Sequence record: PP885688.1
Length of the DNA: 64,000 nucleotides
Reading direction: 5' to 3' (one strand)
Below the pieces are notes generated by a model. It was not told the origin of the DNA, did not search any database, and saw only the letters and a list, made by a program, of their open reading frames with translations. Within the stretch, counting starts at the first letter, position 1. The number at the start of each line of letters is the position of its first letter. Below are positions 1-64,000 of this stretch, one piece after another. The translations under genes and the position numbers were made by a program.

Positions 1-1914
1 GTGGCGAAGGCGGCAAAGTTTAGTAAGGCGTCTCAGCAATCTACGCTGGGGAAGATTGTCGATGAGTCCCTACGGGGTTCAGCGGCTACTTCCATCAGTG
101 ATCTCGGCTACGCGACCGACTTCATAGAATCCCCACAAGGCCTCGGTCTCAAACTATACCCGGCACAGCGCCTCATTGCCAAGATCACATTTGGGATCCC
201 CCTCGATTACAAGCCCCAGATGGTTCCAGTCTGGGATGCCCTCAAGGAAAACCTCCTCTATACCCTGAGCGAGTCGGACTTCCTCAAGTACCTCGTCGAC
301 CAGGATCGCTGCAACGTAGCTGACTGGCGCGACATCCCTGCCCGTGGCTTCGGCACCACCGTCATCTACGCAGGCCGACGCGGAGGAAAGAGCCAGGTCG
401 TCTCGGCCATCGCCGGTACTTGCCTGCGCAACTTGCTCTCGATTCAGGATCCGCAGAAGTACTACAACGTCGTCCAGGGATCCACGATCGACTTCACCAT
501 GCTGGGCACCGACGAGATGTCCTCCAGCCGTCTCTATGAGAAGCTGCAGGCCGACGTCAACCGCTCGCCCTTCTTCTCCCCATACATCCGCGAGAACGGC
601 ACCACCGAGATGAAGTTCGTCTCTGAGGCCGACCGCACCCGTCGCGACGTGAAGCCCTCGATCACGGTGGCCGCGTTTCCTTGTACGACCAACGCTGTCC
701 GTGGTCCGTCATCCTACTTCCTCGCGCTCGACGAGTTCCAACACTTCAAGTCCGGCAAGAACACCAACTCGGACGATCTCTACAAGGCCGCGACTCCGTC
801 AACGTCCAACTTCCCCTCGAAGGAAGATCCCGAGATCGCGGACTCACGCATCCTTGTCATCTCATCGCCCCTGGGCCGCATCGGTAAGATGTACGAGCTC
901 TACTCCCGCGCAATGGCCGAGGGCATCAGCTCGGACATCTTCACCATCCGCCTCTCTACCGCAGAGATGAACCCTGGTCTCCCAGCCTCGAAGCTGCGCT
1001 CCGACTTCAAGGACAACCCGGACAGCTTCCCAGCTGAGTTCGGCGGTCAGTTCCTCGACGGTAAGGGCTCGTACATTCCGCCGGAGAAGTTTGACATCTG
1101 CGTTCAGGACGACCGCTACAACATCGAGCGCTTCGAGCTCTCTACTGTGGGCCGGAAATACTTCTGGGCAGTGGACTATGGCACGAAGATCGACGCGACG
1201 GCTCTAGCCATCGGTCACCTGGAGATGGGCGACCGTGGTGTGGTGCTGTTGGTGGACTATGTCGATCGCATGATGGTCGGTGAGAAGTTCGAAGGCCCTG
1301 GCGTGCTCAACCGCGACGCGGTCGGTATGGGTAAGGAGCTCGACCTCGAAGAGACCATTCGCTGGATGGTTCACATGAACCAGATTCTGCCCTGCTTCAA
1401 GGGTGTGACTGACCAGCATGGCGGCACCACGCTCAAGCAGCTTCTGCAGATCAACGGCATCACCACGATGGATCTGTTGCACCTGAACGATCAGATCAAC
1501 TCGAAGATGTACCTCATCCTCAAAGGATTCGTCGCCAACTCGAACGCGATCTTCCCGAACGTGCCGAAGTTCACCAAAGAGTTCAAGCAGCTGGAGGCAG
1601 AGTACAAGTCGAAGTACGTGCTAAAGGTGGAAGCGCCGAACGAAAAGGGCGCACACGACGACATGGCAGACGCGGTCGCGATGATGGCCTTCATCGCACA
1701 ACAGTGGCTCGATGAGTTCGGTCAGCTGGACCTCGATCCGTTGGGCCGTACGCTACAGGTCGATCCTCGCATCCTCAACCCGACGTCCTACCTGGACCCG
1801 AACAGTGTCTCGATCCGGGACATCGCGATACGGGAGCGCCAGCAGAAACTTGGCGACCATCTTCTGCTCCCTCCGGGCTTTACTCAGGTCAAGAACCCCT
1901 GGCACCGGCGCTAA
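1..1914 (+). CDS. terL: Terminase large subunit
   Basis: LYPAQ adenine-binding motif, Walker A YAGRRGGKS, Walker B FLALDEF, nuclease motifs WAVDYG and HDDMADA; GTG at base 1 may be the true start. Confidence 0.9.
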   Translation: MAKAAKFSKASQQSTLGKIVDESLRGSAATSISDLGYATDFIESPQGLGLKLYPAQRLIAKITFGIPLDYKPQMVPVWDALKENLLYTLSESDFLKYLVDQDRCNVADWRDIPARGFGTTVIYAGRRGGKSQVVSAIAGTCLRNLLSIQDPQKYYNVVQGSTIDFTMLGTDEMSSSRLYEKLQADVNRSPFFSPYIRENGTTEMKFVSEADRTRRDVKPSITVAAFPCTTNAVRGPSSYFLALDEFQHFKSGKNTNSDDLYKAATPSTSNFPSKEDPEIADSRILVISSPLGRIGKMYELYSRAMAEGISSDIFTIRLSTAEMNPGLPASKLRSDFKDNPDSFPAEFGGQFLDGKGSYIPPEKFDICVQDDRYNIERFELSTVGRKYFWAVDYGTKIDATALAIGHLEMGDRGVVLLVDYVDRMMVGEKFEGPGVLNRDAVGMGKELDLEETIRWMVHMNQILPCFKGVTDQHGGTTLKQLLQINGITTMDLLHLNDQINSKMYLILKGFVANSNAIFPNVPKFTKEFKQLEAEYKSKYVLKVEAPNEKGAHDDMADAVAMMAFIAQQWLDEFGQLDLDPLGRTLQVDPRILNPTSYLDPNSVSIRDIAIRERQQKLGDHLLLPPGFTQVKNPWHRR

Positions 1915-2001
1915 GTCCTCCTCTGCTCAGAGTAACGACTACGGGATCCATATAAGAAGACGCTCGCCGAGCAACTCGGTGTGACGATACGGGAGATTGG
2001 G

Positions 2002-2442
2002 ATGGATCCAGTGGCAGACGGCGGCGGCACCATTACGTTGGGCGTGGGTAGACTCTTCGAGTACCTAGCCTCCGCGTCGATCCCGGGCCTGGCCTGGCTC
2101 ACACGGGCCTACATCACTCTTCAGAACCGCATGACGAAGCTTGAGACTCTGGTCCAGGAACGTCTCGCCGGTGTCGCAGAGATGACCCAGAAGCAACAGG
2201 CCGACAGCAACCGTATCGCGCTCGTTGAAGCTGGTGTTGCCCACCTCACCGCCATGCAGCAACAGTCGGACAATCGTTTCGCAGAGGTGTCCAAGCAGTT
2301 GGAGATCCTGCCACGTATCGATGAGTCCTTGAAGTATCTAGCCCGCGTCTGCGCCACCATCGTTCCTCGCGAAGAGTGGGAGCAGAACAACCGTCATATA
2401 GAGGGACGGTTGAACCGTGTTGATGGTCAGACCAAGGGCTAA
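2002..2442 (+). CDS. Membrane-anchored coiled-coil protein (holin/XhlA-like candidate)
   Basis: GGGAG SD before ATG 2002; one hydrophobic segment followed by long heptad coiled coil. Confidence 0.45.
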   Translation: MDPVADGGGTITLGVGRLFEYLASASIPGLAWLTRAYITLQNRMTKLETLVQERLAGVAEMTQKQQADSNRIALVEAGVAHLTAMQQQSDNRFAEVSKQLEILPRIDESLKYLARVCATIVPREEWEQNNRHIEGRLNRVDGQTKG

Positions 2443-3239
2443 CTGATCAGTTGGTCAAAACCACACATAAGAAAGCAGTTACTCCACCCTGGGTAACGTG
2501 GTTACCAATTCTCAGCTGAAACTTTACTGAGTACCACGAACGAAAAGCGAAGAAGCGCTAGCGTTCCTATGTGGCTCGAAACCGTGCAATTAAGTGCACT
2601 TATCAAGCTTGATCCTCCCCTAAAATATAAGGAAGCGCTGTAAGTCCACATAAGCATGGCTTTAGATGTTTATAAGTTAGTAACTAAAGTGGGAAAAAAT
2701 TACCGGGTCGCTGCGCAAAATATTCGCTTTTCCACAGGAAGACATTGCAGGGTCTTGCTACACTCGATCTCATAACACCAGAGTAATGCGGTTACGAAGG
2801 GTACACCTCCGGACACGCCAATCGAAGTGAGGAAACATTTTGCGAACAGGAAAGAATCTACCAGTGCTATCCAGGAATGACCGGAAGCATGCCTCAGCAT
2901 TTCAGGCCACCAGGACGCAAGTCTGCGCACCACTCCCCGCATCACCCCTCTACTCCATTCCAGGGTACGGTTCCCCACCAAGGATCGAATGGAAAAAATA
3001 ATTTCAATTTTTTTCATTCAGTAATTGGGTAAGCAGCTTCAGGTTGGGTATTAGCAATTGTCGACAGTAGAAAAAGTCACTTTCGACATGAGGCTCAGCT
3101 CAACCTAACTGGACCAAACAGACAAGTCGTTACAACGGTGAACCGGTTCCGCTCCGATGATAGAAATCATCGAGCCCCAGTCATCACACGCCCTACCTGT
3201 CTCCAGAAACGGAAACCGTAACACTGCAATGGAGGCAAC
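2443..3239. other. AT-richer, palindrome-rich non-coding region (origin/pac/leader candidate)
   Basis: About 800 bp without a credible ORF; palindromes AACTGATCAGTT, ATCAAGCTTGAT, GAACCGGTTC and hairpins GGTAAC/GTTACC, CGATGAT/ATCATCG. Confidence 0.6.
3022..3054 (+). promoter_or_regulatory. Class 1 phage promoter (TAAT-N20-GGGTATTAG)
   Basis: Matches motif repeated 15 times with a 20-nt spacer; upstream of the sigma-like gene. Confidence 0.8.
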
Positions 3240-4220
3240 TTGAACACTGCTATTTTGACCCTGGGCAATGCACCCTCGATCAACGTGAACTTCGATGAAT
3301 CAACCGTAGCTGAACTGAACGCACTATCTGTCATTACAGACGAAGCCATCGCCGAAGTGGATTTTGATGGCGTTGATGATATTTCCGACGACGTTGACAC
3401 ACTCGATGTCGCCCCCGCCGCTGAGCAAGTCTCAAAGCGCGATCCTTACAGCCGCTCCGAAGACGGTCACTTCATTGGCCACGACGGATTCGTCGTTCCC
3501 CTGAACTTCGAAGAGTTCTACGAACGCTACCCCAAGTATGTCAAGGGATTCATCCGCCGCCTCTGGCACCGCGCCAGTGAGGCCGAGATCGAGGACCGCG
3601 AGAGCGAGCTCCACATCTTCCTGATGACTCTTCCCGAAGGATCGAAGTTCCGTGAGCCCGGCTACAACGGCCTCGAAGATGGTTGCACCGACCGCGTCCA
3701 GATCTTCAACCCTGAGGCCCTCGGCTCTTCAGCTCCGCGCTTCTTCCACTACATCAATACCTGCCTGACGCGCCACTTCTACTCTCTCGCGAAGAAGGCT
3801 GCCTCGAACCCGATCCGCCGCTACAACACGCTGAGCCTCTACTCCCCCGATGGTCAGGGACAGATGATCGACGAAGACTACATCTACACGATGACCAGCG
3901 AACAGGCGAACGCCGGTGTGAACTACGATCAGGTGATTCAGGACGGCGTCTTCGTCAGCCAGTACATCGCGTTTGTCGAGGAGCACAACCCCGAGCTGAT
4001 CCCGGTCATCAACGCGATTCAGGCCTTCGAGACCTACGTGGAGGCGATGAACAATCTCGGCATGACTGAGAAGATGTTTATTCGCGCCCGCAACCGTCTC
4101 GTCGTGCTTCACTCGGCATTCGACAAAGGTGTAAATCCCCCGCGCCAGCGTAAGGTTTATCGCGCTCGTGCGGTTGCGGAGAGCACCAAAATTTCTTCAG
4201 AAAATCTCGTCGCAGTATAA
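3240..4220 (+). CDS. Phage-encoded sigma-70-family (ECF-like) factor
   Basis: Region-2-like FEEFYERYPKYVKGFIRR...EIEDRESELHIFL...FFHYINTCLTRHF; region-4-like HTH YVEAMNNLGMTEKMFIRARNRL; GGAGG SD with TTG start. Confidence 0.6.
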   Translation: MNTAILTLGNAPSINVNFDESTVAELNALSVITDEAIAEVDFDGVDDISDDVDTLDVAPAAEQVSKRDPYSRSEDGHFIGHDGFVVPLNFEEFYERYPKYVKGFIRRLWHRASEAEIEDRESELHIFLMTLPEGSKFREPGYNGLEDGCTDRVQIFNPEALGSSAPRFFHYINTCLTRHFYSLAKKAASNPIRRYNTLSLYSPDGQGQMIDEDYIYTMTSEQANAGVNYDQVIQDGVFVSQYIAFVEEHNPELIPVINAIQAFETYVEAMNNLGMTEKMFIRARNRLVVLHSAFDKGVNPPRQRKVYRARAVAESTKISSENLVAV

Positions 4221-4248
4221 GGGTAAGCGGTCGGTTTTTGAGTATTAG
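4216..4248 (+). promoter_or_regulatory. Class 1 promoter (TATA-N20-GAGTATTAG), leaderless ATG 5 nt downstream
   Basis: Motif match; ATG at 4254 has no SD. Confidence 0.75.
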
Positions 4249-4253
4249 ATCTC

Positions 4254-4928
4254 ATGCAAGGTGAGATCGAATACGTAGACGATAACGACTTCGGAGTACA
4301 AGAAGTAGATTTCAACCGCGAGGTGGCGCGGGATCTTTATCGGGCGGGGTTCGGGTCGGCAGACCTCCTCGCCCGGTGGGATCGAATCAAGACCGAGATC
4401 CGGTTCGAGGATGTAGTCGAGCAGGTTCTGGGGTTCACCGATCCAGTCATTCGCTGCCCCTTCCACGGCGGCAAATCCTTCACACTCTACCGGCGCACCA
4501 ACGATGCCTACTGCTACGGATGCCCTCCCGGCAAAGGCTACTACGACGCAGTCCGCCTGATCGCCTCGCTGAATGGGTACACCACCTCCCAGGCCTGCAC
4601 ATGGCTCGAAAAGCAATACGACCTTCCTCCGCTTGAGAACGTAGCGGACGATGAAGACGAAGACGGGGACGACGAGGATGACACCACTCTCGAGACTCTC
4701 AACTACTCCGATCTGGTAGAGCCCTACATCGCACGTGCTGCCTCCGAGTTCCTGAAGAATCCCGAGCCGGGACTTGCACGCAAGTACATCCAGATCTATT
4801 TCGACAACCTGCCCGACAAGAAGACCGACCTCAACTCTGAAGAGGGTTTGAAGCTGGCCGTTCCGCTCGCGTGCGTTCTCGGTTCCGAAGCCATTGAAGC
4901 AATCAAGATAAAGAGGTTCGGTAAATGA
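4254..4928 (+). CDS. CHC2 zinc-finger protein (primase zinc-binding domain)
   Basis: CPFH...YCYGC motif typical of the DnaG ZBD; no TOPRIM domain. Confidence 0.75.
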   Translation: MQGEIEYVDDNDFGVQEVDFNREVARDLYRAGFGSADLLARWDRIKTEIRFEDVVEQVLGFTDPVIRCPFHGGKSFTLYRRTNDAYCYGCPPGKGYYDAVRLIASLNGYTTSQACTWLEKQYDLPPLENVADDEDEDGDDEDDTTLETLNYSDLVEPYIARAASEFLKNPEPGLARKYIQIYFDNLPDKKTDLNSEEGLKLAVPLACVLGSEAIEAIKIKRFGK

Positions 4929-7900
4929 GCACCACCCCTGATCTATTTGAATCCCAGCCTGAATTCACACTCACTGCCCCGGAGATACAGCCCAAGAAAA
5001 AGAAGGCGGCCCCGGTTTACGACATCAGCATGGAGAACATCTCCTTGGCTGGCCTGACTCACGTTGTCCGGAAGAAGCGCAAACCCGGCGCTCCCCGCGT
5101 GAAGAAGGACCGCAGCCTCCGCACTCTGTTCCGCGCCAAGCTGAAGGAGCTCGACATCGAACGGCTCAAGAAGCCGTGGATGGCGAAGAAGAGCTTCCAG
5201 AATCTCACCACCGGCGAACTCCTCAAAGAGTACGTCGATAAAGTCCTCGCGGACAGGTCCTCCTGGAAGCAGCCGTACCTCAACGCGGAAGAGAATCCGA
5301 ACGCTGAGTTCATGCCCGTCATCGCAGTCGACACCGAGACCCATGGCCTCGATACGCGCGTGATGGTGGACTTCGAGCTGGTCAAGGACTACGACACCGG
5401 CAAAGAGATCTGCATTCCGATCTACGAAGTCAACATCGAGATCGCGGGCGTCTGCCTCTGCCACGACGGTAAGAAGGGTGTGTACATCCCCATCCACCAC
5501 GAGGACGGGAACAACGTACCGATCGAGATCGTTCGCGACGAGCTGCAGCGCCTATTCGATGTCTCGCACCTGGTCTTCTATAACGCCAAGTTCGACCGCG
5601 AAGTGATGCGCCAGACCCTCGCGATCAAGTTCCGCGACTACCCCTACTTCGAGGACGTTCAGGTCCTGCAGTTTGCTGTCGACCCTAAGGCTGACCTCGA
5701 CGATGACACGTTCACCGGCGGCGGCGAAGGCCTGAAGGGACTCTCGAAGACCAAGCTAGGCATGGACCAGATCGAGCTCTCGGAGATCGGCAAGGTACAG
5801 GCCGAAGTCGAGCTCACAGCGGAAGAGCTGGAGGCAGAACGTCTGCGTCCACGCTGGCCCAAGCTGAAGAAGAGGGACGTACGCTTCTGCGCCAAGTGTG
5901 GCGACGCAGCGGTCCATGTTCGGACCCAGCTGGTGAAGACGGACGAAGGGGAACAGCTTGTAGAGACGCCAGAGTGCACGAAGCCAAGCTGCCTGACGAT
6001 GGTCAAGTACAAGCCCCGCAGCCGCCGCATGCAGTACGTTCCCTTCACCTGGATTCCGACCGAGATTGCTCTCTGGTACGCCGCAGCCGACGCAATCTGC
6101 ACATGGTTGCTGTGGGAGGGCAAGGTCGAGCAGGAGCGCAAGCTTGCGTTCCGTATCGCTGACGGTACCCAGTGCGAGAACCATCACGAAGGCCCACGGG
6201 TCTGCGCGAGATTCAAGGGCCACAACGGTCCGTGTGAGCGTGCGATGGGTATGCGGGAAGAAGCGCAGAGCCGCAAGCTTGTACACCGCATCGACGGCAA
6301 CCTCATCGACTCAATCACATGGATGGAGCGGCAGCGCTTCATCGTGGACACCCCGGCACACGCACGCCTTACCAAGTGGCATGCGAAGGCCAGCGTCGAA
6401 CGGAAGAACCGTCTACGTGAGATCGCCAACCGTCACGGATGGCAAGAGATGACCACCGATGAGGACGACGTCATCGAGAGCTCCATCTTCAACGTCGACT
6501 CAACCTCGATCGATCTGCCGAAGCTTCTCTTCCAGATCAAGGGGATGACTCCGACCAAGTACACCGACACCGGCAAGGCCTCTTGCGACGCTGAGGCGAT
6601 CTCCGATCTGTTGAAGCAGCACCCGCACGATGAGTTCCTACTGGCACTCACCGACTACAAGGAGTACGTCAGCCTTCACCCGGAGAAGTTGTCCTGGGAT
6701 CCACGCGATAAGTCAGCTCGCATTTACCTCAAGCAGGCAACCACTGCTGGTGGCCGTCTCGCTGCGTCCGGTGGCAAGTTCCATCGCGACGGCGGCGTGA
6801 GTATGAACATTCAGGCCATCAAGAGCGTCGGCGGTAACTGGTGGGTCAAGGGCGATGTGCTCGTACCTGACTACGTCAACGAAGAAGACGTCATTCCGCA
6901 CGAAGAGCATGAGCTCGATCCTTCTGTCTTCCAAGAGGTGAAGAAGGACGAGATCATGGACGTCGCCGGTCAGGTGCTGTCACCCGACCACCCTGCCTAT
7001 GCAGAGTCCGCGACGACGATGGGCTTTCAGCTGCGTGGGGACAAGTGGGTTCGCAAGGCCCCGGGCATCCTCAACAACCACATCGCGAACTATCTCGGCT
7101 ACTCCATCTGCTTGGTGCCGAAGTGCACAACCTGCGCTCGTGAGCACGGCATTCTCATCGGTGAGTCGAAGCTCGATGCGAATCAAATCATCAATCTCCG
7201 CGCACTCTTTATCGCTGAAGAGGGCTGGACGTTTCTCACCTCCGACTATAGCAATATCGAAATGCGTGTCGCCGCGAATATCTCCGGCGAACCTGAATTT
7301 ATCAAGGAATTCCTCGAAGGTTCAGGCGACTTCCACACGCTCACCGCGTCGAAGGTGTTCCCGGAATTCAACGATCCGAACACGTCGAAAGCACGCAAGA
7401 AAGAGCTTCGCTCACTTGCGAAAATAATAAATTTTGCACTTTTGTATGGCGGGACTCAGTTCACGATTTACGAAAACATGAGAAAAATCGATACGAACAT
7501 CACCATGAAGGACACCAAGAAAATGGTGGACAACTACTGGGATGGTGTTCCGGTTTTCGATCAGTGGTGCAAGGGCATGCAGAAGATCGCACGCGAGTTG
7601 ATGACCTGCACCACGGCTACGAATCGCATCGTGAAATTCGAATCGGCGATGTCTTCCCTCGGTATCGAAAAGCCCACGCAGATCCAGATGGACAACTACT
7701 TCTCCTGGCTGCGGCTGCGTAAAAAGTTCCGCGAACTGGAAGAGATTGCGAAGGCGCGTCTGGTCACCGGCGACGAGACACCTGAAGAGGAGAAGGCGCA
7801 GGCCCGTGGAATCAAGGAGCACATGGATGTGCTCTGGAACGACCGTGACTCCGGCGTCCGCAACGCCTCTGACTACAACCGCTTCATGTCGAAGATCCAA

Positions 7901-9196
7901 CGCGTCTCGGTCAACGTGCCGCTGCAGGGTCTGGCCGGTGAGTTCATGCGTATGACACTCAACCGCGTCCGTCACTGGGCCACCAATGGTGAGTACCTCG
8001 TGCAGTCCGTCCTCCGGATGCATGGTTCAGTTCACGACGAGCTGGATTATGCCGTGAAGAATCCCTACGTGCCCTTCGTGGTGCCACGCATCACTCGCTT
8101 GATGAAGCTGCGCAAGATGCACGCGAATCGCAAGTGGCCCGTCGGAATCGAAGCCGATACCGAGTACGGTCGTTCGTGGGACGTGTCCTATCACCTCACC
8201 GGCGACGATGGACACAAGCCATCGGGCTGGACTGACATCAAGGGACTCGAAGACTACATCCCTCACGAGTTCGCACCGGAGGCCGTGGAGAAGCTGATCC
8301 GCGCGATCCTCTCCGAGAAGGAAACCGCGCGTGCGAAGGCCGATGCCTTCCTCAAGGAGAACCTGCACGAGCGGGCCTACACAGCCGTCTGGCACGCCTT
8401 CTGGAGCGAGGACAAGAACAAGGTCAAGAGTGCGGTCACCAACGAAGCTGTGGTGCGTAAGCAGCTCATCGCGGCCCTGCAGCTGCATGAGTACTGGATG
8501 ATCGACGCGGTTCCAGATGGTGAAGATGCGTCGATGGAGACGATGGAACAGTACGAGGCCCGCCGTGGCCTCACTCCAGCCGATCGCGGCTACATGCCTG
8601 AGGGTGGATGGCTGCACTCGGTGCCGCTTGACCGTGTCCGCCGCAAGCCTCTTCCGATCCTTGGCGAAGCACCGCCGGAGCCGGTTGAGACCGAGCCTCT
8701 CGTCCCCCAGGTGGATGAAGTGGGTCAGGCCTCGATGTTCTATGACGACATCCCTGAGCCCGAGCCAACTCCTGAGCCTGTTGCGGTGAATGTGACGGTC
8801 GAGGTGCGTGTTGTTCAGAACGCAGCGACGCCAGCGCCGACACCGGCCCCGCAACCCGAGGCTGACTACGACGATGTGCTGATGCCTGCACCGAAGAAGC
8901 GGAATCCGACACCAGCATCGACGCCGGTAGTGGAGGAGGCTGCTCCCGTAACCGTCGCGGTGCCCAGTGTGCCGCCGCCACCGAAGCCGATCGCACGCCC
9001 GGCCTCGCTCAACGGTGTGCCCGTGCTTCGCGACATGGATAAGGCTGAGATGGCGCGGTTCGCACAGGTAATGGGCAAGGGATTTGGAGAAAAGGACCTA
9101 CGCGTTGTTTGGAATGGGGAGCTTTACACCCTGACCGGCTATGCCTACACCGAGATCCCGGCAGAGTACCTCGCCGAGGAGTTGGTCTATGCCTGA
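4925..9196 (+). CDS. polA: Family A DNA polymerase with 3'-5' exonuclease, large insertions and C-terminal extension
   Basis: ExoI DTET, ExoII YNAKFD, ExoIII YAAAD; motif A SDYSNIEMR, motif B RSLAKIINFALLYG, motif C VHDEL. Confidence 0.93.
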   Translation: MSTTPDLFESQPEFTLTAPEIQPKKKKAAPVYDISMENISLAGLTHVVRKKRKPGAPRVKKDRSLRTLFRAKLKELDIERLKKPWMAKKSFQNLTTGELLKEYVDKVLADRSSWKQPYLNAEENPNAEFMPVIAVDTETHGLDTRVMVDFELVKDYDTGKEICIPIYEVNIEIAGVCLCHDGKKGVYIPIHHEDGNNVPIEIVRDELQRLFDVSHLVFYNAKFDREVMRQTLAIKFRDYPYFEDVQVLQFAVDPKADLDDDTFTGGGEGLKGLSKTKLGMDQIELSEIGKVQAEVELTAEELEAERLRPRWPKLKKRDVRFCAKCGDAAVHVRTQLVKTDEGEQLVETPECTKPSCLTMVKYKPRSRRMQYVPFTWIPTEIALWYAAADAICTWLLWEGKVEQERKLAFRIADGTQCENHHEGPRVCARFKGHNGPCERAMGMREEAQSRKLVHRIDGNLIDSITWMERQRFIVDTPAHARLTKWHAKASVERKNRLREIANRHGWQEMTTDEDDVIESSIFNVDSTSIDLPKLLFQIKGMTPTKYTDTGKASCDAEAISDLLKQHPHDEFLLALTDYKEYVSLHPEKLSWDPRDKSARIYLKQATTAGGRLAASGGKFHRDGGVSMNIQAIKSVGGNWWVKGDVLVPDYVNEEDVIPHEEHELDPSVFQEVKKDEIMDVAGQVLSPDHPAYAESATTMGFQLRGDKWVRKAPGILNNHIANYLGYSICLVPKCTTCAREHGILIGESKLDANQIINLRALFIAEEGWTFLTSDYSNIEMRVAANISGEPEFIKEFLEGSGDFHTLTASKVFPEFNDPNTSKARKKELRSLAKIINFALLYGGTQFTIYENMRKIDTNITMKDTKKMVDNYWDGVPVFDQWCKGMQKIARELMTCTTATNRIVKFESAMSSLGIEKPTQIQMDNYFSWLRLRKKFRELEEIAKARLVTGDETPEEEKAQARGIKEHMDVLWNDRDSGVRNASDYNRFMSKIQRVSVNVPLQGLAGEFMRMTLNRVRHWATNGEYLVQSVLRMHGSVHDELDYAVKNPYVPFVVPRITRLMKLRKMHANRKWPVGIEADTEYGRSWDVSYHLTGDDGHKPSGWTDIKGLEDYIPHEFAPEAVEKLIRAILSEKETARAKADAFLKENLHERAYTAVWHAFWSEDKNKVKSAVTNEAVVRKQLIAALQLHEYWMIDAVPDGEDASMETMEQYEARRGLTPADRGYMPEGGWLHSVPLDRVRRKPLPILGEAPPEPVETEPLVPQVDEVGQASMFYDDIPEPEPTPEPVAVNVTVEVRVVQNAATPAPTPAPQPEADYDDVLMPAPKKRNPTPASTPVVEEAAPVTVAVPSVPPPPKPIARPASLNGVPVLRDMDKAEMARFAQVMGKGFGEKDLRVVWNGELYTLTGYAYTEIPAEYLAEELVYA

Positions 9197-9899
9197 GCGT
9201 CGCGCACGGTTTGCTTTCGAGATGGACAAGAAGGTTACGGTCACCAACAAACGTAACCTGGCCCGTCTTGCCTCCCGCCAGGTCTACGATTCCCTCGCTT
9301 ACGCGCAACGGACCCTCCTCCGCCTGGAGGAATCGGTTCGTTGGATGGCCCACCTGAATCAGGTGGAAGAGCGCCTGCTCCGCATGGGCATTCTTGCGGA
9401 CAAGGACGGCGATCCCGAAGAGAAACGTCTTCGCGCCGCCGCCTTCGAGGCTCTTATGGTTGCCCGGAAGGCCGTCACCACACTCCGCGACCACAAGTCA
9501 GAGATCGCCACGCAGATGGAGGAGGACTTTGATCCGTTCCTCCGCTTATCTGGTCAGCCAAAGGTTGCCAAGAAGCCCGAACCGCCGAAGAAAGCGACAA
9601 CGTTGCAGGAGCAGATGCAACCGCTGGGCGATCCCGCGTCGAAGTGGCAGCCTAAGGCCCCTCCACCAGCTCCCGCCGCATCCAAACCCGCGCCGGTTCA
9701 GGTCAAGCCTGCGCCAGTACCCGCCCCCAAGGCTCCCGCAGCTGCCCCGGCACCTCCGGCCAAGCCCAACCCCATGAAGCTGAAGCTGAATAGTCTTCTT
9801 CTGGCCAAGGCTCGGGCCGAAATCACCGCCCGCGCTAAGGAGAATGCTGAAAACGAGCTATCAGGTCCCTCCTTAGGGACGGTAACTGATGGCAAATAG
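9189..9899 (+). CDS. Hypothetical protein (coiled coil plus Pro/Lys-rich linker)
   Basis: ATG overlaps polA stop; genome-like codon usage. Confidence 0.7.
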   Translation: MPERRARFAFEMDKKVTVTNKRNLARLASRQVYDSLAYAQRTLLRLEESVRWMAHLNQVEERLLRMGILADKDGDPEEKRLRAAAFEALMVARKAVTTLRDHKSEIATQMEEDFDPFLRLSGQPKVAKKPEPPKKATTLQEQMQPLGDPASKWQPKAPPPAPAASKPAPVQVKPAPVPAPKAPAAAPAPPAKPNPMKLKLNSLLLAKARAEITARAKENAENELSGPSLGTVTDGK

Positions 9900-12336
9900 G
9901 CACAAGAACAGACCGGCATCGAAGAAGCCTGCAACCAAGCCTGCGAATACCCCAAAGGCAACCAAGCAGGAGAAGTTCTTCTCCGCCGGACGCTACACGA
10001 CCGTGGATGACAACGGGCAGGTGAACCATAACCTGGCTTCGCTGACTCGCATGGCCGCCGCCCGCCGCGCCCGCCAGACCAAGACCGCCGGACTCTTTGA
10101 AGACGGCAACCTTGGACCCTCAAACATCGCCGATTCCAATAACATCGGCTACTACTCCTATCAGTTCCCGGTTGACGCGCTGGAGATGCCAGCCTCCCGT
10201 GCTGAGGAGCTGGAGTTCTATCGCCTCGCCTACACCCGCGACCCAATCGTAGCTCGCGCCATCGACCTGCACACCGAACTTCCGCTCTCGAAGATGAAGC
10301 TGGAGAAGTCGAAGTGTTCGGTCGAATCGTTCTCGGACTATGTGTTCGATTACTTCCAGCGTCTGGTCAACGATACCCGATTCTTTTCTGAGCTGATTCA
10401 GGCAACCCGCGAGTACCACACCGTGGGAGAGGCATTCCTGTTCATCGAGCAGCCAGAGCACTACATGAATTTGAAGCTGAGCCCGACGACCGCCAAGGCG
10501 CTCAAGCGTGGCCGTGGCTTCCAGGCTGGTGTTAGCCCCATGACCGAAGCCGCCAATGGCGACCTAGTGGGTCAGGACATCCTTCCGGACTTCATTACCG
10601 CCCGTGGTAAACAGTCCTCGCTGAACGCGAAGGCGAAGGTCCAGGCGATGCAGCTGAAGTTCGCCGATGCCGGTGTCAGCTTCTCGGAAGACGAAGACCC
10701 CGATGACGTGCAGCGCGTGATTGTCCGCCGCCGTGCCAAGCTCTCCAAGCTGCTCAAGAAGCAGATCCGTGACCTCCGTGTTGCGGCGCTCGTAGAAGAG
10801 AGTATCAAGAAGGAAGCCGCAGCCAAGTTTGCGGCGCTGAAGGTTGCGGCCCCAGGTGATGAGCCTGCGCCTGCAGCTGACGCGCCTGCCCCCGACGCCG
10901 CGCCCGACGCCGGAGCCGTTGATGCTGGTGCTCCTGATGCCGGTGTGGATGGTGCTGAGGGTGCAGACGGCGGTCTCGACAATCTCGAGGCTGGCGGCGA
11001 TCTCGGTGGCGCTGACTTCGGTGGTGGCGGTGGTTTCGGAGGCGGTGGTGGCGGCGGAGCAACGATCCCGGGCGACATGGCCGAGGCTGCGGATGCTGCT
11101 GTCACAACAGTCGAGACAGCCAAGCGCGATCGCGAGATCAACGACCTCAAGCGTTACATCCACCTGTTGGAGCGCAAGAAGGAACTGCTCGAAGAGCTCA
11201 AGGACCTGGTCGAGAAGCGTCGTCTGGAGAAGGAGATCTTCTCGCACGTGGTCAACGAGGACTACGAAGGCTTCGACCGCATTCAGATCCTCCAGCCCGA
11301 GCGCATCACGATCACGAACGAAAACGGCGAAGAGCCGATGATCACCTACAAGCCGAGCGACGGCGAGAAGATGGGCTACCTCGAAGACGATGAGGTTCCA
11401 CAGGCGACTAAGGACATGCTGGAAGAGCAGGGTCTGATCCCTCTCAACACCAATCCTTTCGCTGGCTCCTATGTTCTCCACTTCGCGCGTAAGAAGTCCG
11501 GCTACGAGCTCCACGGGCGTTCGGCGCTGCAGTCCTGCATGCGTTCGATCATCTACCGTGAGAAGCTGCGCCAGGTACAGACCACACTCGCCAGCCGCAA
11601 CATGACGCCGAAGACGCTGATCACGGCCCCCGGTACCTCTGAGGTCCAGATCGCTCAGCTCCGCGCTCACGCCGACGAAGCGAAGTCCGATCCGGATTAC
11701 ACGATCGTTACAAACTACGACGTGACCTGGAACGAGATCGACTCCCAGTCGCGTCTGCTCAACCTCTCGGACGAGTGGCAGCACACCAACTCGAACCTCG
11801 CCATCGGCCTCGGCTTCTCGCCCGAGATCCTGATCGGTGAAGGCATGTACGGCAACAACCGCATTCAGCTCGACATGATGGGCGTGACCTACACCCAGTT
11901 CCGCGAAGAGCTGTCGGACATGATCGAGAACAAGATCTTCAAACCGATTGCGATGCTCAAGGGTTTCTATGAGAACGACAACTACGGTCGTCCTCGTTGG
12001 ATCTACCCCAAGATCAGCTTCGGTGCGCTCGCTCTGCGGGACTCGAACGACCTCTACGAGATGCTCTTCAATCTCTACTCGAAGGGTTCGCTGCCGGTCT
12101 CCTCGATCTACGAACTCCTCGGCCTCGATGCAGAGACGGTATCGCGTCAGCTCGAAGATGACCTGTTCTCGGTACGCGACTCGAAGTTCAACGAAGCTCT
12201 CGGCTCGACCTACAACAACATCGGCGCAGAGCTGATCGCCAAGACCGACATCGTCAACCGTCTGGCGAAGAGCATGAACCTGAAAGAAGAAGTTCCGGAT
12301 CCCAACGCGATGGAAGGTTCCGGGGAGGGTATGTAA
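9889..12336 (+). CDS. Portal protein with low-complexity insertion
   Basis: YTRDPIVARAIDLHTELP, HFARKKSGYELHGRSALQS and LAIGLGFSPEILIGEG segments typical of phage portals. Confidence 0.75.
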   Translation: MANRHKNRPASKKPATKPANTPKATKQEKFFSAGRYTTVDDNGQVNHNLASLTRMAAARRARQTKTAGLFEDGNLGPSNIADSNNIGYYSYQFPVDALEMPASRAEELEFYRLAYTRDPIVARAIDLHTELPLSKMKLEKSKCSVESFSDYVFDYFQRLVNDTRFFSELIQATREYHTVGEAFLFIEQPEHYMNLKLSPTTAKALKRGRGFQAGVSPMTEAANGDLVGQDILPDFITARGKQSSLNAKAKVQAMQLKFADAGVSFSEDEDPDDVQRVIVRRRAKLSKLLKKQIRDLRVAALVEESIKKEAAAKFAALKVAAPGDEPAPAADAPAPDAAPDAGAVDAGAPDAGVDGAEGADGGLDNLEAGGDLGGADFGGGGGFGGGGGGGATIPGDMAEAADAAVTTVETAKRDREINDLKRYIHLLERKKELLEELKDLVEKRRLEKEIFSHVVNEDYEGFDRIQILQPERITITNENGEEPMITYKPSDGEKMGYLEDDEVPQATKDMLEEQGLIPLNTNPFAGSYVLHFARKKSGYELHGRSALQSCMRSIIYREKLRQVQTTLASRNMTPKTLITAPGTSEVQIAQLRAHADEAKSDPDYTIVTNYDVTWNEIDSQSRLLNLSDEWQHTNSNLAIGLGFSPEILIGEGMYGNNRIQLDMMGVTYTQFREELSDMIENKIFKPIAMLKGFYENDNYGRPRWIYPKISFGALALRDSNDLYEMLFNLYSKGSLPVSSIYELLGLDAETVSRQLEDDLFSVRDSKFNEALGSTYNNIGAELIAKTDIVNRLAKSMNLKEEVPDPNAMEGSGEGM

Positions 12337-12372
12337 ATGACTCTTCACCCGAAGCACGGGGAGGCCATATAG

Positions 12373-15162
12373 ATGGCCACAGTCCCCTTTCCTGGCGTAT
12401 GGTCCTCGAACACTCAGCTCACTGGTAACTCCGTCTTCGTCATCGACGGCAACGGAACCGTGTGGTTGATCGGAAACTCCACCGAGACAGGTGCGGCTCT
12501 CTTCTCCTCTCCTGCAGGCGCGACCAGCTTCACCCAGATCGTTGCGATTCCGAACGTTGAGAGTGCGGACCTGGCCTTCGATCCCGCGATTGCAATCGAC
12601 GCGGACGGAACTCTCCACTTCATCGGACAGACCCGTAGCAACGGGATCGTCACCCTGGTGAAGTTCGACTACAACCCAGCGACCTCCGTACTCTCCGGCC
12701 CCTTCACGGTCAACACCAACGGTTATGTCGGATCTGACTACGACATCGTCGCGCTGGCGAACGGAAACTGCTACGTCGCATCCTGCCTGATCACACCTTC
12801 GACCGAGACCATCTCCGGAATGGAGATCAACGCCGCCGGAGAGGTCCTCAACACCGACGTCCTGATCACTCAGCCTCTCGAAATCGGCAACCGCTATGGA
12901 TCCGTGTCGCTCTGGACACCAGACGGCGTCGCGGTCGAGATCTATCTCTGCTTCGAGCCCAAGTCCTTCGTCTTCGCTGACTCCCTTGTATCGATCGCCC
13001 TCGCCATTCGCACCTCTGCGGGCAACGTCACCGCCCCCGCAGTTCTAACCACCATCTCAGCACGCTATGTAGCTGGTCGGCTGACGGTGCTGGGTAATCT
13101 CACCGAGCGTTACATCGCGCAGTGCTACTACACCCAGCTCCGTGGCCAGCTCGTCAGCAATCTGCTCGTCGGCCATCTCGCCCTCGGCGCTACTGCATGG
13201 GATTTCAAGGCGCTGACCGGCGCTGTCCAATCGTCCTACCTTGAGCCAACACTCTCTTTCTCCTCCGCTGGTCTGGTACTGGCGATCATCGGTGGGGATG
13301 CGAACAACTTCGCCAAGGGTGGGCCGGTGATGTTGTTCGACCTCAACCCCAACGGCTGGGTGCTGACCCCGCGTACCGACTTCCCGTATCCCGCGTTCGC
13401 GACCTGGCTGCGTGGTGCAAAGTCGATTCTGCCGGACGGCATGCCGTGGGGATTCCTCGCCCAGGACTCCGCAAGTGGCGTCGCCCGCTTCTACACCGGC
13501 TTCAATGCGCCACCGATCGCTGAGATCGAACCGACCACCGTGACGGCACAACGCAATGTCGTCTATGAGTTCGACGCCAGCGACAGCTCCGACATCAACC
13601 TCGACATTCTGAGCTTCGCCTGGAGCCTCAACGATCCGACCGGCAAAGCAGTCTTCCTTCCAGATGGAGAGACCGCGAGCGTCATGCTGCCCGCATCAAT
13701 CGGCCCTGCTGCTGAGACGGTCACCCTTACGGTGTCCGTCACCGACGTCACCGCCGACGGTGCACCGCTCCACGCCATCCCATCGACCGCTGTCGCCACG
13801 CTGACCTACCCCTTCATCCCCGCGCCTCAGATCGCAAGCCCCGGTATCCTTCAGGCAGCGCGTAACAGTCAGCTCCGTATCTCCCCGGTGATCACGCTCA
13901 GCCCGTTTGTGAGCGCCACCTACGCGTGGACCCAGACCGGCGGTACCCCAGTCGAGTTTCTCTCCTCAGCCGACTTCTCCAGTCTGCTCATCCAGACCAA
14001 TGGAGCCGCGATCGGTGGGGAAGCTCTCCTGTTCAAGATCACCGTCAACGACGGCATCAACGTACCGGTCTCTTCGACGATCGAAGTGCATGTGGCCGCT
14101 CGTCCCGCAACTGGCGAGACCGACACGCTCGCGCGTTCCACATACTCTGGCAACATCTCGCAGCGCAACACGCCGAAGACCTGGTCCGACCCTGTGGCCT
14201 CGACGACCATCACCAACTTCATCGAGACCAAGCGTGCCCCTCTGACACCCACGGTGGACGAGAACGGTGTGATGACCGTCGACCAGCTCGGCAGCTACAT
14301 CATGATCGGACCGGAGGCGGTGCTCGTTCAGCGCCGAGGTGTCAGCTACCACACCCTCACGCCCGATCCGACGAAGACGATCCTCGACGCGGAGCACTCC
14401 TTCCTCGACGAGACCATCCTGCTCACCAGTGACGGCTTGCTTCTGCAGATCTTCCCGAACGCGGCGCACACCGACACCGACAATGCTGCGGCGACGATCG
14501 ACATCTCCAACATCATCGACTCACCCTTCATCCGCGTGTCAGCGACGCCTCCGTTCATGGGAGAGCGCGTACTCTTTCTGTCCGGCACCTCTGGTGTCCT
14601 CCTGCTACAGGTGGACGGAACCTTCGATGTGACCGGCAGCCTCTTCCTCTCCTCGAACGGTGAGCATCTCTACGGAGCCTCTGACGTGCAGTGGGTCAAG
14701 TCGACCGGCGTTGAAGATCTTCACTCCGGTGTGCTGCTGATTGGTACGCTTGACTCTCAGGGTCACAGCTTCGAGACGGAGTTCCAGCTGTCGAACCGCT
14801 CTGTCACAGCAACGTGGGATGCCTCCAAGCTGCGCAACCAGACCGTCACCACCGGCGAGCTGCTCTTCGATCCGCTCGATGGGTACTCTGGCCTGCCGAT
14901 GCCTCCCGTGCTTGGTCTCCCGGTCCTGTCCAAGGGATCCATCCAGCTGTCATGGACGCAGGACCGCCTGGATCTGGTCTCCGGCTACTCCGTACTTCTG
15001 ACGACCAACGACTTCACCAGCACTCTGGTAAGTATCGGCTCCGGCGACATCACCACGATCTCGGTGACTCTGCCGACGGGTGCGAACTACGTCTTTGAGA
15101 TCGTGGCGCACTCGCTCGACGGTGATTCTGGCCGATCGAACCCCGCCTCGATAACAATCTGA
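12373..15162 (+). CDS. Virion-associated beta-rich protein (propeller-like, PKD/Ig-like and FN3 domains)
   Basis: FDASDSSD...FAWS and YAWTQTGG...FKITVNDG PKD-like motifs; C-terminal FN3-like LSW...GYSV...YVFEIVA. Confidence 0.6.
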   Translation: MATVPFPGVWSSNTQLTGNSVFVIDGNGTVWLIGNSTETGAALFSSPAGATSFTQIVAIPNVESADLAFDPAIAIDADGTLHFIGQTRSNGIVTLVKFDYNPATSVLSGPFTVNTNGYVGSDYDIVALANGNCYVASCLITPSTETISGMEINAAGEVLNTDVLITQPLEIGNRYGSVSLWTPDGVAVEIYLCFEPKSFVFADSLVSIALAIRTSAGNVTAPAVLTTISARYVAGRLTVLGNLTERYIAQCYYTQLRGQLVSNLLVGHLALGATAWDFKALTGAVQSSYLEPTLSFSSAGLVLAIIGGDANNFAKGGPVMLFDLNPNGWVLTPRTDFPYPAFATWLRGAKSILPDGMPWGFLAQDSASGVARFYTGFNAPPIAEIEPTTVTAQRNVVYEFDASDSSDINLDILSFAWSLNDPTGKAVFLPDGETASVMLPASIGPAAETVTLTVSVTDVTADGAPLHAIPSTAVATLTYPFIPAPQIASPGILQAARNSQLRISPVITLSPFVSATYAWTQTGGTPVEFLSSADFSSLLIQTNGAAIGGEALLFKITVNDGINVPVSSTIEVHVAARPATGETDTLARSTYSGNISQRNTPKTWSDPVASTTITNFIETKRAPLTPTVDENGVMTVDQLGSYIMIGPEAVLVQRRGVSYHTLTPDPTKTILDAEHSFLDETILLTSDGLLLQIFPNAAHTDTDNAAATIDISNIIDSPFIRVSATPPFMGERVLFLSGTSGVLLLQVDGTFDVTGSLFLSSNGEHLYGASDVQWVKSTGVEDLHSGVLLIGTLDSQGHSFETEFQLSNRSVTATWDASKLRNQTVTTGELLFDPLDGYSGLPMPPVLGLPVLSKGSIQLSWTQDRLDLVSGYSVLLTTNDFTSTLVSIGSGDITTISVTLPTGANYVFEIVAHSLDGDSGRSNPASITI

Positions 15163-15168
15163 ACTCAG

Positions 15169-15201
15169 TATTGGGTGAAGGGGCCGCGAGGAGGGTATTA
15201 G
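15169..15201 (+). promoter_or_regulatory. Class 1 promoter (TATT-N20-GGGTATTAG)
   Basis: Motif match. Confidence 0.8.
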
Positions 15202-15226
15202 CTCCTGTTGAGGTCCGTTTATCCGC

Positions 15227-16255
15227 ATGCAAGTTTCTAAAGGTTCGCTCTCCAAGATCATCAAGACTATCGACGCCTTCGACCTCACCGGCTCCCCGTT
15301 CGTGGGCATGCAGTGGGGTGAGGCTGGACCTCTGTTTCACCGCGCCGGTCCGGCTGGCTACGTCGAATCGATCGGGTACAAGCCCGGCCCTCCCTCACTC
15401 GTGATCTCAATCACGCATCTGAAGGAGACCCTCGCCCGCTTCGACGATGACATGATCGACATGAGTCAGGATCGCAGCGGCGTGCTGGTGCTAGAAAGCG
15501 TCGGCAGCGCCTTCGGGACGACTCTGCATGTCCACACGGTACGTTCGAACGTGACCTGGGCCCAGACACACAACCCCGGAGAGAGAACGGTACGGCTTGA
15601 GCCGACCGCCTTCGCCGGGATCAACACCTCACCCTTCAAGCTGGCCTCCGCGCCGGTCCTCCGCCAGGGCAAGCTGATGCTCGCCACCGACTACGGCATC
15701 ATCATGCGTTCGCAGGTGCCGGTCGAGGCCTATCCCTATCCGCGCGAGTCCTTCCTGCGCACGATCTCTCCACTGGCGATCGAGGACCTCTTCCTGACCC
15801 AAGCCGGTTACTGGAGTGCCCTCGCTGGCGGCTTCCGCATCATGATCTCCGGCCACCGCACCGGCGATCCTTTCTTCGACATGTACAACCGTGGTGCCGA
15901 GACGCTGGCTGAGATCCCCGCCGCCCGTCTGACCTCCGCTGTGGGCCATGCCGCCGCCATCGCCACCGCCGCCAAGAAGTCCCGCGTCACCTTCGACCCT
16001 ACGCTCGGTCTGGTGGTCGTCGACGGCTACGGCAACGAGGGTAAGTTCGCCCTGGGTACCTCGGCGGCGTGGGAGCGGTTCTCGGTCCCATCCCAGACGG
16101 CCTCCACTCTAGCCGATGTCCTGAAGCAGGGAACCGAGGAGACAGCGCTCCTGCAGCTTGTCGAACCCGGTACCCTGCGCATCACCCGGGGGCTCTGGGA
16201 GGTCTCTTTCAAAATCTTCGCCTCAAATTCATCTCACGACGTTTCTGGTTTGTAG
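15227..16255 (+). CDS. Divergent beta sliding clamp-like protein
   Basis: 342 aa; MQVSKGSLSKII N-terminus and repeated helix/strand pattern resemble DnaN; dnaX present in window. Confidence 0.45.
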   Translation: MQVSKGSLSKIIKTIDAFDLTGSPFVGMQWGEAGPLFHRAGPAGYVESIGYKPGPPSLVISITHLKETLARFDDDMIDMSQDRSGVLVLESVGSAFGTTLHVHTVRSNVTWAQTHNPGERTVRLEPTAFAGINTSPFKLASAPVLRQGKLMLATDYGIIMRSQVPVEAYPYPRESFLRTISPLAIEDLFLTQAGYWSALAGGFRIMISGHRTGDPFFDMYNRGAETLAEIPAARLTSAVGHAAAIATAAKKSRVTFDPTLGLVVVDGYGNEGKFALGTSAAWERFSVPSQTASTLADVLKQGTEETALLQLVEPGTLRITRGLWEVSFKIFASNSSHDVSGL

Positions 16256-16260
16256 GTTGA
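16228..16260 (+). promoter_or_regulatory. Class 2 promoter (TTCATCTCA-N15-GTAGGTTGA)
   Basis: Motif repeated 9 times with a 15-nt spacer. Confidence 0.75.
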
Positions 16261-16278
16261 GAAAGAGAGGCCTACTAA

Positions 16279-18090
16279 ATGTTTGCAGATAATCCCGACT
16301 TCTTCCCGACGCCACGCGCCATCGCCCGCAGGATGATGGCCAAGATCACGAACAAGGATGCGAAGTACTTCCTTGAGCCTAGCGCCGGGAAGGGCGACAT
16401 TGCGGACGTTATCCGGAACCCGACCACCTTCCAGGAGTTCGAGGCAGAGAACCCGGCCTACGCTGCCCGCAACCGCAGCAAGGGATACGACGGCCACGGC
16501 TGGGGAAATGCCAACTCGCGCGTCAAGGTCGACGTCGTCGAGAGCTACCCGGATCTCATCTCCGTTCTACGCGGTAAGGAATTCGACGTCGTCGGTTACG
16601 ACTGGCTCACCTACGAAGGTGTCAGCTACTACGACGCGATCATCATGAACCCACCGTTCAGCAGTGGCGCGAAGCACCTGCTCAAGGCGTGGGAGTTTAT
16701 TCATCACGGCGAGATTGTCTGCCTCCTCAACGAAGAGACAGTAAAGAACCTCTGCAGCGAGGAGCGCGTCCGTTTGTCTCAGATCATCGAGCAGTTCGGT
16801 AACGTCGAGTTCCTCGGCGACTGCTTCGCCACCGCTGAGCGCCAGACCGGCGTCAACGTCGTGATGGTCTACCTGAAGAAGGTAGCCCCTGACGACACCG
16901 CAGACCTTTGGGCCAAGGACGTCACCCAGGAGAAGCACGCTGGGATCGAGTTCGAGGGCGACATCAACTTCCTCGCCGTCCGTGACAACCTCGGCAACAT
17001 GGAACACTGGTTCAACATGGCGAACGAGCATTTTATGCAGGCCATCCAGCACATCCGCAAGGCACAGATCTATATGCGCCAGAACAAGGTCAGCGATCGC
17101 TCCTACGGCGACGGCGAGAAGGTCGGAATCGAGAAGATCCTCACGATGGCGCTGGAAAACTCTCACACCAGCCGGGCCGAGTTCCTCCGTGCTCACCGCC
17201 GGTGGGCCTGGACGAGCGTCTTCGAGCAGATGGAGTTTGGCCGCTGGCTGGACAGTAAGCAGAAGGAAAAGTTCATGCGCGACGTGCAGCGTGACAGCAC
17301 CATCCCGTTCACCGCACAGAATATCCGGACGACGCTCGACAACGTGTTTGGCTCGCGCAAGAAGCTGTTCGACGAGAGCGTAGCCCGAGTGTTCGATGAG
17401 CTCTGCAGCCACGCCGTCGAGAACGGCGAGGGACCGATCATCCCAGAGAAGATCAAGAATCACCGTGGATCTGAGGGCTGGAAGACCAACGACAACTTCA
17501 AGGTCAACAAGCGGCTTGTCTTCCCATACGGAGTAGAGATGGGACACAGCGGAAGCCTGCGGCAGCGAGGCTACGGTTCCAGCACGAGCTCCACGGTCTG
17601 CCTTGACCTCGACCGCATCCTCTGCGTCCTTGACGGTAAGCCGTTTGATAAGTGCTACACCGTAGGGAAGGCGATCGACAACGCCAAGCCGGGAGAGTTG
17701 GTCGAGTCAGATTACTTCGAGATTCGCGGGTACAAGAAGGGCACGCTACACCTCAAGTGGAAGAGTGAGGAGCTCTGGGAGCGCTTCAACCTGACGGCAG
17801 CAGCCGGGAAGAAGTGGCTCGGCGAAGATACCCAGCAGTACCGCCCGAAGAAGCGCAAGGACGGCGACGAGGCTGAGAACTGGCAGTGCAGAAGCAGTCA
17901 CAAGTTCGTCAACGGTGAGTGCGAGCGCTGCGAGGCTCCCGAGATCGACGAGGTGGAAGCGGTTGAGTGTGACTACTGCCGTGCGATCTTCGAGCACACC
18001 GGTCGCAAGAGCTGCCCCATCCACGAGGAGGTGTTACCCGCCCTCCAGGACGGATTCGCCCCTAACGAGTCGCAGCTACTCCTCGCGTAG
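16279..18090 (+). CDS. SAM-dependent amino-methyltransferase, DUF4942-type, with C-terminal Cys-rich tail
   Basis: FFPTP, LEPSAGKG (motif I), IIMNPPF (motif IV), WKTNDNFKVNKRLVFP. Confidence 0.8.
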   Translation: MFADNPDFFPTPRAIARRMMAKITNKDAKYFLEPSAGKGDIADVIRNPTTFQEFEAENPAYAARNRSKGYDGHGWGNANSRVKVDVVESYPDLISVLRGKEFDVVGYDWLTYEGVSYYDAIIMNPPFSSGAKHLLKAWEFIHHGEIVCLLNEETVKNLCSEERVRLSQIIEQFGNVEFLGDCFATAERQTGVNVVMVYLKKVAPDDTADLWAKDVTQEKHAGIEFEGDINFLAVRDNLGNMEHWFNMANEHFMQAIQHIRKAQIYMRQNKVSDRSYGDGEKVGIEKILTMALENSHTSRAEFLRAHRRWAWTSVFEQMEFGRWLDSKQKEKFMRDVQRDSTIPFTAQNIRTTLDNVFGSRKKLFDESVARVFDELCSHAVENGEGPIIPEKIKNHRGSEGWKTNDNFKVNKRLVFPYGVEMGHSGSLRQRGYGSSTSSTVCLDLDRILCVLDGKPFDKCYTVGKAIDNAKPGELVESDYFEIRGYKKGTLHLKWKSEELWERFNLTAAAGKKWLGEDTQQYRPKKRKDGDEAENWQCRSSHKFVNGECERCEAPEIDEVEAVECDYCRAIFEHTGRKSCPIHEEVLPALQDGFAPNESQLLLA

Positions 18091-18094
18091 CAAG

Positions 18095-18121
18095 TTCCTT
18101 CCCTCGATATTGGGGGAAGGG
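18095..18121 (+). repeat. 27-bp direct repeat copy 1 (TTCCTTCCCTCGATATTGGGGGAAGGG)
   Basis: Identical to 18998-19024; forms a hairpin with GATATT in the loop. Confidence 0.9.
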
Positions 18122-18140
18122 ACCCCTGCTTGGGTATTAC
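18108..18140 (+). promoter_or_regulatory. Class 1 promoter (TATT-N20-GGGTATTAC)
   Basis: Motif match. Confidence 0.8.
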
Positions 18141-18162
18141 CTACAGGAATCTTTCTCCCAAT

Positions 18163-18195
18163 TTCATCTTTCGCGGATTTTGGTCCGTAGGTTGA
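18163..18195 (+). promoter_or_regulatory. Class 2 promoter, leaderless ATG 4 nt downstream
   Basis: TTCATCTTT-N15-GTAGGTTGA-GGAT-ATG. Confidence 0.8.
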
Positions 18196-18199
18196 GGAT

Positions 18200-18667
18200 A
18201 TGAGCACCCAAGTTACTGTAAACGTCGAACTTCACCTCTCCCCGTCGTCCGATCTCCCCCGCCTCTACGGGAAGAAGATCAAAGCAGCCGGTGGAAAGTA
18301 CAGCGAGTGCCGTGGATTAGTCCACCGCCGCTACGTTACGCTCCCTGCGACGGCGACCGAGCTGATCGACACCCTCACTTGGGAGTTTGCCGGTGGCCCG
18401 TTCAGCGGCAAGAAGCCAAAGGTCCTAATGATCGCGCGTGAGGAAGGTGTTTCCGCGCACCTTCCAGCCCACCTTATCTGCTACGAGTGGGTTCAGGGCA
18501 GCGGTGTGAATGCTACCGACTACTTCAACAAGCGTTACACCGAAGCCCGCCTTCGGAACCCGATCGTCGAGCCCATCAAGGTTCATCCGCGCATCGCTCT
18601 TGAGAACCAGCTCGCCGTGGCCAAGGAAACTGTCGCTCGGCTCGAAGCGGAATTGGCGACCCTGTAA
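18200..18667 (+). CDS. Hypothetical protein
   Basis: ORF directly after class 2 promoter. Confidence 0.7.
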   Translation: MSTQVTVNVELHLSPSSDLPRLYGKKIKAAGGKYSECRGLVHRRYVTLPATATELIDTLTWEFAGGPFSGKKPKVLMIAREEGVSAHLPAHLICYEWVQGSGVNATDYFNKRYTEARLRNPIVEPIKVHPRIALENQLAVAKETVARLEAELATL

Positions 18668-18858
18668 TGGCAGACACCAAGTGCCTCGTCCTGGTCACCA
18701 ACGAACACGGGGTCCTATCCACCTACGTGAAGGACAACAACGTAGAGGCTCTCACCCTCGCACACAAGCTGGCCGGTATGGGCATGTGGGGCAAAGAGTT
18801 TCGAGTCGAGATCATGGAAGCCAAACTACTCAGCTACATCTCCGTAAAGAGGACCTAA
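18667..18858 (+). CDS. Hypothetical protein
   Basis: TAATG coupling at both ends. Confidence 0.65.
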   Translation: MADTKCLVLVTNEHGVLSTYVKDNNVEALTLAHKLAGMGMWGKEFRVEIMEAKLLSYISVKRT

Positions 18859-18995
18859 TGTCACGTTTTTTGCTCTGGACCGCCAAGTTGGTCCTACTCA
18901 TCGCCGCCACGCCGCTCGGTCTGATCCTCGCTTGCGTACCACCGTTCAAGGGACCCCACGAGTGGTTCGAATTCTGTATCTACGAGCTGTTCTAA
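18858..18995 (+). CDS. Small membrane protein
   Basis: MSRFLLWTAKLVLLIAATPLGLILACV hydrophobic stretch; coupled start. Confidence 0.55.
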   Translation: MSRFLLWTAKLVLLIAATPLGLILACVPPFKGPHEWFEFCIYELF

Positions 18996-18997
18996 CT

Positions 18998-19024
18998 TTC
19001 CTTCCCTCGATATTGGGGGAAGGG
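18998..19024 (+). repeat. 27-bp direct repeat copy 2
   Basis: Identical to 18095-18121. Confidence 0.9.
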
Positions 19025-19043
19025 CTCTCAATTTGGGTATTAC
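19011..19043 (+). promoter_or_regulatory. Class 1 promoter (TATT-N20-GGGTATTAC)
   Basis: Motif match. Confidence 0.8.
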
Positions 19044-19046
19044 ATT

Positions 19047-19736
19047 TTGGCAGGTTACGGAGAATCGATCTTGGCGCATCTACAGACAGAACTCATTCAA
19101 ACGCGATCCCAGCTAGGCCGCATCGGCCAGCGTCGTGAGTACGAGCGCGAACAGCTGGAGAAGCAGAAGAGGCGCATGGTCGAGATCGAGGAGGAGAAGG
19201 TCGAGCTAGTCAAGGCGGTCGCTCTCATCGATGCCACAATCGGCGTGATCTCCGCCAACGGTATCGGCAAGATCGAGTCCACGGTCACCAATGGCCTGCG
19301 CCTCGTGTTCGACGATCAGACTCTCGCCTTCAAGATCCTTCAGAAGTCAGGGGAGAAGGGCAACAAGTACTACATCGAAGTCCAGAAGGGCGACCACGGT
19401 GGTCCGATCCTCGAGACCTTCGGCGGCGGCGTCGCTAACGTCGTATCCTTCCTGCTCCGCGTCATTATGGTGAAGCGGTTCAAGCTGGCCAAGTTCATGG
19501 TCTGCGACGAGAGCTTCAACAACGTCTCAGCCAAAGTTTTGCCTCGCGTCTCTGAGATGCTTCGCTCCCTGACAGGCGACAGCGGCTACACCATCCTCGC
19601 AGTCACCCACCAACCCATCCTCGCCTCGTCGGCAGACCACGTCTACAAGGTCGACCGGCTGTGGAATCAGAACGTCCCGTCACTGCGTGCGCTCACTGCA
19701 CAGCAGAAGGCGGAGATCGATGCAAACGGAGAGTAA
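19047..19736 (+). CDS. Rad50/SbcC-like ABC ATPase, C-terminal half only
   Basis: Coiled coil, signature-like FGGG, Walker B FMVCDESF, H-loop VTHQ; no Walker A. Confidence 0.75.
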   Translation: MAGYGESILAHLQTELIQTRSQLGRIGQRREYEREQLEKQKRRMVEIEEEKVELVKAVALIDATIGVISANGIGKIESTVTNGLRLVFDDQTLAFKILQKSGEKGNKYYIEVQKGDHGGPILETFGGGVANVVSFLLRVIMVKRFKLAKFMVCDESFNNVSAKVLPRVSEMLRSLTGDSGYTILAVTHQPILASSADHVYKVDRLWNQNVPSLRALTAQQKAEIDANGE

Positions 19737-19739
19737 CGA

Positions 19740-20036
19740 ATGGACGCCTTTTCACGATTGGTAGCAAAGTCGCGGGATCTGGAACGAGAGGTCAACGGCC
19801 CGAAGGATTTCGTGGTCGGCAGAGAGCTGCTGATCAACGCCCAGCATCACCTATTCTTCCAGGTGGCGGGGGAGAACTCTGAGAAGCCGATGATCACCGG
19901 CGGCTACAACGGTCAGAACTACAAGCGATCTCTGCAGACGCTCACCAACTGCATTCAGATCATCGAGTGCGAAGCCAACAGCGAGGCGGTCAAGGCAGGA
20001 AAGAAACAGCCGTTCAGCCTCGCGTGGAAGTACTAA
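19740..20036 (+). CDS. Hypothetical protein
   Basis: ORF in co-oriented run. Confidence 0.65.
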   Translation: MDAFSRLVAKSRDLEREVNGPKDFVVGRELLINAQHHLFFQVAGENSEKPMITGGYNGQNYKRSLQTLTNCIQIIECEANSEAVKAGKKQPFSLAWKY

Positions 20037-20050
20037 CCAAGGAGTCGCAC

Positions 20051-20263
20051 ATGGCCAAAGGTCTCAAGTATGTACGTCAGGTTGTAGAGCAAGAGGGATT
20101 CGACTACGCCTTCCGCCACTACTCCAGCTTCAAAGAGGTAGAGGACGCAGAGTTTCACCGCCTGCGTCAAGCTTACGTCGACGCTGCCAATGCACTCGGT
20201 GCGTACACCGGCTGCGATGAAGAGCTCGACGAGGATGACGAAGATGAAGGTGACGATCAGTGA
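20051..20263 (+). CDS. Hypothetical protein with acidic tail
   Basis: AAGGAG SD before ATG 20051. Confidence 0.7.
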   Translation: MAKGLKYVRQVVEQEGFDYAFRHYSSFKEVEDAEFHRLRQAYVDAANALGAYTGCDEELDEDDEDEGDDQ

Positions 20264-20388
20264 TGGTGAAACGAAAGATCATCGATGACGATGCATTCTG
20301 CCCTAAAGGCTGCATGCTGCACCGCGATGTGTGGACTATGAATCCGAAGTACTGTCCGGATTGTGGGACCAAGATGCCGAAGAGATAG
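20263..20388 (+). CDS. 41-aa zinc-ribbon protein (not in ORF track)
   Basis: TGATG coupling; CPKGC...YCPDCG. Confidence 0.55.
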   Translation: MVKRKIIDDDAFCPKGCMLHRDVWTMNPKYCPDCGTKMPKR

Positions 20389-20431
20389 GTAGTAAACCCT
20401 GCACCACTTTTGCGAATAGGAAAGGCACCAC

Positions 20432-21034
20432 ATGACGAACGGTATCGTATCAATCACAGTCGGCGGCAGGATGGCAATGAAGATCGTCGCAGGCATCCAT
20501 GGCGCGAACGCTACCAATCTGGCGCTCAAGATCCGCCAGCTGGGGCGCGTACCCACAGGGGAAGAGGCCCGCGCATTCTGTCAGGAGATCAAGTTCGGAT
20601 CCCGCCTGTGCCTCGTCGTCCAGACACCTGAGGAAGACTTCTTCGCGGGCGACGACACCCTCTCTCCGGCCTATCGGGAGAAGTTCAACGACCCAGCTGC
20701 GAACCCACGTTTTGAGGATCGTACGCCCTGGGATCAGGAGAACACCGTCATCATCAGCGTCGACGAGTACGCCCCCAAGCCTGCGGGCTCAGTGTTGAAG
20801 CCTGAAGACGTCAAGATCTCGCCCTACGACAACAACCAGCTCCGCAGTCTTGAGATCGACAGCATCTGTGGAATTCAGGAAGACGGATCGTCAACCCGTC
20901 GCGTCATCTGGAATCTTCAGCAGGCCTTCCAACTGGGCTTCACTGCGCTCAGCCGTGGCGAGACGATTGATGGTCAGGTCCATCCTCCACAGCCGGACTG
21001 GATGACCGGCGAAGATGTCCCCGCAAAGGCATGA
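20432..21034 (+). CDS. Hypothetical protein
   Basis: ORF with AGGAAAGG SD-like sequence. Confidence 0.65.
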   Translation: MTNGIVSITVGGRMAMKIVAGIHGANATNLALKIRQLGRVPTGEEARAFCQEIKFGSRLCLVVQTPEEDFFAGDDTLSPAYREKFNDPAANPRFEDRTPWDQENTVIISVDEYAPKPAGSVLKPEDVKISPYDNNQLRSLEIDSICGIQEDGSSTRRVIWNLQQAFQLGFTALSRGETIDGQVHPPQPDWMTGEDVPAKA

Positions 21035-21222
21035 CACGCCGCCGCACACTTCTGCTCGGCATCATCCTAGGCATCCTTCTGGGCTGGGGTCTGGTCGCAA
21101 TGCACGCGGCTATGGCTCCGGTCCAGACTCCTGCTGAGGATGACGATGACGGCCCCGATTACAGCCCGCCGAGTTCCGGCTGGACCTACGTCAACTACCA
21201 CCCGCTCAAGGTCACACTATGA
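21031..21222 (+). CDS. Small membrane protein
   Basis: N-terminal TM helix; ATGA overlap. Confidence 0.6.
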   Translation: MTRRRTLLLGIILGILLGWGLVAMHAAMAPVQTPAEDDDDGPDYSPPSSGWTYVNYHPLKVTL

Positions 21223-21467
21223 AGAAGTTCCTTTACGTCGTACTCGCGTTTCTACTCGGTGCCGTCACCATGGCTGCGCTGCCGCGTCCGCGCTTCGAAC
21301 GCCTCTACTCCCAAAACCTCACAGGAGCGACACAGGGTGAAGAGATGATCTTCACCGTCTTCCACGACCGCGAGACTGGACAGGAGTCAGTTTGTGCCCG
21401 CCGGGTCTGGGACAGTCAGTCGGTGTCGTGCTATCTCACTGGGCGCACCTGGGACGCAGGAAAGTAA
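21219..21467 (+). CDS. Small secreted/membrane protein
   Basis: MKKFLYVVLAFLLGAV signal-like N-terminus; C-x8-C. Confidence 0.6.
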   Translation: MKKFLYVVLAFLLGAVTMAALPRPRFERLYSQNLTGATQGEEMIFTVFHDRETGQESVCARRVWDSQSVSCYLTGRTWDAGK

Positions 21468-21485
21468 CCGCATCAGGAGATTGTC

Positions 21486-21890
21486 ATGGGACTTGATCTC
21501 ACGCAGATCACGGTCAAGTCGAAAGAGGAGATCGTCTCACAGCTGTCGGAGTTGATTCACCGGCACCGGCGACGCTACATCAAGAAACACACGCGCCCCT
21601 GCCCGCTGAACTGCCAGTTCGCGAGTGTAGTGCGCAAGGGTGTAACTGGATGCTCGACCTGTGAGTCCAGCAATCCGGAGTCCTGCCGCCAGGAGGCCTA
21701 CTTCGTCCCGATCTCCACCAAGGACGAAGTCGCCGAAGAGTTCGCGCTCGACATTCGCGACCCGAAGATCCTGCAGCACGACTACCGCGACATCCTCACG
21801 CTGCTCTGGGTGCTGGGACAGTTCGATGGGGAGACGCCACAAGAGCAAGTCATCGCCAGCGCAGAGAAGCGCCAGCGGAAGGAAACGTAA
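21486..21890 (+). CDS. Cys-rich hypothetical protein
   Basis: CPLNC...CSTC...C cluster; AGGAG SD. Confidence 0.65.
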   Translation: MGLDLTQITVKSKEEIVSQLSELIHRHRRRYIKKHTRPCPLNCQFASVVRKGVTGCSTCESSNPESCRQEAYFVPISTKDEVAEEFALDIRDPKILQHDYRDILTLLWVLGQFDGETPQEQVIASAEKRQRKET

Positions 21891-22669
21891 TGGTATCGGG
21901 ATACGAGTTTTACAAGGGACCGTGGCAGGACACCGGCTGGCTGGTCAACGCGACGCATGCGTTCTTCACTGAGTATGCTCCGACGAAGAACATCTACGAG
22001 GTCACGAAGGAGAAGATCGTCGAGCGCCGCAAGTGGACTCCGACGCTGTCCTACTATGACACGCACTTCACCCAGATCCTCGAAGAGCTCGGCATCATCT
22101 ACGTCCCCAAGCAGGTGGACCCAGGTCCCGGCGTGCTCTTCCCGATCCCTGACTATCACCAGCGCCTGACCCATGGCAAGATCAACCCCTTCTATGAGCT
22201 GCTCCTCCGCGACCAGCCCGCTAAGTATGGATTCCTAGGCAAGAAAGATGCCTTCCGAGGACCGTCGTGGATGGGCGCGACCGATGAGGTCCTCCGGCTG
22301 ATCGCACGCTACCGTACAGTCATTCTGGTTGAAGGTCCGTATGATCTTCTCGCCTGCCGCCTGCTGTGGCCGAACGCTGCGGTGCTCTCGACCGGCACCA
22401 AGACCATCAACGATATGCATGTGGCGTATCTGCGCATGCTGGGCGTCAAGACGGTCTATCTCCTGTTCGACTATGAGTCTGCGAAGGCTGGTAAGTCCGA
22501 TGGTCAGGGACAGATCGCGATGGAGATCATCCGCAACACCTATGGCCGCACCTCAGGCCTGCGATTCGAGATCGCGAACTGCCCGAACGACGACCCCGCG
22601 ATGTGTCTCGAAGACTACTGGGGCGCTCAGGCTCTGCGCAAAGTTCTCGTAGGAATCTTTCCTCAATAA
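21890..22669 (+). CDS. DnaG-type primase catalytic/TOPRIM domain lacking the zinc-binding domain
   Basis: LFPIPD...KYG, VILVEGPYD, VYLLFDYE TOPRIM motifs. Confidence 0.75.
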   Translation: MVSGYEFYKGPWQDTGWLVNATHAFFTEYAPTKNIYEVTKEKIVERRKWTPTLSYYDTHFTQILEELGIIYVPKQVDPGPGVLFPIPDYHQRLTHGKINPFYELLLRDQPAKYGFLGKKDAFRGPSWMGATDEVLRLIARYRTVILVEGPYDLLACRLLWPNAAVLSTGTKTINDMHVAYLRMLGVKTVYLLFDYESAKAGKSDGQGQIAMEIIRNTYGRTSGLRFEIANCPNDDPAMCLEDYWGAQALRKVLVGIFPQ

Positions 22670-22699
22670 TCCCGGTCGGGCCTGTCGGATGGGTATTAG
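22667..22699 (+). promoter_or_regulatory. Class 1 promoter (TAAT-N20-GGGTATTAG)
   Basis: Motif match; upstream TAAT uses the primase stop codon. Confidence 0.8.
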
Positions 22700-22743
22700 C
22701 TCATGGGGACGCCAAGCGAAACCCCTTGAGAGGAACCTCCTAC

Positions 22744-24141
22744 ATGTTTGGACGTGCAAACTGGGCCATCATCGGTCTGAAGACTGAGTCGCTGCCGAAG
22801 TTCAAAGGCAGCCTCGACACCATCGAACTCATGCTGGCTCATTCGCAGCTGGCCGCAGCAGCAATCACCCGTTTCCTCAATCACGATTCTGTCGGAATCA
22901 ACCCGTTCGGCGCTCCCCGTCTCGACGAAGAGCACGGCATCTCTGACGCCCTCGCCTCCGATCTGATGGGCTACGCGACCGCGACGCCGGAAGAGAAGAA
23001 AGACCGTGGCGTCTCCCCCGAGCTGCAGGACCACGAGGGCTTCGGCTTCGGTCCCGATGCATTCTCACTCGATAGCTCGGCCACCCGCTTCGGCTTCTGG
23101 GTCGTCATCAACAGTTACAAGGATGTCAGCCACGTCGCCTCCATCAAGGAGCAGACGGCCAACACATCGTTCCAGCGTCCGTACAAGTTCCTCGCACCGA
23201 CCGACAAGAAGCAGGTCGATGCGGATACCCGTCCCGTCACCGCCGCCATCCGCAAGCAGTTCCCGGTCCTGATCGATTACCTCGAAGGCCGCATCTACAT
23301 CCAGTCCACCGCGAAGGCTGACATTCTGTCCGTGCAGGACGTCCTCGCCGACCTGGGCGCTGAGATTACAAGCCTCGCATGGAAGTTTGAAGTGGAAGGT
23401 CACTGGCCCTCGAAGGTTCTGAGCAAGCTTTACAGCGAGACGCTCCACAAGGACGCGTTCAAGGCTCGCGCCGAAGAGGCTCAGCGTTTCCGTGCCTCCG
23501 AGATCGAGAAGCTGGAGAACTCTGAGCTACAGAGCCTGGTCACGAAGTACTTCTCGACGACCGAGCTCGGTGGGGACAAGTTTGCGAACCTCGCGGCCCC
23601 TGCAGCGATTACGCTCCACGCAACCAGCCCAGCCATCGTGGTACAGAGCCCAACCACCGCCACCGACCTGCTCGGCCTGACCGATGACGCCGGTGTCTTC
23701 GCCGCCTCGGTCACCCTTCAGGAACGGATCACCATCACGAAGAAGTCCGGTGAAGAGCGTACCTTCCGCAAGGATCTGGTCAGCTTCGAGATCAACGATG
23801 GACTGAACCTCGTCGACGTTGGCGCGGCTCTTCTGCGTGGCTTCGATCTGCCGACCTTCAAGAAGGATATCCAGCGCGACATCAAGCAGACCAAGCGCGT
23901 TCCTCAGCTCTCTGAGTTCTGGACGCAGTGGTTGATCGATATGGCCACTGGTGTCCGCACGATCGAGTCTGAGATTGCTGAGATTCTCGGCATCAAGGAC
24001 GAAGACTACGGCATCCAGCCGATGAGCTTCGACGGCGGCAGTGACGGCGTCATCGAGGTCGTTGAGAATCCGTTCAAGAAGCTGCAGGAGATGGGCGTCA
24101 CCGTAACCCTGACGCAGGGTATCAGTGAGGTCGGTGAGTGA
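22744..24141 (+). CDS. Hypothetical protein, weak RdgC-like segment
   Basis: KQFPVLIDYLEGRIYIQSTAKADI resembles RdgC WIDxxNGLIxVD; resemblance only. Confidence 0.35.
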   Translation: MFGRANWAIIGLKTESLPKFKGSLDTIELMLAHSQLAAAAITRFLNHDSVGINPFGAPRLDEEHGISDALASDLMGYATATPEEKKDRGVSPELQDHEGFGFGPDAFSLDSSATRFGFWVVINSYKDVSHVASIKEQTANTSFQRPYKFLAPTDKKQVDADTRPVTAAIRKQFPVLIDYLEGRIYIQSTAKADILSVQDVLADLGAEITSLAWKFEVEGHWPSKVLSKLYSETLHKDAFKARAEEAQRFRASEIEKLENSELQSLVTKYFSTTELGGDKFANLAAPAAITLHATSPAIVVQSPTTATDLLGLTDDAGVFAASVTLQERITITKKSGEERTFRKDLVSFEINDGLNLVDVGAALLRGFDLPTFKKDIQRDIKQTKRVPQLSEFWTQWLIDMATGVRTIESEIAEILGIKDEDYGIQPMSFDGGSDGVIEVVENPFKKLQEMGVTVTLTQGISEVGE

Positions 24142-25259
24142 GCATGATCGCCGTCCGGCCTAAGCGCTGGCATGAGGTGATCGGGCAAGACCGGGTAGTG
24201 CGTGTGCTGCACGCGCTACTCCGGATGCCCCAGTTCATGACGCGCGGAATGATCTTTGAAGGACCCTACGCCGTCGGTAAGACGTCGTGTGCGTACATGT
24301 TTTCGAAGGCGCTGATGTGCCTCGATGACAAGCAGCCACTCGGTTGCGGTGTTTGCCCGTCCTGCATCACCGATCTGGACGAGCACAACTCCTTCATGGA
24401 GGTGGATGCTGCGTCGCACTCCGGCGTTGAGCAGGCTCGTGCGCTGATGGCTCGTCTCGATGGACCCTCGAACCTCGGCAAGCGCCACGTGGTGCTCATT
24501 GACGAGGCCCACAGGCTCTCAGTCCAGGCATGGGACATCTTCCTCAAGCCGCTGGAGCTCGGTGACACCTCGGTGGTCTTCCTGTTCGCTACGACCGACC
24601 TCAATGAGATCCCACTGACCATTCAGTCCCGCTGCGCCAAGCTGCGCTTCGGTGCGGTCGATACAGACGATCTCGTGGGGATGCTCACCGCAGTTGCAGA
24701 CGGCAAGCGCATCGCCTACACCAACGACGGTCTGCGTGCAGTAGCAGAGTCAGCCAATGGCCGCCCCCGGGATGCCGTCCTTTCGCTTGCACTCGTTGCT
24801 GCGACCGGAGAAGTCACCCGTGAGAACGCCGAGGCTGCGCTCAACCAGGACGCCAGCTCGATCGCGGCCCAGGTCTTTGTCGCCATCATGGAAGGCAAAG
24901 TCGCTGAAGCTGCGCAGACTGCCGACCGCCTGGCGCAACGCATTGGTCCGGTCAAGGTGATCGAGACTCTGTTCTCGCTCTATGCCCGCGATCTCTTTGA
25001 TGGAGCCAACGTCGCCGAGTACTTCGCTCCGTTGAAAGAGATGACCGCTTTCTTCCTGAAGTGGAACGCGGCCAGCCATCTCCCCGCCGATATCACCCCG
25101 CTCTTCACCATGGAGCTGAGTGAAATGCTGCGGGTCAACTACAAGCCTGTGATGCAGGTGACCGCATCGCCGTCCCAGCCCTCCCCTTCGGGCTCCTCGC
25201 AGACGCGGGGAACCACCGTAAACGAACACACCTTCAAAGAACTGCTCGGAGCACTCTAG
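24138..25259 (+). CDS. dnaX: DNA polymerase III gamma/tau-like clamp loader
   Basis: RPKRWHEVIGQ, GPYAVGKT, CGVCPSC, EVDAASHSGV, LIDEAHRLS, TIQSRC. Confidence 0.92.
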   Translation: MSMIAVRPKRWHEVIGQDRVVRVLHALLRMPQFMTRGMIFEGPYAVGKTSCAYMFSKALMCLDDKQPLGCGVCPSCITDLDEHNSFMEVDAASHSGVEQARALMARLDGPSNLGKRHVVLIDEAHRLSVQAWDIFLKPLELGDTSVVFLFATTDLNEIPLTIQSRCAKLRFGAVDTDDLVGMLTAVADGKRIAYTNDGLRAVAESANGRPRDAVLSLALVAATGEVTRENAEAALNQDASSIAAQVFVAIMEGKVAEAAQTADRLAQRIGPVKVIETLFSLYARDLFDGANVAEYFAPLKEMTAFFLKWNAASHLPADITPLFTMELSEMLRVNYKPVMQVTASPSQPSPSGSSQTRGTTVNEHTFKELLGAL

Positions 25260-26293
25260 TGATATTGACGTACGGCGACACTTCTTCTTTTGGCGATCTG
25301 CAGTGGTATATGGTCGAGCTCCGTTCGGAGCGCACAGTTGAATCCACGCTTCGCCGCCTTGGTCAAACCCTGCAGAAGATCTTCCGCGACACAGCGGTCG
25401 AACTCTTTCTGCCGATCCAGATTCGTGATCTGCACAACTTCGAGCTGAGCACAGGGAACTACATCTTTGCCCGCTCGCCCCAGTTTTCCCGCTTGCTTGC
25501 CATGCGTGCCGTGACCGGCGTCGTCGGTCTGGTGTGCGAGGGCGATATCAAGCACGCCTCCAAGGTCATCCCGGTCGATCACGAGTTCGTGAAGAAGATC
25601 ATCGACCAGGCTGAACTCGAATTCCTCGACCGCGCCAAGGATATCGACGTTGGCAGCTTCGTCCGCATCATCGACGGCGAGATGCGCGACTGGTGCGGCA
25701 CGGTCACCGAGATTCACGACGGTGTGGCAGCGGTCAAGGTGGAGATCAAGACCAAGACCATGCTGATCGAGACTCCCGTACGCAACCTGCTCGACAAGAG
25801 CTTTGTCCCGGCCTCCCTGCGTGTCTTCTATTACGGCGAGCTGGTGGAGGGTCTCGAGACTCTGGGCCTTGCTCATCTCCTTGCGGAGGATCTGCACTTC
25901 ACTCCTGACGTGGAGTCTGCGGATGATGGCCTCGAAGCACCGGCACCCGCCAAGCATGGCCGCCAGCAGACTGTGACGGCCCTGGTGAAGCGTCTGATCG
26001 TCACCGGAACCCTTGACCCCAACGTGATCGGTCGCGCGGTCCTGGAGGCTCTGATGGCAGGAGCGCTCAAGGCTCCGAAGAATCTCTCGATCGTGCACGG
26101 GATCATCAAGAACCGCATGATCGAAGACCACTTCAAGGCGATCGACCCCACCATCGAGAACTATCGCGATGTGGTGGAGCGATTCGGTCAGGCCTACAAG
26201 TTCTCTCTTCAGGATCTGGTCAAGTTGGACCCCGGCACCGGGATTCCACTGACGACCGAAGAAGACGACACCCAGGAGGTCACGCATGAGTGA
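25259..26293 (+). CDS. NusG-family transcription factor (NGN plus KOW) with C-terminal extension
   Basis: WYMV start, GNYIFAR, VTGVVGLV, KOW DVGSFVRIIDGEMRDWCGTVTEI. Confidence 0.8.
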   Translation: MILTYGDTSSFGDLQWYMVELRSERTVESTLRRLGQTLQKIFRDTAVELFLPIQIRDLHNFELSTGNYIFARSPQFSRLLAMRAVTGVVGLVCEGDIKHASKVIPVDHEFVKKIIDQAELEFLDRAKDIDVGSFVRIIDGEMRDWCGTVTEIHDGVAAVKVEIKTKTMLIETPVRNLLDKSFVPASLRVFYYGELVEGLETLGLAHLLAEDLHFTPDVESADDGLEAPAPAKHGRQQTVTALVKRLIVTGTLDPNVIGRAVLEALMAGALKAPKNLSIVHGIIKNRMIEDHFKAIDPTIENYRDVVERFGQAYKFSLQDLVKLDPGTGIPLTTEEDDTQEVTHE

Positions 26294-27323
26294 CACAACC
26301 ACCCCCGCAGTACCGGCAACAGAACCGGCAACGACCGCACCCGCTGCATCCACGACACCCGCTCCAGTCGTGGCTGCGGCGGCTCCGGCCAAACCGGCAC
26401 CCACTACCTTCGGCCAGTACCTGAAGGACAACATCCCGAATCACCTCAAGCTGCTCTTCATTGTCGGCATCATTGCAGCCTGCGTCTATGGCTACAACAA
26501 GATCAAGGACCTCGAAGCGCAGTTGAAGGACTCGCAGCAGGTCACCGCGACGCTCAACCAGAAGTTCCAGACGGTTGGGACAGCGGCGATCTCCGGAAAT
26601 GCGACGACCACGCAGAACGGCGTGAACTCGCAGGCCTCTGATGCGTTCGGGAGTGCACTCGTCGGCATGATGCAGCAGCAGGGAAGTCAGATCAACTCGC
26701 TCACCAACGCGATCGGGATGACGAACTCCGCTGTGACCGCACTCGCGACGCAGCAGGCCGCCTTCACGCCCGCACAACAGAACGTGACGACTGGCAGGCT
26801 GACGGCCTATCCGATGGATGAATCGCGCGTCGGTGCGCCACCTCTGTCTACGGTGAACCTCTTCTACGATCCCACGCAGCATGATCCGACGAAGGCCTTC
26901 GCGGGAACCAGCTGGACTCACAACCAGGAACAGTTCACCACGTCGGTCGGCGAGTGGTCGAAGAACAAGAACGGCGGCCTCAGCACCACGATGAAGCTGA
27001 GCCGAACGATCTCGAAGCCGGACCCGGCGAACCCTGGCAAGTTGATCACGCTTGGCACCGAGGAGATTCCGATCACCGGGTCGACCACGGTATACACCCC
27101 AGATGGAGTTCTCGCCGGTGCGCCAGTCACGGTACCTCGTTGGACTCTGGGGCTCGGACTCTCGAAGACGACCAGCACGAACGGCTCGAATTCACCCACT
27201 TCCGGCGTAGGCGTCTTTGGATCCATGGATTATAGGGTCACCGATCGCTATGGGTTGTTCATCGGTACCGCAAATAACGGGCTTCTGGGCGGAATCAGCA
27301 TCCGCCTCGACAGTAGTAAGTGA
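26286..27323 (+). CDS. Membrane-anchored protein with coiled coil and amphipathic beta C-terminus (spanin-like candidate)
   Basis: TM LLFIVGIIAACVYGY, coiled coil, C-terminal alternating strands RWTLGLGL...SMDYRV...GGISIRL. Confidence 0.4.
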   Translation: MSDTTTPAVPATEPATTAPAASTTPAPVVAAAAPAKPAPTTFGQYLKDNIPNHLKLLFIVGIIAACVYGYNKIKDLEAQLKDSQQVTATLNQKFQTVGTAAISGNATTTQNGVNSQASDAFGSALVGMMQQQGSQINSLTNAIGMTNSAVTALATQQAAFTPAQQNVTTGRLTAYPMDESRVGAPPLSTVNLFYDPTQHDPTKAFAGTSWTHNQEQFTTSVGEWSKNKNGGLSTTMKLSRTISKPDPANPGKLITLGTEEIPITGSTTVYTPDGVLAGAPVTVPRWTLGLGLSKTTSTNGSNSPTSGVGVFGSMDYRVTDRYGLFIGTANNGLLGGISIRLDSSK

Positions 27324-27330
27324 GGGGAAT

Positions 27331-28008
27331 ATGAAAGTTTCACGGAGCGCAATCCACCGTCTCGAAGTTGACGTGACCTGTGGATGCAAAGCACACGGAG
27401 AGTACGAGGACGAGGCCTGCAAGAAGCAGAAGGGCACGACCGCGTTCACCCCATGCGAGAAACACAAGGAAGCACCGGGCATCGACATGTTGGAGATGAT
27501 GCTCACCGAGGTCGTCGACAAAGAGGCCCGCGAGCTGGTCATCGCTCCACCGGAGCCGACGGTCCATCCACGGACGCTTGCTCTCAAGCAGGCCGCCGAG
27601 GCTGGCGCTGAAGGTGGTGAGGCCGCAACCGGGGCACCGGCACGGACTCTACGCACCACCGGCAGCACCGGAGCTGTTCGTTCGGCAGCAGCACCAGCCC
27701 GCAGCGCACCGGGTTCTCACCGGCCAGCTGGTGGCGGCGGTGGCGGCTCAAGCCCCTTTCGTCGCTCGGATCCGGGATCGCGTCTTAGCCCGGCTGCAGC
27801 TCGTCTCGCCGGTGGATCGAAGGTAGCCTCCTCAACCAGGGTGGCGGGCGGGAACGCGAATCCCTCCGGCATCTCGTTCGGAGGAGATCTCGACATCGAT
27901 ATGGACGAGGTTCCGGAAGACAGCCGCGTAACTCGTTTGCTTGAAGTGACTAACGCTCTCGGTGACGAGGATGAGGGTGACTTCGACGACGGCGACATCG
28001 AACTGTGA
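27331..28008 (+). CDS. Hypothetical protein: Cys/His N-terminal domain plus disordered tail
   Basis: CGCKAH...C...CEKH; GAGGGG SD before ATG 27331. Confidence 0.65.
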   Translation: MKVSRSAIHRLEVDVTCGCKAHGEYEDEACKKQKGTTAFTPCEKHKEAPGIDMLEMMLTEVVDKEARELVIAPPEPTVHPRTLALKQAAEAGAEGGEAATGAPARTLRTTGSTGAVRSAAAPARSAPGSHRPAGGGGGGSSPFRRSDPGSRLSPAAARLAGGSKVASSTRVAGGNANPSGISFGGDLDIDMDEVPEDSRVTRLLEVTNALGDEDEGDFDDGDIEL

Positions 28009-28054
28009 CGCTTTGCTGGACCGCGACTATCCCTCCAACTTTTAGGGGACATCG

Positions 28055-28900
28055 ATGGGTCTGAAGGCAGTCACAATCACACAGCCAAACCCGAGTGGGG
28101 CCTTCGTCGAAGGCCTCACCGATACCGTTGTCATCGGTACAGGAGCTGCTGACGCGGGTAAGGTCGTCATCACTGGCGCAGACGGCAAGATCGATCCTTC
28201 GCTTTACGTGAGTGGAGGCGGGGGCGATGCGACTCTACCGATCCCGGCGACGGAAGTGTCCTACGACAACACTCTCTTCCCGACTGTCGAAGCCGCTTTG
28301 AACTTCCTGCTCTACGTCGGCCTCCAGATCGCACAGTTCGTCGCAGATCCGTCCGTGGCCGAGATCGGTAGTGCCGTCAGTGATGTTGGGTTGAGCTGGG
28401 TCTACAACAAGCCAGTCGTCAGCGAGCAGGTGGTAATCAATGGCGACATCACTGTCACTGTGGTACCAGATCAGCGAGCCATTTCATACGACAGCAATCC
28501 CCCAGGCTTCGAAGTCAACCAGGATTTCGTCCTGACCGCGTCCGACGGGACCGAGACTCAGACCGCAACCTGCCAGCTGGTGTTCCTGCCCAAAGCTTAC
28601 TGGGGAATCGCAGCTGCGACGAATCTCTCGAACGACCAGATCCTCGCGCTTACGCAAGACTTCACCACAGCGATCAACAAGACGATCGTCTATGACGCCA
28701 CCGGGGGTGGATTCCCGTGCTACTGCTACCCAGCGTCCTTCGGTAAGCCAAGCCTCGTGGTCGTCAGCGGACTTCAGTTCTCGGCCTACACGGTGAACAC
28801 CCAGGTCGTCACCAACGCCTCTGGTTTTAGCCAGTCCTACTTCGTCATCTTCTTCAATAACCCTCAGAACGGAAGCAACATTACAGTGACCTGGTCGTGA
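28055..28900 (+). CDS. Putative virion structural protein
   Basis: Beta-rich, directly upstream of fibre gene. Confidence 0.55.
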
Positions 28901-28904
28901 TCCC

Positions 28905-31900
28905 ATGAGCCTAATCCCCGGAACAAATATCGCCGCTGCGGTCGTACCGTTCGACACCCTCGACACCTACCCCACGCACGACTCCGCGTATGGAATCGGT
29001 GGCTGGCGTGAGGTCCAGAATCTCGCCGCACGTGATGCGATCCCGACGGCCCGGTTGCGCAATGGCATGGTTGTGTTCGTGCAGGGAGATCAGCCCTACC
29101 TCTACAGCGACAACACATGGGGACCGCTCGGCAGTCTCTTCAGCTCGACGCTGAACTACCGTGGCGTTTGGAACGCTGGTAGCAGCTACCTCAAGAACGA
29201 TCTCGTCACCCTCGCAGGTACGGCTTACATTGCGATCAACCCATCGACAGACGACAGCCCCACTGCGGGCGATGGAAACTGGAGTGTGTTCCTCCCCGGC
29301 GGTCCGGGATTCACCTTCCGGGGAGCGTGGTCGGAGTCGACCGCATATGTGCCGAACGATGTCGTGACCTATAACGGCGTGGTCTACATCTCCACGGGGT
29401 CATTCACCGGTAAAGAGCCGGACCTTCCCCCGAACGACTGGGAGGTCTTCGTCCCCGCAGCGCCCGGCTTCATCTACAAGGGTCCGTATCAGGATGGCAA
29501 AGCCTACGTTCCCAACGATGTCTTCACGGTCGCAGGCAGCGCGTTCCTCGTGCTTGCCGCGTTCACGCCTCAGGCCGGAGATCCCGTACCGAATCCTAGT
29601 GTCAGCAATCCCGATTACACCGTGTTCGCGATTGCGGGCGCGACCGGCGCAGTGGGACCTCAGGGACCTGGCGGCGCAACCGGAGCCACCGGCGCAACGG
29701 GAGCCGACGGGGCTGGACTCGCCTTCAAAGGCTTCTGGGCAAACTCAACAGCGTACAAAGCGCTGGACGTCGTGACGTTTCTGAACGCGATCTACATTGC
29801 TTCGACCGCGAGCACCGGGGTAGAGCCAGACACGAACCCGGGAACCTGGACGCTGAGCGTGGGACCTGGAGCCACCGGCGCAACGGGATCTCAGGGGCAG
29901 GCTGGAACAAATGGAGCCACAGGAGCCACGGGCGCTACGGGTGCTACAGGCCCCACCGGCCCGACCGGCGCATCGGGCACCAATGGTACGTCCGGCACCA
30001 ACGGAAAAGACTTCAACTTCGCGGGCTTCTGGAACAACTCCGTCGCCTATAAGCTTCAGGACTGCACGATCTTCAATAACAGCATCTACATCGCGACCGC
30101 AGCTGTGGCCGCTGGTGGCGCAACGCCCGACAGCAACAGCAGCTGGACGCTCATGCTGCAGGGACTAGAGACTCCGGGCGGATTCACCTATCGCGGAGGT
30201 TACGCGGTCGGGTCCAACTACGCGATCGACGACGTCTTCACCTATCTCGGCCAGACCTACGTCGCGACCGCAGCTTTCGTAGCGGGAAGCGCTCCCCTAC
30301 CCGCCAACACCTCACTCTGGGCGGCAGCCGGAGCAACCGGTCCTATCGGCATCACCGGTCCGACAGGTCCAACCGGGAATACCGGACCCACAGGCATCAC
30401 AGGGCCAACTGGCCCCACAGGACCCACAGGCATTACCGGTCCTACTGGACCGTCTGGCGCATTCGGTCCCACCGGCCCAACTGGACCTTCCGGCACGAGC
30501 TTTACCTTCCTGCAGGCATGGGTCAACACGCACGCGTATGTCGTGAACAACGTCGTCTCGCGCAGCGGATCCTCGTATATCGCGCTCAAGGCGAACACCG
30601 GCGTCGATCCGATCACCAATGATGGCACCACGTGGTCCGTGATGGCTCAAGAAGGCACTTCCGGTTCTAATATGAACTGGCGTGCGGTGTGGAGTGCTTC
30701 GAGCAACTACGCCATCCTCGACGCGGTCTACTATCTCGGCAGCAGCTACATCTGCATCGCGACTGCTGTTGCTGGAGCCGCTGCGCCGAACGCGAACGGA
30801 ACGAGCTGGTCTCTGCTGAGTGCCGGTCCGCAGCTGGTCGGTGCGTGGAGTGCGTCGACCTCGTACATCTACTTCGACTTCGTCACGTTCAACAACGCGC
30901 TCTATGTCTGCACGTCGTTGGTCACCGGCGGCAATCCTCCGGATCAGAACACGACCAACTGGCAGCTAGTGACGCAGGGAACTGTCGGACCCACAGGCGC
31001 AACCGGACCTACGGGCGCGACCGGTGCCACGGGACCTACGGGATCTCAGGGACTCACCGGACCAACCGGCAACACTGGACTCACCGGCAACGTCGGCCCT
31101 ACGGGCCCCTTCGGACCTACCGGGCCCACGGGACCAACAGGACCGACCGGTCCCGCGAGCTTGATCTGGCTAGGTCCGTGGAATGCAGCCACCGCATACG
31201 TCACCAACGACATGGTGTCGGACGATGGATCGAGCTGGGTCGCGATCGCGGCGAGCACAAACATCGAACCGTCTTCCGCTGGTGGATCCGCTGTCTGGAA
31301 CCTCGTCTCTGCGCAGGGATCCGGACCAACCGGACCTACCGGCGCATCGGGTACTGCGGGAACGCCGGGGGCAACAGGCCCAACCGGACCAACAGGAGCC
31401 ACCGGCGCGACAGGACCAGCAGGAACCGCCGGGACGGCTGGAGCTTCGGGAACTGCGGGACACACTGGACCTACCGGCCCCACTGGTCTGACAGGACTCA
31501 CCGGAGCAACAGGACCAACGGGTCCAACCGGCGCGACTGGAGCTCAAGGGCCTCAGGGCGCACAAGGAAATGGTCAGGGATTCAACTTCCGTGGACCATG
31601 GGCAGCGTCGACGGTCTACAACCCATTCGATGTGCTCACCTTCGGCGGTCAGACCTACGAGGTCACGACTGAGTTCACCTCAGGTGCTACTTTCGCAGTG
31701 GATCCTGGCATGGCCTTGTGGGCTGCCATCGGTGCGACTGGCCCAGCGGGTCCAACCGGGCCTACGGGCGCGACGGGAGCCATCTACAACCCGCAGACTG
31801 CGTATGCGCAGCAGGTACAGTCCAATGCGCCTGTCACCTACGTTCGATTCGAGAACGGAGTCGTGACCGACAGCGAGGGCAACTTCGCTCCTGCCACCTC

Positions 31901-33314
31901 CGGCACCATTGATCTTACGCAGGCCGGACGTTACGGACTCGGCAACTGCCTCACGAACACCGGCGCTGGCTATATCACCATCCCCTATCCACTCTCGGCC
32001 AGCCCCAATACGTTCTCCGTCGAGTGCTGGTTCAACACGACCACCGTCGCACCGACCATAGCGAGCCCCGGCGGCCAGGGCATCATCATGGGCAACTTGC
32101 AAACCGCCGGAGCTGGAAGTGGCGGCGGAGTCTATGGCTGGGGCGTCACGATGAGCAACGGAGGTTTGCTCACGTTGCAGAGCTCCGTCAATGCCTCCTT
32201 TGACTGGACAGGCGTCACTACGACCAACGCGTATAACGACGGCAACTGGCATCACATGGTGGCAGTCTTCTCAGCGGCTGCGAACCTCTTCAGCCTGTAC
32301 GTCGATGGAGTCCTGGTCGGAAGCAAAGCCGCTGGATGGGCGACGAACACTCCCTTCGCCGAACCGACCGTCCCGATCTACGTCGGTTTCAACCCAATCA
32401 TCAACATTGTGAGCCCACACTTCATCGGACAGATCGATGAGGTTGCGATCTATCCCTTCGACGCTACCGCTCTGGTGGCGGCAGATTACGCTGCAGCTCC
32501 ACCCTTTGCTCCATCGCTCCACTTCCGGGGTGCGTGGTCGGCTACCGCGACGTATGGACCAACCGACGTCGCCACAGTGGGAAGCTCGTACTATCTTTCG
32601 ACAGAACCCTTCAACACCGGCAACAACCCGACCAGCGGTACCGGCTGGGTTCTCTTTATCCCGCAAGGAGCCACCGGCGCTACAGGTGCGACGGGAGCCA
32701 CTGGCCCTGGCTTCGCATGGCGTGCTGCGTGGTCGAACACTACCGCGTACAGCATCCGCGATGGCGTGGCCTTCAACAACAGCATGTACATTGCGGTGGC
32801 GGCCAGCACCGGCGTCACACCCGGTTCCGATGGTGGAGCAACATGGACGCTGGTCTCGACCGGCGCAATCGGACCGACCGGACCTCAGGGAGCAGCTGGC
32901 GTACCGGGCCCGTCCGGCAACATGGTCGCGCGTGGTGCAGTCACCGTCCACACGGCCACGACAGCGGTAGGCGGTATCGCCGTAGGCACGGTTGCTCTGG
33001 GTAAGACGTTCACGCTGATTCAGGTCTCAGTGACGAGCCCTGCACGTGTCGAGCTCTATGCGACCGCAGCGGCTCAGGCGGCGGATCAGGGACGTCAGCC
33101 GGGCACCTCTCCTGCAGCCGGTACCGCGCACGGCGTAATCGCGGATCTCCTGCTCAACTCCTCGGCGCAGTTCAACTGGAACATGTCTCCTCCGGCGCTT
33201 GGATCGAGCATGGAAGCCACACCGTCGGACAACATCACCTACGCGGTGACCAACTTAGATGTCACCAGCAGAAGCGTGCAAGTGATCTTCACGGTTCTTA
33301 CACAGGAGCAGTAA
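28905..33314 (+). CDS. Collagen-like tail fibre/adhesin with CBM5/12-like repeats and LamG domain
   Basis: Eight or so G-P-T/G-A-T triplet tracts alternating with W..(S/T)..Y...DVV.Y.G..Y modules; LamG motifs [29 protein letters not shown]. Confidence 0.85.
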
Positions 33315-33317
33315 ACA

Positions 33318-34175
33318 ATGGCCGTTTCGCAGAGCTTCGCCCTCGCCGACAACTCAACCCTCGCCAACTTCAAGGCATGGGCTCAGCTGATCTCGAACGC
33401 CTTCTCGGCCTTCGGCTGGGTCAAGAGCAGTGACACGGGTCAGGTGGTCTGGACTTCGATCGCGGCAACTCCCGCCGTGAGCACGTTCGTCTACGAGATC
33501 TGGACGATGAATGACTCGTTCTCTTCGACCGCACCTGTCTTCGTCAAGGTCGAGTACGGTACCGGAACCACCTCAACCTTCCCGAACATGGCGATCACCG
33601 TAGGCACCGGCTCTAATGGAGCAGGAGCACTCACCAATGCGGGGACTCGTACCCTCTGCGGACCCTTGAGCTCCGGCGGTATAGCGACCACATACGAGTG
33701 CGACTTCTCAGGCAACGCTGGACGCATCGCGTTCACGATGTGGCGCGGATACACGTCGCCCATGTTCTTCTCGATCGAACGCTCCCACGACGGGAGCGGC
33801 AACGATCTCGCGACCTATGTCACCTATCTAATTTCAGGGAACGCGGCGCTCACGCCCTTCTGCTATCAGCAGACCATCTTCCCCTCGGCCAACGGAGGCC
33901 CGCTCTTCTACGAGAAGTTCGGACTCACGCTGCAGACAGGGAATACCACCGCGACGTTTGCGAACTCGGTGGCTGTGTCACCCTTCTGGCCGTTTGTCGG
34001 CAAACTCGACAACCCGATGATGGGAGCGGTCTGCATCAAGGACGGGGACTTCTCGGACGGTGCTCAGTTCGGTGTCACGCTCTTCGGTGCGTCGCACAAC
34101 TACCTCGTAGTCAAGACGACTCTCGGCTCATGGGGGAATCAGACCACCAACGGTATCGCCATGAGGTACGAGTAA
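33318..34175 (+). CDS. Tandem paralogue 1 of fibre-associated family
   Basis: Shared motifs DTGQV.W, YEIW, ECDFSG, FFS.ERSHD, WP.VGK.DNP, MRYE. Confidence 0.75.
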   Translation: MAVSQSFALADNSTLANFKAWAQLISNAFSAFGWVKSSDTGQVVWTSIAATPAVSTFVYEIWTMNDSFSSTAPVFVKVEYGTGTTSTFPNMAITVGTGSNGAGALTNAGTRTLCGPLSSGGIATTYECDFSGNAGRIAFTMWRGYTSPMFFSIERSHDGSGNDLATYVTYLISGNAALTPFCYQQTIFPSANGGPLFYEKFGLTLQTGNTTATFANSVAVSPFWPFVGKLDNPMMGAVCIKDGDFSDGAQFGVTLFGASHNYLVVKTTLGSWGNQTTNGIAMRYE

Positions 34176-34177
34176 GC

Positions 34178-35023
34178 ATGGCTGTCATCCAGACCTACAC
34201 ACTACCGGACAACTCGACGCTCACCAACTTCAAGGCCTGGGCCCAGACGATCTCGAATGCGCTCGCGACCTTTGGCTGGACGCAGACGCCGGACACGGGC
34301 CAGGTCAACTGGAGCTCGATATCGGCGGTACCTGCGGCGTTCGTCTACGAGATTTGGAAGTCAGCGGACTCCTTCAGCTCCACCAACCCGATCTATCTAA
34401 AGCTGGAGTATGGCGCGGGCACAACTCCTTCGCTCGCGGTGACCGTAGGTTCAGGTTCCACCGGTGCAGGCCTGCTCACCAACGCGAGCCCACGCAATCC
34501 CCTTTCGATCAACGGTGCATCTGACAGCGCCACCCAGTCGTTCGAATGCGATCTCTCAGGATCCACCAGCCGTTTTGCATTCACGATGTGGCGCGGCATC
34601 GCTCTGCCCAGCTTCTTTTCGGTCGAGCGCTCGCGAGACGCGAACGGGAACGAGACGGCCAGTTACATCACGTATTTGTGTGCCGGGACCGGACTCGCGA
34701 CTCCCTTCTGCGCACAACAGTCGATCTATCCGGCGTCCAACGGTGGGCCGCTCTTTCAGGAGAACTTCGGCCTCACCTTCCAGACCACCAACACAACCAC
34801 AGTGACCGTAGGCAACCTGGTAGTAGCCGTACCCTTCTGGCCGCTCGTAGGCAAGCTGGACAATCCTCTCTTGGGGGCTGTGTGTCTCAAGGCAGCAGAT
34901 GTTGCCGATGGTCTGGTCTTCACGACCACGATTTATGGCGTAGCTCACACCTACATTGTGACGAAGTCCTCAGCTCTCTGGGGAGACGTCACCACCAACG
35001 CGATCGCGATGCGGTTCGAGTAA
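34178..35023 (+). CDS. Tandem paralogue 2
   Basis: Same motifs; true start MAVIQTY at 34178. Confidence 0.75.
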   Translation: MAVIQTYTLPDNSTLTNFKAWAQTISNALATFGWTQTPDTGQVNWSSISAVPAAFVYEIWKSADSFSSTNPIYLKLEYGAGTTPSLAVTVGSGSTGAGLLTNASPRNPLSINGASDSATQSFECDLSGSTSRFAFTMWRGIALPSFFSVERSRDANGNETASYITYLCAGTGLATPFCAQQSIYPASNGGPLFQENFGLTFQTTNTTTVTVGNLVVAVPFWPLVGKLDNPLLGAVCLKAADVADGLVFTTTIYGVAHTYIVTKSSALWGDVTTNAIAMRFE

Positions 35024-35033
35024 GGATACGACC

Positions 35034-35879
35034 ATGGCAGTGATTCAAACTTTTGCATTTGCTGACGGCTTGTCGATCGCAGACTTCAAGGCATGGGCAC
35101 AGGCGGTCTCGAATGCCTTCTCCACGTTCGGATGGGTACAGTCCTCGGATACCGGCCAGGTCAACTGGTCGACGATCTCTACGGTCCCGAGCACCTGTTA
35201 TGAGATCTGGCAGATGGGTGACGCCCTGCAGGCGACGAACCCAGTCTTCGTCAAGGTAACCTACGGGACCAGCAGTGGATCCTCCGCCGTACTTACTGTC
35301 TCGGTGGGATCCGCCTCAAACGGTTCCGGCACGCTGGGTAACGCAACTCCAACCATCAACTGTGGGCCAAGCACGGTAGCGGTGTCACAAGCGTGGGAGT
35401 GCGACTTCGCTGGCAGCACCAACCGGATCCATGTGTGTCTGTTTCGCGGTTCAACGACTGCGGCGTTCTTCTCGGTTGAGCGCTCCCATGATGCGAACGG
35501 AAACGACACTTCGGGATACGTCACGATCCTCGCAGGCGGTGACACCCTTGCCTCAGGGGTTCAGCAGACGGTAATGCCCTCCTCTCTAGGCGGCCCTCTC
35601 TTTCAGGAGCAGAACGGCCTGACCATGCAGACCACCAACACCAGCGGAACCTTCGCGTCTTCGACGGCAGTCGTTCCGTTCTACCCGATGGTTGGGAAGA
35701 TCGATAACCCTCTGCTTGGTGCGCTCTGCATTAAGAGGTCTGACTTCGCCGATGGCTCAGTCTTCTCCTCGACAATGTATGGAGCGAGCCATTCGTACCT
35801 CGTCATCAAGACGCTAGCCTCTGCTTGGGGCCGCAACGGCAGCTCTGGCAACAACGCCATCGCTATGAGGTTCGAGTAA
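35034..35879 (+). CDS. Tandem paralogue 3
   Basis: Same motifs; AAGGA SD. Confidence 0.75.
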   Translation: MAVIQTFAFADGLSIADFKAWAQAVSNAFSTFGWVQSSDTGQVNWSTISTVPSTCYEIWQMGDALQATNPVFVKVTYGTSSGSSAVLTVSVGSASNGSGTLGNATPTINCGPSTVAVSQAWECDFAGSTNRIHVCLFRGSTTAAFFSVERSHDANGNDTSGYVTILAGGDTLASGVQQTVMPSSLGGPLFQEQNGLTMQTTNTSGTFASSTAVVPFYPMVGKIDNPLLGALCIKRSDFADGSVFSSTMYGASHSYLVIKTLASAWGRNGSSGNNAIAMRFE

Positions 35880-36736
35880 TGGCAACCCTGCGATCCTACC
35901 TGCCGGTCGATCCCCAGGCCAGCTTCCCCGTCTTCCTCGCGTGGGCCGAGACGATCTCAGCTGCCTTCGCCTCGATGGGTTGGACCAGGACTTCGGACAC
36001 TGGGCAGGTGACCCTCTCTTCGCTGTCAGCTGTACCCTCGACCTACCCGTTCGAGATCTGGCAGGCCACTGATGCACTCGCCTCAACACTGCCGATTCTC
36101 ATCAAGATCGGATACGGGGCCTTCGCGCAGTTCGCCTCGATCACGATGCAGTTCGGCACCGGATCAAACGGCGCAGGCGTGCTCACAAACGCATCGCCGA
36201 TGTATACCTTCACCAACAACAACGGAGGTAGCGGCGGCAATCAGTTTCTGGAATGCTCATTCTCCGGATCGCCTGGACGCTTTACGTGTCTGATGTTCCG
36301 TAGCTGGGTTGGTGCGTTCGTGTTCTCGGTCGAGCGATCACATAACGCGAGCGGCGCGGACACGGCAGAGTACATCACCTACATTGCGGGTGGCGTCAAT
36401 CAGGGGATCAACCAGCAGTGTATCCTCCCGCCGCTTCAAGGAGGCGGTACGCCGGTCGAGAGCTCTATCGTGAGCGTTCACACCACCAATCCCTCTGGAG
36501 TCGTTCCTGGCGGTAACGCAAGCCTCTGCGCCTCCCCCGTCTGGCCGCTGGTGGGCCGACTGGGAAATCCGCTCATCAACGCCGTTGTCGTGAAGGCAGC
36601 CGACTTTGCCGATGGCACCGTTCTGCCGGTGTCGCTCTATGGCACAAGCCGAAACTATCTGGTGGCTAAGACGCTGATCGGTAGCGCGTCGATCACACGA
36701 GGAGGCGGGACGGCGCTTGCGCTGATCTACTCATAA
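35879..36736 (+). CDS. Tandem paralogue 4 (most divergent)
   Basis: Same motifs; TAATG coupling at 35879. Confidence 0.75.
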   Translation: MATLRSYLPVDPQASFPVFLAWAETISAAFASMGWTRTSDTGQVTLSSLSAVPSTYPFEIWQATDALASTLPILIKIGYGAFAQFASITMQFGTGSNGAGVLTNASPMYTFTNNNGGSGGNQFLECSFSGSPGRFTCLMFRSWVGAFVFSVERSHNASGADTAEYITYIAGGVNQGINQQCILPPLQGGGTPVESSIVSVHTTNPSGVVPGGNASLCASPVWPLVGRLGNPLINAVVVKAADFADGTVLPVSLYGTSRNYLVAKTLIGSASITRGGGTALALIYS

Positions 36737-36739
36737 CCC

Positions 36740-37057
36740 ATGGCCAACATCATCCAAAGCTACGTCGGTCCACTGCCGGTCATCTCGGTCACGGCCTATA
36801 ACGAGAACTCAGTCGCCGGGAACTTCACCCAGCTGGCTCCGGCGGTCCCCGTGTCGTCGATCAGCACCTTCGCGACCTCGGCACCAGGTGCAACCGAACT
36901 TCCGCTGGAGACCAACGCCTACTCTCCAGTCATCCAGGAGCTGATGCAGCCGCTGGTCACGCGTGCAGTCGCATCAGGCGGCGGCGCGGCGGGTACTGGA
37001 GGCGGCGGTCAACCACCGCCGACTACCGGCCAGCTGTTCCCACTAGGACGGAACTAG
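36740..37057 (+). CDS. Small putative structural protein
   Basis: Last ORF of the + strand operon; Gly/Pro-rich C-terminus. Confidence 0.6.
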   Translation: MANIIQSYVGPLPVISVTAYNENSVAGNFTQLAPAVPVSSISTFATSAPGATELPLETNAYSPVIQELMQPLVTRAVASGGGAAGTGGGGQPPPTTGQLFPLGRN

Positions 37058-38126
37058 ATCGTGCTGCGCTGCGGTCGTGTCCTTCTTTGGCAATCGTCAT
37101 GATCATCCACGGAAGCTTCTCCTGGTCGAGGACATGCTTATAAGCCTGATGCGCCAGGTTCCTGAACCCAACCTCTTCCGCACACAACGCAAACTCCAGC
37201 GCCATCTGATACTCGTAGACTGGCCGGTCGATGAACAGCCGGTCCAACGGATACGGGAAGTCGTTCCGCCACATGCAGGCGTAGATCCAAGCAATCGGGC
37301 CCTTACCTCGCTCCCGCAGATACTTCGCCAGCGCATGGAGTGGCTCAAGACGCGTCGGCCTCAGCTCGTAAGCCGACAGATAAGCATCACGCACCTGATC
37401 CCAGCGGATGCCGATCTTCTCCTTCATCACGGCCAGCTGGAACGTCGCATACCACTGCTCTTCATCCCACCCACCCATCACAGACCGGCGCTCATACCAG
37501 TAGAGCGCGTTGCCATAGTGTCCGATGTCGCGGTAGGACTGCGCGAGATAGAAGACGTCACGGGAGTTGCCGGGGTTGTTCTTCAGAGACTCGGTGAGGA
37601 GGCGGATGTCGCGCTCGAACTTGTCGACACGATTACCGCCGTCAGAGAAGTCGACCAACGTGACGTGACGGAGCGGAAGAGTGGTGAGTTCGGCAGGTGT
37701 CCACAGATACTCATGGGTCACACCGATGTAGCGCCAGTCCAGCTTGGTCGACACCAGCCGCGTGTTCACGTAGTCGAGGTTGCCCTCGTAGCGGATGTCA
37801 TAGGCGTCAGCAGTCAGCTTGTCCTTAAACCGCATATCAACGACCTTCAGCGTGAGATCCGCGTCGAGGACGAGAACGTAGTCGCAGCCGGACTTGCACG
37901 CCAGCTGTATCACCTGGGTGCGGTTGGTTCCGAAGTCTACCCACGCCACGTCATGGAGCTCGCCGGGGATGCCCTCAAGAGTCTTACGGATGATGTCGTG
38001 CGTCCCGTCCGTGGAGCCGGTGTCGCAGATGACCCAGTGGTCGATGTAGCCGATGACAGAACAGAGAGCACGCTCGATAACGCGGCTCTCGTTCTTCACG
38101 ATCATGGCAAGGCAGATAGTAGGCAT
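37023..38126 (-). CDS. GT2 glycosyltransferase with TPR-like C-terminus
   Basis: ICLAMIVKNE, ICDTGSTDGT, VLDAD (DxD), YIGVTHE, VFYLAQSY; AGAGAGG SD before ATG 38126. Confidence 0.88.
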   Translation of the reverse strand: MPTICLAMIVKNESRVIERALCSVIGYIDHWVICDTGSTDGTHDIIRKTLEGIPGELHDVAWVDFGTNRTQVIQLACKSGCDYVLVLDADLTLKVVDMRFKDKLTADAYDIRYEGNLDYVNTRLVSTKLDWRYIGVTHEYLWTPAELTTLPLRHVTLVDFSDGGNRVDKFERDIRLLTESLKNNPGNSRDVFYLAQSYRDIGHYGNALYWYERRSVMGGWDEEQWYATFQLAVMKEKIGIRWDQVRDAYLSAYELRPTRLEPLHALAKYLRERGKGPIAWIYACMWRNDFPYPLDRLFIDRPVYEYQMALEFALCAEEVGFRNLAHQAYKHVLDQEKLPWMIMTIAKEGHDRSAARSSSVLVGTAGR

Positions 38127-38139
38127 GGTGTTTCCTCTC

Positions 38140-39144
38140 TTAGCGGAGGTTGTAGAACTCTTTGACCCACGTGAGCAGCCAGGCTTCCAGCTGTTCGGAA
38201 AGTTCGTCAGTGATTGCAGGCAAGGAAGACGCTTCCTTGAGTTCGTGCAGCACGTTGAACCGGTCATCGATCAACGCGTCGATCTGTTCCGTCGTGTGCT
38301 CGCCGCGACGGATGGTGTGCAGGAACTCGATGTACTTCGGATCCGGGAACGGGAACACGAGGTCTCCCTCGGTGAAGAGACGAATGCCCTCATCGATCAC
38401 CCGGACCGCGTGCATGGTCGCCTTCCAGTCGCCCTTCGAGGCAGCAGCCTTCTTCGAGCGATCGCCGTAGCGCTTATGAAGCGATTGAACCGAGCGCAGA
38501 TTGTACGCGAAGGTGCCGGTGTAAGGCAGAGTCTTCTCCAGGATGCGGAGACATGACATCATAACGCCCTTCCCGTTGCTGTCGTATGTGGTGACCTCGA
38601 CACACTCCGGGAACTCAGCGACGAGCGGCTCCATAGCCTTCTCCAGCGTCTCACGATGCTGGCTCAGACGATCACCGCCGGGGAAGCTCTTCAGGATCTT
38701 CTCAAACTCGACGACGGACTGGAGACGCTCTCCCTTGAAGGAGTACTTGTTGGCCTGCTCCACCGCGAAGCCGGTCATCGCGGTCACGGTTGAGGTCATG
38801 AACTTGGCGCGGAGCTCGCGGCAGAAGTAAGGGAAGTTTGCGTTATAGACCTTCTGCTCGGCACCCTCGTACTCGACCGCCCACGCCAGCTCCAGCGCGT
38901 AGGTCTGGCCGCCGAGGAAGTCACGGGCGAAGGTGTGGACCGGGATCAGCTCCTGGTCGACATCGTCCGGTCCGTTCTTCCGGCCCTCGACGGTGTTGGT
39001 CTTGATCTGGAGGGTCCTGATCGGGTGGCCTAGGATCAGGTCGTTGAGATCCGGCAGCACGATGCGCTTGATGTCGCGGTCGGAGTCCGCGTGTGTGGTT
39101 CCGTAGAGGCTAGAACCTCCGAGACAGGAGAACAGATTCTTCAT
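38140..39144 (-). CDS. Pol-beta-superfamily nucleotidyltransferase (RlaP/T4 NrdC.11-like)
   Basis: GGSSLYGT...DSDRD motif; KATMHAVR helix. Confidence 0.7.
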   Translation of the reverse strand: MKNLFSCLGGSSLYGTTHADSDRDIKRIVLPDLNDLILGHPIRTLQIKTNTVEGRKNGPDDVDQELIPVHTFARDFLGGQTYALELAWAVEYEGAEQKVYNANFPYFCRELRAKFMTSTVTAMTGFAVEQANKYSFKGERLQSVVEFEKILKSFPGGDRLSQHRETLEKAMEPLVAEFPECVEVTTYDSNGKGVMMSCLRILEKTLPYTGTFAYNLRSVQSLHKRYGDRSKKAAASKGDWKATMHAVRVIDEGIRLFTEGDLVFPFPDPKYIEFLHTIRRGEHTTEQIDALIDDRFNVLHELKEASSLPAITDELSEQLEAWLLTWVKEFYNLR

Positions 39145-39162
39145 GGTCGATCTTTCTTGTGA

Positions 39163-39639
39163 CTAGGTGATGACAGGTGCAGCAATCGGTGCAGTGTGCT
39201 CCATGAGACGTTGCAGGACAGCTCCTCCAAACTTGGTTGGGTGCCAGACGGATACGAGTACCCCGACACCTTCATACTTCTGGCGCTTCGCAAACAGACC
39301 GCGTTCGCCGAGACCTTCGAGTTCCTTACGCGTCCGGGCGGCGGTCGACTTCAGAAACAGGGAGCTGGTGTGGGGGTGCAGTCCCCGGCAGCCGGTCTCC
39401 CAGTACAGCTTCAGCAGAACCTTCTGATCCTCACTGAGGTCGAGGATCTCGATGATGGGGTCGAGCCACGTGCGCGGTTCGACCTTCTCGATCTCGGTGT
39501 AAGGGAGCTCCGCTCTGCCAGCGTTAGACTCAACCAGTACAGTGCGGATGCCGGGCCCAGGTTCACGGATGACGGTGACGCTGATTCCGACCTTCAGGGT
39601 GACGGTGTCGTTCTCTAGGATATTTCTGTGAGTAAGCAT
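39163..39639 (-). CDS. Hypothetical protein
   Basis: ORF in - strand run. Confidence 0.6.
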   Translation of the reverse strand: MLTHRNILENDTVTLKVGISVTVIREPGPGIRTVLVESNAGRAELPYTEIEKVEPRTWLDPIIEILDLSEDQKVLLKLYWETGCRGLHPHTSSLFLKSTAARTRKELEGLGERGLFAKRQKYEGVGVLVSVWHPTKFGGAVLQRLMEHTAPIAAPVIT

Positions 39640-39836
39640 CAGTTCCAGTTGTTGTCTGCTGGAACGTGAAAGCCATTCTCGACCCAGAAGACGTCAGGAT
39701 CTTCCTCGATCGGTGGCGGGTTGAGTTCTACACCTTCTTTCTCTTCAGCGAGTTCGATGAACGATGTAAGGGCTTCGGCCTTGTCGGACCGTCCCTCATC
39801 CATATAGCGGTTCAGCAGACCCGAGGTAGTGAGCAT
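39639..39836 (-). CDS. Hypothetical protein
   Basis: Likely start MLTTSG; TGATG coupling to next gene. Confidence 0.55.
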   Translation of the reverse strand: MLTTSGLLNRYMDEGRSDKAEALTSFIELAEEKEGVELNPPPIEEDPDVFWVENGFHVPADNNWN

Positions 39837-39871
39837 GGATAGAAATCCCCCTTGCTCATGGATCGGGTAGG

Positions 39872-40417
39872 TCAGTTCTTTACTGGGTGCGCGGTGTCGG
39901 GAAGTTCTGTCTTCTTGATCGCGGCGTTCAGCTGGTCGAGCATCTTGCGGTCGAACGCGGTGAGCTCGTGATAATAGAAGTGGGTGAACCATGCCCTAAC
40001 GCTCTTGCAGGCATCAAGTAGATCAGGAGCAGCGTCGCGGGTACGTTCGGCCTGTTCCTTGTCACGCTGAAGGGCATCCGCGACCACACGCTCAGCAGCA
40101 ATCCGTATACGCTCCTCCTCGATCTCCTCGATCGTCGCGAAGGTCATCGTGTCGTACCGATAGTTGTTATGGTTCGCCTTCCCCGTCATTGCGTCGAAGC
40201 CGTACCGCCAGTTGGACCAGTACTCCTCGGCGGTGGTGATGAAAAGCCGACCGTTCTTGATGTGGGTCACCTCGCTGAGATGACGCTCTACTTGATCCTT
40301 GGCCCAGTATGGGCGGCGGAGCTCGATCCAGACCAGCTGGCCGACGCGGACACGGGTGAGTGACTGGGCTGCGGGGTGATGCGCGGGTTCGACCTTCAAC
40401 GGCATAACGATTTCCAT
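39872..40417 (-). CDS. Hypothetical protein
   Basis: GAGAGG SD; genome-like codon usage. Confidence 0.7.
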   Translation of the reverse strand: MEIVMPLKVEPAHHPAAQSLTRVRVGQLVWIELRRPYWAKDQVERHLSEVTHIKNGRLFITTAEEYWSNWRYGFDAMTGKANHNNYRYDTMTFATIEEIEEERIRIAAERVVADALQRDKEQAERTRDAAPDLLDACKSVRAWFTHFYYHELTAFDRKMLDQLNAAIKKTELPDTAHPVKN

Positions 40418-40606
40418 AAGATCCTCTCAGTTATCAAGGGCCCGTGGGCTGCTTCATCGCCTCACCGGCTCCACAGTGTGTCCCACAGGTGTTCCCTTGT
40501 GCCTTTGGTACCCGGTGTCACCCGGGATTCCCTTCATGCGGGGCTCCGCACTAGCCGCTGACTTACCGATACCTGGGAGGCGATCGGCGGCGGCACGTCT
40601 CAATGT
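40418..40606. ncRNA. Structured intergenic element (candidate ncRNA or leader)
   Basis: Four consecutive hairpins by eye; no family recognised. Confidence 0.3.
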
Positions 40607-41116
40607 CTAACGACTATGCCCGGTCCAGCTTCCCCAGGCAACGTTCTCAGCCTTGATCGGGACATAGGTGCTGCCCCTCAACTGACCCAGGAGAATGAGA
40701 CCCTCCGGGAGTGGCCGACCTTCGCGGACATCCTGGAGAAGCTTGACCCGTGGCCCGCCCATGAGGGAGTGATGCCGCCACTTCGGCTTACCATCCTCGG
40801 TGAACTCGCCGGTGAGCTTGCCGAAGATCGTACCGCCGAGCGAGATGATGCCTGGCGACAGAGGTAGACCGGCAGAGTAACGGATGTATTCAATGTCCAA
40901 CATCTTGCAGTTGTCGAGCGAGTTGAAGTGACGGTCCTTCGTGTCTTCGTAGAAGGCGGTCTGGACCTTGATCTCGGCTTCCTTCTCCTCCGCCAGTAGC
41001 GCGACAACTTCGTCGTTGGTCTTCGCAGCTGCCCAGAGGCGGTCCAGCTCGGGCTTGCGGGCGTCGTGGACCCTGAGGGCCTCTATCGTGTTGGTGTACG
41101 TCTGTGTGGCAGTCAT
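40607..41116 (-). CDS. Hypothetical protein
   Basis: Start MTATQTY with ATGA overlap. Confidence 0.65.
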   Translation of the reverse strand: MTATQTYTNTIEALRVHDARKPELDRLWAAAKTNDEVVALLAEEKEAEIKVQTAFYEDTKDRHFNSLDNCKMLDIEYIRYSAGLPLSPGIISLGGTIFGKLTGEFTEDGKPKWRHHSLMGGPRVKLLQDVREGRPLPEGLILLGQLRGSTYVPIKAENVAWGSWTGHSR

Positions 41117-41295
41117 GCAGCGGCCTCTAATGCTTTCTCTTCTGGTGTTGCGTTGGCCAGGAACTCTTCGTAGGTCTGGCATCCACATCCCTTGCAGCAG
41201 GGGTTGAGGAAGAACCGGCTCAGTGCCCATGACGGAGCCGGGTGTCTCGTGGTCTCTACCGAGCAGACCTCGCAGTAGTGAACAGTGTTGGACAC
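41113..41295 (-). CDS. Small Cys-rich protein
   Basis: CEVC...CCKGCGC. Confidence 0.55.
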   Translation of the reverse strand: MSNTVHYCEVCSVETTRHPAPSWALSRFFLNPCCKGCGCQTYEEFLANATPEEKALEAAA

Positions 41296-42239
41296 TAGGC
41301 CGCCTTCCAGTCGAATTCTTTGGGCTTCCAGTTCTGGACCTTGGCCTCGTGGTGCTCGATGTGCATTTGGTAACCGCCGATCTCGAACTCGGTGCGGCGG
41401 ATATGGCCGTCACGTACCGACTTGTACTCGCGGGTGCCACGCAGGTGGGTCAGGGTGTACTCGACCATCCGGTGACCCTCACGCTTCTGGCGCGTCTCGC
41501 TGTGGCTCTCAAACTCGTCGTTCTGGAGCTTTACGAGGTACTCCTCTGCGCTGGCGAGCGACTTCTTCAGGACAGGGATGTAGGCGATGTTCGCTTCGCA
41601 GGAGAGCTCATAGCCCTTGTAACCGACGCCGAAGCAGGAGCCCATGCGCTGGTGGAGCGGCTGACCCATGTAGGTGATGCGGAAGCCGTGGTGAACCATG
41701 TTCTGGCTCTTGTCCATCTTCTGACGGTTGCCGCAGATGGCGCAGTGAGCGGTGTTGGTGATGTCTTCGGGGGTGGAGTTCTCGGCTGGCTTGCGACCCT
41801 TCACGATGAAAGGCTTGGCGGCCTGGACGAGCTCATGTAAGGCGGCGATCTCTTTGAGGACCGCGATATATTCAGGGACATTCTTCAGGTCGGTGAACTT
41901 CGAGAGGCGCTTGATGCGACCGGCGGCCTGATTCATCTGGCATGAGGTGCTGAACTCATCGTGGGCGGTGTTGGTCCGCTCCTGCAGCTCGTAGTTCTTG
42001 GTGGAGAACTTCAGTTCACGCACCCGCCAGAACTCCGGCAGCGAGGCTTCAAAGATCTCGCGGACGACTGAATCGAACCCGCTGGTTAGGTTGTCTTTAG
42101 CGGCGACGAAATCAACGTTCCAGATGTGCTTCTTCTCGACACCCTCGACGAGGTCGGCCTTCGCGTTGACGAAACGGGCAAGGCGCTTCTCGTTCTTGAG
42201 GGAAGCTTCGATAAGGGGCGTGTTGATCATGGCTGTCAT
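41295..42239 (-). CDS. Hypothetical protein with zinc-ribbon-like motif
   Basis: HCAICG...HHG...CFG; leaderless after class 2 promoter. Confidence 0.75.
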   Translation of the reverse strand: MTAMINTPLIEASLKNEKRLARFVNAKADLVEGVEKKHIWNVDFVAAKDNLTSGFDSVVREIFEASLPEFWRVRELKFSTKNYELQERTNTAHDEFSTSCQMNQAAGRIKRLSKFTDLKNVPEYIAVLKEIAALHELVQAAKPFIVKGRKPAENSTPEDITNTAHCAICGNRQKMDKSQNMVHHGFRITYMGQPLHQRMGSCFGVGYKGYELSCEANIAYIPVLKKSLASAEEYLVKLQNDEFESHSETRQKREGHRMVEYTLTHLRGTREYKSVRDGHIRRTEFEIGGYQMHIEHHEAKVQNWKPKEFDWKAA

Positions 42240-42243
42240 GTAT

Positions 42244-42276
42244 TCAACCTACGGAGCTGGTGAGCCCAAAGATGAC
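42244..42276 (-). promoter_or_regulatory. Class 2 promoter, leaderless
   Basis: GTCATCTTT-N15-GTAGGTTGA-ATAC-ATG; box lies within palindrome CCCAAAG-TCAT-CTTTGGG. Confidence 0.8.
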
Positions 42277-42292
42277 TTTGGGAACGAAATAA

Positions 42293-42553
42293 TTATTCTT
42301 TCTCTGGGAGGGTGAATTCTAAGCCCAGTTCCTTGGCGCACTTGTTACCGATCAACATCCAGCCGGGGTCACGATCGTCCGGCGTGTGCCGCGCGATGTC
42401 TTCGGGGTGGACTGCTTGATATCCTTCGGTCACGAACACGCGGCGGCAGGTCTCGTTCGGGAAGATGTCCTTCTGGCACTTGACGCAGTACCTCCGGGTC
42501 TTCGGGTTCTTCCGAGCGTCGTAATCGATGAACTCATATCTCACTTCAGCCAT
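42293..42553 (-). CDS. Zinc-binding hypothetical protein
   Basis: YCVKCQKD...HPE...C. Confidence 0.6.
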   Translation of the reverse strand: MAEVRYEFIDYDARKNPKTRRYCVKCQKDIFPNETCRRVFVTEGYQAVHPEDIARHTPDDRDPGWMLIGNKCAKELGLEFTLPEKE

Positions 42554-42572
42554 CAGGAGCCTCTTCCCTAGT

Positions 42573-43079
42573 CTAGCGTTTACCGAAGAACGTCAGCATC
42601 CGGTCTCTCTTCTCCATCGGCCAGTCGCAATCGATGAAGTGGACCTCAGCGGGTTTGACGGCGCAGGCAGAGACCTCATCGACGTGCTTGAAGAGTCCCG
42701 GCATGCGGTGTCCAGTCACGACGATGCAGTTGGCGTCGACCTTCCACCCATGGATCCAGTGAGCGCTGAGGACGAGGACAAACTGCTGTGAGTGGTTGAA
42801 GCCATCGAAGGTAGACTGGCGCAGTTCGTTGGAGCTGCGCTGGGTCAGACCGACGGCGTTGATGCCCATGCGCTTCAGGTTTTTCACGGTCTGATTGATG
42901 AAGGCGGGGCCGGTGAGGATCAGGACGCGACCGTGCTTCTCGTAGAAGTTCTTGACCTCTTTGGGCAGCATACCCAGCCCAGGCTGAAAGTCCCCGTGCA
43001 GGAAGATGCGGGGGCGCTGGGGCTCGCCCAGGAGGACGCTGCCGTTGAAGGTGGACGTGAATGCTTCGGTGATGTTCAT
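42573..43079 (-). CDS. Stand-alone degenerate helicase C-terminal (HELICc-like) domain
   Basis: RVLIL...LKRMGINAV...R...FDGF...VLVLS...G pattern. Confidence 0.4.
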   Translation of the reverse strand: MNITEAFTSTFNGSVLLGEPQRPRIFLHGDFQPGLGMLPKEVKNFYEKHGRVLILTGPAFINQTVKNLKRMGINAVGLTQRSSNELRQSTFDGFNHSQQFVLVLSAHWIHGWKVDANCIVVTGHRMPGLFKHVDEVSACAVKPAEVHFIDCDWPMEKRDRMLTFFGKR

Positions 43080-43090
43080 TGCTCTCCTCG

Positions 43091-43336
43091 TTACGTGAGA
43101 AAGGGAACGCATTCGCCTGACTGAATCCAGTGAGCGCGTTGCCTGAAAGTGAATGTGTGATCGCTCTTACCTGCGATCGTGTCTGCGATCATGCCTTCAC
43201 ACCAAGCGACATACCGGTCGAGGTCATTGACGCGGACCTTGCCGGATTTCGCATCGTCGATGCACGCGCGGTGGATCTCAACGAAGTGCTCTCGCGTCTT
43301 CTGGATCGTCTCGGGTGTGATCTCTGTGCCGTTCAT
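43091..43336 (-). CDS. Hypothetical protein
   Basis: ORF in run. Confidence 0.6.
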   Translation of the reverse strand: MNGTEITPETIQKTREHFVEIHRACIDDAKSGKVRVNDLDRYVAWCEGMIADTIAGKSDHTFTFRQRAHWIQSGECVPFLT

Positions 43337-43500
43337 TTCAATCCTTCGCGGCGGTCGCGTTCAAGGTGGTGCGTGATGTGCTTTCTGACGAAGGGCCAGA
43401 TCAGACCCAAGAGCAGACCGTCGACCAGGAGGATGAGGAAGATCTCGAACTCCCAGTGAGCCTTGTCGCGAAGCAGCGTTAGGAATGTCTCGTGTTCCAT
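43333..43500 (-). CDS. 55-aa membrane protein (not in ORF track)
   Basis: AAGAGG SD; IFLILLVDGLLLGLIWPF TM; ATGA overlap. Confidence 0.55.
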   Translation of the reverse strand: MEHETFLTLLRDKAHWEFEIFLILLVDGLLLGLIWPFVRKHITHHLERDRREGLK

Positions 43501-43508
43501 GGGTCCTC

Positions 43509-43883
43509 TTAGCTAGGCCGACCCTGGCACATTGGGCAGGTCTCGGCGCGGGGGTTGAGTCGATAGAACTCGGAGATGCGGGTCTTCGAGGCTAGCTTGC
43601 TCTCGTTGATCGGATCACCGTTGCAGTAGGCGCAGACGCCTCGGGAGTTGCGGGCGAACCCGTCGGACATGCGATCGTATCGGATCTGGGTGGTCATCCC
43701 GTCGCCGGGATCGAACGGCATGACGAAGGTGCCATCAAGCTGCGGACCCGGTGTCGCTTCCTCGTCGTCGAGGTAGTAGATCTCGCGCATCAGCTGTACG
43801 TTCTCCTGCTGCAGCGCATAGATCGCGTTCCGGTTGAGTTCCAGACTCTGGAGAAGCTGTTCGCGTTTCGTGAGCTCGGTCAT
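43509..43883 (-). CDS. Hypothetical protein with CxxC pairs
   Basis: CAYC...CPMC; leaderless after class 2 promoter. Confidence 0.7.
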   Translation of the reverse strand: MTELTKREQLLQSLELNRNAIYALQQENVQLMREIYYLDDEEATPGPQLDGTFVMPFDPGDGMTTQIRYDRMSDGFARNSRGVCAYCNGDPINESKLASKTRISEFYRLNPRAETCPMCQGRPS

Positions 43884-43887
43884 ATCT

Positions 43888-43920
43888 TCAACCTACAAAC
43901 CAAACCCGGCCAAAGATGAA
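43888..43920 (-). promoter_or_regulatory. Class 2 promoter, leaderless
   Basis: TTCATCTTT-N15-GTAGGTTGA-AGAT-ATG. Confidence 0.8.
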
Positions 43921-43930
43921 TTTGGCCGGG
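43897..43930 (-). terminator. Intrinsic terminator after dut, overlapping class 2 promoter
   Basis: CCCGGCCAAA/TTTGGCCGGG 10-bp stem followed by TTTGGTTT. Confidence 0.6.
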
Positions 43931-43938
43931 ATGTTTGT

Positions 43939-44391
43939 TTAGCGAGCCCCCGAGGAGCCGAAGCCACGCGAGCCTCGGTTGCCCTTGGGCAGTTCGTCGA
44001 CGTGCTTCACCTTGCCGGTTCGGACGCGAGCGGGAACAGCTTGGGCGATCTTGGTACCGGCGCGAAGGACGTAGCCGAGGGGGTAGTCAAGGCACTGGTC
44101 GATGACGATGACCTGGACTTCGCCGGTGTACCCAGCGTCGATGACGCCGCCGCCGAGGGACAGGCCCTTCGAGGCGAGACCGGAGCGCTCTTTGAGGATG
44201 AGGCCGTACTTGCGCCATGGGAGGCGGCTCTTGTAGGTGAGTGCGATGCCGGTCTTCACCTTGGTGGGTTTGTTGGGTTCGATGGTGATGTCTTCAGAAG
44301 CATAAAGATCAAAGCCGAGGTCCTCGCCGGGTGTTGCGACGGTCGGGAGCTGGGCATACGGGGTCAGTAGTTTCACGAGCAAAGTAGCCAT
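43939..44391 (-). CDS. dut: Trimeric dUTPase
   Basis: GFDLYA, RSGLA, GVIDAGYTGE, KIAQ, RGSRGFGSSG. Confidence 0.95.
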   Translation of the reverse strand: MATLLVKLLTPYAQLPTVATPGEDLGFDLYASEDITIEPNKPTKVKTGIALTYKSRLPWRKYGLILKERSGLASKGLSLGGGVIDAGYTGEVQVIVIDQCLDYPLGYVLRAGTKIAQAVPARVRTGKVKHVDELPKGNRGSRGFGSSGAR

Positions 44392-44396
44392 GGTTG

Positions 44397-44429
44397 CTAA
44401 TACTCAAAAGCGAGCCGCTTCCATGAATT
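44397..44429 (-). promoter_or_regulatory. Class 1 promoter (AATT-N20-GAGTATTAG), leaderless dut
   Basis: Motif match; ATG 5 nt downstream. Confidence 0.75.
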
Positions 44430-44451
44430 CGCTTCGAATATTTTCGGCGAG

Positions 44452-44484
44452 AATTCGACCTAGGGCCCCCTCGATGGGTATTAG
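44452..44484 (+). promoter_or_regulatory. Class 1 promoter (AATT-N20-GGGTATTAG), leaderless
   Basis: Motif match; ATG 5 nt downstream; back-to-back with the dut promoter. Confidence 0.8.
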
Positions 44485-44489
44485 CCCAC

Positions 44490-45368
44490 ATGGCACAGTA
44501 CGTACGTTTACCCGATCGAGTTACGCAGGCTGAGGAGATCGCGAAAGAGCATGGTGGAAAACTTCCCCGGCCCACGCTCCTCAAAGAGATCAATCCCCAA
44601 CTGGCACAGGCTGTCTTCCGTCACCCTGAAGCTTTCGCACACATCCCCAGAGGATACGTAGGACATCGCAGCCCGGATGACTGGGTCAAGCTCGCAGAGG
44701 AGATCGCAGCCGCGAACGGCGGCTTCCTACCGAAGCACAAGGACCTGGCTGCCGAACACCCAAGTCTCGCAAGCTGCATGTATCGACTCCCGGAGATCTT
44801 TGGACACATTCCCCGCGCAAAGTGGACGCTCGCCAAGGTCAATCGGATCGAGAAGTATGTGAAGCAGGCCGAAGAGCTGGCTGCGAACAATGGTGGAGTC
44901 CTTCACCTGTCCCGAACGCTCCAGACCGACAACAATGCACTCACCTGCGCGATGCGGTCGAACCCCGAGGCCTTCGCTCACATCCCCCGCGTCCACCGCG
45001 AGACCAAGACACTCGAACAGCATCAGGCCTTCGCCAAAGAGCTGGCTGAGAAGAATGAAGGCAAGCTTCCGCCGGTGTCCGTGCTCAAGAAGACCTACCC
45101 GGCGCTGCGCACCATGATGCAGAAGCACCCCGAGGCCTTCTCCGACTTCACCAAGGAAACCCTCACCACCTCACTCGCTCAGTATGTCGAGCAGGCCCAG
45201 AAGCTGGCGGCCCAGCATGACGGTATCCTTCCGGCGGGCAGCTGGATGAACAAGAACGGTTACAAGAACCTGGAGTCTGCGATCTATCGCAAGCCGAAGG
45301 CCTTCGCCGGGCTGCAGCAAGAGCTTCTCGACGCGCGTGGGAAACGTGTCGGCATCAAGACACTGTAG
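44490..45368 (+). CDS. Five-repeat helical protein (about 55-aa units)
   Basis: A.E.A..NGG.LP....L....P.L...M...PEAF.HIPR repeated five times. Confidence 0.75.
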   Translation: MAQYVRLPDRVTQAEEIAKEHGGKLPRPTLLKEINPQLAQAVFRHPEAFAHIPRGYVGHRSPDDWVKLAEEIAAANGGFLPKHKDLAAEHPSLASCMYRLPEIFGHIPRAKWTLAKVNRIEKYVKQAEELAANNGGVLHLSRTLQTDNNALTCAMRSNPEAFAHIPRVHRETKTLEQHQAFAKELAEKNEGKLPPVSVLKKTYPALRTMMQKHPEAFSDFTKETLTTSLAQYVEQAQKLAAQHDGILPAGSWMNKNGYKNLESAIYRKPKAFAGLQQELLDARGKRVGIKTL

Positions 45369-45382
45369 AAATCGGCATTTGA

Positions 45383-45415
45383 TATCTCGGTAAGCAGGCC
45401 CTCCATGGGTATTAG
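45383..45415 (+). promoter_or_regulatory. Class 1 promoter (TATC-N20-GGGTATTAG)
   Basis: Motif match. Confidence 0.75.
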
Positions 45416-45434
45416 CCCGTGGAGGGCTTTTCTT
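45398..45434 (+). terminator. Terminator-like hairpin enclosing the class 1 downstream element
   Basis: GCCCTCCATGGGT-ATTA-GCCCGTGGAGGGC followed by TTTTCTT. Confidence 0.6.
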
Positions 45435-46397
45435 ATGGCCGAATGGTATGGACGAATGATGCAGGTCGCAGATCTCTGCGCCACATGGAGTAAAGACAAG
45501 AGTCGCGGCGTCGGTTGTGTGGTCTTCGACCCTTATACGCATGGCGTCCTCGCGCAGGGTTTCAACGGCTTCCCGCGTGGTGTGAACGAGAACATCCCCG
45601 AGCGTAACGAGCGGCCCCTCAAGTACAAGTACACTGTGCACGCGGAGATCAACGCGATCGCCCATTGCGCGAAGAACGGGATCAGCACCAACGGCATGAG
45701 CATGGCGGTGACCTTCTTCCCGTGTGCGCCTTGCGCCAACGCAGCGATCCAGGCAGGCATCTGTGAGCTGGTGGTGCCGGACACCGACTTCGACGATGAG
45801 CGCTGGGGAGCTGATTTCAAAGAGAGCCTGCAGATCCTCACCGAAGGTCACGTCAAGATCGTGTACCTGGTGCCGGTGACGATCACCGAGAGGGCCGAGT
45901 CTGGAGAATGGGTCACGTCGACGAAGCTGATACCTGTCACAGAATGGGATGAAAACCGTTGCTACCAGGAGGGAGATCAGGTCCGGTTCCTCGGTGTGCC
46001 ATATCGTTGCCTCCGGAACAACGAACACGGCTGGAAGCCGGATACGAGCTCCGCTTCGTGGATTGAGATCGGCCCGAAGCCAGCGATCCAACCTTGGAAC
46101 CGGGTAACGATCTACTACCACAGGGACAGGTGCACTTACAGGGGCGGCACCTTCGAATCACTGCTCCTCGCACAGAACGGATTCTATCCCGACATGTATC
46201 CCAATATGTGGATGCAGGTCGACGGCGACATGGTCGCGCCGCCACCGCAGTGGAACGCCGCTCTGTTTTACCTCGTCGATTCGGTCGTTCACTATCACGG
46301 TCGCAAGTACACCTCGCTCAGGCAGTCAAACGGCAGTGAAGGTGACCCTGAGACCGACCTCCGTTCATGGGCTCCCCTGGCCGACGACGCCGACTAA
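45435..46397 (+). CDS. dCMP deaminase fused to three CBM5/12-like repeats
   Basis: SKD...VGCV, GFNG, HAEINAI, PCAPC; C-terminal W...Y..GD.V...G..Y...W repeats. Confidence 0.85.
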   Translation: MAEWYGRMMQVADLCATWSKDKSRGVGCVVFDPYTHGVLAQGFNGFPRGVNENIPERNERPLKYKYTVHAEINAIAHCAKNGISTNGMSMAVTFFPCAPCANAAIQAGICELVVPDTDFDDERWGADFKESLQILTEGHVKIVYLVPVTITERAESGEWVTSTKLIPVTEWDENRCYQEGDQVRFLGVPYRCLRNNEHGWKPDTSSASWIEIGPKPAIQPWNRVTIYYHRDRCTYRGGTFESLLLAQNGFYPDMYPNMWMQVDGDMVAPPPQWNAALFYLVDSVVHYHGRKYTSLRQSNGSEGDPETDLRSWAPLADDAD

Positions 46398-46419
46398 CCC
46401 TCCCCCTGTGGAAAAACAA

Positions 46420-46452
46420 TAATCACTGTCGCGGCCCTCGGATGGGTATTAC
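46420..46452 (+). promoter_or_regulatory. Class 1 promoter (TAAT-N20-GGGTATTAC)
   Basis: Motif match. Confidence 0.8.
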
Positions 46453-46470
46453 GTATCGAGGGCCACGATT

Positions 46471-48027
46471 GTGACGAAGAAGTTAGACGCACCAAACAAG
46501 ACTGCTGAAGTATTCGCGATCCACGGGGCAGACCCCGAAGTTCAGGCCTATGCCATGGCCAAGTACTCCCGCTCGGCGCTGTCGATGGCTGAGTCCATCA
46601 AGGAAATCTCGAGCCAGAAGGCGGAGACGTTCCTCAACAGCTTCTATTTCCAGTACGGCCACAAGTCCATCGCCGACCTCGCGCACATTCCAATGGCGAT
46701 CGAGAACATCAGCCTGTTGGCTGCGATCGATGTGGTGGATGAGCAGCGCTGGGATGGACAGGAACGCTCCACCCGATACCAGGACTTCTCCAAGCGCGAG
46801 TACTACGTGCCCGAGGGTATGGATGAGACCGAGACGGTCCACTACCACGCCACGATCAACATGCTCTATGACGCCTACTTCGAAGTCCTCAACGAGGCTA
46901 TCGAGTACTTCACACTCCACAATCCGAAGCCGGAGCACATGGCGCAAGGTCCGTACGAGCGCACCATCAAGGCTCGTGCCTTCGACATCGCCCGCTACCT
47001 ACTGCCGATGGCGACGCTCACCTCGGTCGGCCAGATCAACAGCGCCCGTGCTCTCGAAGGTCAGGTCTCGCGTCTCGCCGCTAGCGTCTACCCCGAAGTG
47101 GTTGATCTAGCGGAGAGCATCAAGGAAGCGGCGACCATCAAGCCGATGTATCTTCCCAACGATCCCGTCTGGGATATTCCAGTGGCATTCCGTGGTGACT
47201 CTGATGCTTATGGAGCGATGCGCAAGGTCTACGCGGCTCCCACGTTGCTGAAGTATGCCGAGCCCAACACCTATAAGTCGAACGCCGCAGACCTCGCCAA
47301 GGGTTATCTGCACGAGCTGAGACTGGACAGTGTCGATCCTGAAGGATGTCGCGAGTCGAATGTGACCATGACCAAACTGGATGCGTGGTCGACTGAGATC
47401 GAGATCCTCACTACCTTCCTCTACGAGCAATCTGACCTGTCGTTCGAGGTGATCCTCAACCGCGTGCGCAACACCGGCACGGAGTTCCGTAGGGACGCGA
47501 TCGCTGCCTTTATGGCGCTGCGTGGTAAGCACGATGAGCTGCTGCGACCTCTGCGTGCCGCTGGCGGAGTCATCTTCGACATCACCATGGACATCGGTGG
47601 TATGCGCGACATGCACAGGCATCGCCGCGCCACCCAGCATCTGCAGCCCTACACGACGACCCTCGGCTTCGTTCAACCTGAGCCCCACGTCAACGCGAAG
47701 GTCGAACGCCTCTACGAAGCCGCAACTCGCAAGATCGTTCACGCCCACGACATCATGCAACAGCTGCGACAGATGCGCGATACAAACGACTCGATCGCGG
47801 ACTACCTCCTGCCGCTCGGTACTCGCTGCCGGTTCCTGATGAAGATGGACGTCGCAGAGATGGCTTACATCGCAGAGCTGCGTACCGGCCCAGCGGGTCA
47901 CATCTCCTACCGCAACGTCGCCTGGGAGGTCTACAACCACCTCGCGTCCTTCGCGCCCACCCTCGCCGAGCAGATCCGCAGCCGCGTCACCGATCCGTCG
48001 GAGCCACTGGACTTCTTCAAGCGATGA
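46471..48027 (+). CDS. thyX: FAD-dependent thymidylate synthase, tandem double-domain type
   Basis: YGHKSIADLAH, QERSTRY in domain 1; RDMHRHRR in domain 2. Confidence 0.88.
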   Translation: MTKKLDAPNKTAEVFAIHGADPEVQAYAMAKYSRSALSMAESIKEISSQKAETFLNSFYFQYGHKSIADLAHIPMAIENISLLAAIDVVDEQRWDGQERSTRYQDFSKREYYVPEGMDETETVHYHATINMLYDAYFEVLNEAIEYFTLHNPKPEHMAQGPYERTIKARAFDIARYLLPMATLTSVGQINSARALEGQVSRLAASVYPEVVDLAESIKEAATIKPMYLPNDPVWDIPVAFRGDSDAYGAMRKVYAAPTLLKYAEPNTYKSNAADLAKGYLHELRLDSVDPEGCRESNVTMTKLDAWSTEIEILTTFLYEQSDLSFEVILNRVRNTGTEFRRDAIAAFMALRGKHDELLRPLRAAGGVIFDITMDIGGMRDMHRHRRATQHLQPYTTTLGFVQPEPHVNAKVERLYEAATRKIVHAHDIMQQLRQMRDTNDSIADYLLPLGTRCRFLMKMDVAEMAYIAELRTGPAGHISYRNVAWEVYNHLASFAPTLAEQIRSRVTDPSEPLDFFKR

Positions 48028-48542
48028 CCATGACAAAGAGTATTTGCGAACTAGAAGACTTCCTGCCGATCGAAGCACAGTTTGGGATGCACTCTCAGAA
48101 TGAGTTCTATAAAGCGATGAAGTCTCCTGCCGGTCGTCAAAGCCTCGCTGACCGCCTGCAGGCCACAACCCAGCGCAGGCTCGAAGCAGTCCGCGAAGAG
48201 CTCGGGCTCATCCAGACTCTGCCTGAGGATAGAGGCATGCCGGTGCTGCAGTACGAGGTGACCCTCCAAGTCTCGGCTACAGAGATCCAACAGCGTAACA
48301 GCAGGGCTCTGGCTCGCTGTCTCACCCTGACTCTGAACGACATGATGTGGTATGAGCGCACCCAGGCCAAGGAGTACTCCGATAAGGCGGTTCAGGTGGG
48401 CCCACTTGCTGTACGGATCACGTCGGCAGACAATGCGGCGTCGCGCAGCCTGGGCTTCAGCTTCAACATCCGCTACGTGACTTGCTCCGACTTGCGTTTC
48501 TCAATACCTGCTGCCGACGTGGCAGAGAGGTCTCCGCAGTGA
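48024..48542 (+). CDS. Hypothetical protein
   Basis: ATGA overlap with thyX. Confidence 0.6.
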   Translation: MTMTKSICELEDFLPIEAQFGMHSQNEFYKAMKSPAGRQSLADRLQATTQRRLEAVREELGLIQTLPEDRGMPVLQYEVTLQVSATEIQQRNSRALARCLTLTLNDMMWYERTQAKEYSDKAVQVGPLAVRITSADNAASRSLGFSFNIRYVTCSDLRFSIPAADVAERSPQ

Positions 48543-48988
48543 AAGAAGATCAAATATTCAAGCTGGTGCAGACCGCCCGGGGACGTCGCAGTTTCATCAA
48601 AGCGATCGAGCGTGAGTTCGATAACGAGCTGAACTGGAATCGCGAGCAACGTAGGCTTCCGAGTGCGCCGAGGAATCCACGTGTCCGCAACAGCGAGTTC
48701 ACCTACCTCCGCTCCGCGTACAGCGAGACCATGACCTTCCCGATGAGCCGCATCAGCGACCCGAGGGAATGGAAAAACTTCTCTCACTATGCGTTCCCGG
48801 CTCTGCTCAACCAGCTGAAGAAAGACGATGAGCGTGTGCTGAAGGGAATCGCTCTGCAACCTTGGGAGTTTGCGCTCAGGACCGGAGAAGCCGGAAAAGG
48901 TTACAGCCATGTGGTCACTTTCACCGGCTACCTCTTCTACGCCTACCGCAGGGACCCACAACACCCTTCGTCGTTCGTCATCTTCTAG
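48539..48988 (+). CDS. Hypothetical protein
   Basis: GTGA overlap; GAGAGG SD. Confidence 0.6.
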   Translation: MKEDQIFKLVQTARGRRSFIKAIEREFDNELNWNREQRRLPSAPRNPRVRNSEFTYLRSAYSETMTFPMSRISDPREWKNFSHYAFPALLNQLKKDDERVLKGIALQPWEFALRTGEAGKGYSHVVTFTGYLFYAYRRDPQHPSSFVIF

Positions 48989-48996
48989 GAGTTCCA

Positions 48997-49272
48997 ATGC
49001 TTGATTTCAGTAAGGTAAACCGCGCACCTGCCACCGAGATGGAGAAGGTCCTGATGGAGACCGTAGCCATGCTCCTGCCCAACGTCCAGAACATGAGTCC
49101 ACGGATGTGGTGGCTGATCGAGAACATGCTCAAGCAGCACTGCCCGGGCTACGTGCCCCTACCACCCAACGACGACCGCGTGTACATGGCGGGTTGGGAT
49201 AACGCCGAACGTGAACGCGCCCGCGAGCGGACCGGCATCCATCGGACCTTCGATTCCGATCTGGAGGTGTGA
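48997..49272 (+). CDS. Hypothetical protein
   Basis: AGGAG SD before ATG 48997. Confidence 0.6.
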   Translation: MLDFSKVNRAPATEMEKVLMETVAMLLPNVQNMSPRMWWLIENMLKQHCPGYVPLPPNDDRVYMAGWDNAERERARERTGIHRTFDSDLEV

Positions 49273-49318
49273 ATCTGTCTTCCGCCCTCCGTAGGTAGAA
49301 GCACACGGAGGTATCACC

Positions 49319-50038
49319 CTGAACCAGAGGAAGCAGAAGAACCGCAAGAAGCCGCCCGTAGCTGCACCTGTTGAGAAGTCCGTCGACAGACCGCTCAAAC
49401 TTCGTATCAAACTGCGCCCTCGGAACGGGAGTCAGACAGAGTATCTCGACTCCATCGACATCAATGACATGACCTTCGGCCTCGGCCCTGCAGGCACCGG
49501 TAAGACGTGGCTCGCGGTCGGCAAGGCAGTAGAGGCTCTGCTCGACAAGCGAGTGGACCGCATCATTCTGGTCCGTCCGGCTGTTGAAGCGGGTGAGAGG
49601 CTGGGCTTCCTGCCTGGTGATCTCAAGGAGAAGGTGGATCCGTACCTTCGTCCGCTCTACGACGCCCTCTACGACTTCCTCGGCCAGGAGAAGGTCGACA
49701 AGCTGCTCGACGCCAACATCATCGAAGTGGCTCCACTCGCCTTCATGCGTGGACGTACGCTCAAGAACGCGTTCATCCTCTGTGACGAAGCTCAGAACAC
49801 CACGGTTGAGCAGATGAAGATGTTGCTCACACGGTTCGGCGAGAACTCGAAGGCTGTGATCAACGGAGACCTCTCCCAGGTTGACCTACCCCGGGGAACC
49901 AAGTCAGGTCTCGAGAAGGTGACGACACTGCTGAAGGATGTTCGCGGTATCGGCTTCCATCGGTTCGAGGCCTGCGACGTTGTCCGGCATCCTCTGGTGG
50001 GCCGGATCGTTGACGCGTTCGAAGCTGATCTGAAGTAA
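49319..50038 (+). CDS. phoH: PhoH family ATPase
   Basis: [42 protein letters not shown]; open frame extends to a CTG 7 nt after GGAGG. Confidence 0.93.
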
Positions 50039-50042
50039 CACG

Positions 50043-50076
50043 ATGCCGGGGCCAACCAGCCCCGGCATTTTTCTTT
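50043..50076 (+). terminator. Intrinsic terminator
   Basis: ATGCCGGGGC/GCCCCGGCAT stem plus T tract after phoH. Confidence 0.8.
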
Positions 50077-50082
50077 GCGAGA

Positions 50083-50115
50083 TATACGGTGTAGCGCCTC
50101 CTCGATGGGTATTAG
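50083..50115 (+). promoter_or_regulatory. Class 1 promoter (TATA-N20-GGGTATTAG)
   Basis: Motif match. Confidence 0.8.
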
Positions 50116-50140
50116 CGAAAGACAGACCCGGAGAGCACAC

Positions 50141-51133
50141 ATGAGCATTATCAAACCCAGATTGTTACGCGCGGCATATGTTGCCGGTAGGGCCACAAAG
50201 GGAACGCTGACCATCGACCCAGAGGGATCGAATAGCCTGCTGATCGATGAGGACGACAACACTGTCGCCATCGTTGCCTTTCGCAACACAAACGGCCAAC
50301 CGGGCATTGACCCCGCCAACCTCGATGAGAAGTATGCGAACTGCGAACGTATCGTCGCGTGCTGGAACTTCTGCCGAGGCCTCCCCACTTCTTCGTTGCA
50401 GAGCGCCGCTCCTCTGTTGGAGTTGCTGACGACCGCTGACTATGCGAGTGACTTCCTCCCCGGCCAGGACGACCGAGACCAGCGCGATCTACGCAAGGAA
50501 CTCCAGGAGATCCTCGCGACCTTCTCGCCACGGACGCCGGAGCTGCAGACGCAGATCGATACCGTCACAGACCGCCTCCGGTCCGCAAACATCACTGATG
50601 ACAACACACCTATGTACGACGTTGGCGATCGCTGGGAACGCGCGAACGGCTTCCACGATCCTGCGATCAGCATCCCCACGCCAAAAGACATGAACGACGG
50701 TTGGGCCCATAGCGGCGTCGATGATTCAACCTCCGGCTTGATCAAGGAGCTCAAGGGATTCTTCGCCGACGACAGGCACGAGCAGCTGATGACCGCCTTC
50801 GCGGAACAGCGTGAGGTAGAGCAGATCCTCTCAAGCACGGACGGAGTCCTCACGGCACCGGCCACTGTCACAGCCGAGCAGATCACCGAGCTGCGCGAGC
50901 ACTGTGAGGCGGCCAAGAAAGACGCCGACTTTCAGATCGTCACCAGCCACGAGGTCAATTGGATCGAGGTACCTCTGACCAGCGACACCCCGGTCATCGA
51001 CTCCATGGAGAGGTTCCGCAACCAGATGGAAGTGGGCCTCGGTATCGCCCCTGGGTGCAACTGCGTCGGCACCAAGAGTGGTCACGATGCCGGTTGTCCG
51101 AAGGCCGCCCCTACCGTGGACGTCATTGCCTGA
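50141..51133 (+). CDS. Hypothetical protein
   Basis: GGAG SD before ATG 50141. Confidence 0.7.
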   Translation: MSIIKPRLLRAAYVAGRATKGTLTIDPEGSNSLLIDEDDNTVAIVAFRNTNGQPGIDPANLDEKYANCERIVACWNFCRGLPTSSLQSAAPLLELLTTADYASDFLPGQDDRDQRDLRKELQEILATFSPRTPELQTQIDTVTDRLRSANITDDNTPMYDVGDRWERANGFHDPAISIPTPKDMNDGWAHSGVDDSTSGLIKELKGFFADDRHEQLMTAFAEQREVEQILSSTDGVLTAPATVTAEQITELREHCEAAKKDADFQIVTSHEVNWIEVPLTSDTPVIDSMERFRNQMEVGLGIAPGCNCVGTKSGHDAGCPKAAPTVDVIA

Positions 51134-51369
51134 TGCCTCCGACCTACCACTTCGGAGTCGACTACGGCTGCGGTAGGGACCGCACGTTGATCACGGTCGT
51201 CCTCGTCGGTTCAGCGGTCACCAACGGATCGGAGATCGTCACCATCGTCGACGCTCCCTGCGGCAACAACTATCCACCACCTGACCACACACCCGTAGCC
51301 AAGCCACCACTGGGCAAGCGCAAGTCGTACCGCCAGACCCAGAGAGACCTTCCGAAGTTCCTAAAGTAG
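51133..51369 (+). CDS. Hypothetical protein
   Basis: TGATG coupling. Confidence 0.55.
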   Translation: MPPTYHFGVDYGCGRDRTLITVVLVGSAVTNGSEIVTIVDAPCGNNYPPPDHTPVAKPPLGKRKSYRQTQRDLPKFLK

Positions 51370-51378
51370 GAGAACCTG

Positions 51379-51729
51379 ATGACCTTGTCTGCCCTTGAAA
51401 CAGATGCCTCGACGAAGAACGCCGGTGAGGTGCTCCACCAACTCATCAGCTCGCACGTAAATCTCTTCGCGCACGACTACATGGTGCTGGAACGCGAAGC
51501 GATGATCTACGGCATCGTCATCGGCTGGTCGGACAAGGAGCTCAGCTACCTCGCATCCTTGCACCGATGGAGCGACGAGGACGTATCTCGGCTGAAGTCC
51601 TGGCATGCCGCCTTCGAGGCTGCGTTCTTCCAGCCCAAGGTACGACAGCTCAACCCGCTCCATGCCTTCGGCGAGGACCTCGACTTTCTCGCTGAACTCG
51701 TCGGCATTCCACCGAGGCTCGCCAAGTAA
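51379..51729 (+). CDS. Hypothetical protein
   Basis: AGGAG SD. Confidence 0.6.
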   Translation: MTLSALETDASTKNAGEVLHQLISSHVNLFAHDYMVLEREAMIYGIVIGWSDKELSYLASLHRWSDEDVSRLKSWHAAFEAAFFQPKVRQLNPLHAFGEDLDFLAELVGIPPRLAK

Positions 51730-51741
51730 TTCTGCCCAGTT

Positions 51742-51774
51742 GTCATCTTTGGTTCCCTGAGGTTCGTAGGTTGA
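51742..51774 (+). promoter_or_regulatory. Class 2 promoter
   Basis: GTCATCTTT-N15-GTAGGTTGA; leader carries GGAGG SD. Confidence 0.8.
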
Positions 51775-51790
51775 AACCAGGAGGACCTTT

Positions 51791-52360
51791 ATGCATGCCG
51801 CACCCGAACCCCTTGAGGAGTACCAGGATCTTATGTACGAACATCTGACCAGCGACTACACCATCCGCCAACACCCCAACCCAGTGCTCTATGAGATCGC
51901 TGAACCGATCGCCGAGGATGAGTTCGGCGATGAGCTGTTCGCTCTGGGTGCGCAGATGGTCGCCATCGTGAAGCAACACGACGCCCTCGGTATCGCCGCG
52001 AACCAGATCGGCCTGCTCAAGCGCATCTTCGCCATGGAGTCCACCCTCGGGCCTGTCGTGATCTGCAACCCGGAGCTCACACTGAGCAAAGAGACTGACT
52101 ATAGGGATGAGGGATGCCTGTCCATGCCCGGCGTACAGGAGCAGGTCATCCGCTCCACCAGTCTGCTGATGAAGTTCCGTACTCCGATGGGTGCACCGGC
52201 CTCCATCCAGCTCGAAGGCCTCGACGCGCGTATCGTGCAACACGAAGTCGACCATCTTGACGGAATCAACTTCGTCGACCGCCTCCCGCGCAACCTGAAG
52301 AAGCGTGCGATGAAGTCGTGGGAAGAAAAACTCGCAAAGATCAAAAAATCTGCGGCGTAA
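51791..52360 (+). CDS. def: Peptide deformylase
   Basis: GIAANQIG, EGCLS, QHEVDHLDG. Confidence 0.93.
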   Translation: MHAAPEPLEEYQDLMYEHLTSDYTIRQHPNPVLYEIAEPIAEDEFGDELFALGAQMVAIVKQHDALGIAANQIGLLKRIFAMESTLGPVVICNPELTLSKETDYRDEGCLSMPGVQEQVIRSTSLLMKFRTPMGAPASIQLEGLDARIVQHEVDHLDGINFVDRLPRNLKKRAMKSWEEKLAKIKKSAA

Positions 52361-52361
52361 T

Positions 52362-52394
52362 TTCATCTTTGGACCCTCCAGGTTTGCAGGTTGT
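52362..52394 (+). promoter_or_regulatory. Class 2 promoter variant (TTCATCTTT-N15-GCAGGTTGT)
   Basis: Two mismatches in downstream element. Confidence 0.6.
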
Positions 52395-52433
52395 GGATAG
52401 AGAGATAAATATTTCGGTTTTCCACCGACCACA

Positions 52434-52466
52434 TAAACGGGTAAGTGCCCTTCGCTTGGGTATTGA
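52434..52466 (+). promoter_or_regulatory. Class 1 promoter variant (TAAA-N20-GGGTATTGA)
   Basis: Motif match with mismatch; tandem with class 2. Confidence 0.65.
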
Positions 52467-52504
52467 CCACTGTACGAGCGAAAAGCTCGACCTGGAGGAT
52501 TCAA

Positions 52505-52996
52505 ATGTCTACCGCTACCATGCCGCACATCACCATCAATGGCAACGACTACGAGATGGACGGCTACAAAGTGTCGCACCGTCAGAATATGGGCATCAGC
52601 GCCCCTCTGACCGCACCGGCAGAGATCGATTTCCAGAAGAATTTCATGAAGCCGCTGTACCGCAAGCTGACTCTCTCCGAGAAGCTCAGCCTCCGCTTCC
52701 GCAGCCACACTTTCAGCTGGCCGCATCAGCGCCAGGACGCCCCCGCACAGCTCTGCTACCCCAACTGGAAGCCACGCGCCAAGCGTAAGGCCTCCGTGAA
52801 GGGCGAGCCCACCGAAGTCGTCTTTGACTCCCACCAGATCTGCACCACCACGGGCGCGATGCGCTTCTATGACAGCGTCAACATGGTCGCGGGAGAGTAC
52901 TTCGCCTGGACTGACGCCGGAGCCCGCTCTGAGCGCCAGCAGAACCCATTTGATGTACTGACCACCGACGAAAATGACTTCGGGATCGCGCGGTAA
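52505..52996 (+). CDS. Hypothetical protein
   Basis: GGAGG SD before ATG 52505. Confidence 0.7.
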   Translation: MSTATMPHITINGNDYEMDGYKVSHRQNMGISAPLTAPAEIDFQKNFMKPLYRKLTLSEKLSLRFRSHTFSWPHQRQDAPAQLCYPNWKPRAKRKASVKGEPTEVVFDSHQICTTTGAMRFYDSVNMVAGEYFAWTDAGARSERQQNPFDVLTTDENDFGIAR

Positions 52997-53045
52997 CCCG
53001 TGTCCAGAGCCGCCGTCAGCAACCTCCTAAAATTTCCCATTTCAA

Positions 53046-53078
53046 TATTGGGTGCACAGAGTCTCCGAACGGTATTAG
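53046..53078 (+). promoter_or_regulatory. Class 1 promoter (TATT-N20-CGGTATTAG)
   Basis: Motif match. Confidence 0.7.
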
Positions 53079-53128
53079 CCCGCAGGAGACTTTATGAAAA
53101 CCGAAATTCTCAACAACGGGGGTTCGCG

Positions 53129-53494
53129 ATGAGGACCCCTTACAACCTCGAAGAAGCGGAAGCGACCTTTGGTATCGAGCGCGTCCGCAGACCAAGCAGG
53201 AAAGAGCGCCGGTCTCACGCAATCAGAATGGCACGCAAAAAGTGCCTCCTCTGCGACAAGTGGGGCTACTACTCCGAGGATGCTACCCGCATCATCATCA
53301 GCCGGATGCTCAGCAACGGCTCACTGGCGGGACCGGACATGTTCACCTTCCGCCCTTATCAGTGCGCCAACAACTGGTGGCATACCGGACACGACTCAAA
53401 GGCTCGCCGTCTCCTCCGCGACAAGGTTGAGATGGACTCTCACCGGGCCATGCTTCGGGCACAGCGATGCTGCAGTACTTCAGCAGCTGCATAG
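53129..53494 (+). CDS. Hypothetical protein with CxxC/C..H motifs
   Basis: CLLCDK...YQC...WHTGH; coupled to a 12-aa uORF. Confidence 0.6.
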   Translation: MRTPYNLEEAEATFGIERVRRPSRKERRSHAIRMARKKCLLCDKWGYYSEDATRIIISRMLSNGSLAGPDMFTFRPYQCANNWWHTGHDSKARRLLRDKVEMDSHRAMLRAQRCCSTSAAA

Positions 53495-53499
53495 CTCAC

Positions 53500-53549
53500 T
53501 GGGGATCGGGCTACGACACTGGGTCGCCGATCCCCATTTTTTCTTCTTT
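53500..53549 (+). terminator. Intrinsic terminator
   Basis: TGGGGATCGG/CCGATCCCCA stem plus T tract. Confidence 0.75.
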
Positions 53550-53554
53550 CGAAA

Positions 53555-53587
53555 GTCATCTTTGGCCCGACGGGCTTTGTAGGTTGA
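53555..53587 (+). promoter_or_regulatory. Class 2 promoter, leaderless
   Basis: AAAGTCATCTTT-N15-GTAGGTTGA-GGAT-ATG. Confidence 0.8.
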
Positions 53588-53591
53588 GGAT

Positions 53592-54734
53592 ATGAGCACA
53601 CTTCTTGAAGCCGCGATGAGCGTTAGCATGACGCTCCAGAACGATAGACACAGCAAGTCCTACTTCGCCGCCATCGAACAGGTTGAAGGTGGGTGGGTCG
53701 TCAACTACACCTACGGCGCGATCGGTGCGATGCAGAAACCCGGCACTAAGACCAAGACCCCTGTCCCCTACGAGAAGGCCTTCGGCATCTGGACCAAGCT
53801 GGTCGGCGAGAAGCTCAACGACCCTTGCGACTGCTGCGGTGCGACCTACACCGGGACCAACGCGACCGCGACCACATCCGAAGGCACCACCTCTGTCTCC
53901 GCCCCCGTGCTCGCGCAGACTCATCCCGGCTTCAGCCCTGAGCTCCTCGAAGCAATCGGCGAGGAGGATGCCGACAAGTACATCCTCGACGACCGCTACG
54001 GCGCTGAGCGTAAGTTCGACGGCGAGCGCCTGTCGATCTCCTACGTCGCCGGAGAGATCATCGGCTACAACCGTCTGGGTAAAGTCGTCCCGGCCCCTGA
54101 CTCGCTCAAGAAAAAGATCGCCTTCCTCATGGACTGGCGCAGCGAGAACGCCGTCCAGATCGACGGTGAGTGGATCCGCGACGAGTACGTTGCTTTCGAC
54201 CTGCTGGTCCTAGGCGGCGACGTCAAGCACCTCCCGATGAAGACTCGCCACAAGATGCTCACCGAGCTCCTGGCGACCACCGGCATCAAGGTAGCAGACC
54301 TCGTCACCGGCAAAGAGATGAAGGCTGCTCTCCTCGTCTGGGAGACAGCACATCGCGGCGAGGGCATCGTCTTCAAGAAGCTCTCCGCCCCGTACATGCC
54401 GGGACGTCGCGGCACCAACGTCAAGCTGAAGTTCTGGGTCTCAGCCACCGTCCGCGTCACCCGCAAGATGAAGAACAAGGACGCGCACAGCTTTGGCATC
54501 GAGGCCCACACGCCCGGCTCGCCTCTGGGTGAATGGGGCTTCGTCGGCAACGTCACCTGCAAGGGACCGCTGCCTGAGATCGGCACCTACCGTGAGGTCA
54601 AGTACCTCTACGTCGGCAAGGGCGGCCACCTGTACCAGTCCGAGGACCTCGGTGCACGTACCGATGTCACCGCTGACGACTGCCTCTACTCCACGCTGAA
54701 GCACAAGCAGGACAAGGAGCTGCTGGCTGTCTAA
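53592..54734 (+). CDS. ATP-dependent DNA ligase with N-terminal WGR-like domain
   Basis: ERKFDGER, IDGE, AFDLL, EGIVFK, KLK motifs; N-terminal SKSYF...VNYTYGAIG. Confidence 0.85.
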   Translation: MSTLLEAAMSVSMTLQNDRHSKSYFAAIEQVEGGWVVNYTYGAIGAMQKPGTKTKTPVPYEKAFGIWTKLVGEKLNDPCDCCGATYTGTNATATTSEGTTSVSAPVLAQTHPGFSPELLEAIGEEDADKYILDDRYGAERKFDGERLSISYVAGEIIGYNRLGKVVPAPDSLKKKIAFLMDWRSENAVQIDGEWIRDEYVAFDLLVLGGDVKHLPMKTRHKMLTELLATTGIKVADLVTGKEMKAALLVWETAHRGEGIVFKKLSAPYMPGRRGTNVKLKFWVSATVRVTRKMKNKDAHSFGIEAHTPGSPLGEWGFVGNVTCKGPLPEIGTYREVKYLYVGKGGHLYQSEDLGARTDVTADDCLYSTLKHKQDKELLAV

Positions 54735-54752
54735 AAGTTTGTTTCGCTGAAA

Positions 54753-54785
54753 GTCATCTTTCGCTTGTTTCACTTTGTAGGTTGA
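54753..54785 (+). promoter_or_regulatory. Class 2 promoter, leaderless
   Basis: AAAGTCATCTTT-N15-GTAGGTTGA-AAAT-ATG. Confidence 0.8.
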
Positions 54786-54789
54786 AAAT

Positions 54790-55584
54790 ATGAGCACACA
54801 CAACAGCCCGAACCTGTCAGACGTAACCAACATGATCGCCGAGCACGGCGACAACCTGGCATTCGTGGTCAACATGAGCGGCGGTAAAGACTCTGTACGT
54901 ATGCTCGGCTTCATCCGTGAACACTTTCCACTCCAAAAAACGTACGTGGTCATGGCCGACACCGGTTTCGAACATGCGAAGCCCGTGTCGGCTGAGGACT
55001 GGGCCCGGCAGATCAGCGCCAGCTACGGCCTCGACCTCCATGTCGTCAAGAATCCCAACAAGACCTACCTCCAGATGGTCGAGAACCGCAAGATGTTCCC
55101 GTCGGCCTCGACCCGCCAGTGCACCTCGGACCTCAAGCGCGGTCCGATCCAGAAGTTCATCCGCCACCTCGACGAGAAGGTCATCATCAGCGTCATGGGT
55201 ATTCGCGCCGAAGAGTCACCGGCTCGCTCGAAGCAGAATCCCTGGAAGTTCAACGCGGGCATGTCCAAGGCCGGACGCATCATCTGGGACTGGATGCCGA
55301 TCTTCGAAGAGACCCTCACCGAGGTCCTCAACTGGCACCACGAGAACAACGTTCCCCTTCACCCGGTTTACGTCGAGGAGTATCACCGCGACGGCACCAA
55401 GGGTGGTTTCCTGCGACGCCTCTCCTGCCGCGTCTGCATCTTCTCCACCGACCACGACCTCCGCGAGATTTACAAGCACGATCGCGAGGCCTTCGACCTA
55501 GTCGCCAATCTCGAGACCAAGATCGGCTTTACGATGAAGTCAGGCAAGAGCCTGTTTCAGATCCTCGGCCAGGAGGCCGCATAG
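54790..55584 (+). CDS. PAPS reductase-family (adenine nucleotide alpha hydrolase) protein
   Basis: PP-loop SGGKDS, ADTG, RQCTSDLK, GIRAEES, RLSCRVC. Confidence 0.85.
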   Translation: MSTHNSPNLSDVTNMIAEHGDNLAFVVNMSGGKDSVRMLGFIREHFPLQKTYVVMADTGFEHAKPVSAEDWARQISASYGLDLHVVKNPNKTYLQMVENRKMFPSASTRQCTSDLKRGPIQKFIRHLDEKVIISVMGIRAEESPARSKQNPWKFNAGMSKAGRIIWDWMPIFEETLTEVLNWHHENNVPLHPVYVEEYHRDGTKGGFLRRLSCRVCIFSTDHDLREIYKHDREAFDLVANLETKIGFTMKSGKSLFQILGQEAA

Positions 55585-55752
55585 ATGGCTTGCGAATGTT
55601 GCACCAATGAAGTTGAGTTCGAAGTGTCGATGATCAACAAGAACGGCTACGATCTCACCGACCACGTCATGGCGCATACCGCTCAAGAGGCTATGTTCCG
55701 CGCTGAGCTCAGACATCTCCCCTACACCGCCCAGAAAGCGATCGCCATATGA
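55585..55752 (+). CDS. 55-aa hypothetical protein (not in ORF track)
   Basis: AGGAGG SD; ATGA overlap with next gene. Confidence 0.5.
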   Translation: MACECCTNEVEFEVSMINKNGYDLTDHVMAHTAQEAMFRAELRHLPYTAQKAIAI

Positions 55753-56120
55753 GCAACACTCCCACCCTTCGCCCTTACCAACAGGAAGCATTAGCAAGCA
55801 TCGAGCAGATCCTTGCCCAGGGACGTAAGTTCCAGATCCTGGCCGTAGACGACAGTGCTCCACTAGGCAACGCCCTCGACAGCTACCGTGAGGAGCTCCT
55901 CGACGAGCAGCGCCGCATCACCGCCCAGGAGATCAAGTTCTTCTTCTTCGACGGAGAGAAGGTCATCAAACGTGCGGGGGAACCACCTCTACCACGCGGC
56001 ACCTACTTCGCCGCCCACTACATCATCACCGACGGCGTCGTCACCAAGGACAAGGCGACCGGCACTGAGGTCGAGCACATGGTTATGGCGGCAGTTCGCG
56101 CGGATGCGGAGGACCTGTGA
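55749..56120 (+). CDS. Hypothetical protein with LRPYQ helicase Q-motif-like N-terminus
   Basis: TLRPYQQEAL but no Walker A. Confidence 0.55.
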   Translation: MSNTPTLRPYQQEALASIEQILAQGRKFQILAVDDSAPLGNALDSYREELLDEQRRITAQEIKFFFFDGEKVIKRAGEPPLPRGTYFAAHYIITDGVVTKDKATGTEVEHMVMAAVRADAEDL

Positions 56121-56434
56121 TCGCCTTCCCGAAAATGCTTGGGCTCCCAGAGACGAAGCCGCAGCTACGGGTCTACCGCGTGAGTGGACTCTGGAACGAC
56201 GTACGTGCGAAGAACCGGCACAATCAAGCCAACTTCGTGTGCGCCGCTGCAAGCAAGGCCGCATTCTTTCGGCTTTACCCCGACTTCCGTAACAACGAGG
56301 TCGCCGTTGAGCTCAGAGGTCCCGTCAAAGCCCTCGCACGCACCAAGCCCGGCGCTCTCTTCGCCCTGGGTATCACCGACTGGACCGGACACTTCGTCGA
56401 GGTCACAGACATGTCGACCGTGAGGCGGGGATAA
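56117..56434 (+). CDS. Hypothetical protein
   Basis: GTGA overlap; GGAGG SD. Confidence 0.6.
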   Translation: MIAFPKMLGLPETKPQLRVYRVSGLWNDVRAKNRHNQANFVCAAASKAAFFRLYPDFRNNEVAVELRGPVKALARTKPGALFALGITDWTGHFVEVTDMSTVRRG

Positions 56435-56436
56435 CG

Positions 56437-56658
56437 ATGAGCGTGATAGCAGACGGTTACTGGATCGTCGAATGGGATGATGTGACAACAAACTTCGAAA
56501 AGGCCACCTATCGCGGTGTTGTGCGTGTCGAGCGAGAAAACTTCGGCCACGGTAACGCCAAGGTCTACACGACGGTGCCGCACTTGAAGAACGTTTGGAA
56601 GATGGAAGAGTTCGAGAAGTACAACCGGTTCATCCGGCCTGTGGAGATGTGGCCATGA
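56437..56658 (+). CDS. Hypothetical protein
   Basis: ORF in run. Confidence 0.55.
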   Translation: MSVIADGYWIVEWDDVTTNFEKATYRGVVRVERENFGHGNAKVYTTVPHLKNVWKMEEFEKYNRFIRPVEMWP

Positions 56659-56888
56659 TGATCTGGTCACTCCAGTGGAGCCGAGACCAGGGCAACTTCG
56701 TGCGCCTTGAAAACGTGCACTTCGACCCCGAGCTAACTGAATGCTGGCTGCAGGACGTCCGAGAGCGCCTGCCCGACACCATCGTCATGGTTCGCTACCC
56801 AAAGCCCACCGTCGAGGAGATGGAGAACAGTCCTGAAGCGATGCAGCTGGAGCTGGAGCATGCCCGCGAGTATGCCCAGGCCGAGTAA
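56655..56888 (+). CDS. Hypothetical protein
   Basis: ATGA overlap. Confidence 0.55.
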   Translation: MMIWSLQWSRDQGNFVRLENVHFDPELTECWLQDVRERLPDTIVMVRYPKPTVEEMENSPEAMQLELEHAREYAQAE

Positions 56889-56904
56889 ATTTCTTCCCCC
56901 CAAA

Positions 56905-56937
56905 GTCATCTTTTGCGCATCCGCCTCTGTAGGTTGA
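56905..56937 (+). promoter_or_regulatory. Class 2 promoter
   Basis: AAAGTCATCTTT-N15-GTAGGTTGA; leader carries AAGGAG SD. Confidence 0.8.
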
Positions 56938-56955
56938 GAATAAGGAGCAACAGAG

Positions 56956-57750
56956 ATGAGCAATCGGATTGAGTGCGGTACGTTTCGGGTAGCTGAGGAT
57001 AAGGTCTACCATTACGCGGGCTACGAGTGCGCGGCATGGTCGAAGGACACAGCCGTCAAGGCAGGGAGCTACCCAGTGTTCGCTCTCATCGAGAAGGGCC
57101 ACGTGAAGTATTTCCTCGTCACCCTCCCGGGCGTCATCGTCGAGGACAACTTCCAGAGCCTCTTCGGTGGCATGGCGATCGGGAAGAGCTACGACGCCAA
57201 GCAGAACGCCGGTCAACCCTCCAACGAGCACATCCAGGCGTACGAATACATCGTCTTCGAGTCCATGACCAAGGCCGATAGCCCGTGGTCGATCGATGTC
57301 TCGAAGCTCCCCAACATCGGGGTATGTGTGAACCCCGCCTGCGGATCCTACGTCTCGGTCTACGAGACTCCCCGCCACTGCCCGAGGTGTTCCGTCGCCC
57401 TGGCGGAAGAGGGTAAGGCGAAGATCGAGGCACGGCACTCGTTCCTGCTCGACGCGGCCCACGTCGTACGGCCCACCGAGTTCTCCTCCATTCTCGATTC
57501 CACCATTTATGAATACCAGCGCAACGATAGGTTGGCGGGCTACCACCGCGACCAACTGATCAAAGTGATTGCTGGCCTGCGCAAGGCTGGACCTGAGGGA
57601 AGGAAGGCGGCGAGGGCGAGATACAGCCCTCGGTACCGCCGGGTTGCTGCCCCACCTGTAGCACCGAACACGCACCGTGAAGCCCTGACCGAGTTCATCG
57701 TGAACCTGTCAGAATCCCAGGAGGTAATTCGAGATGCAGTCAAAAACTGA
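56956..57750 (+). CDS. Hypothetical protein with zinc-ribbon-like CVNPAC...HCPRC
   Basis: SD and class 2 promoter upstream. Confidence 0.75.
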   Translation: MSNRIECGTFRVAEDKVYHYAGYECAAWSKDTAVKAGSYPVFALIEKGHVKYFLVTLPGVIVEDNFQSLFGGMAIGKSYDAKQNAGQPSNEHIQAYEYIVFESMTKADSPWSIDVSKLPNIGVCVNPACGSYVSVYETPRHCPRCSVALAEEGKAKIEARHSFLLDAAHVVRPTEFSSILDSTIYEYQRNDRLAGYHRDQLIKVIAGLRKAGPEGRKAARARYSPRYRRVAAPPVAPNTHREALTEFIVNLSESQEVIRDAVKN

Positions 57751-58060
57751 TGTCCCTGTTGTGCTGAACTTTCCTACTCCCAAGCCTGAGCCCGTCTCCG
57801 AGGCCGACCGCGAAGCCGCCGTCCTCCACGACATGATGATCCACGACATATGCAAGGACACCCGCACGGCGCTCCAGGAGCTGCGCCACGGGATCGTGCA
57901 TGTCCTGCTCGACACGCTGGATAAGATGGACCCGGATGAGGCGACGCTCGTCCAGTTGCTAGACGAGCGTCCCAGTGTTGTTCGCGAACTTATGGCAGGA
58001 GAGACCGACGGCCTAACGACGGAAACGTTGACTGAGTACCTAGAGAAGCTTCGCGCTTAG
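57734..58060 (+). CDS. Hypothetical protein
   Basis: GGAGG SD. Confidence 0.6.
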   Translation: MQSKTDVPVVLNFPTPKPEPVSEADREAAVLHDMMIHDICKDTRTALQELRHGIVHVLLDTLDKMDPDEATLVQLLDERPSVVRELMAGETDGLTTETLTEYLEKLRA

Positions 58061-59429
58061 CCTCATCAGTCATCGGTGGGGCGCTGGTGCGAACCGTACC
58101 GGCCCCGCCCGCCGTGCGAACGATTCCTTTCGCTGACCCCGCCTTCAACATGGCGTCGACGTAGTCGTCACCGAACTCTTTCCTCTGTTGCTCGATGAAG
58201 GCATCCTCTTCGGCTTCGAAGATAGCAACCAACTCAGGGTCTCCGCCGGTGGCTTCATAGGCTCGCAGTGACGCCGCATCTGTCGGCTTGGCGATCGGCT
58301 TATCCCATCCTTCCCAGAAGCCACGCTCGGCCTCTGGAAGCGTGTTGATGTCGAAGGCTGGCCGGAAGATAGGCTGGTCTGCTGGGCCCGACTTCGCTGG
58401 ACCTACTTCAGGGTCACCTTCATAGCGAACCAGTGCACGATCCCATGGCGACACGTGAGAGAGATCGCTTCCACGCTTGACTGGTGTGCGGTCGACATCC
58501 TGATTCAGAGCTGGAGCGGCGGCACCAAACTTCAAGATGGTGCCTGGAGGCAGATCCATCACGTTGATGTGCTTGTTCCCGTTCGTGCCCAGGTCAACGA
58601 CGCCTTCGCCGGTCTTGCTGAAGTCCTTCGCGTTGGCTGAGACGTGCTCGGTCGGAGGGATGTACTCTCTGCGAGTCCGGCGGCGGATTGGCTTCTCAGG
58701 ATTACCGGCGAGCTCCGACGTCAGCATGCCACGGACCTCGGCGAGAGCGTCTTGCATAGACAAGCTGTCGAAGCGTCTCTCTTCCCGGCTGATGACACCG
58801 GTCGAGATGTATGGATTGTCGTCGACCACTGGTGAAATTTCTGCGTGTGTGCCTTCCTCGTAGGTGTTACCATCCGGCCCAGGGAAAATAGTTTCACCGA
58901 ACGGACTGGAGAGCTCGGAAGGGTCGGCAGCCCTGAGAGTACCGGGCTCTCCGTTGACCATCGGTGAGGTAGGTAGGAAGGCCTTGTAGGTATCAATGAA
59001 GGACTCCTCAGGGACTGACTGAATCGTCTCTCTCACCGTGATACCTTCGGCGTCATACTTCAGCGTTCCATCCAGCTCTGCCGCCCTCATGAAGCCATGG
59101 GGCTGAGTCGGAGATACGAGATACAGCAACGCAGCGCCCAAGCCCATCTCTCCATCCTTCATCGTCTCGATCACCTCGACCAGGCCGCGAATCAGACGAA
59201 CAGTAGCGCAGTCGGTGCAGGCATAGCCCAGCCCATCGACGGGATAGCCGAAGCGGATCCGCGTCTGGCATCTGGCCACAAAGCAGCGTGTCTCACTCTC
59301 GATCGCGTAGGGTTTTTCGAGGAGGTCCGACGGGAACGTGCCGGTCAGGATCGCATCACGCAGTTCTGCGTAACGCTTTTCTGTGATGAGTTCTTTGGTT
59401 GGCGATGTGCCCGCCGGACGCATGGTCAT
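57990..59429 (-). CDS. Hypothetical protein (479 aa)
   Basis: Long ORF; 3' end overlaps the convergent + gene by 71 bp. Confidence 0.7.
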   Translation of the reverse strand: MTMRPAGTSPTKELITEKRYAELRDAILTGTFPSDLLEKPYAIESETRCFVARCQTRIRFGYPVDGLGYACTDCATVRLIRGLVEVIETMKDGEMGLGAALLYLVSPTQPHGFMRAAELDGTLKYDAEGITVRETIQSVPEESFIDTYKAFLPTSPMVNGEPGTLRAADPSELSSPFGETIFPGPDGNTYEEGTHAEISPVVDDNPYISTGVISREERRFDSLSMQDALAEVRGMLTSELAGNPEKPIRRRTRREYIPPTEHVSANAKDFSKTGEGVVDLGTNGNKHINVMDLPPGTILKFGAAAPALNQDVDRTPVKRGSDLSHVSPWDRALVRYEGDPEVGPAKSGPADQPIFRPAFDINTLPEAERGFWEGWDKPIAKPTDAASLRAYEATGGDPELVAIFEAEEDAFIEQQRKEFGDDYVDAMLKAGSAKGIVRTAGGAGTVRTSAPPMTDEAKREASLGTQSTFPSLGRRSLLP

Positions 59430-59704
59430 TCTGAATCCTTCCCACTGAGTTCGCGAATCCAGGCCTGGCGGTCTGCTTCGAGGTCCTTGTTGAGTTTTCG
59501 AGTGATGAGGATCGCCGCTACCGCAAGGACGATGCCGAAGATGAAGTCAAAGAGGGAGCGCTTGAGCATCCCCAGGGCGAAGTACGATAGGCCGAGGACG
59601 AAGGCCGCGAAGACCCACAGCCGCAGAATGCGCAGGCTGAAGGTCCACTCGTACAGGTGGTCACGAAACACGATGCCGATCGCTAACTCATGCCTCTGTG
59701 ACAC
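59426..59704 (-). CDS. Two-TM membrane protein
   Basis: Two hydrophobic helices; overlapping start/stop. Confidence 0.65.
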   Translation of the reverse strand: MSQRHELAIGIVFRDHLYEWTFSLRILRLWVFAAFVLGLSYFALGMLKRSLFDFIFGIVLAVAAILITRKLNKDLEADRQAWIRELSGKDSE

Positions 59705-60161
59705 GGTTCACCTCCAGCCACTGACGTCCTGCAGGGGTGAGCGTGTAGGCCAGCTTGTAGGAGCCCTGGTGAAGGACCTTGCCGAACTCGTGGACGAACT
59801 TGAGATTGGTGACGAGCTCCTTCATCCGAGTCGACGCCGAGCTGAGAGGTACGTTCGAGCGGAGAGAGATCTGGTCTGCACAGAGAGCGAAGTCTCCGGC
59901 CTGGGCGAGCACGCGAAGGATGGCACGCTTCTGGCGTGACACGTTGACCTTGGCTGCAGCGATGACGGAGGTCTCACGGTCGCCGGAGTGAGCGGATCCG
60001 GCTCCATTGCGGGCAGCGGAGCGGGCACGGCGGCTCGTGTAGTTCTTGTCGAGCTGTTCTTCAATGGCGGACCGCAGCTTGACTGGGTCGGTGATAGCGA
60101 TAACGGCGAGGATCTGGGCGGCTACTGCATCGTTGCGGAGTGGAGCATTCAAGGTGGACAT
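59688..60161 (-). CDS. Winged-helix DNA-binding protein
   Basis: ILRVL...LCADQIS...VPLSSASTRMKELV...YTLT; leaderless after class 1 promoter. Confidence 0.7.
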   Translation of the reverse strand: MSTLNAPLRNDAVAAQILAVIAITDPVKLRSAIEEQLDKNYTSRRARSAARNGAGSAHSGDRETSVIAAAKVNVSRQKRAILRVLAQAGDFALCADQISLRSNVPLSSASTRMKELVTNLKFVHEFGKVLHQGSYKLAYTLTPAGRQWLEVNRVTEA

Positions 60162-60166
60162 GTGGG

Positions 60167-60199
60167 GTAATACCGTTCCCGCATGCCCGACCCTGAATA
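60167..60199 (-). promoter_or_regulatory. Class 1 promoter (TATT-N20-CGGTATTAC), leaderless
   Basis: Motif match; ATG 5 nt downstream. Confidence 0.75.
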
Positions 60200-60209
60200 T
60201 CGGTAGGAA

Positions 60210-60416
60210 TTATTTCTGCAGGCTGAGGTAGTTCACTTCGACGCGCTCGTGATGAATACCGTCGTCGGTTTTGATCATCAGGTCACACTGCAGGTCCTTG
60301 CCCGCTTCGATAGTGAGCTGGATGCCGACGATGCCCTCGATCTTCTGGCCGGAGAGCTGCTCGCGGACCCAGGTGTGGCCTATGGAGACATCTCCACTGA
60401 TGCTTACTGTGCGCAT
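60210..60416 (-). CDS. Hypothetical protein
   Basis: AAGGAAG SD. Confidence 0.65.
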   Translation of the reverse strand: MRTVSISGDVSIGHTWVREQLSGQKIEGIVGIQLTIEAGKDLQCDLMIKTDDGIHHERVEVNYLSLQK

Positions 60417-60427
60417 GATTCTTCCTT

Positions 60428-60531
60428 TGTTCTATCTTTGTTCGGGTTTTCGGTTTGTTCGTACAGTACGAACACGGGCTGTTCACGAACAGGCCTCGTT
60501 CACGTAACGTGAACAAGCGGTTTGAGTGAAC
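60428..60531. promoter_or_regulatory. GTTC/GAAC palindromic operator array
   Basis: TGTTCGTAC-A-GTACGAACA, CTGTTC-AC-GAACAG, GTTCACGT-A-ACGTGAAC, plus GTTC-N7-GTTC at 60429-60443. Confidence 0.65.
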
Positions 60532-60533
60532 GG

Positions 60534-60875
60534 CTACTTGGCTGTGGGCTTTGCGTCTGGTGCCTGCTCTGCACGATTCGGTGGGCTGACCTTGCGGCGC
60601 AAGCCGGTACCGAGCTCGTTGAAGTAGAGGACGCCTTCGTAGTCATCCGGCTGACCATCAGCAACCCACGTCTTCAACACCGCGCCGGTCATCGAGAGCT
60701 GCGTGACGATGTAAGGATCGTGCTGCTGGTGATCGAGGTAGGCATCCCGCTTGGCGTCGTCGGCATATTGCTTCAGCACGGCTGGGTCTGGTGGCTTGCG
60801 ATACTCGTAGGTGCCGAACGAGGCGACAGCTGCACCCACGGCGAGAGCGGCGATGCGTGTGTAGAGTGTGCGCAT
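60534..60875 (-). CDS. Membrane-anchored/secreted hypothetical protein
   Basis: N-terminal hydrophobic segment. Confidence 0.6.
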   Translation of the reverse strand: MRTLYTRIAALAVGAAVASFGTYEYRKPPDPAVLKQYADDAKRDAYLDHQQHDPYIVTQLSMTGAVLKTWVADGQPDDYEGVLYFNELGTGLRRKVSPPNRAEQAPDAKPTAK

Positions 60876-61102
60876 CAGTCGAACCAGACCGTGAGGAACT
60901 TATAGACGCCGATGACTAGGAATAGGCAGTAGGTCAACGAGTGGTAGCGACCCTGCGGATGGAGCGCGACGAGGACAATGAAGTAGATGACCCCGATCGC
61001 GAGAGCCCAGACAATCGTGCGGACGACGCGCGAGTAGAGCAGGTAGTCGAGCGCCTTGAGGATGTTATGAATCACGGCGAAACCTCCGTAGGTAGGGAAC
61101 AA
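60875..61102 (-). CDS. Small two-TM protein
   Basis: Hydrophobic helices; start uncertain. Confidence 0.55.
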   Translation of the reverse strand: MFPTYGGFAVIHNILKALDYLLYSRVVRTIVWALAIGVIYFIVLVALHPQGRYHSLTYCLFLVIGVYKFLTVWFD

Positions 61103-61292
61103 TCACCGGGACGAACATGAACAGTGCGACCCAGAGAGAGCTCGTGGAAAAGTGAACGTGGAGCTTGTGAAACCTGAACACGATATGGATCAGGCTGTTG
61201 CTGAAGAGCATCACCAGGTAGAGGGTCACGTAGCTCACCGTCACGAGGAGGCGAGCTACGGATTTGCCATAGATGAACCGCAGCCCGGCCAC
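61065..61292 (-). CDS. Small two-TM protein
   Basis: Hydrophobic helices; coupled start. Confidence 0.55.
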   Translation of the reverse strand: MAGLRFIYGKSVARLLVTVSYVTLYLVMLFSNSLIHIVFRFHKLHVHFSTSSLWVALFMFVPVIVPYLRRFRRDS

Positions 61293-62053
61293 TACTCGAC
61301 CGGTCCGATAGCGACGCCCGCAGCGACTTTCAGCGCGAGACGTTTCTTGAAGTGCTCGACCGGCAGTGAGAGAACCCGCTCGATCTCGTTCTTCTGGATC
61401 TCTTCGAGGTCGAGGCCATAGGACTCCGCCAGAGCCAGGAGCGTCATGCTGAGGCCTGCGAGCTCCTGCGGGACCTCGCCGACAGGACGACCGTAGACGT
61501 AGAGAGCGAGCTCGATGACCTTCTCAAAAGGGAGACCACAGGCCTGGGCCAGTTCGATCGCCTCTTCGAGGACGCGGCGGCTGCGCTCGGACCCATTCGT
61601 GAAGGACGCCTCACCGAAGCAACGCAGAACCCAGTCACCAATGATCTGTTGAATGGACATCGACTTCGGCCACTCTTCCATCAGGATCTGGTTGACCAGA
61701 CGCGCACCAGCTTCGAGTGACTCGACCTGGGTCAGCTTGTCATGCAGGATTGCGGTGGGCAGCAGACCGCTCAGATCGCCGACGACAACCACGCGGGTGC
61801 CCTGGGCGAGAGCTGCGCCGATCTCCAGAAGGCCGCCCTTGAGGACTTCGCCTTCATTGACAAGCACGAACACGACGGCTGCGGATGCGGCCTCTTTCAG
61901 ATAGCGCGGCCAGGCCTCTGCGAAGTTGATCTCTTCCGGGCCTCCGTCGTCGATCCACGAGGAGATGATGGGAAAGCTGTGCTCACGCATCTTGCGCCAC
62001 AACGGGGCGTGCGTGATCTTCGAAACGACGTAGACTCCCTGCTTACCTGCCAC
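61292..62053 (-). CDS. Nucleoside deoxyribosyltransferase-like N-domain fused to MazG-like NTP-PPase
   Basis: VYVVS...GGLLEIGAALAQG..VVVVG; VLEEAIEL...QELAG..MTLLALA..YGLDL. Confidence 0.6.
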   Translation of the reverse strand: MAGKQGVYVVSKITHAPLWRKMREHSFPIISSWIDDGGPEEINFAEAWPRYLKEAASAAVVFVLVNEGEVLKGGLLEIGAALAQGTRVVVVGDLSGLLPTAILHDKLTQVESLEAGARLVNQILMEEWPKSMSIQQIIGDWVLRCFGEASFTNGSERSRRVLEEAIELAQACGLPFEKVIELALYVYGRPVGEVPQELAGLSMTLLALAESYGLDLEEIQKNEIERVLSLPVEHFKKRLALKVAAGVAIGPVE

Positions 62054-62696
62054 TTGGAACCTCCAGAAACTTGATGATTGGTGCGTTGTTGATCACGTAC
62101 GCCTCGTTCATCGCGGCGCAGTTTACGAACTCTGTGTTGGGGAAGATGGTGGTGCGCTGCTCGCCATAACTTCCGTGGATATGGCCGAAGATGTGGAGCC
62201 GAGGCTTGACGCGGTTGATCGCAAGCAGCAGCTCATCGCATCCCAGGTGCTCTCCACCGGGCCGTAGCTGGTCACGGAGGCCGAGAGCAGGCCCATGGGT
62301 GATCAGCACGTCGGTGTCGTTGGGAATGCGGTCCCAGAAGCGGCGGATAGGTAGACCACGCGGCACGTTGAAGGCCCAGTTCATGAACTCGGGCTGTTGG
62401 GGGGAACCGTAGAACTTGATGCCCTCGATCTCGACGCCGGAGTTCTCCAGATAGATCGCACTGGTGAGGAAGCTGCGGGCGTACGAGTTCTGTCTCTCAA
62501 AGAGAATGTCGTGGTTGCCCGCGATGACGATCTTGTGGCGGTGGGGCTGACTGGCAAGCCACTGGTTGAAGTCCCAGATCTCGTCCGCCACTCGACCGGA
62601 GAGCATGAAGTCTCCGGCGTGAATGAGAACGTCGCCTTCCGGGATTTGAGTCAGGCGGTGAGACCCGTGTGTGTCGCTGATGCAAACGATGCGCAT
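62043..62696 (-). CDS. Metallophosphoesterase (MPPED/239FB-like)
   Basis: ISDTH, HAGD, IAGNHD, LITHGP, HIFGHIH. Confidence 0.9.
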   Translation of the reverse strand: MRIVCISDTHGSHRLTQIPEGDVLIHAGDFMLSGRVADEIWDFNQWLASQPHRHKIVIAGNHDILFERQNSYARSFLTSAIYLENSGVEIEGIKFYGSPQQPEFMNWAFNVPRGLPIRRFWDRIPNDTDVLITHGPALGLRDQLRPGGEHLGCDELLLAINRVKPRLHIFGHIHGSYGEQRTTIFPNTEFVNCAAMNEAYVINNAPIIKFLEVPSGR

Positions 62697-62751
62697 GGTG
62701 AGACCTCGTGCTGGAGGTCGGCTGCACCAAAACGCATCGGCCTCTCCATGG

Positions 62752-62784
62752 CTAATACCCACGCGAGAGGCCGATCCTGGATTA
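62752..62784 (-). promoter_or_regulatory. Class 1 promoter (TAAT-N20-GGGTATTAG)
   Basis: Motif match. Confidence 0.8.
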
Positions 62785-62801
62785 TCGAAATGCTTTAATT
62801 T

Positions 62802-63416
62802 TTACGAGAGGAAGTTGTCCATCTGTTGTGTAGCGATTCCGGTCAGTTTGACACTCGCCTTCTTGACCGAGGCGACCTGACGCTGGCCTTCGAGGGTGAC
62901 TGGCTCCTTCGCTACAGGCTGCGTCGCCGGGACGGGATCGCGCGGGACGATCACATCGGCATCGACTGCGCCGCCACGGAAGCCGTGCTGCTTGAGGAAC
63001 TCATCCAGCCAGCTGTCGCTATCGGACAGAGCCAGGGTATCGAAGTCGTTGATCGTGACGCTGACGCCACCGTTACGCGCGTAGAGCCACTTGGTGCGAG
63101 TGTCATCGTTGCCAGCGCGGTAGGCGAACTCCTCGTTCTTGAGGACGACGCCGGAGCCGGTCAACAGGTCGATGGTCTCTCCACGGAAAGGGATGGCAAG
63201 AGCCACCTCGGTAGCCTTGGGGACAGTCTTGCCATCGGTCTCTTCCTCGTAGTCGCGCTCCAGTTCATCATTCGCCGCAGCGAGAACCGAATCCTTGATC
63301 GTGATGCCATACAGGAAGAAGCTTTCGTTGCTGCTATCTTCGGTCAGACGTTCGACAAGGGCCAGCCCAGGACGGGCAGACTGCAGTTCTTCTTCGGTAA
63401 CGGTAAAGTAGCGCAT
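62802..63416 (-). CDS. Hypothetical protein
   Basis: AGGAGAGG SD before ATG 63416. Confidence 0.7.
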   Translation of the reverse strand: MRYFTVTEEELQSARPGLALVERLTEDSSNESFFLYGITIKDSVLAAANDELERDYEEETDGKTVPKATEVALAIPFRGETIDLLTGSGVVLKNEEFAYRAGNDDTRTKWLYARNGGVSVTINDFDTLALSDSDSWLDEFLKQHGFRGGAVDADVIVPRDPVPATQPVAKEPVTLEGQRQVASVKKASVKLTGIATQQMDNFLS

Positions 63417-63432
63417 GGGTTGAGAACCTCTC

Positions 63433-64000
63433 CTATAAGGAAAGGGATAGTTGTTTGGCATCCCAGAGGTGTTGGAACACCCGGATGGACTGCTGCTTGA
63501 GGAGGTCCAGGTCGCCGTCGGGGATCTGGAGATGAACCTCGAACGGGGCACCATCCAGCTCGGTCTCGGACACGTGGGCCGGTACGCCGGACTCGAAGTT
63601 CAGGCGTTCCACCTTGATCCGTGTGCCCATCAGCTCGCCAATGAGGTGGAACTCGTTCCAGAAGCGCATGTCCCGGAAGAACAGGACATCAGCTCCATCG
63701 CGACGGGCCTCCTCGACCAGAGCCCGGCCCTTGGAGGTCCAGTACTGCGGATCCTGGGCGCGGCGGTACTCGGTACCCCACCACTGGAGCAGGACGCGCT
63801 GCTTGCCCCATGGGTAGGTCTCATCTTCCGGGGCGTTGGGATCGTAGGGCTGGTTGTAGAAGTCGCAGACCAGCTCCAGAGCCCGGTGCCCGTTGAAGAG
63901 TCGATGTGGGTAAGTACGTTCCCAGATTTTGAAGGCCTCATCGGTCACCTCCGCACGAAGCGGATCAGCGAACGAGTGTAGCCGGATGTCTAAAGTTTCA
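63433..64000 (-). CDS. Deoxynucleoside monophosphate kinase (5' end outside window)
   Basis: SFADPLRAEV, RVLLQWWGTEYRR, DMRFWNE, HVSE; frame open to the window edge. Confidence 0.85.
   Translation of the reverse strand, partial: ETLDIRLHSFADPLRAEVTDEAFKIWERTYPHRLFNGHRALELVCDFYNQPYDPNAPEDETYPWGKQRVLLQWWGTEYRRAQDPQYWTSKGRALVEEARRDGADVLFFRDMRFWNEFHLIGELMGTRIKVERLNFESGVPAHVSETELDGAPFEVHLQIPDGDLDLLKQQSIRVFQHLWDAKQLSLSL

Follow-up and report, generated by a model that had tools for sequence, protein, structure and literature searches.

A rigid bipartite motif of the jumbo phage Tunturi 5: a probable promoter, possibly read by a phage-encoded ECF-type sigma factor

Our analysis implies that a rigid two-block motif, here called class 2, is very probably a promoter of the jumbo phage Tunturi 5. 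We tentatively propose that it constitutes a phage-specific promoter class which is read by an ECF-type sigma factor encoded by the phage itself. At least two, and probably three, classes of phage-specific upstream motifs occur in this genome, class 2 being one of them. The publication on the Tunturi genomes makes no mention of promoters, sigma factors or transcription, and we found no published account of promoters of Acidobacteriota phages.

Results

The window analysed here comprises bases 1-64000 of Tunturiibacter phage Tunturi_5 (PP885688), a jumbo phage of soil Acidobacteria with a genome of 309 kb (308.7 kb). An earlier note on this DNA had listed nine class 2 copies; all nine were recovered at the positions and on the strands it gave, each with the same 15-nt gap between an upstream box and a downstream 9-mer. 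The pattern TCATCT-N19-AGGTT has nine exact matches in the window, while dinucleotide shuffles of the window gave on average 0.75 matches with one mismatch permitted and reached the observed count in 0 of 100 cases. The 9-mer GTAGGTTGA occurs exactly eight times in the window and not at all nine copies, as had been claimed: the copy at 52362 carries GCAGGTTGT instead.

In five copies the 9-mer ends so that an ATG begins 4 nt past it, and all five of these ATGs, which the earlier note had singled out, are annotated gene starts, for which leaderless mRNAs are predicted. These are the copies at 18163..18195 (plus strand; gp11, ATG 18200), 42244..42276 (minus strand; gp41, ATG 42239), 43888..43920 (minus strand; gp46, ATG 43883), 53555..53587 (plus strand; the ATP-dependent DNA ligase gp61, ATG 53592) and 54753..54785 (plus strand; the PAPS reductase gp62, ATG 54790). 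A class 1 motif lies at 18133, 30 nt upstream of the copy at 18163, and a 10-bp inverted repeat encloses the box of the copy at 43888..43920. Three further copies, all on the plus strand, probably drive genes with longer leaders, and the Shine-Dalgarno (SD) sequences that had been noticed there are indeed present: 16228..16260 precedes the DNA methyltransferase gp10 (ATG 16279, SD GAGAGG), 51742..51774 the peptide deformylase gp58 (ATG 51791, SD AGGAGG) and 56905..56937 the gene gp68 (ATG 56956, SD AAGGAG). The copy at 16228 overlaps the 3' end of gp9, and its -35 box is degenerate (TCATCTCACG) because of this overlap. The remaining copy, 52362..52394 on the plus strand, has the variant -10 block and is followed by gp59, whose annotated start is at 52505; gp59 has an alternative GTG at 52445.

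The whole 308.7-kb genome contains 31 strict copies and 5 variants of the motif, and the position weight matrix separates them clearly from the background (sites at 14.7 or above, background maximum -3.4). All 31 strict copies point toward the next gene and have identical spacing between the blocks, the spacer being variable in sequence and fixed in length. The upstream block, (AAA g/t)TCATCTTTgG at about -40 to -27, and the downstream block, tGTAGGTTGA at about -14 to -5, are near-invariant, with positions -13, -10, -9, -8, -6 and -5 fully invariant; the core holds 52 bits of information, and upstream of it runs an A/T-rich, UP-like tract (about -57 to -41). Class 2 sites thus have the bipartite layout of sigma70-family promoters, with blocks near -35 and -10, constrained spacing and co-orientation with genes. 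The palindromic AAAG-TCAT-CTTT box described earlier exists as a dyad at the level of the consensus only. Over the 31 copies its complementarity equals the expectation from column frequencies, its left arm is missing in 8 of 31, and its outer pairs are no better than shuffles (p=0.19). A hairpin or dyad in the box was rejected for want of covariation across copies, and the idea of a dimeric binder is weakened, since the symmetry is not maintained.

Genome-wide, an ATG stands exactly 4 nt past GTAGGTTGA at 10 annotated genes, one mini-ORF and gp202, and 13 further gene starts lie 13-20 nt downstream of the 9-mer, behind an SD that begins 4-7 nt past it. Sigma70-family promoters start transcription 5-8 nt past the -10 block. 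Judged from the geometry, transcription from class 2 would start at the seventh base after TAGGTT. In about one third of the copies this base would be the A of the ATG and the mRNA leaderless; in most others the 5' end of the mRNA would lie a few bases ahead of a GAGG Shine-Dalgarno. That class 2 is instead an RNA-level signal (a translation enhancer, an SD surrogate or a processing site) or a selfish repeat cassette is very improbable. Such a reading could draw on the AGGT of the 9-mer, which lies 7 nt ahead of the ATG in the +4 copies. For the same reason the remark that these copies have no SD holds broadly and not strictly, as on read-through transcripts AGGT might serve as a weak SD. Some copies also look like the product of a duplication that included a gene's 5' end; the mini-ORF at 81690, for example, is similar to the start of gp62. 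However, the longer-leader copies carry SDs of their own at variable distance, which bears out the earlier argument for a promoter rather than a ribosome binding site. Moreover, the hairpin lacks covariation support, an Rfam scan of the 64-kb window gave no match, and several features fit a promoter: a spacer between the two blocks that varies in sequence but not in length, strict co-orientation with genes, and conservation in a relative that has otherwise diverged.

This relative is metagenomic, with a gp214 that is 87% and a sigma factor that is 62% identical to those of Tunturi 5. Its intergenic region retains the islands GGTTTGTAGGTT and TTCAnCT, spaced as in Tunturi 5, in otherwise diverged sequence. 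True relatives (L162 and L163) were found only through the sigma operon. Exact-pattern scans matched 116 contigs in IMG/VR, 18 in genome_contigs and 18 in metagenome_contigs, and no genome record matched was from Acidobacteriota. Because these were single matches only, and the inspected ones had no flanking consensus, the scanned collections appear to hold neither a host copy nor a close relative. A terminase search in IMG/VR found no relative. The contigs retrieved with homologues of the ligase gp61 and the RecT protein gp318 (L164, L165, L168-L170) were rejected as unrelated elements without the class 2 motif.

Tunturi 3 and 4 give a picture of what the host polymerase reads: they share the host genus of Tunturi 5 (Tunturi 3 also the host species), and neither has an annotated sigma or RNAP gene. 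Sites of the form TTGACN-N16-18-TAnnnT number 28 in Tunturi 3 against about 7 expected and 17 in Tunturi 4 against about 4 expected, and the promoters of both phages follow the canonical TTGACA-N17/18-(TG)TAnnnT. Since TTGACA is enriched in phages with no annotated sigma or RNAP gene, we take it to be the -35 element of host sigmaA; Tunturi 3 and 4 therefore provide a first working consensus of the host housekeeping promoter. Tunturi 5 is depleted of such sites (4 against about 9 expected). The earlier note had considered host sigma-70 with an unusual -35 and asked whether host housekeeping promoters carry TCATCT there. The host-type consensus is TTGACA, with which the TCATCT of class 2 has at most two of six bases in common, and this idea is disfavoured; what the note had seen correctly is that a foreign box, at about -36 to -27, takes the place of TTGACA. 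A further candidate for the host -10, TAGGAT from Tunturi 4 k-mers, was rejected because it occurs inside genes and on both strands.

The -10 block of class 2, on the other hand, follows the host sigmaA rule (TG-TAGGTT, 6 nt, ATG). Hexamer, 6 nt and ATG recur in the leaderless host-type cases of Tunturi 3, in line with the earlier identification of TAGGTT as a TAnnnT -10, and the host-type -10 of Tunturi 4, gGTG-TAnnAT, likewise has TG directly ahead of the hexamer. It could be that host sigmaA reads TG-TAGGTT while the -35 contact of sigma region 4 is replaced by an activator, encoded by the phage or delivered with the virion, that sits on the TCATCTTTGG box (about -36 to -27), in the manner of MotA/AsiA or a class II activator. 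We regard this as unlikely, even though only the -35 module differs from host-type promoters, the A-tract upstream of the box is placed alike (AAAg-TCATCT against AAAgc-TTGACA), and fixed spacing is expected where an activator touches sigma or RNAP. The T4 MotA box, with a TGCTTtA-like consensus centred near -30, sits in about the position of the class 2 box. Class 2 further resembles T4 middle promoters in its housekeeping-type -10, in a phage-specific box of about 10 bp with an A/T-rich 5' edge in place of the -35 hexamer, and in being interspersed, partly in tandem, with a second phage promoter class. Of the sigma appropriation proposed earlier, the host-like -10 module stands. The box, however, is unrelated in sequence to the MotA box, a tblastn search of the entire Tunturi 5 DNA with T4 MotA and AsiA detected no homologue (best E 4.9 and 1.7; remote or analogous proteins could escape this search), and the spacing and -10 sequence are far more rigid than in T4 middle promoters. 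In addition, the invariant G-10, G-9, T-8, G-6 and A-5 are unexplained by sigmaA recognition, host-type promoters of Tunturi 3 and 4 being degenerate at these positions. No candidate activator protein emerged, and the gene for such a protein would have to be transcribed from a promoter usable by the unaided host polymerase, of which none is evident.

The choice between host sigma-70 and an activator had also missed two sigma genes of the phage. The first, gp211, is a sigmaE-like ECF sigma factor: it has Pfam r2 and r4_2 domains, matches E. coli sigmaE (1OR7) at E=3e-19 and retains the equivalents of two RpoE residues, R171 for reading -31 and N84 for reading -13/-12. In Tunturi 5 and in the relative, the gene string gp214-gp213-gp212-gp211 has a class 2 copy at its head, while the promoter immediately before the gp212-gp211 operon belongs to class 1 in Tunturi 5 and in two relatives, all three genomes examined. 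The second, gp3 (3240..4220, plus strand), has a class 1 motif upstream of it at 3047 and is a divergent two-domain candidate, only weakly assigned as an ECF-like sigma factor from its predicted fold; like gp211, it could read class 2 or a different promoter class of the phage. Its sequence has no Pfam or PDB match and its family profiles gave no sigma match. The AF2 model built with a 41-sequence alignment has a mean pLDDT of 82.6, and its top Foldseek matches are nearly all ECF sigma factors, but at E values of only 0.06-1. The single-sequence AF2 model (pLDDT 32) was uninformative. No phage RNA polymerase was found among the large Tunturi 5 proteins, which include three polyvalent ART-domain proteins and two proteins without a Pfam match.

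Discussion

Weighing these data, we lean toward a phage ECF-type sigma factor as the reader, ahead of sigmaA with a MotA-like activator and of sigmaA alone, with a confidence somewhat short of an even chance. The preference arises because the spacing is invariant in 31/31 copies, because positions barely read by sigmaA are invariant too, and because gp211 is a bona fide ECF sigma factor. Such a factor would direct the host core RNA polymerase to class 2 by contacting both blocks, with gp211 as the favoured reader and the divergent gp3 as the alternative. According to the published rule for ECF promoters (PMC7776599), a 7-bp -35 and a short -10 are separated by 15-18 bp, and variation is scarcely tolerated; TCATCTT-N16-GTA(GG) fits this geometry. 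The sigmaE consensus GGAACTT / GTC (PMC6648896) is matched at A-33, C-31, T-30, T-29 and (T)GT.

The likeness to ECF (group 4) promoters such as that of E. coli sigmaE (GGAACTT-N~15-GTC) and to phage-encoded sigma cascades such as that of Bacillus phage SPO1 extends to short, near-invariant blocks with rigid spacing within 15-18 bp, to the presence of a cognate-type sigma, gp211, in the phage, and to a class 2 copy upstream of the sigma gene string. There are differences as well. AA/AAC is nearly universal in ECF -35 elements, and the class 2 -35 block lacks it, only A-33 and C-31 coinciding with the AAC region of GGAACTT. The -10 block also obeys the housekeeping TAnnnT rule, so that sigmaA could read it, and the promoter directly before the sigma operon belongs to class 1. 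By the rule of ECF autoregulation gp211 would be paired with class 1. The class 1 motif, ATAATC..GGGTATTA, has more than 40 sites in Tunturi 5; with its TAATC it looks more ECF-like than class 2 regarding the AA/AAC of the -35.

A second difficulty concerns the onset of infection. If both conserved classes need phage sigma factors, no promoter is evident for the unaided host polymerase at time zero, as only four chance-level TTGACA-type sites exist. Class 2 precedes mostly small genes of no known function, as is typical of early genes, which also counts against a phage sigma. One could argue that host sigmaA alone uses class 2 as an early class through the UP-like A/T tract and TG-TAGGTT, tolerating the missing -35. 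The first transcripts have to be made when no phage protein yet exists, no class other than class 2 has a -10 compatible with sigmaA (A-11, T-7), and the early-like gene content of class 2 includes a methyltransferase. We nevertheless consider this quite improbable. Host-type promoters depend on a strongly conserved TTGACA, the box is invariant in 31/31 copies, so that some sequence-specific reader is required, and the strict motif was not found in 185,579 species genomes, Acidobacteriota included. On the sigmaA-alone reading the box would be kept for another use, just as doubtful in our view: as an operator for later shut-off, for instance by the MarR-like gp72, or for a polymerase that injected ADP-ribosyltransferases (ARTs) have modified. 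The dyad symmetry that a dimeric repressor needs is not maintained; ART domains do occur on the three virion-type polyvalent proteins, which recall T4 Alt by resemblance only.

It is likewise improbable, if conceivable, that Tunturi 5 has no host-type promoters at all, that every temporal class is phage-specific and that first transcription depends on a virion-delivered specificity factor or polymerase-modifying enzyme. The candidates would then be an injected sigma factor or activator, or the ART-domain polyvalent proteins, and the chance that class 2 is switched on by such an injected factor appears similarly small.

Under the favoured reading, recognition by a phage ECF-type sigma, class 2 would belong to a sigma cascade of the phage in which class 1 and a looser motif ahead of structural genes form the remaining tiers. 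This last, late-gene motif (class 3) is tentative, its regular expression giving 32 matches against 21 expected, barely above chance. Together, 36 class 2 sites, more than 40 class 1 sites and the late-gene motif offer a testable map of a jumbo-phage transcription programme, and the data point to Tunturi 5 having two ECF-like sigma factors of its own and almost no host-type promoters. As compact, strong, orthogonal promoter and 5'-end cassettes, the class 2 sequences could be of use in building genetic tools for Acidobacteriota, whose manipulation remains difficult.

Leaderless starts also appear, from their sequences, to be used by Tunturi phages. Genes that lack a leader and carry TANNNT some 12 nt ahead of their start were reported in 3/3 Acidobacteria genomes, at a mean of 13% of genes (Zheng et al., 2011; PMC3160421). 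Class 2 follows the TAnnnT promoters described there for Actinobacteria, Deinococcus-Thermus and Acidobacteria in that its hexamer begins 12 nt ahead of the ATG, and differs from them in its phage-specific upstream half and in the near-invariance of the whole element.

Class 2 promoters in the window and in the genome

The window matches, at 100% identity, the first 64,000 bases of the record PP885688.1, Tunturiibacter phage Tunturi_5 (Tunturi 5), a myovirus with a genome of 308,711 bp whose isolation host is the acidobacterium Tunturiibacter psychrotolerans X4BP1. The remaining record and its annotation were also analysed, and counts are therefore genome-wide where indicated. The description paper of the phage makes no mention of promoters, sigma factors or transcription (PMC11924767).

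Class 2 is a repeated 33-base motif composed of the -35-like box TCATCTTT, a fixed spacer and the 9-mer GTAGGTTGA, which holds TAGGTT. All nine copies that the earlier note had counted in the window were recovered (16228, 18163, 51742, 52362, 53555, 54753 and 56905 on the plus strand, 42244-42276 and 43888-43920 on the minus strand), and TCATCT-N19-AGGTT has 9 exact matches there. Dinucleotide shuffles of the window gave a mean of 0.75 matches with one mismatch tolerated, and the observed count was reached in 0 of 100. The 9-mer is exact in eight copies, the copy at 52362 having GCAGGTTGT instead. The five ATGs noticed 4 nt past the 9-mer coincide with annotated gene starts (gp11, gp41, gp46, gp61 and gp62), and the three copies with longer leaders do carry their own SD (GAGAGG, AGGAGG and AAGGAG).

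The whole Tunturi 5 genome contains 31 strict copies, to which a weight matrix added five variants (97369-, 91325-, 142009+, 256432- and 102539-), with a clean gap between the scores of class 2 sites (at least 14.7) and the background maximum (-3.4). The consensus is taAAaa.tTTc..ccAAA(g/t)TCATCTTTgG-N13-(ggTtT)GTAGGTTGA, its core amounts to 52 bits, the spacing is the same in all copies, and every strict copy points toward the next gene. An ATG lies exactly 4 nt past the 9-mer at ten annotated genes, at one mini-ORF of 7 codons and at gp202, while 13 further genes start 13-20 nt past it and have a GAGG-type SD whose first base lies 4-7 nt past the 9-mer. These distances predict transcripts either with no 5' UTR or with one of roughly 9-16 nt. 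The proposal that class 2 is a promoter was right in our view: judged from its sequence context, this reading is well supported and very probably correct, and it would be quite surprising if the motif had another function. A search for Rfam families found zero matches across the whole window.

The AAAG-TCAT-CTTT palindrome that had been seen in the box turned out to be a property of the consensus only. The pair-by-pair complementarity of the box equals the value predicted from column frequencies, the left arm is missing in 8 of the 31 copies, and pairing beyond the box core does not exceed that of shuffles (p=0.19). The A-tract makes more sense as belonging to a UP-like region, rich in A/T, upstream of the promoter core.

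The mini-ORF mentioned above (record 81690-81667, minus strand) has first codons resembling the start of gp62 (window 54790), and ATG(A/G)GCACAC opens several class 2 genes. Both likenesses suggest that the promoter has been duplicated along with a gene's 5' end.

Comparison with host-type promoters

The host promoter consensus was derived from two smaller phages of the same host genus, Tunturi 3, which also shares the host species, and Tunturi 4, in neither of which a sigma or polymerase gene is annotated. TTGACN-N16-18-TAnnnT has 28 matches in Tunturi 3 (about 7 expected) and 17 in Tunturi 4 (about 4 expected), most of them upstream of genes. The resulting consensus sequences are aAAaa.gcTTGACA-N17/18-tgTGnTAtanT for Tunturi 3 and AAAtAACatcTTGACACC...gGTGTAnnAT for Tunturi 4, both with an A-rich tract directly 5' of the -35 element. 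The strict class 2 pattern, searched in 185,579 species genomes, gave 18 scattered single matches and none in Acidobacteriota. Because of the Tunturi 3 and 4 sites and this absence, the -35 element of host sigmaA is taken to be an ordinary TTGACA and TCATCT not to be a host element, which answers the earlier question of whether host housekeeping promoters carry TCATCT at -35 in the negative. It also disfavours the option of an unusual host -35: since host-type promoters depend on TTGACA and the invariant box needs a reader, sigmaA alone is unlikely to read class 2.

The -10 module of class 2 (TG-TAGGTT, 6 nt, A) is nevertheless host-like. Four Tunturi 3 promoters have the class 2 geometry of hexamer, 6 nt and ATG, and TANNNT-led leaderless genes have been reported in 3 of 3 examined Acidobacteria genomes, with a mean of 13% of genes (PMC3160421). 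Such a -10 would be accounted for by sigmaA aided by a box-binding activator that is functionally MotA-like. This main rival leaves the invariant -10 block unexplained and is without a candidate protein; the analogy to MotA drawn previously holds for the architecture only, and T4 MotA and AsiA have zero tblastn matches in Tunturi 5. We consider it possible but rather doubtful.

Tunturi 5 itself is depleted in TTGACA-type sites (4 against about 9 expected in 617 kb, both strands), none of them convincing, and seems to avoid host-type promoters entirely. This apparent total avoidance is of local interest, as is class 2 as a phage-specific temporal promoter class in what would be the first map of promoters from a phage of Acidobacteriota.

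Separately, (C)TAGGA(A/T)T is strongly over-represented in Tunturi 4 (84 sites in L124/L125), with 42 copies of CTAGGATT where 2.5 are expected. It was rejected as a promoter on account of its occurrence on both strands and mostly within genes, and a site for modification, restriction avoidance or nicking is a possible alternative.

Phage sigma factors as candidate readers

The most likely readers of class 2 would be the ECF-like sigma factors that the phage itself encodes, one of them in the window, an assignment that we put forward tentatively. gp211 (record 151918-152616) is a clear ECF sigma with Pfam Sigma70_r2 and r4_2 domains (E. coli sigmaE 1OR7, E=3e-19). It shares with its homologues P0001 and P0002 a C-terminal extension with the Cys-rich motif R-x-CKCxCGT...RGxG...GHK, absent from ordinary ECF sigmas, which may be a zinc-binding regulatory tail. 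The second candidate, gp3 (window 3240-4220), is a member of a family with at least 271 clusters and has no sequence-level match. Its AF2 model, built from 41 homologues (pLDDT 82.6), retrieved almost only ECF sigma factors as top matches in a PDB fold search, with weak E-values of 0.06-1.

Several features of class 2 argue for a phage sigma. The spacing is rigid, bases hardly read by sigmaA are invariant in class 2 and degenerate in host-type promoters, the geometry (7 bp, 16 bp, GTA) lies inside the ECF rule (PMC7776599), and the motif partly resembles the sigmaE elements GGAACTT and GTC (PMC6648896). gp211 retains the equivalents of RpoE R171, which reads -31, and N84, which reads -13/-12. 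On the other hand, the -35 block is without AA/AAC, the -10 is fully compatible with sigmaA, the promoter directly before gp212-gp211 belongs to class 1, another upstream motif family, and some promoter class has to fire before any phage protein is made.

A further point in favour of a phage sigma is that a class 2 copy heads gp214-gp213-gp212-gp211 in Tunturi 5 and in L162, one of only two metagenome contigs found as true relatives, both from the sigma locus. The sequence upstream of the gp214 homologue in L162 has diverged except for GGTTTGTAGGTT and TTCAaCT at unchanged spacing, two islands in which class 2 leaves a small phylogenetic footprint. gp214 (record 153721-154245; L162 homologue 1736-2257), a basic protein of 174 aa, is the first gene behind this promoter upstream of the sigma operon and is far more conserved in the relative (87% identity) than the sigma (62%), whose recognition helix varies (NARLVLYRAR against NAKSVLLRAR or NAKSTLHRAR). 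gp214 is a transcription-factor candidate worth testing.

Class 1 and late motifs

Class 1 is more abundant than class 2, with the consensus tcaaTAaTCa-N~18-tGGGTATTAgc from k-mer statistics. Of 55 GGTATTA sites genome-wide, 42 have the upstream box; the window contains 12 (3047, 15194, 18133, 19036, 22692, 44477, 45408, 46445, 50108 and 53071 on the plus strand, 60174 and 62759 on the minus strand). Many copies look leaderless, with ATG 6 nt past GGTATTA. The genes behind class 1 include replication genes, tRNAs and both phage sigma genes, and class 1 promoters are kept in both relatives. The GGGTAT block resembles -10 elements of the sigmaB/SigF type, and T.ATC is common to the -35 block TAATCA of class 1 and the block TCATCT of class 2.

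At many class 1 sites a strong GC hairpin of down to -31 kcal/mol holds GGGTATTAGC in its loop (for example window 45396-45429, 46445 and 62759, record 74269 and 218496). The stem sequence is variable, and the 3' arm is the SD of the downstream gene (GGAGGG), in some cases with a T-run behind it. Transcripts that read through would form a terminator or a hairpin masking the SD, and promoter-started RNA would be without the 5' arm.

A looser motif, GACTAC-N~9-12-(T)TAG(G/A)(G/A)G, precedes many structural (late) genes (record 28025, 153711, 194372, 223844, 224359, 261471, 266894, 276394, 290092, 298449 and others) and also the homologues of gp213 in the two relatives. With a simple regex its enrichment is only weak (32 found, 21 expected), and part of the motif may simply be the SD.

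Polyvalent proteins

gp225, gp273 and gp321 (record 163409-167197, 225802-230271 and 261501-265589; 1260-1490 aa) are annotated as NUDIX hydrolases but are actually polyvalent proteins, in which an ART-PolyVal ADP-ribosyltransferase is combined with GNAT, NUDIX, 2'-5' RNA ligase-like and SprT-like domains. They adjoin virion genes and are candidates for injected host-modifying proteins.

Follow-up and report, generated by a model that had tools for sequence, protein, structure and literature searches.

To our knowledge, no transcription factor other than NusG/Spt5 is conserved throughout cellular life, and the specialised paralogues RfaH, LoaP and UpxY serve as textbook examples of operon-specific antitermination. 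Where LoaP, TaA and UpxY adjoin the operon that they target, they are encoded at its head (PMC7819879). The literature searched places specialised NusG paralogues on chromosomes and plasmids rather than on phages, and two reviews (PMC7819879, PMC7593976) make no mention of phage-encoded ones. The classical phage antiterminators, namely lambda N and Q, the HK022 put RNA and P23-45 gp39, protect the polymerase of the host from pausing and termination (PMC3351154, PMC9378689), which is also the role proposed below for gp25 of Tunturiibacter phage Tunturi_5. Six phage NGN-KOW models in BFVD, including F5B3X4, A0A6J5PZH6 and A0A6J5MAV8, match gp25 at E ≤ 0.001; a literature search found no paper characterising these proteins or the phage NusG-like proteins of PHROG 6386.

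The window analysed here comprises bases 1–64000 of the 309-kb Tunturi_5 genome (PP885688.1). gp25, which GenBank already labels 'transcription antiterminator', shares the NGN and KOW folds and their order with housekeeping NusG (TIGR00922; PDB 6c6u, 2lq8, 1m1g), and its GYVFV and V.GV.GFV motifs (NGN) and VR..DG....G.V motif (KOW) can be aligned with those of the cellular protein. In contrast to housekeeping NusG, gp25 is predicted to carry an extra N-terminal strand, a long helix (residues 108–126) linking NGN and KOW and an additional C-terminal domain of ~150 residues without a found relative; it is also phage-encoded, lies within a replisome module and scores ~23 bits where the NusG cut-off is 135.7 bits.

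Similarly to RfaH, LoaP and UpxY, gp25 is a second NusG-family protein in a cell expected to have NusG and is carried on horizontally mobile DNA with long operons, and it would be expected to exclude NusG and to make the polymerase resist pausing and Rho. The KOW domain of gp25 is predicted to be a β-barrel rather than the autoinhibiting helical hairpin of RfaH, and no ops-like site was found. The genomic context is a phage replisome and not the polyketide or antibiotic operon of LoaP, while the UpxY model NF033644 gives 19.9 bits against a cut-off of 100 and gp25 is the third gene after its class 1 promoter, not the first. The RfaH (TIGR01955) and LoaP models of NCBIfam do not match gp25 at E ≤ 1. 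The PHROG 6386/BFVD phage NusG-like proteins are shorter (146–241 residues), lack the C-terminal domain and are 11–19% identical to gp25, whereas the classical phage antiterminators are RNAs or have unrelated folds, and lambda N recruits host NusG rather than replacing it. Four features set the gp25 family apart: the three-domain build, its place as a fixed core gene across a clade of soil jumbo phages, the use of the host polymerase with phage sigma factors in Tunturi_5 and presumably in its relatives, and the three putative non-standard promoter classes of Tunturi_5.

The gp25 gene and its genomic setting

The gene and its neighbours, all on the plus strand, are as follows.

22744..24141, plus strand: gp23, annotated as an exonuclease recombination-associated protein, first gene of the unit (GenBank; a homologue lies upstream in most related loci)
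24144..25259, plus strand: gp24, clamp loader, DnaX-like AAA+ protein (PF13177, E 3.4e-21; PHROG 5846, E 6.9e-47)
25259..26293, plus strand: gp25, predicted NusG/Spt5-superfamily protein of 344 aa (homologues, AF2 model, Foldseek, VIA-align)
26286..28008, plus strand: gp26 and gp27 (tblastn synteny)
28055..37057, plus strand: fibre cassette gp28–gp34 (annotation; PF01391, PF02839; PHROG 5073, E 1.5e-166)

The GTG start of gp25 shares one base with the stop codon of the clamp-loader gene gp24, forming the junction TAGTG, and agrees with the starts of the homologues. The antisense open reading frame at 25256–26434 (392 aa), which lies opposite gp25, was rejected as a true gene, both the homologues and the predicted fold backing the plus-strand frame. 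A word search recovered 146 full-length homologues with 43–84% identity, mainly from huge-phage contigs of up to 463 kb; a clade of soil jumbo phages thus shares gp25 as a core gene. The phage collection searched for relatives contained none besides PP885688.1 itself. Among public reads, 6% of the sampled words were present in one soil DNA run, and the same words were found in none of the public RNA runs.

The replisome module is ordered sliding clamp, ATPase, primase, exonuclease, clamp loader and NusG-like gene. Among 44 related loci, most have primase, exonuclease and clamp loader ahead of their NusG-like gene. In Tunturi_5 and in the related loci L004 and L051 the gene overlaps or abuts that of the clamp loader. 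On the other side, a homologue of gp26 or gp27 follows the NusG-like gene in most relatives (tblastn); neither protein has a match in Pfam, PHROG, NCBIfam or the Atlas. gp25 belongs to the phage DNA-replication gene set. The fibre cassette farther downstream contains a tail-fibre protein, a 1469-aa collagen-like fibre with CBM_5_12 modules, four paralogues, whose repeats are D3, D7, D10 and D11, and one small open reading frame. The two nearest relatives, L051 and L052, share the order NusG-like gene, gp26, gp27, gp28 and giant fibre, while the cassette is missing after the NusG-like gene in L004 (63% identity) and in 38 further loci. The position of gp25 ahead of the fibre genes is no clue to its function.

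Predicted structure of gp25

25295..25618, plus strand: predicted NGN domain, gp25 residues 13–120 (VIA-align)
25640..25804, plus strand: KOW domain, gp25 residues 128–182, predicted β-barrel (VIA-align, motif alignment)
25814..26263, plus strand: family-specific C-terminal region of gp25 (AF2, Foldseek, HMMER)

The AF2 model of gp25 is confident, with a mean pLDDT of 87. In a Foldseek search of the PDB the ~30 best matches are all NusG, Spt5 or RfaH, with a best E value of 2.9e-8 and a probability of 1.00 for the NGN fold. VIA-align superposes the NGN domain on that of RNAP-bound Escherichia coli NusG (6c6u_N) over 96 of 98 residues with an rmsd of 2.4 Å (Z 9.4), and the NGN domains of RfaH (6c6t_D; Z 8.7) and archaeal Spt5 (Z 8.6–8.7) follow closely. 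The GYVFV and V.GV.GFV motifs are alignable to Thermotoga maritima NusG. Similarly, the KOW domain superposes over 55 residues with an rmsd of 1.2 Å (Z 8.2), its motif can be aligned to those of Aquifex and Thermus NusG, and a T-K pair in its loop is invariant throughout the family. The KOW barrel is predicted with pLDDT >90, as a single state, so that fold switching is still possible.

The signal in sequence is much fainter. Identity to NusG, RfaH and LoaP is 11–22%, too low for a dependable tree, and Pfam yields weak Spt5-KOW matches alone (E ~0.03). The NusG equivalog model TIGR00922 scores 23.1 bits (E 5.5e-5) and does not reach its curated cut-off of 135.7 bits, although gp25 is its sole match (23.6 bits) in a scan of the 309-kb genome. 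A profile search of the PDB retrieves NusG in 13 of 14 matches, and PHROG 6386, 'antiterminator', matches with E 0.002. The layout of NGN, KOW and an extra C-terminal domain of about 150 aa that the first-pass annotation had read from the letters is thus borne out by structure (AF2, Foldseek, VIA-align) and not by sequence. With both the NGN and the KOW fold found in the predicted model, gp25 is placed by its fold in the NusG/Spt5 superfamily, as a strongly diverged member encoded by a phage. For a protein of this kind with an extra C-terminal domain, processivity or antitermination would be the natural reading.

The C-terminal region (residues ~186–335) is modelled as a separate helical domain of ~150 residues, in which an acidic disordered linker (residues ~186–233) leads to a mildly basic helical core (residues 234–325, pI 9.4) with pLDDT >90 across the core. 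Foldseek finds no match to this domain in the PDB at E ≤ 0.001, the VIA wide search returns scattered helical matches in the noise range (best Z 5.5) and the ESM Atlas gives no usable match. A HMMER profile of the domain alone, run against 1.84 billion representatives, recovers 75 proteins, nearly all of the same architecture. Within these representatives the C-terminal domain is confined to the gp25 family, barring likely spurious repeat matches. Outside the family the profile matches TPR proteins, through short repeated matches which were taken as spurious.

Promoter motifs and transcription of the fibre genes

22667..22699, plus strand: putative class 1 promoter cassette (ATAATC box, ~19 nt, GGGTATTAG at 22691–22699) heading gp23–gp27 (motif counts)
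28025..28048, plus strand: class 3 promoter-like motif, late-type (GACTAT, 12 nt, TAGGGG; Gibbs sampler, regex, conservation)

The exact 9-mer GGGTATTAG occurs 10 times in the window where 0.18 copies are expected. Genome-wide there are 43 exact copies, all oriented with the downstream genes, while the reversed control gives 0; the site at 22691–22699, called class 1 from the outset, fits this strand-consistent genome-wide cassette. The motif lies ahead of the exonuclease gene in Tunturi_5, L004, L051 and L052, and 5 nt upstream of the ATG of the NusG-like gene itself in the loci L002, L003 and L041. By the position of these motifs, gp25 is in the putative class 1 promoter regulon, which heads chiefly replication and nucleotide-metabolism genes.

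The class 3 motif, GACTAY-N9-12-TAGRRG, was derived by a Gibbs sampler on regions upstream of virion genes. Its strict regex has 18 matches in the genome, 13 of which immediately precede an annotated start in the correct orientation; the genes that it heads, at least 13, are mostly virion genes. The copy at 28025–28048 ends 6 nt upstream of the gp28 ATG, inside the gap between gp27 and gp28 (28009–28054). In L051 and L052 the orthologous gaps carry its first box, CG(Y)GACTAYC, without variation. Position and conservation suggest that class 3 is a late promoter. An alternative role of the motif as an ops-like loading site was rejected: several copies keep a short and fairly even spacing of 6–11 nt from the start codon that follows, as class 1 does, and several resume transcription right behind hairpin-plus-T-run terminators.

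The first-pass annotation had described an uninterrupted run from the class 1 promoter to 37057. The stretch 22700–37057 indeed has no class 1 or class 2 motif inside, two one-mismatch near-misses (24117, 34445) both lacking the upstream partner box, but it is not uninterrupted, the gap at 28009–28054, the sole one >10 nt in the run, carrying the class 3 motif. A search for separate late promoters ahead of the structural genes thus had, in silico, a positive outcome, and the fibre genes are most likely transcribed from a separate late-type promoter at 28025–28048. Since no terminator was found in the gap between gp27 and gp28, read-through of class 1 transcripts into the fibre genes, perhaps helped by gp25, is possible.

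These observations bear on the proposal that gp25 serves as an operon-specific processivity factor in the manner of RfaH, LoaP and UpxY, and would load after 22691 and carry the transcript over 14 kb into the fibre genes. The genes of the run are tightly packed or overlapping, class 1 and class 2 motifs and any excess of terminators are missing within 22700–37057, the gp27/gp28 gap is free of a terminator and the order from the NusG-like gene to the giant fibre is kept in L051 and L052, all of which agrees with such a factor. In contrast, a conserved late-type motif occupies the sole gap, 6 nt ahead of gp28; the linkage to the fibres is confined to L051 and L052, the cassette being missing downstream in L004 and the 38 other loci; and in L002, L003 and L041 the gene is headed by a class 1 promoter of its own and lies among other neighbours. 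Intrinsic-terminator-like sites between 20000 and 39500 are at chance level (11 against 10.8 expected), leaving no excess in the run to overcome. No ops-like element is conserved downstream of the 43 class 1 sites when these are aligned on the box and compared by eye, an approach that a site of unknown sequence could escape. LoaP, TaA and UpxY are encoded at the head of an adjacent target operon (PMC7819879), whereas gp25 comes third in its unit. The extension of middle transcripts into the late fibre genes, as first suggested for gp25, is thus unlikely. Because gp25 is in the replication gene set and the fibres have their own apparent start signal, its purpose is probably not to take transcription on into the fibre genes.

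Proposed role of gp25

The reading that we favour, with a probability of roughly 0.5, is that gp25 acts as a phage-wide factor replacing NusG on the host RNA polymerase, the fibre genes being transcribed from their own late-type promoter. A search of the 309-kb genome for the β and β′ subunits of RNA polymerase (PF00562, PF04997) gave no match, while the controls were positive in 14 of 14 genomes. With no β/β′ gene detected but two sigma factors annotated, gp3 and gp211, Tunturi_5 must use the host polymerase. The NGN domain of gp25 would, judging from its fold only, bind where NusG does, at the clamp helices of host RNA polymerase in its elongation complex, and oust host NusG. Transcription of phage DNA would thereby become more processive and less prone to pausing and to NusG-assisted Rho termination. 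The effect would extend over the phage genome and not be limited to the operon of gp25, and the KOW and orphan C-terminal domains may tether a partner. As Tunturi_5 and its Acidobacteriota host, Tunturiibacter psychrotolerans X4BP1, are both cultured, they offer a workable system for how a phage re-equips an elongating polymerase.

The T4 clamp links RNA polymerase to replicating DNA through gp33 and gp55. By this precedent gp25 might couple replication to transcription, its C-terminal domain binding the sliding clamp of the phage (gp9) or some other component of the replisome and either tying RNA polymerase to replicating DNA or resolving collisions between replisome and polymerase. The linkage of the gene to clamp, clamp loader and primase across the related loci, and its overlap with or abutment on the clamp-loader gene in Tunturi_5, L004 and L051, would agree with this. 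Gene order is, however, all that speaks for coupling within these phages, and an alignment inspected by eye displays no recognisable conserved clamp-binding motif at the C-terminus of the gp25 family; we consider coupling improbable. A more specific version, in which the C-terminal domain joins host RNA polymerase to the phage clamp or replisome so that replication licenses late transcription from the GACTAY-TAGRRG promoters, is more doubtful still. If true, it would be a NusG-based counterpart of T4 gp45-gp33-gp55 and would explain the adjacency to the clamp loader.

The fold evidence for NusG replacement would serve equally for a host-takeover decoy, in which gp25 would compete on RNA polymerase with the NusG of the host, or sequester S10 or Rho, mainly to derange host expression. 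Expression with the class 1 replication-gene promoter set and the strong divergence from cellular NusG are consistent with a decoy. Conservation of all three domains, the orphan one included, speaks for a built-in partner rather than simple competition, and there is no sign of toxicity, so that little credence is given to this explanation.

Least probable, with the replication-licensing version of coupling, is that gp25 is no transcription factor and re-uses the NGN-KOW scaffold, for example in binding ribosomes or RNA on the many leaderless messages of the phage: ribosomal-protein KOW barrels do occur among the structural matches (Z ~7.4) and many class 1 and class 3 sites lie 5–9 nt before an ATG, implying leaderless mRNAs, but the NGN domain is, as far as we know, found only in NusG/Spt5 factors, that of gp25 matches the RNAP-bound form at an rmsd of 2.4 Å, and the order NGN then KOW is the hallmark of the family.

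Domain architecture of gp25

The Tunturi_5 NusG-like protein gp25 (window 25259-26293, + strand, 344 aa) carries an NGN domain, a KOW domain and a C-terminal extension. The window is identical to positions 1-64000 of the Tunturi_5 record (PP885688.1), and a search with 24000-28000 matched that record at 100% without any coordinate shift. Tunturi_5 is a 308,711-bp jumbo myovirus from Finnish tundra soil that was isolated on Tunturiibacter psychrotolerans (Acidobacteriota); the words "antiterminator" and "transcription" are absent from the paper that describes it (PMC11924767). GenBank labels gp25 a "transcription antiterminator", and a genome scan revealed no other NusG-like gene. Sequence signals for the fold are weak, with E about 0.03 against the Pfam Spt5-KOW models, E 0.002 against PHROG 6386 ("transcription antiterminator"), 23 bits against TIGR00922 nusG (cut-off 135.7), 19.9 bits against the UpxY model (threshold 100) and no match to the RfaH and LoaP models in the NCBIfam search. 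A 41-member family profile matched 14 PDB sequences, all with poor E-values, 13 of them NusG, and the NGN motifs GYVFV and V.GV.GFV as well as the KOW motif could be aligned in these matches. The identity of both domains is settled by the predicted structure. The best ~30 Foldseek matches in the PDB to the AF2 model (mean pLDDT 87) are exclusively NusG, Spt5 or RfaH (top E 2.9e-8). Superposition of the NGN domain (residues 13-120) with that of RNAP-bound E. coli NusG gives a Z of 9.4 and an rmsd of 2.4 Å over 96/98 residues, and with that of RfaH a Z of 8.7; the KOW domain (residues 128-182) gives a Z of 8.2 and an rmsd of 1.2 Å. Thus, the model, Foldseek and the superpositions bear out the first-pass annotation, which described NGN and KOW domains plus an extra domain of about 150 aa, the latter being an orphan.

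The extension comprises an acidic, partly disordered segment (residues 186-233) and a helical domain (residues 234-325; pI 9.4) that is modelled with confidence. For the helical domain, Foldseek found nothing in the PDB at E <= 0.001, the VIA wide search reached a best Z of 5.5, a level that helical models attain through noise, and the ESM Atlas returned nothing usable. A profile of the C-terminal domain alone matched 75 proteins among 1.84 billion cluster representatives, and nearly all of these display the domain at about residues 188-340, after an NGN-KOW part, or are fragments. The outliers among the 75 are TPR proteins, whose matches are short and repeated and probably spurious.

The gp25 family

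A word search identified 146 full-length homologues (43-84% identity), all from metagenomes of soil and peat; many of them sit on contigs 200-463 kb long, and the NGN, KOW and C-terminal domains are all conserved across the family alignment. In some relatives the protein is extended by a basic tail with a Cys/His-rich segment. In many larger members (430-450 aa; P0048, P0059, P0068, P0088, P0122) this segment is zinc-ribbon-like (alignment A1, columns about 440-500), and one protein so tailed was named "ribosomal protein L32" by JGI. This segment, a putative zinc ribbon absent from Tunturi_5 gp25, is reminiscent of Spt4, the zinc-ribbon partner of archaeal Spt5. Shorter phage NGN-KOW proteins are present in PHROGs and BFVD; a literature search found no paper characterising any phage-encoded NusG homologue.

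Class 1 control and replisome linkage

The promoter assignments of classes 1, 2 and 3 are motif-based. The site at 22691-22699 conforms to the class 1 cassette ATAATC, about 19 nt, GGGTATTAS, which has 43 copies, all strand-consistent. As proposed in the first pass, it heads the gp25 run, and 22700-37057 is free of class 1 and class 2 sites; two near-misses there, each with one mismatch, have no partner box. Terminator-like sites across 20000-39500 are at chance level (11 vs 10.8 expected) and the gene junctions of the run fold no better than shuffled sequence. At the end of the run, gp34 (+) and gp35 (-) converge with a 35-nt overlap (37023-37057), where no terminator-like structure was found.

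Promoter-less runs mixing replication and virion genes also occur elsewhere: a class 1 site at PP885688.1 74262-74270(-) heads a helicase gene followed by genes annotated as tape measure and major head protein (68759-74270, -), and in the window portal and minor tail genes come after the DNA polymerase gene (4925-15162). The spacer that precedes GGGTATTAS is complementary to the leader behind it in several class 1 cassettes, placing the box in a hairpin loop followed by a T-run (window 45392-45440 and 62720-62775(-); PP885688.1 218480-218530); such cassettes may combine terminator and promoter.

A tblastn comparison of Tunturi_5 proteins with 44 related loci revealed a general upstream order of sliding clamp, ATPase, gp21, primase, exonuclease, clamp loader and NusG-like gene, with a homologue of gp26 or gp27 usually present downstream. 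In loci L002, L003 and L041 the start codon (ATG) of the NusG-like gene has a class 1 motif 5 nt upstream, and in L004, L051 and L052 such a motif precedes the exonuclease gene. The fibre cassette (gp28-gp34 in Tunturi_5) follows the NusG-like gene only in L051 and L052 (64-66% identity). In L004 (63%) three small genes, among them a homologue of gp27, separate it from a block matching Tunturi_5 gp36-gp49, and the other 38 loci display no fibre gene within 10 kb downstream. Thus, judged from motif placement and gene order, the NusG-like gene belongs across the clade to the class 1 (replication-gene) regulon and not to a fibre operon. In the 307-kb relative L051 a class 1 motif (L051:11050-11058) separates the gp26 homologue from the NusG-like gene, so the unit there is split differently from that of Tunturi_5.

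A third motif before the fibre genes

The sole gap longer than 10 nt in the gp25 run is located at 28009-28054, directly before the fibre cassette. Class 3 was first seen genome-wide as a recurring bipartite signal upstream of virion genes; the consensus to which a Gibbs sampler converged is GACTAY, 9-12 nt, TAGRRG, with the gp28 gap among the aligned sites. A strict regular expression gave 18 genome matches against 11 in reversed-sequence controls, and 13 of the 18 immediately precede an annotated start and are correctly oriented, far beyond the chance share, estimated at about 3% of positions.

Class 3 sites upstream of annotated starts
Window 28025-28048: site at gp28, 6 nt before the ATG
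PP885688.1 147279-147302, - strand: site
PP885688.1 153689-153711, - strand: site
PP885688.1 194350-194372, - strand: site
PP885688.1, sites at 223844, 224359, 261471, 266894, 276394, 277685, 282988, 290092 and 298449
Genes headed: gp28, gp205, gp213, gp247, gp271, gp272, gp321, gp323, gp329, gp331, gp336, gp339, gp343

Most of the genes headed are tail, head and virion genes. At several of them the end of the second box lies 6-9 nt from the ATG, a geometry identical to that of class 1, and some copies come after hairpin-plus-T-run terminators, sometimes immediately. Class 3 thus behaves as a promoter-like element, and the same two features argue against a pause site. The gp27/gp28 gaps of L051 and L052 have diverged, and only a CG(Y)GACTAYC box is invariant in them. 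The gp29 fibre (window 28905-33314; 1469 aa) carries three carbohydrate-binding modules of the CBM_5_12 type along with collagen triple-helix repeats, whose DNA has a period of 9 nt; its homologues reach 2138 aa in L051 and 2472 aa in L052.

Proposed role of gp25

It had been suggested that gp25 carries the class 1 transcript from 22667 through 14 kb into the late fibre genes. The conserved class 3 motif before gp28 and the restriction of cassette linkage to L051 and L052 make this mechanism less likely, but because nothing blocks read-through at 28009-28054 some class 1 transcripts may still reach the fibre genes. We favour a phage-wide elongation or antitermination factor, whose NGN domain would bind host polymerase at the site used by NusG while the KOW and C-terminal domains would engage a further partner. 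Searches of the Tunturi_5 genome for RNA polymerase beta and beta-prime genes found neither (positive controls, 14/14 genomes), and two sigma factors are annotated, so the host core enzyme is the expected partner. By analogy, gp25 may work like specialised NusG paralogues, although it falls below the sequence thresholds of NusG, RfaH, UpxY and LoaP and lacks their context.

Across the whole window the GC skew tracks gene direction (about -0.03 to -0.09 at + strand genes, +0.03 to +0.07 at - strand genes), with C exceeding G on the sense strand, which makes phage mRNAs slightly rich in C and poor in G, a composition that Rho prefers.
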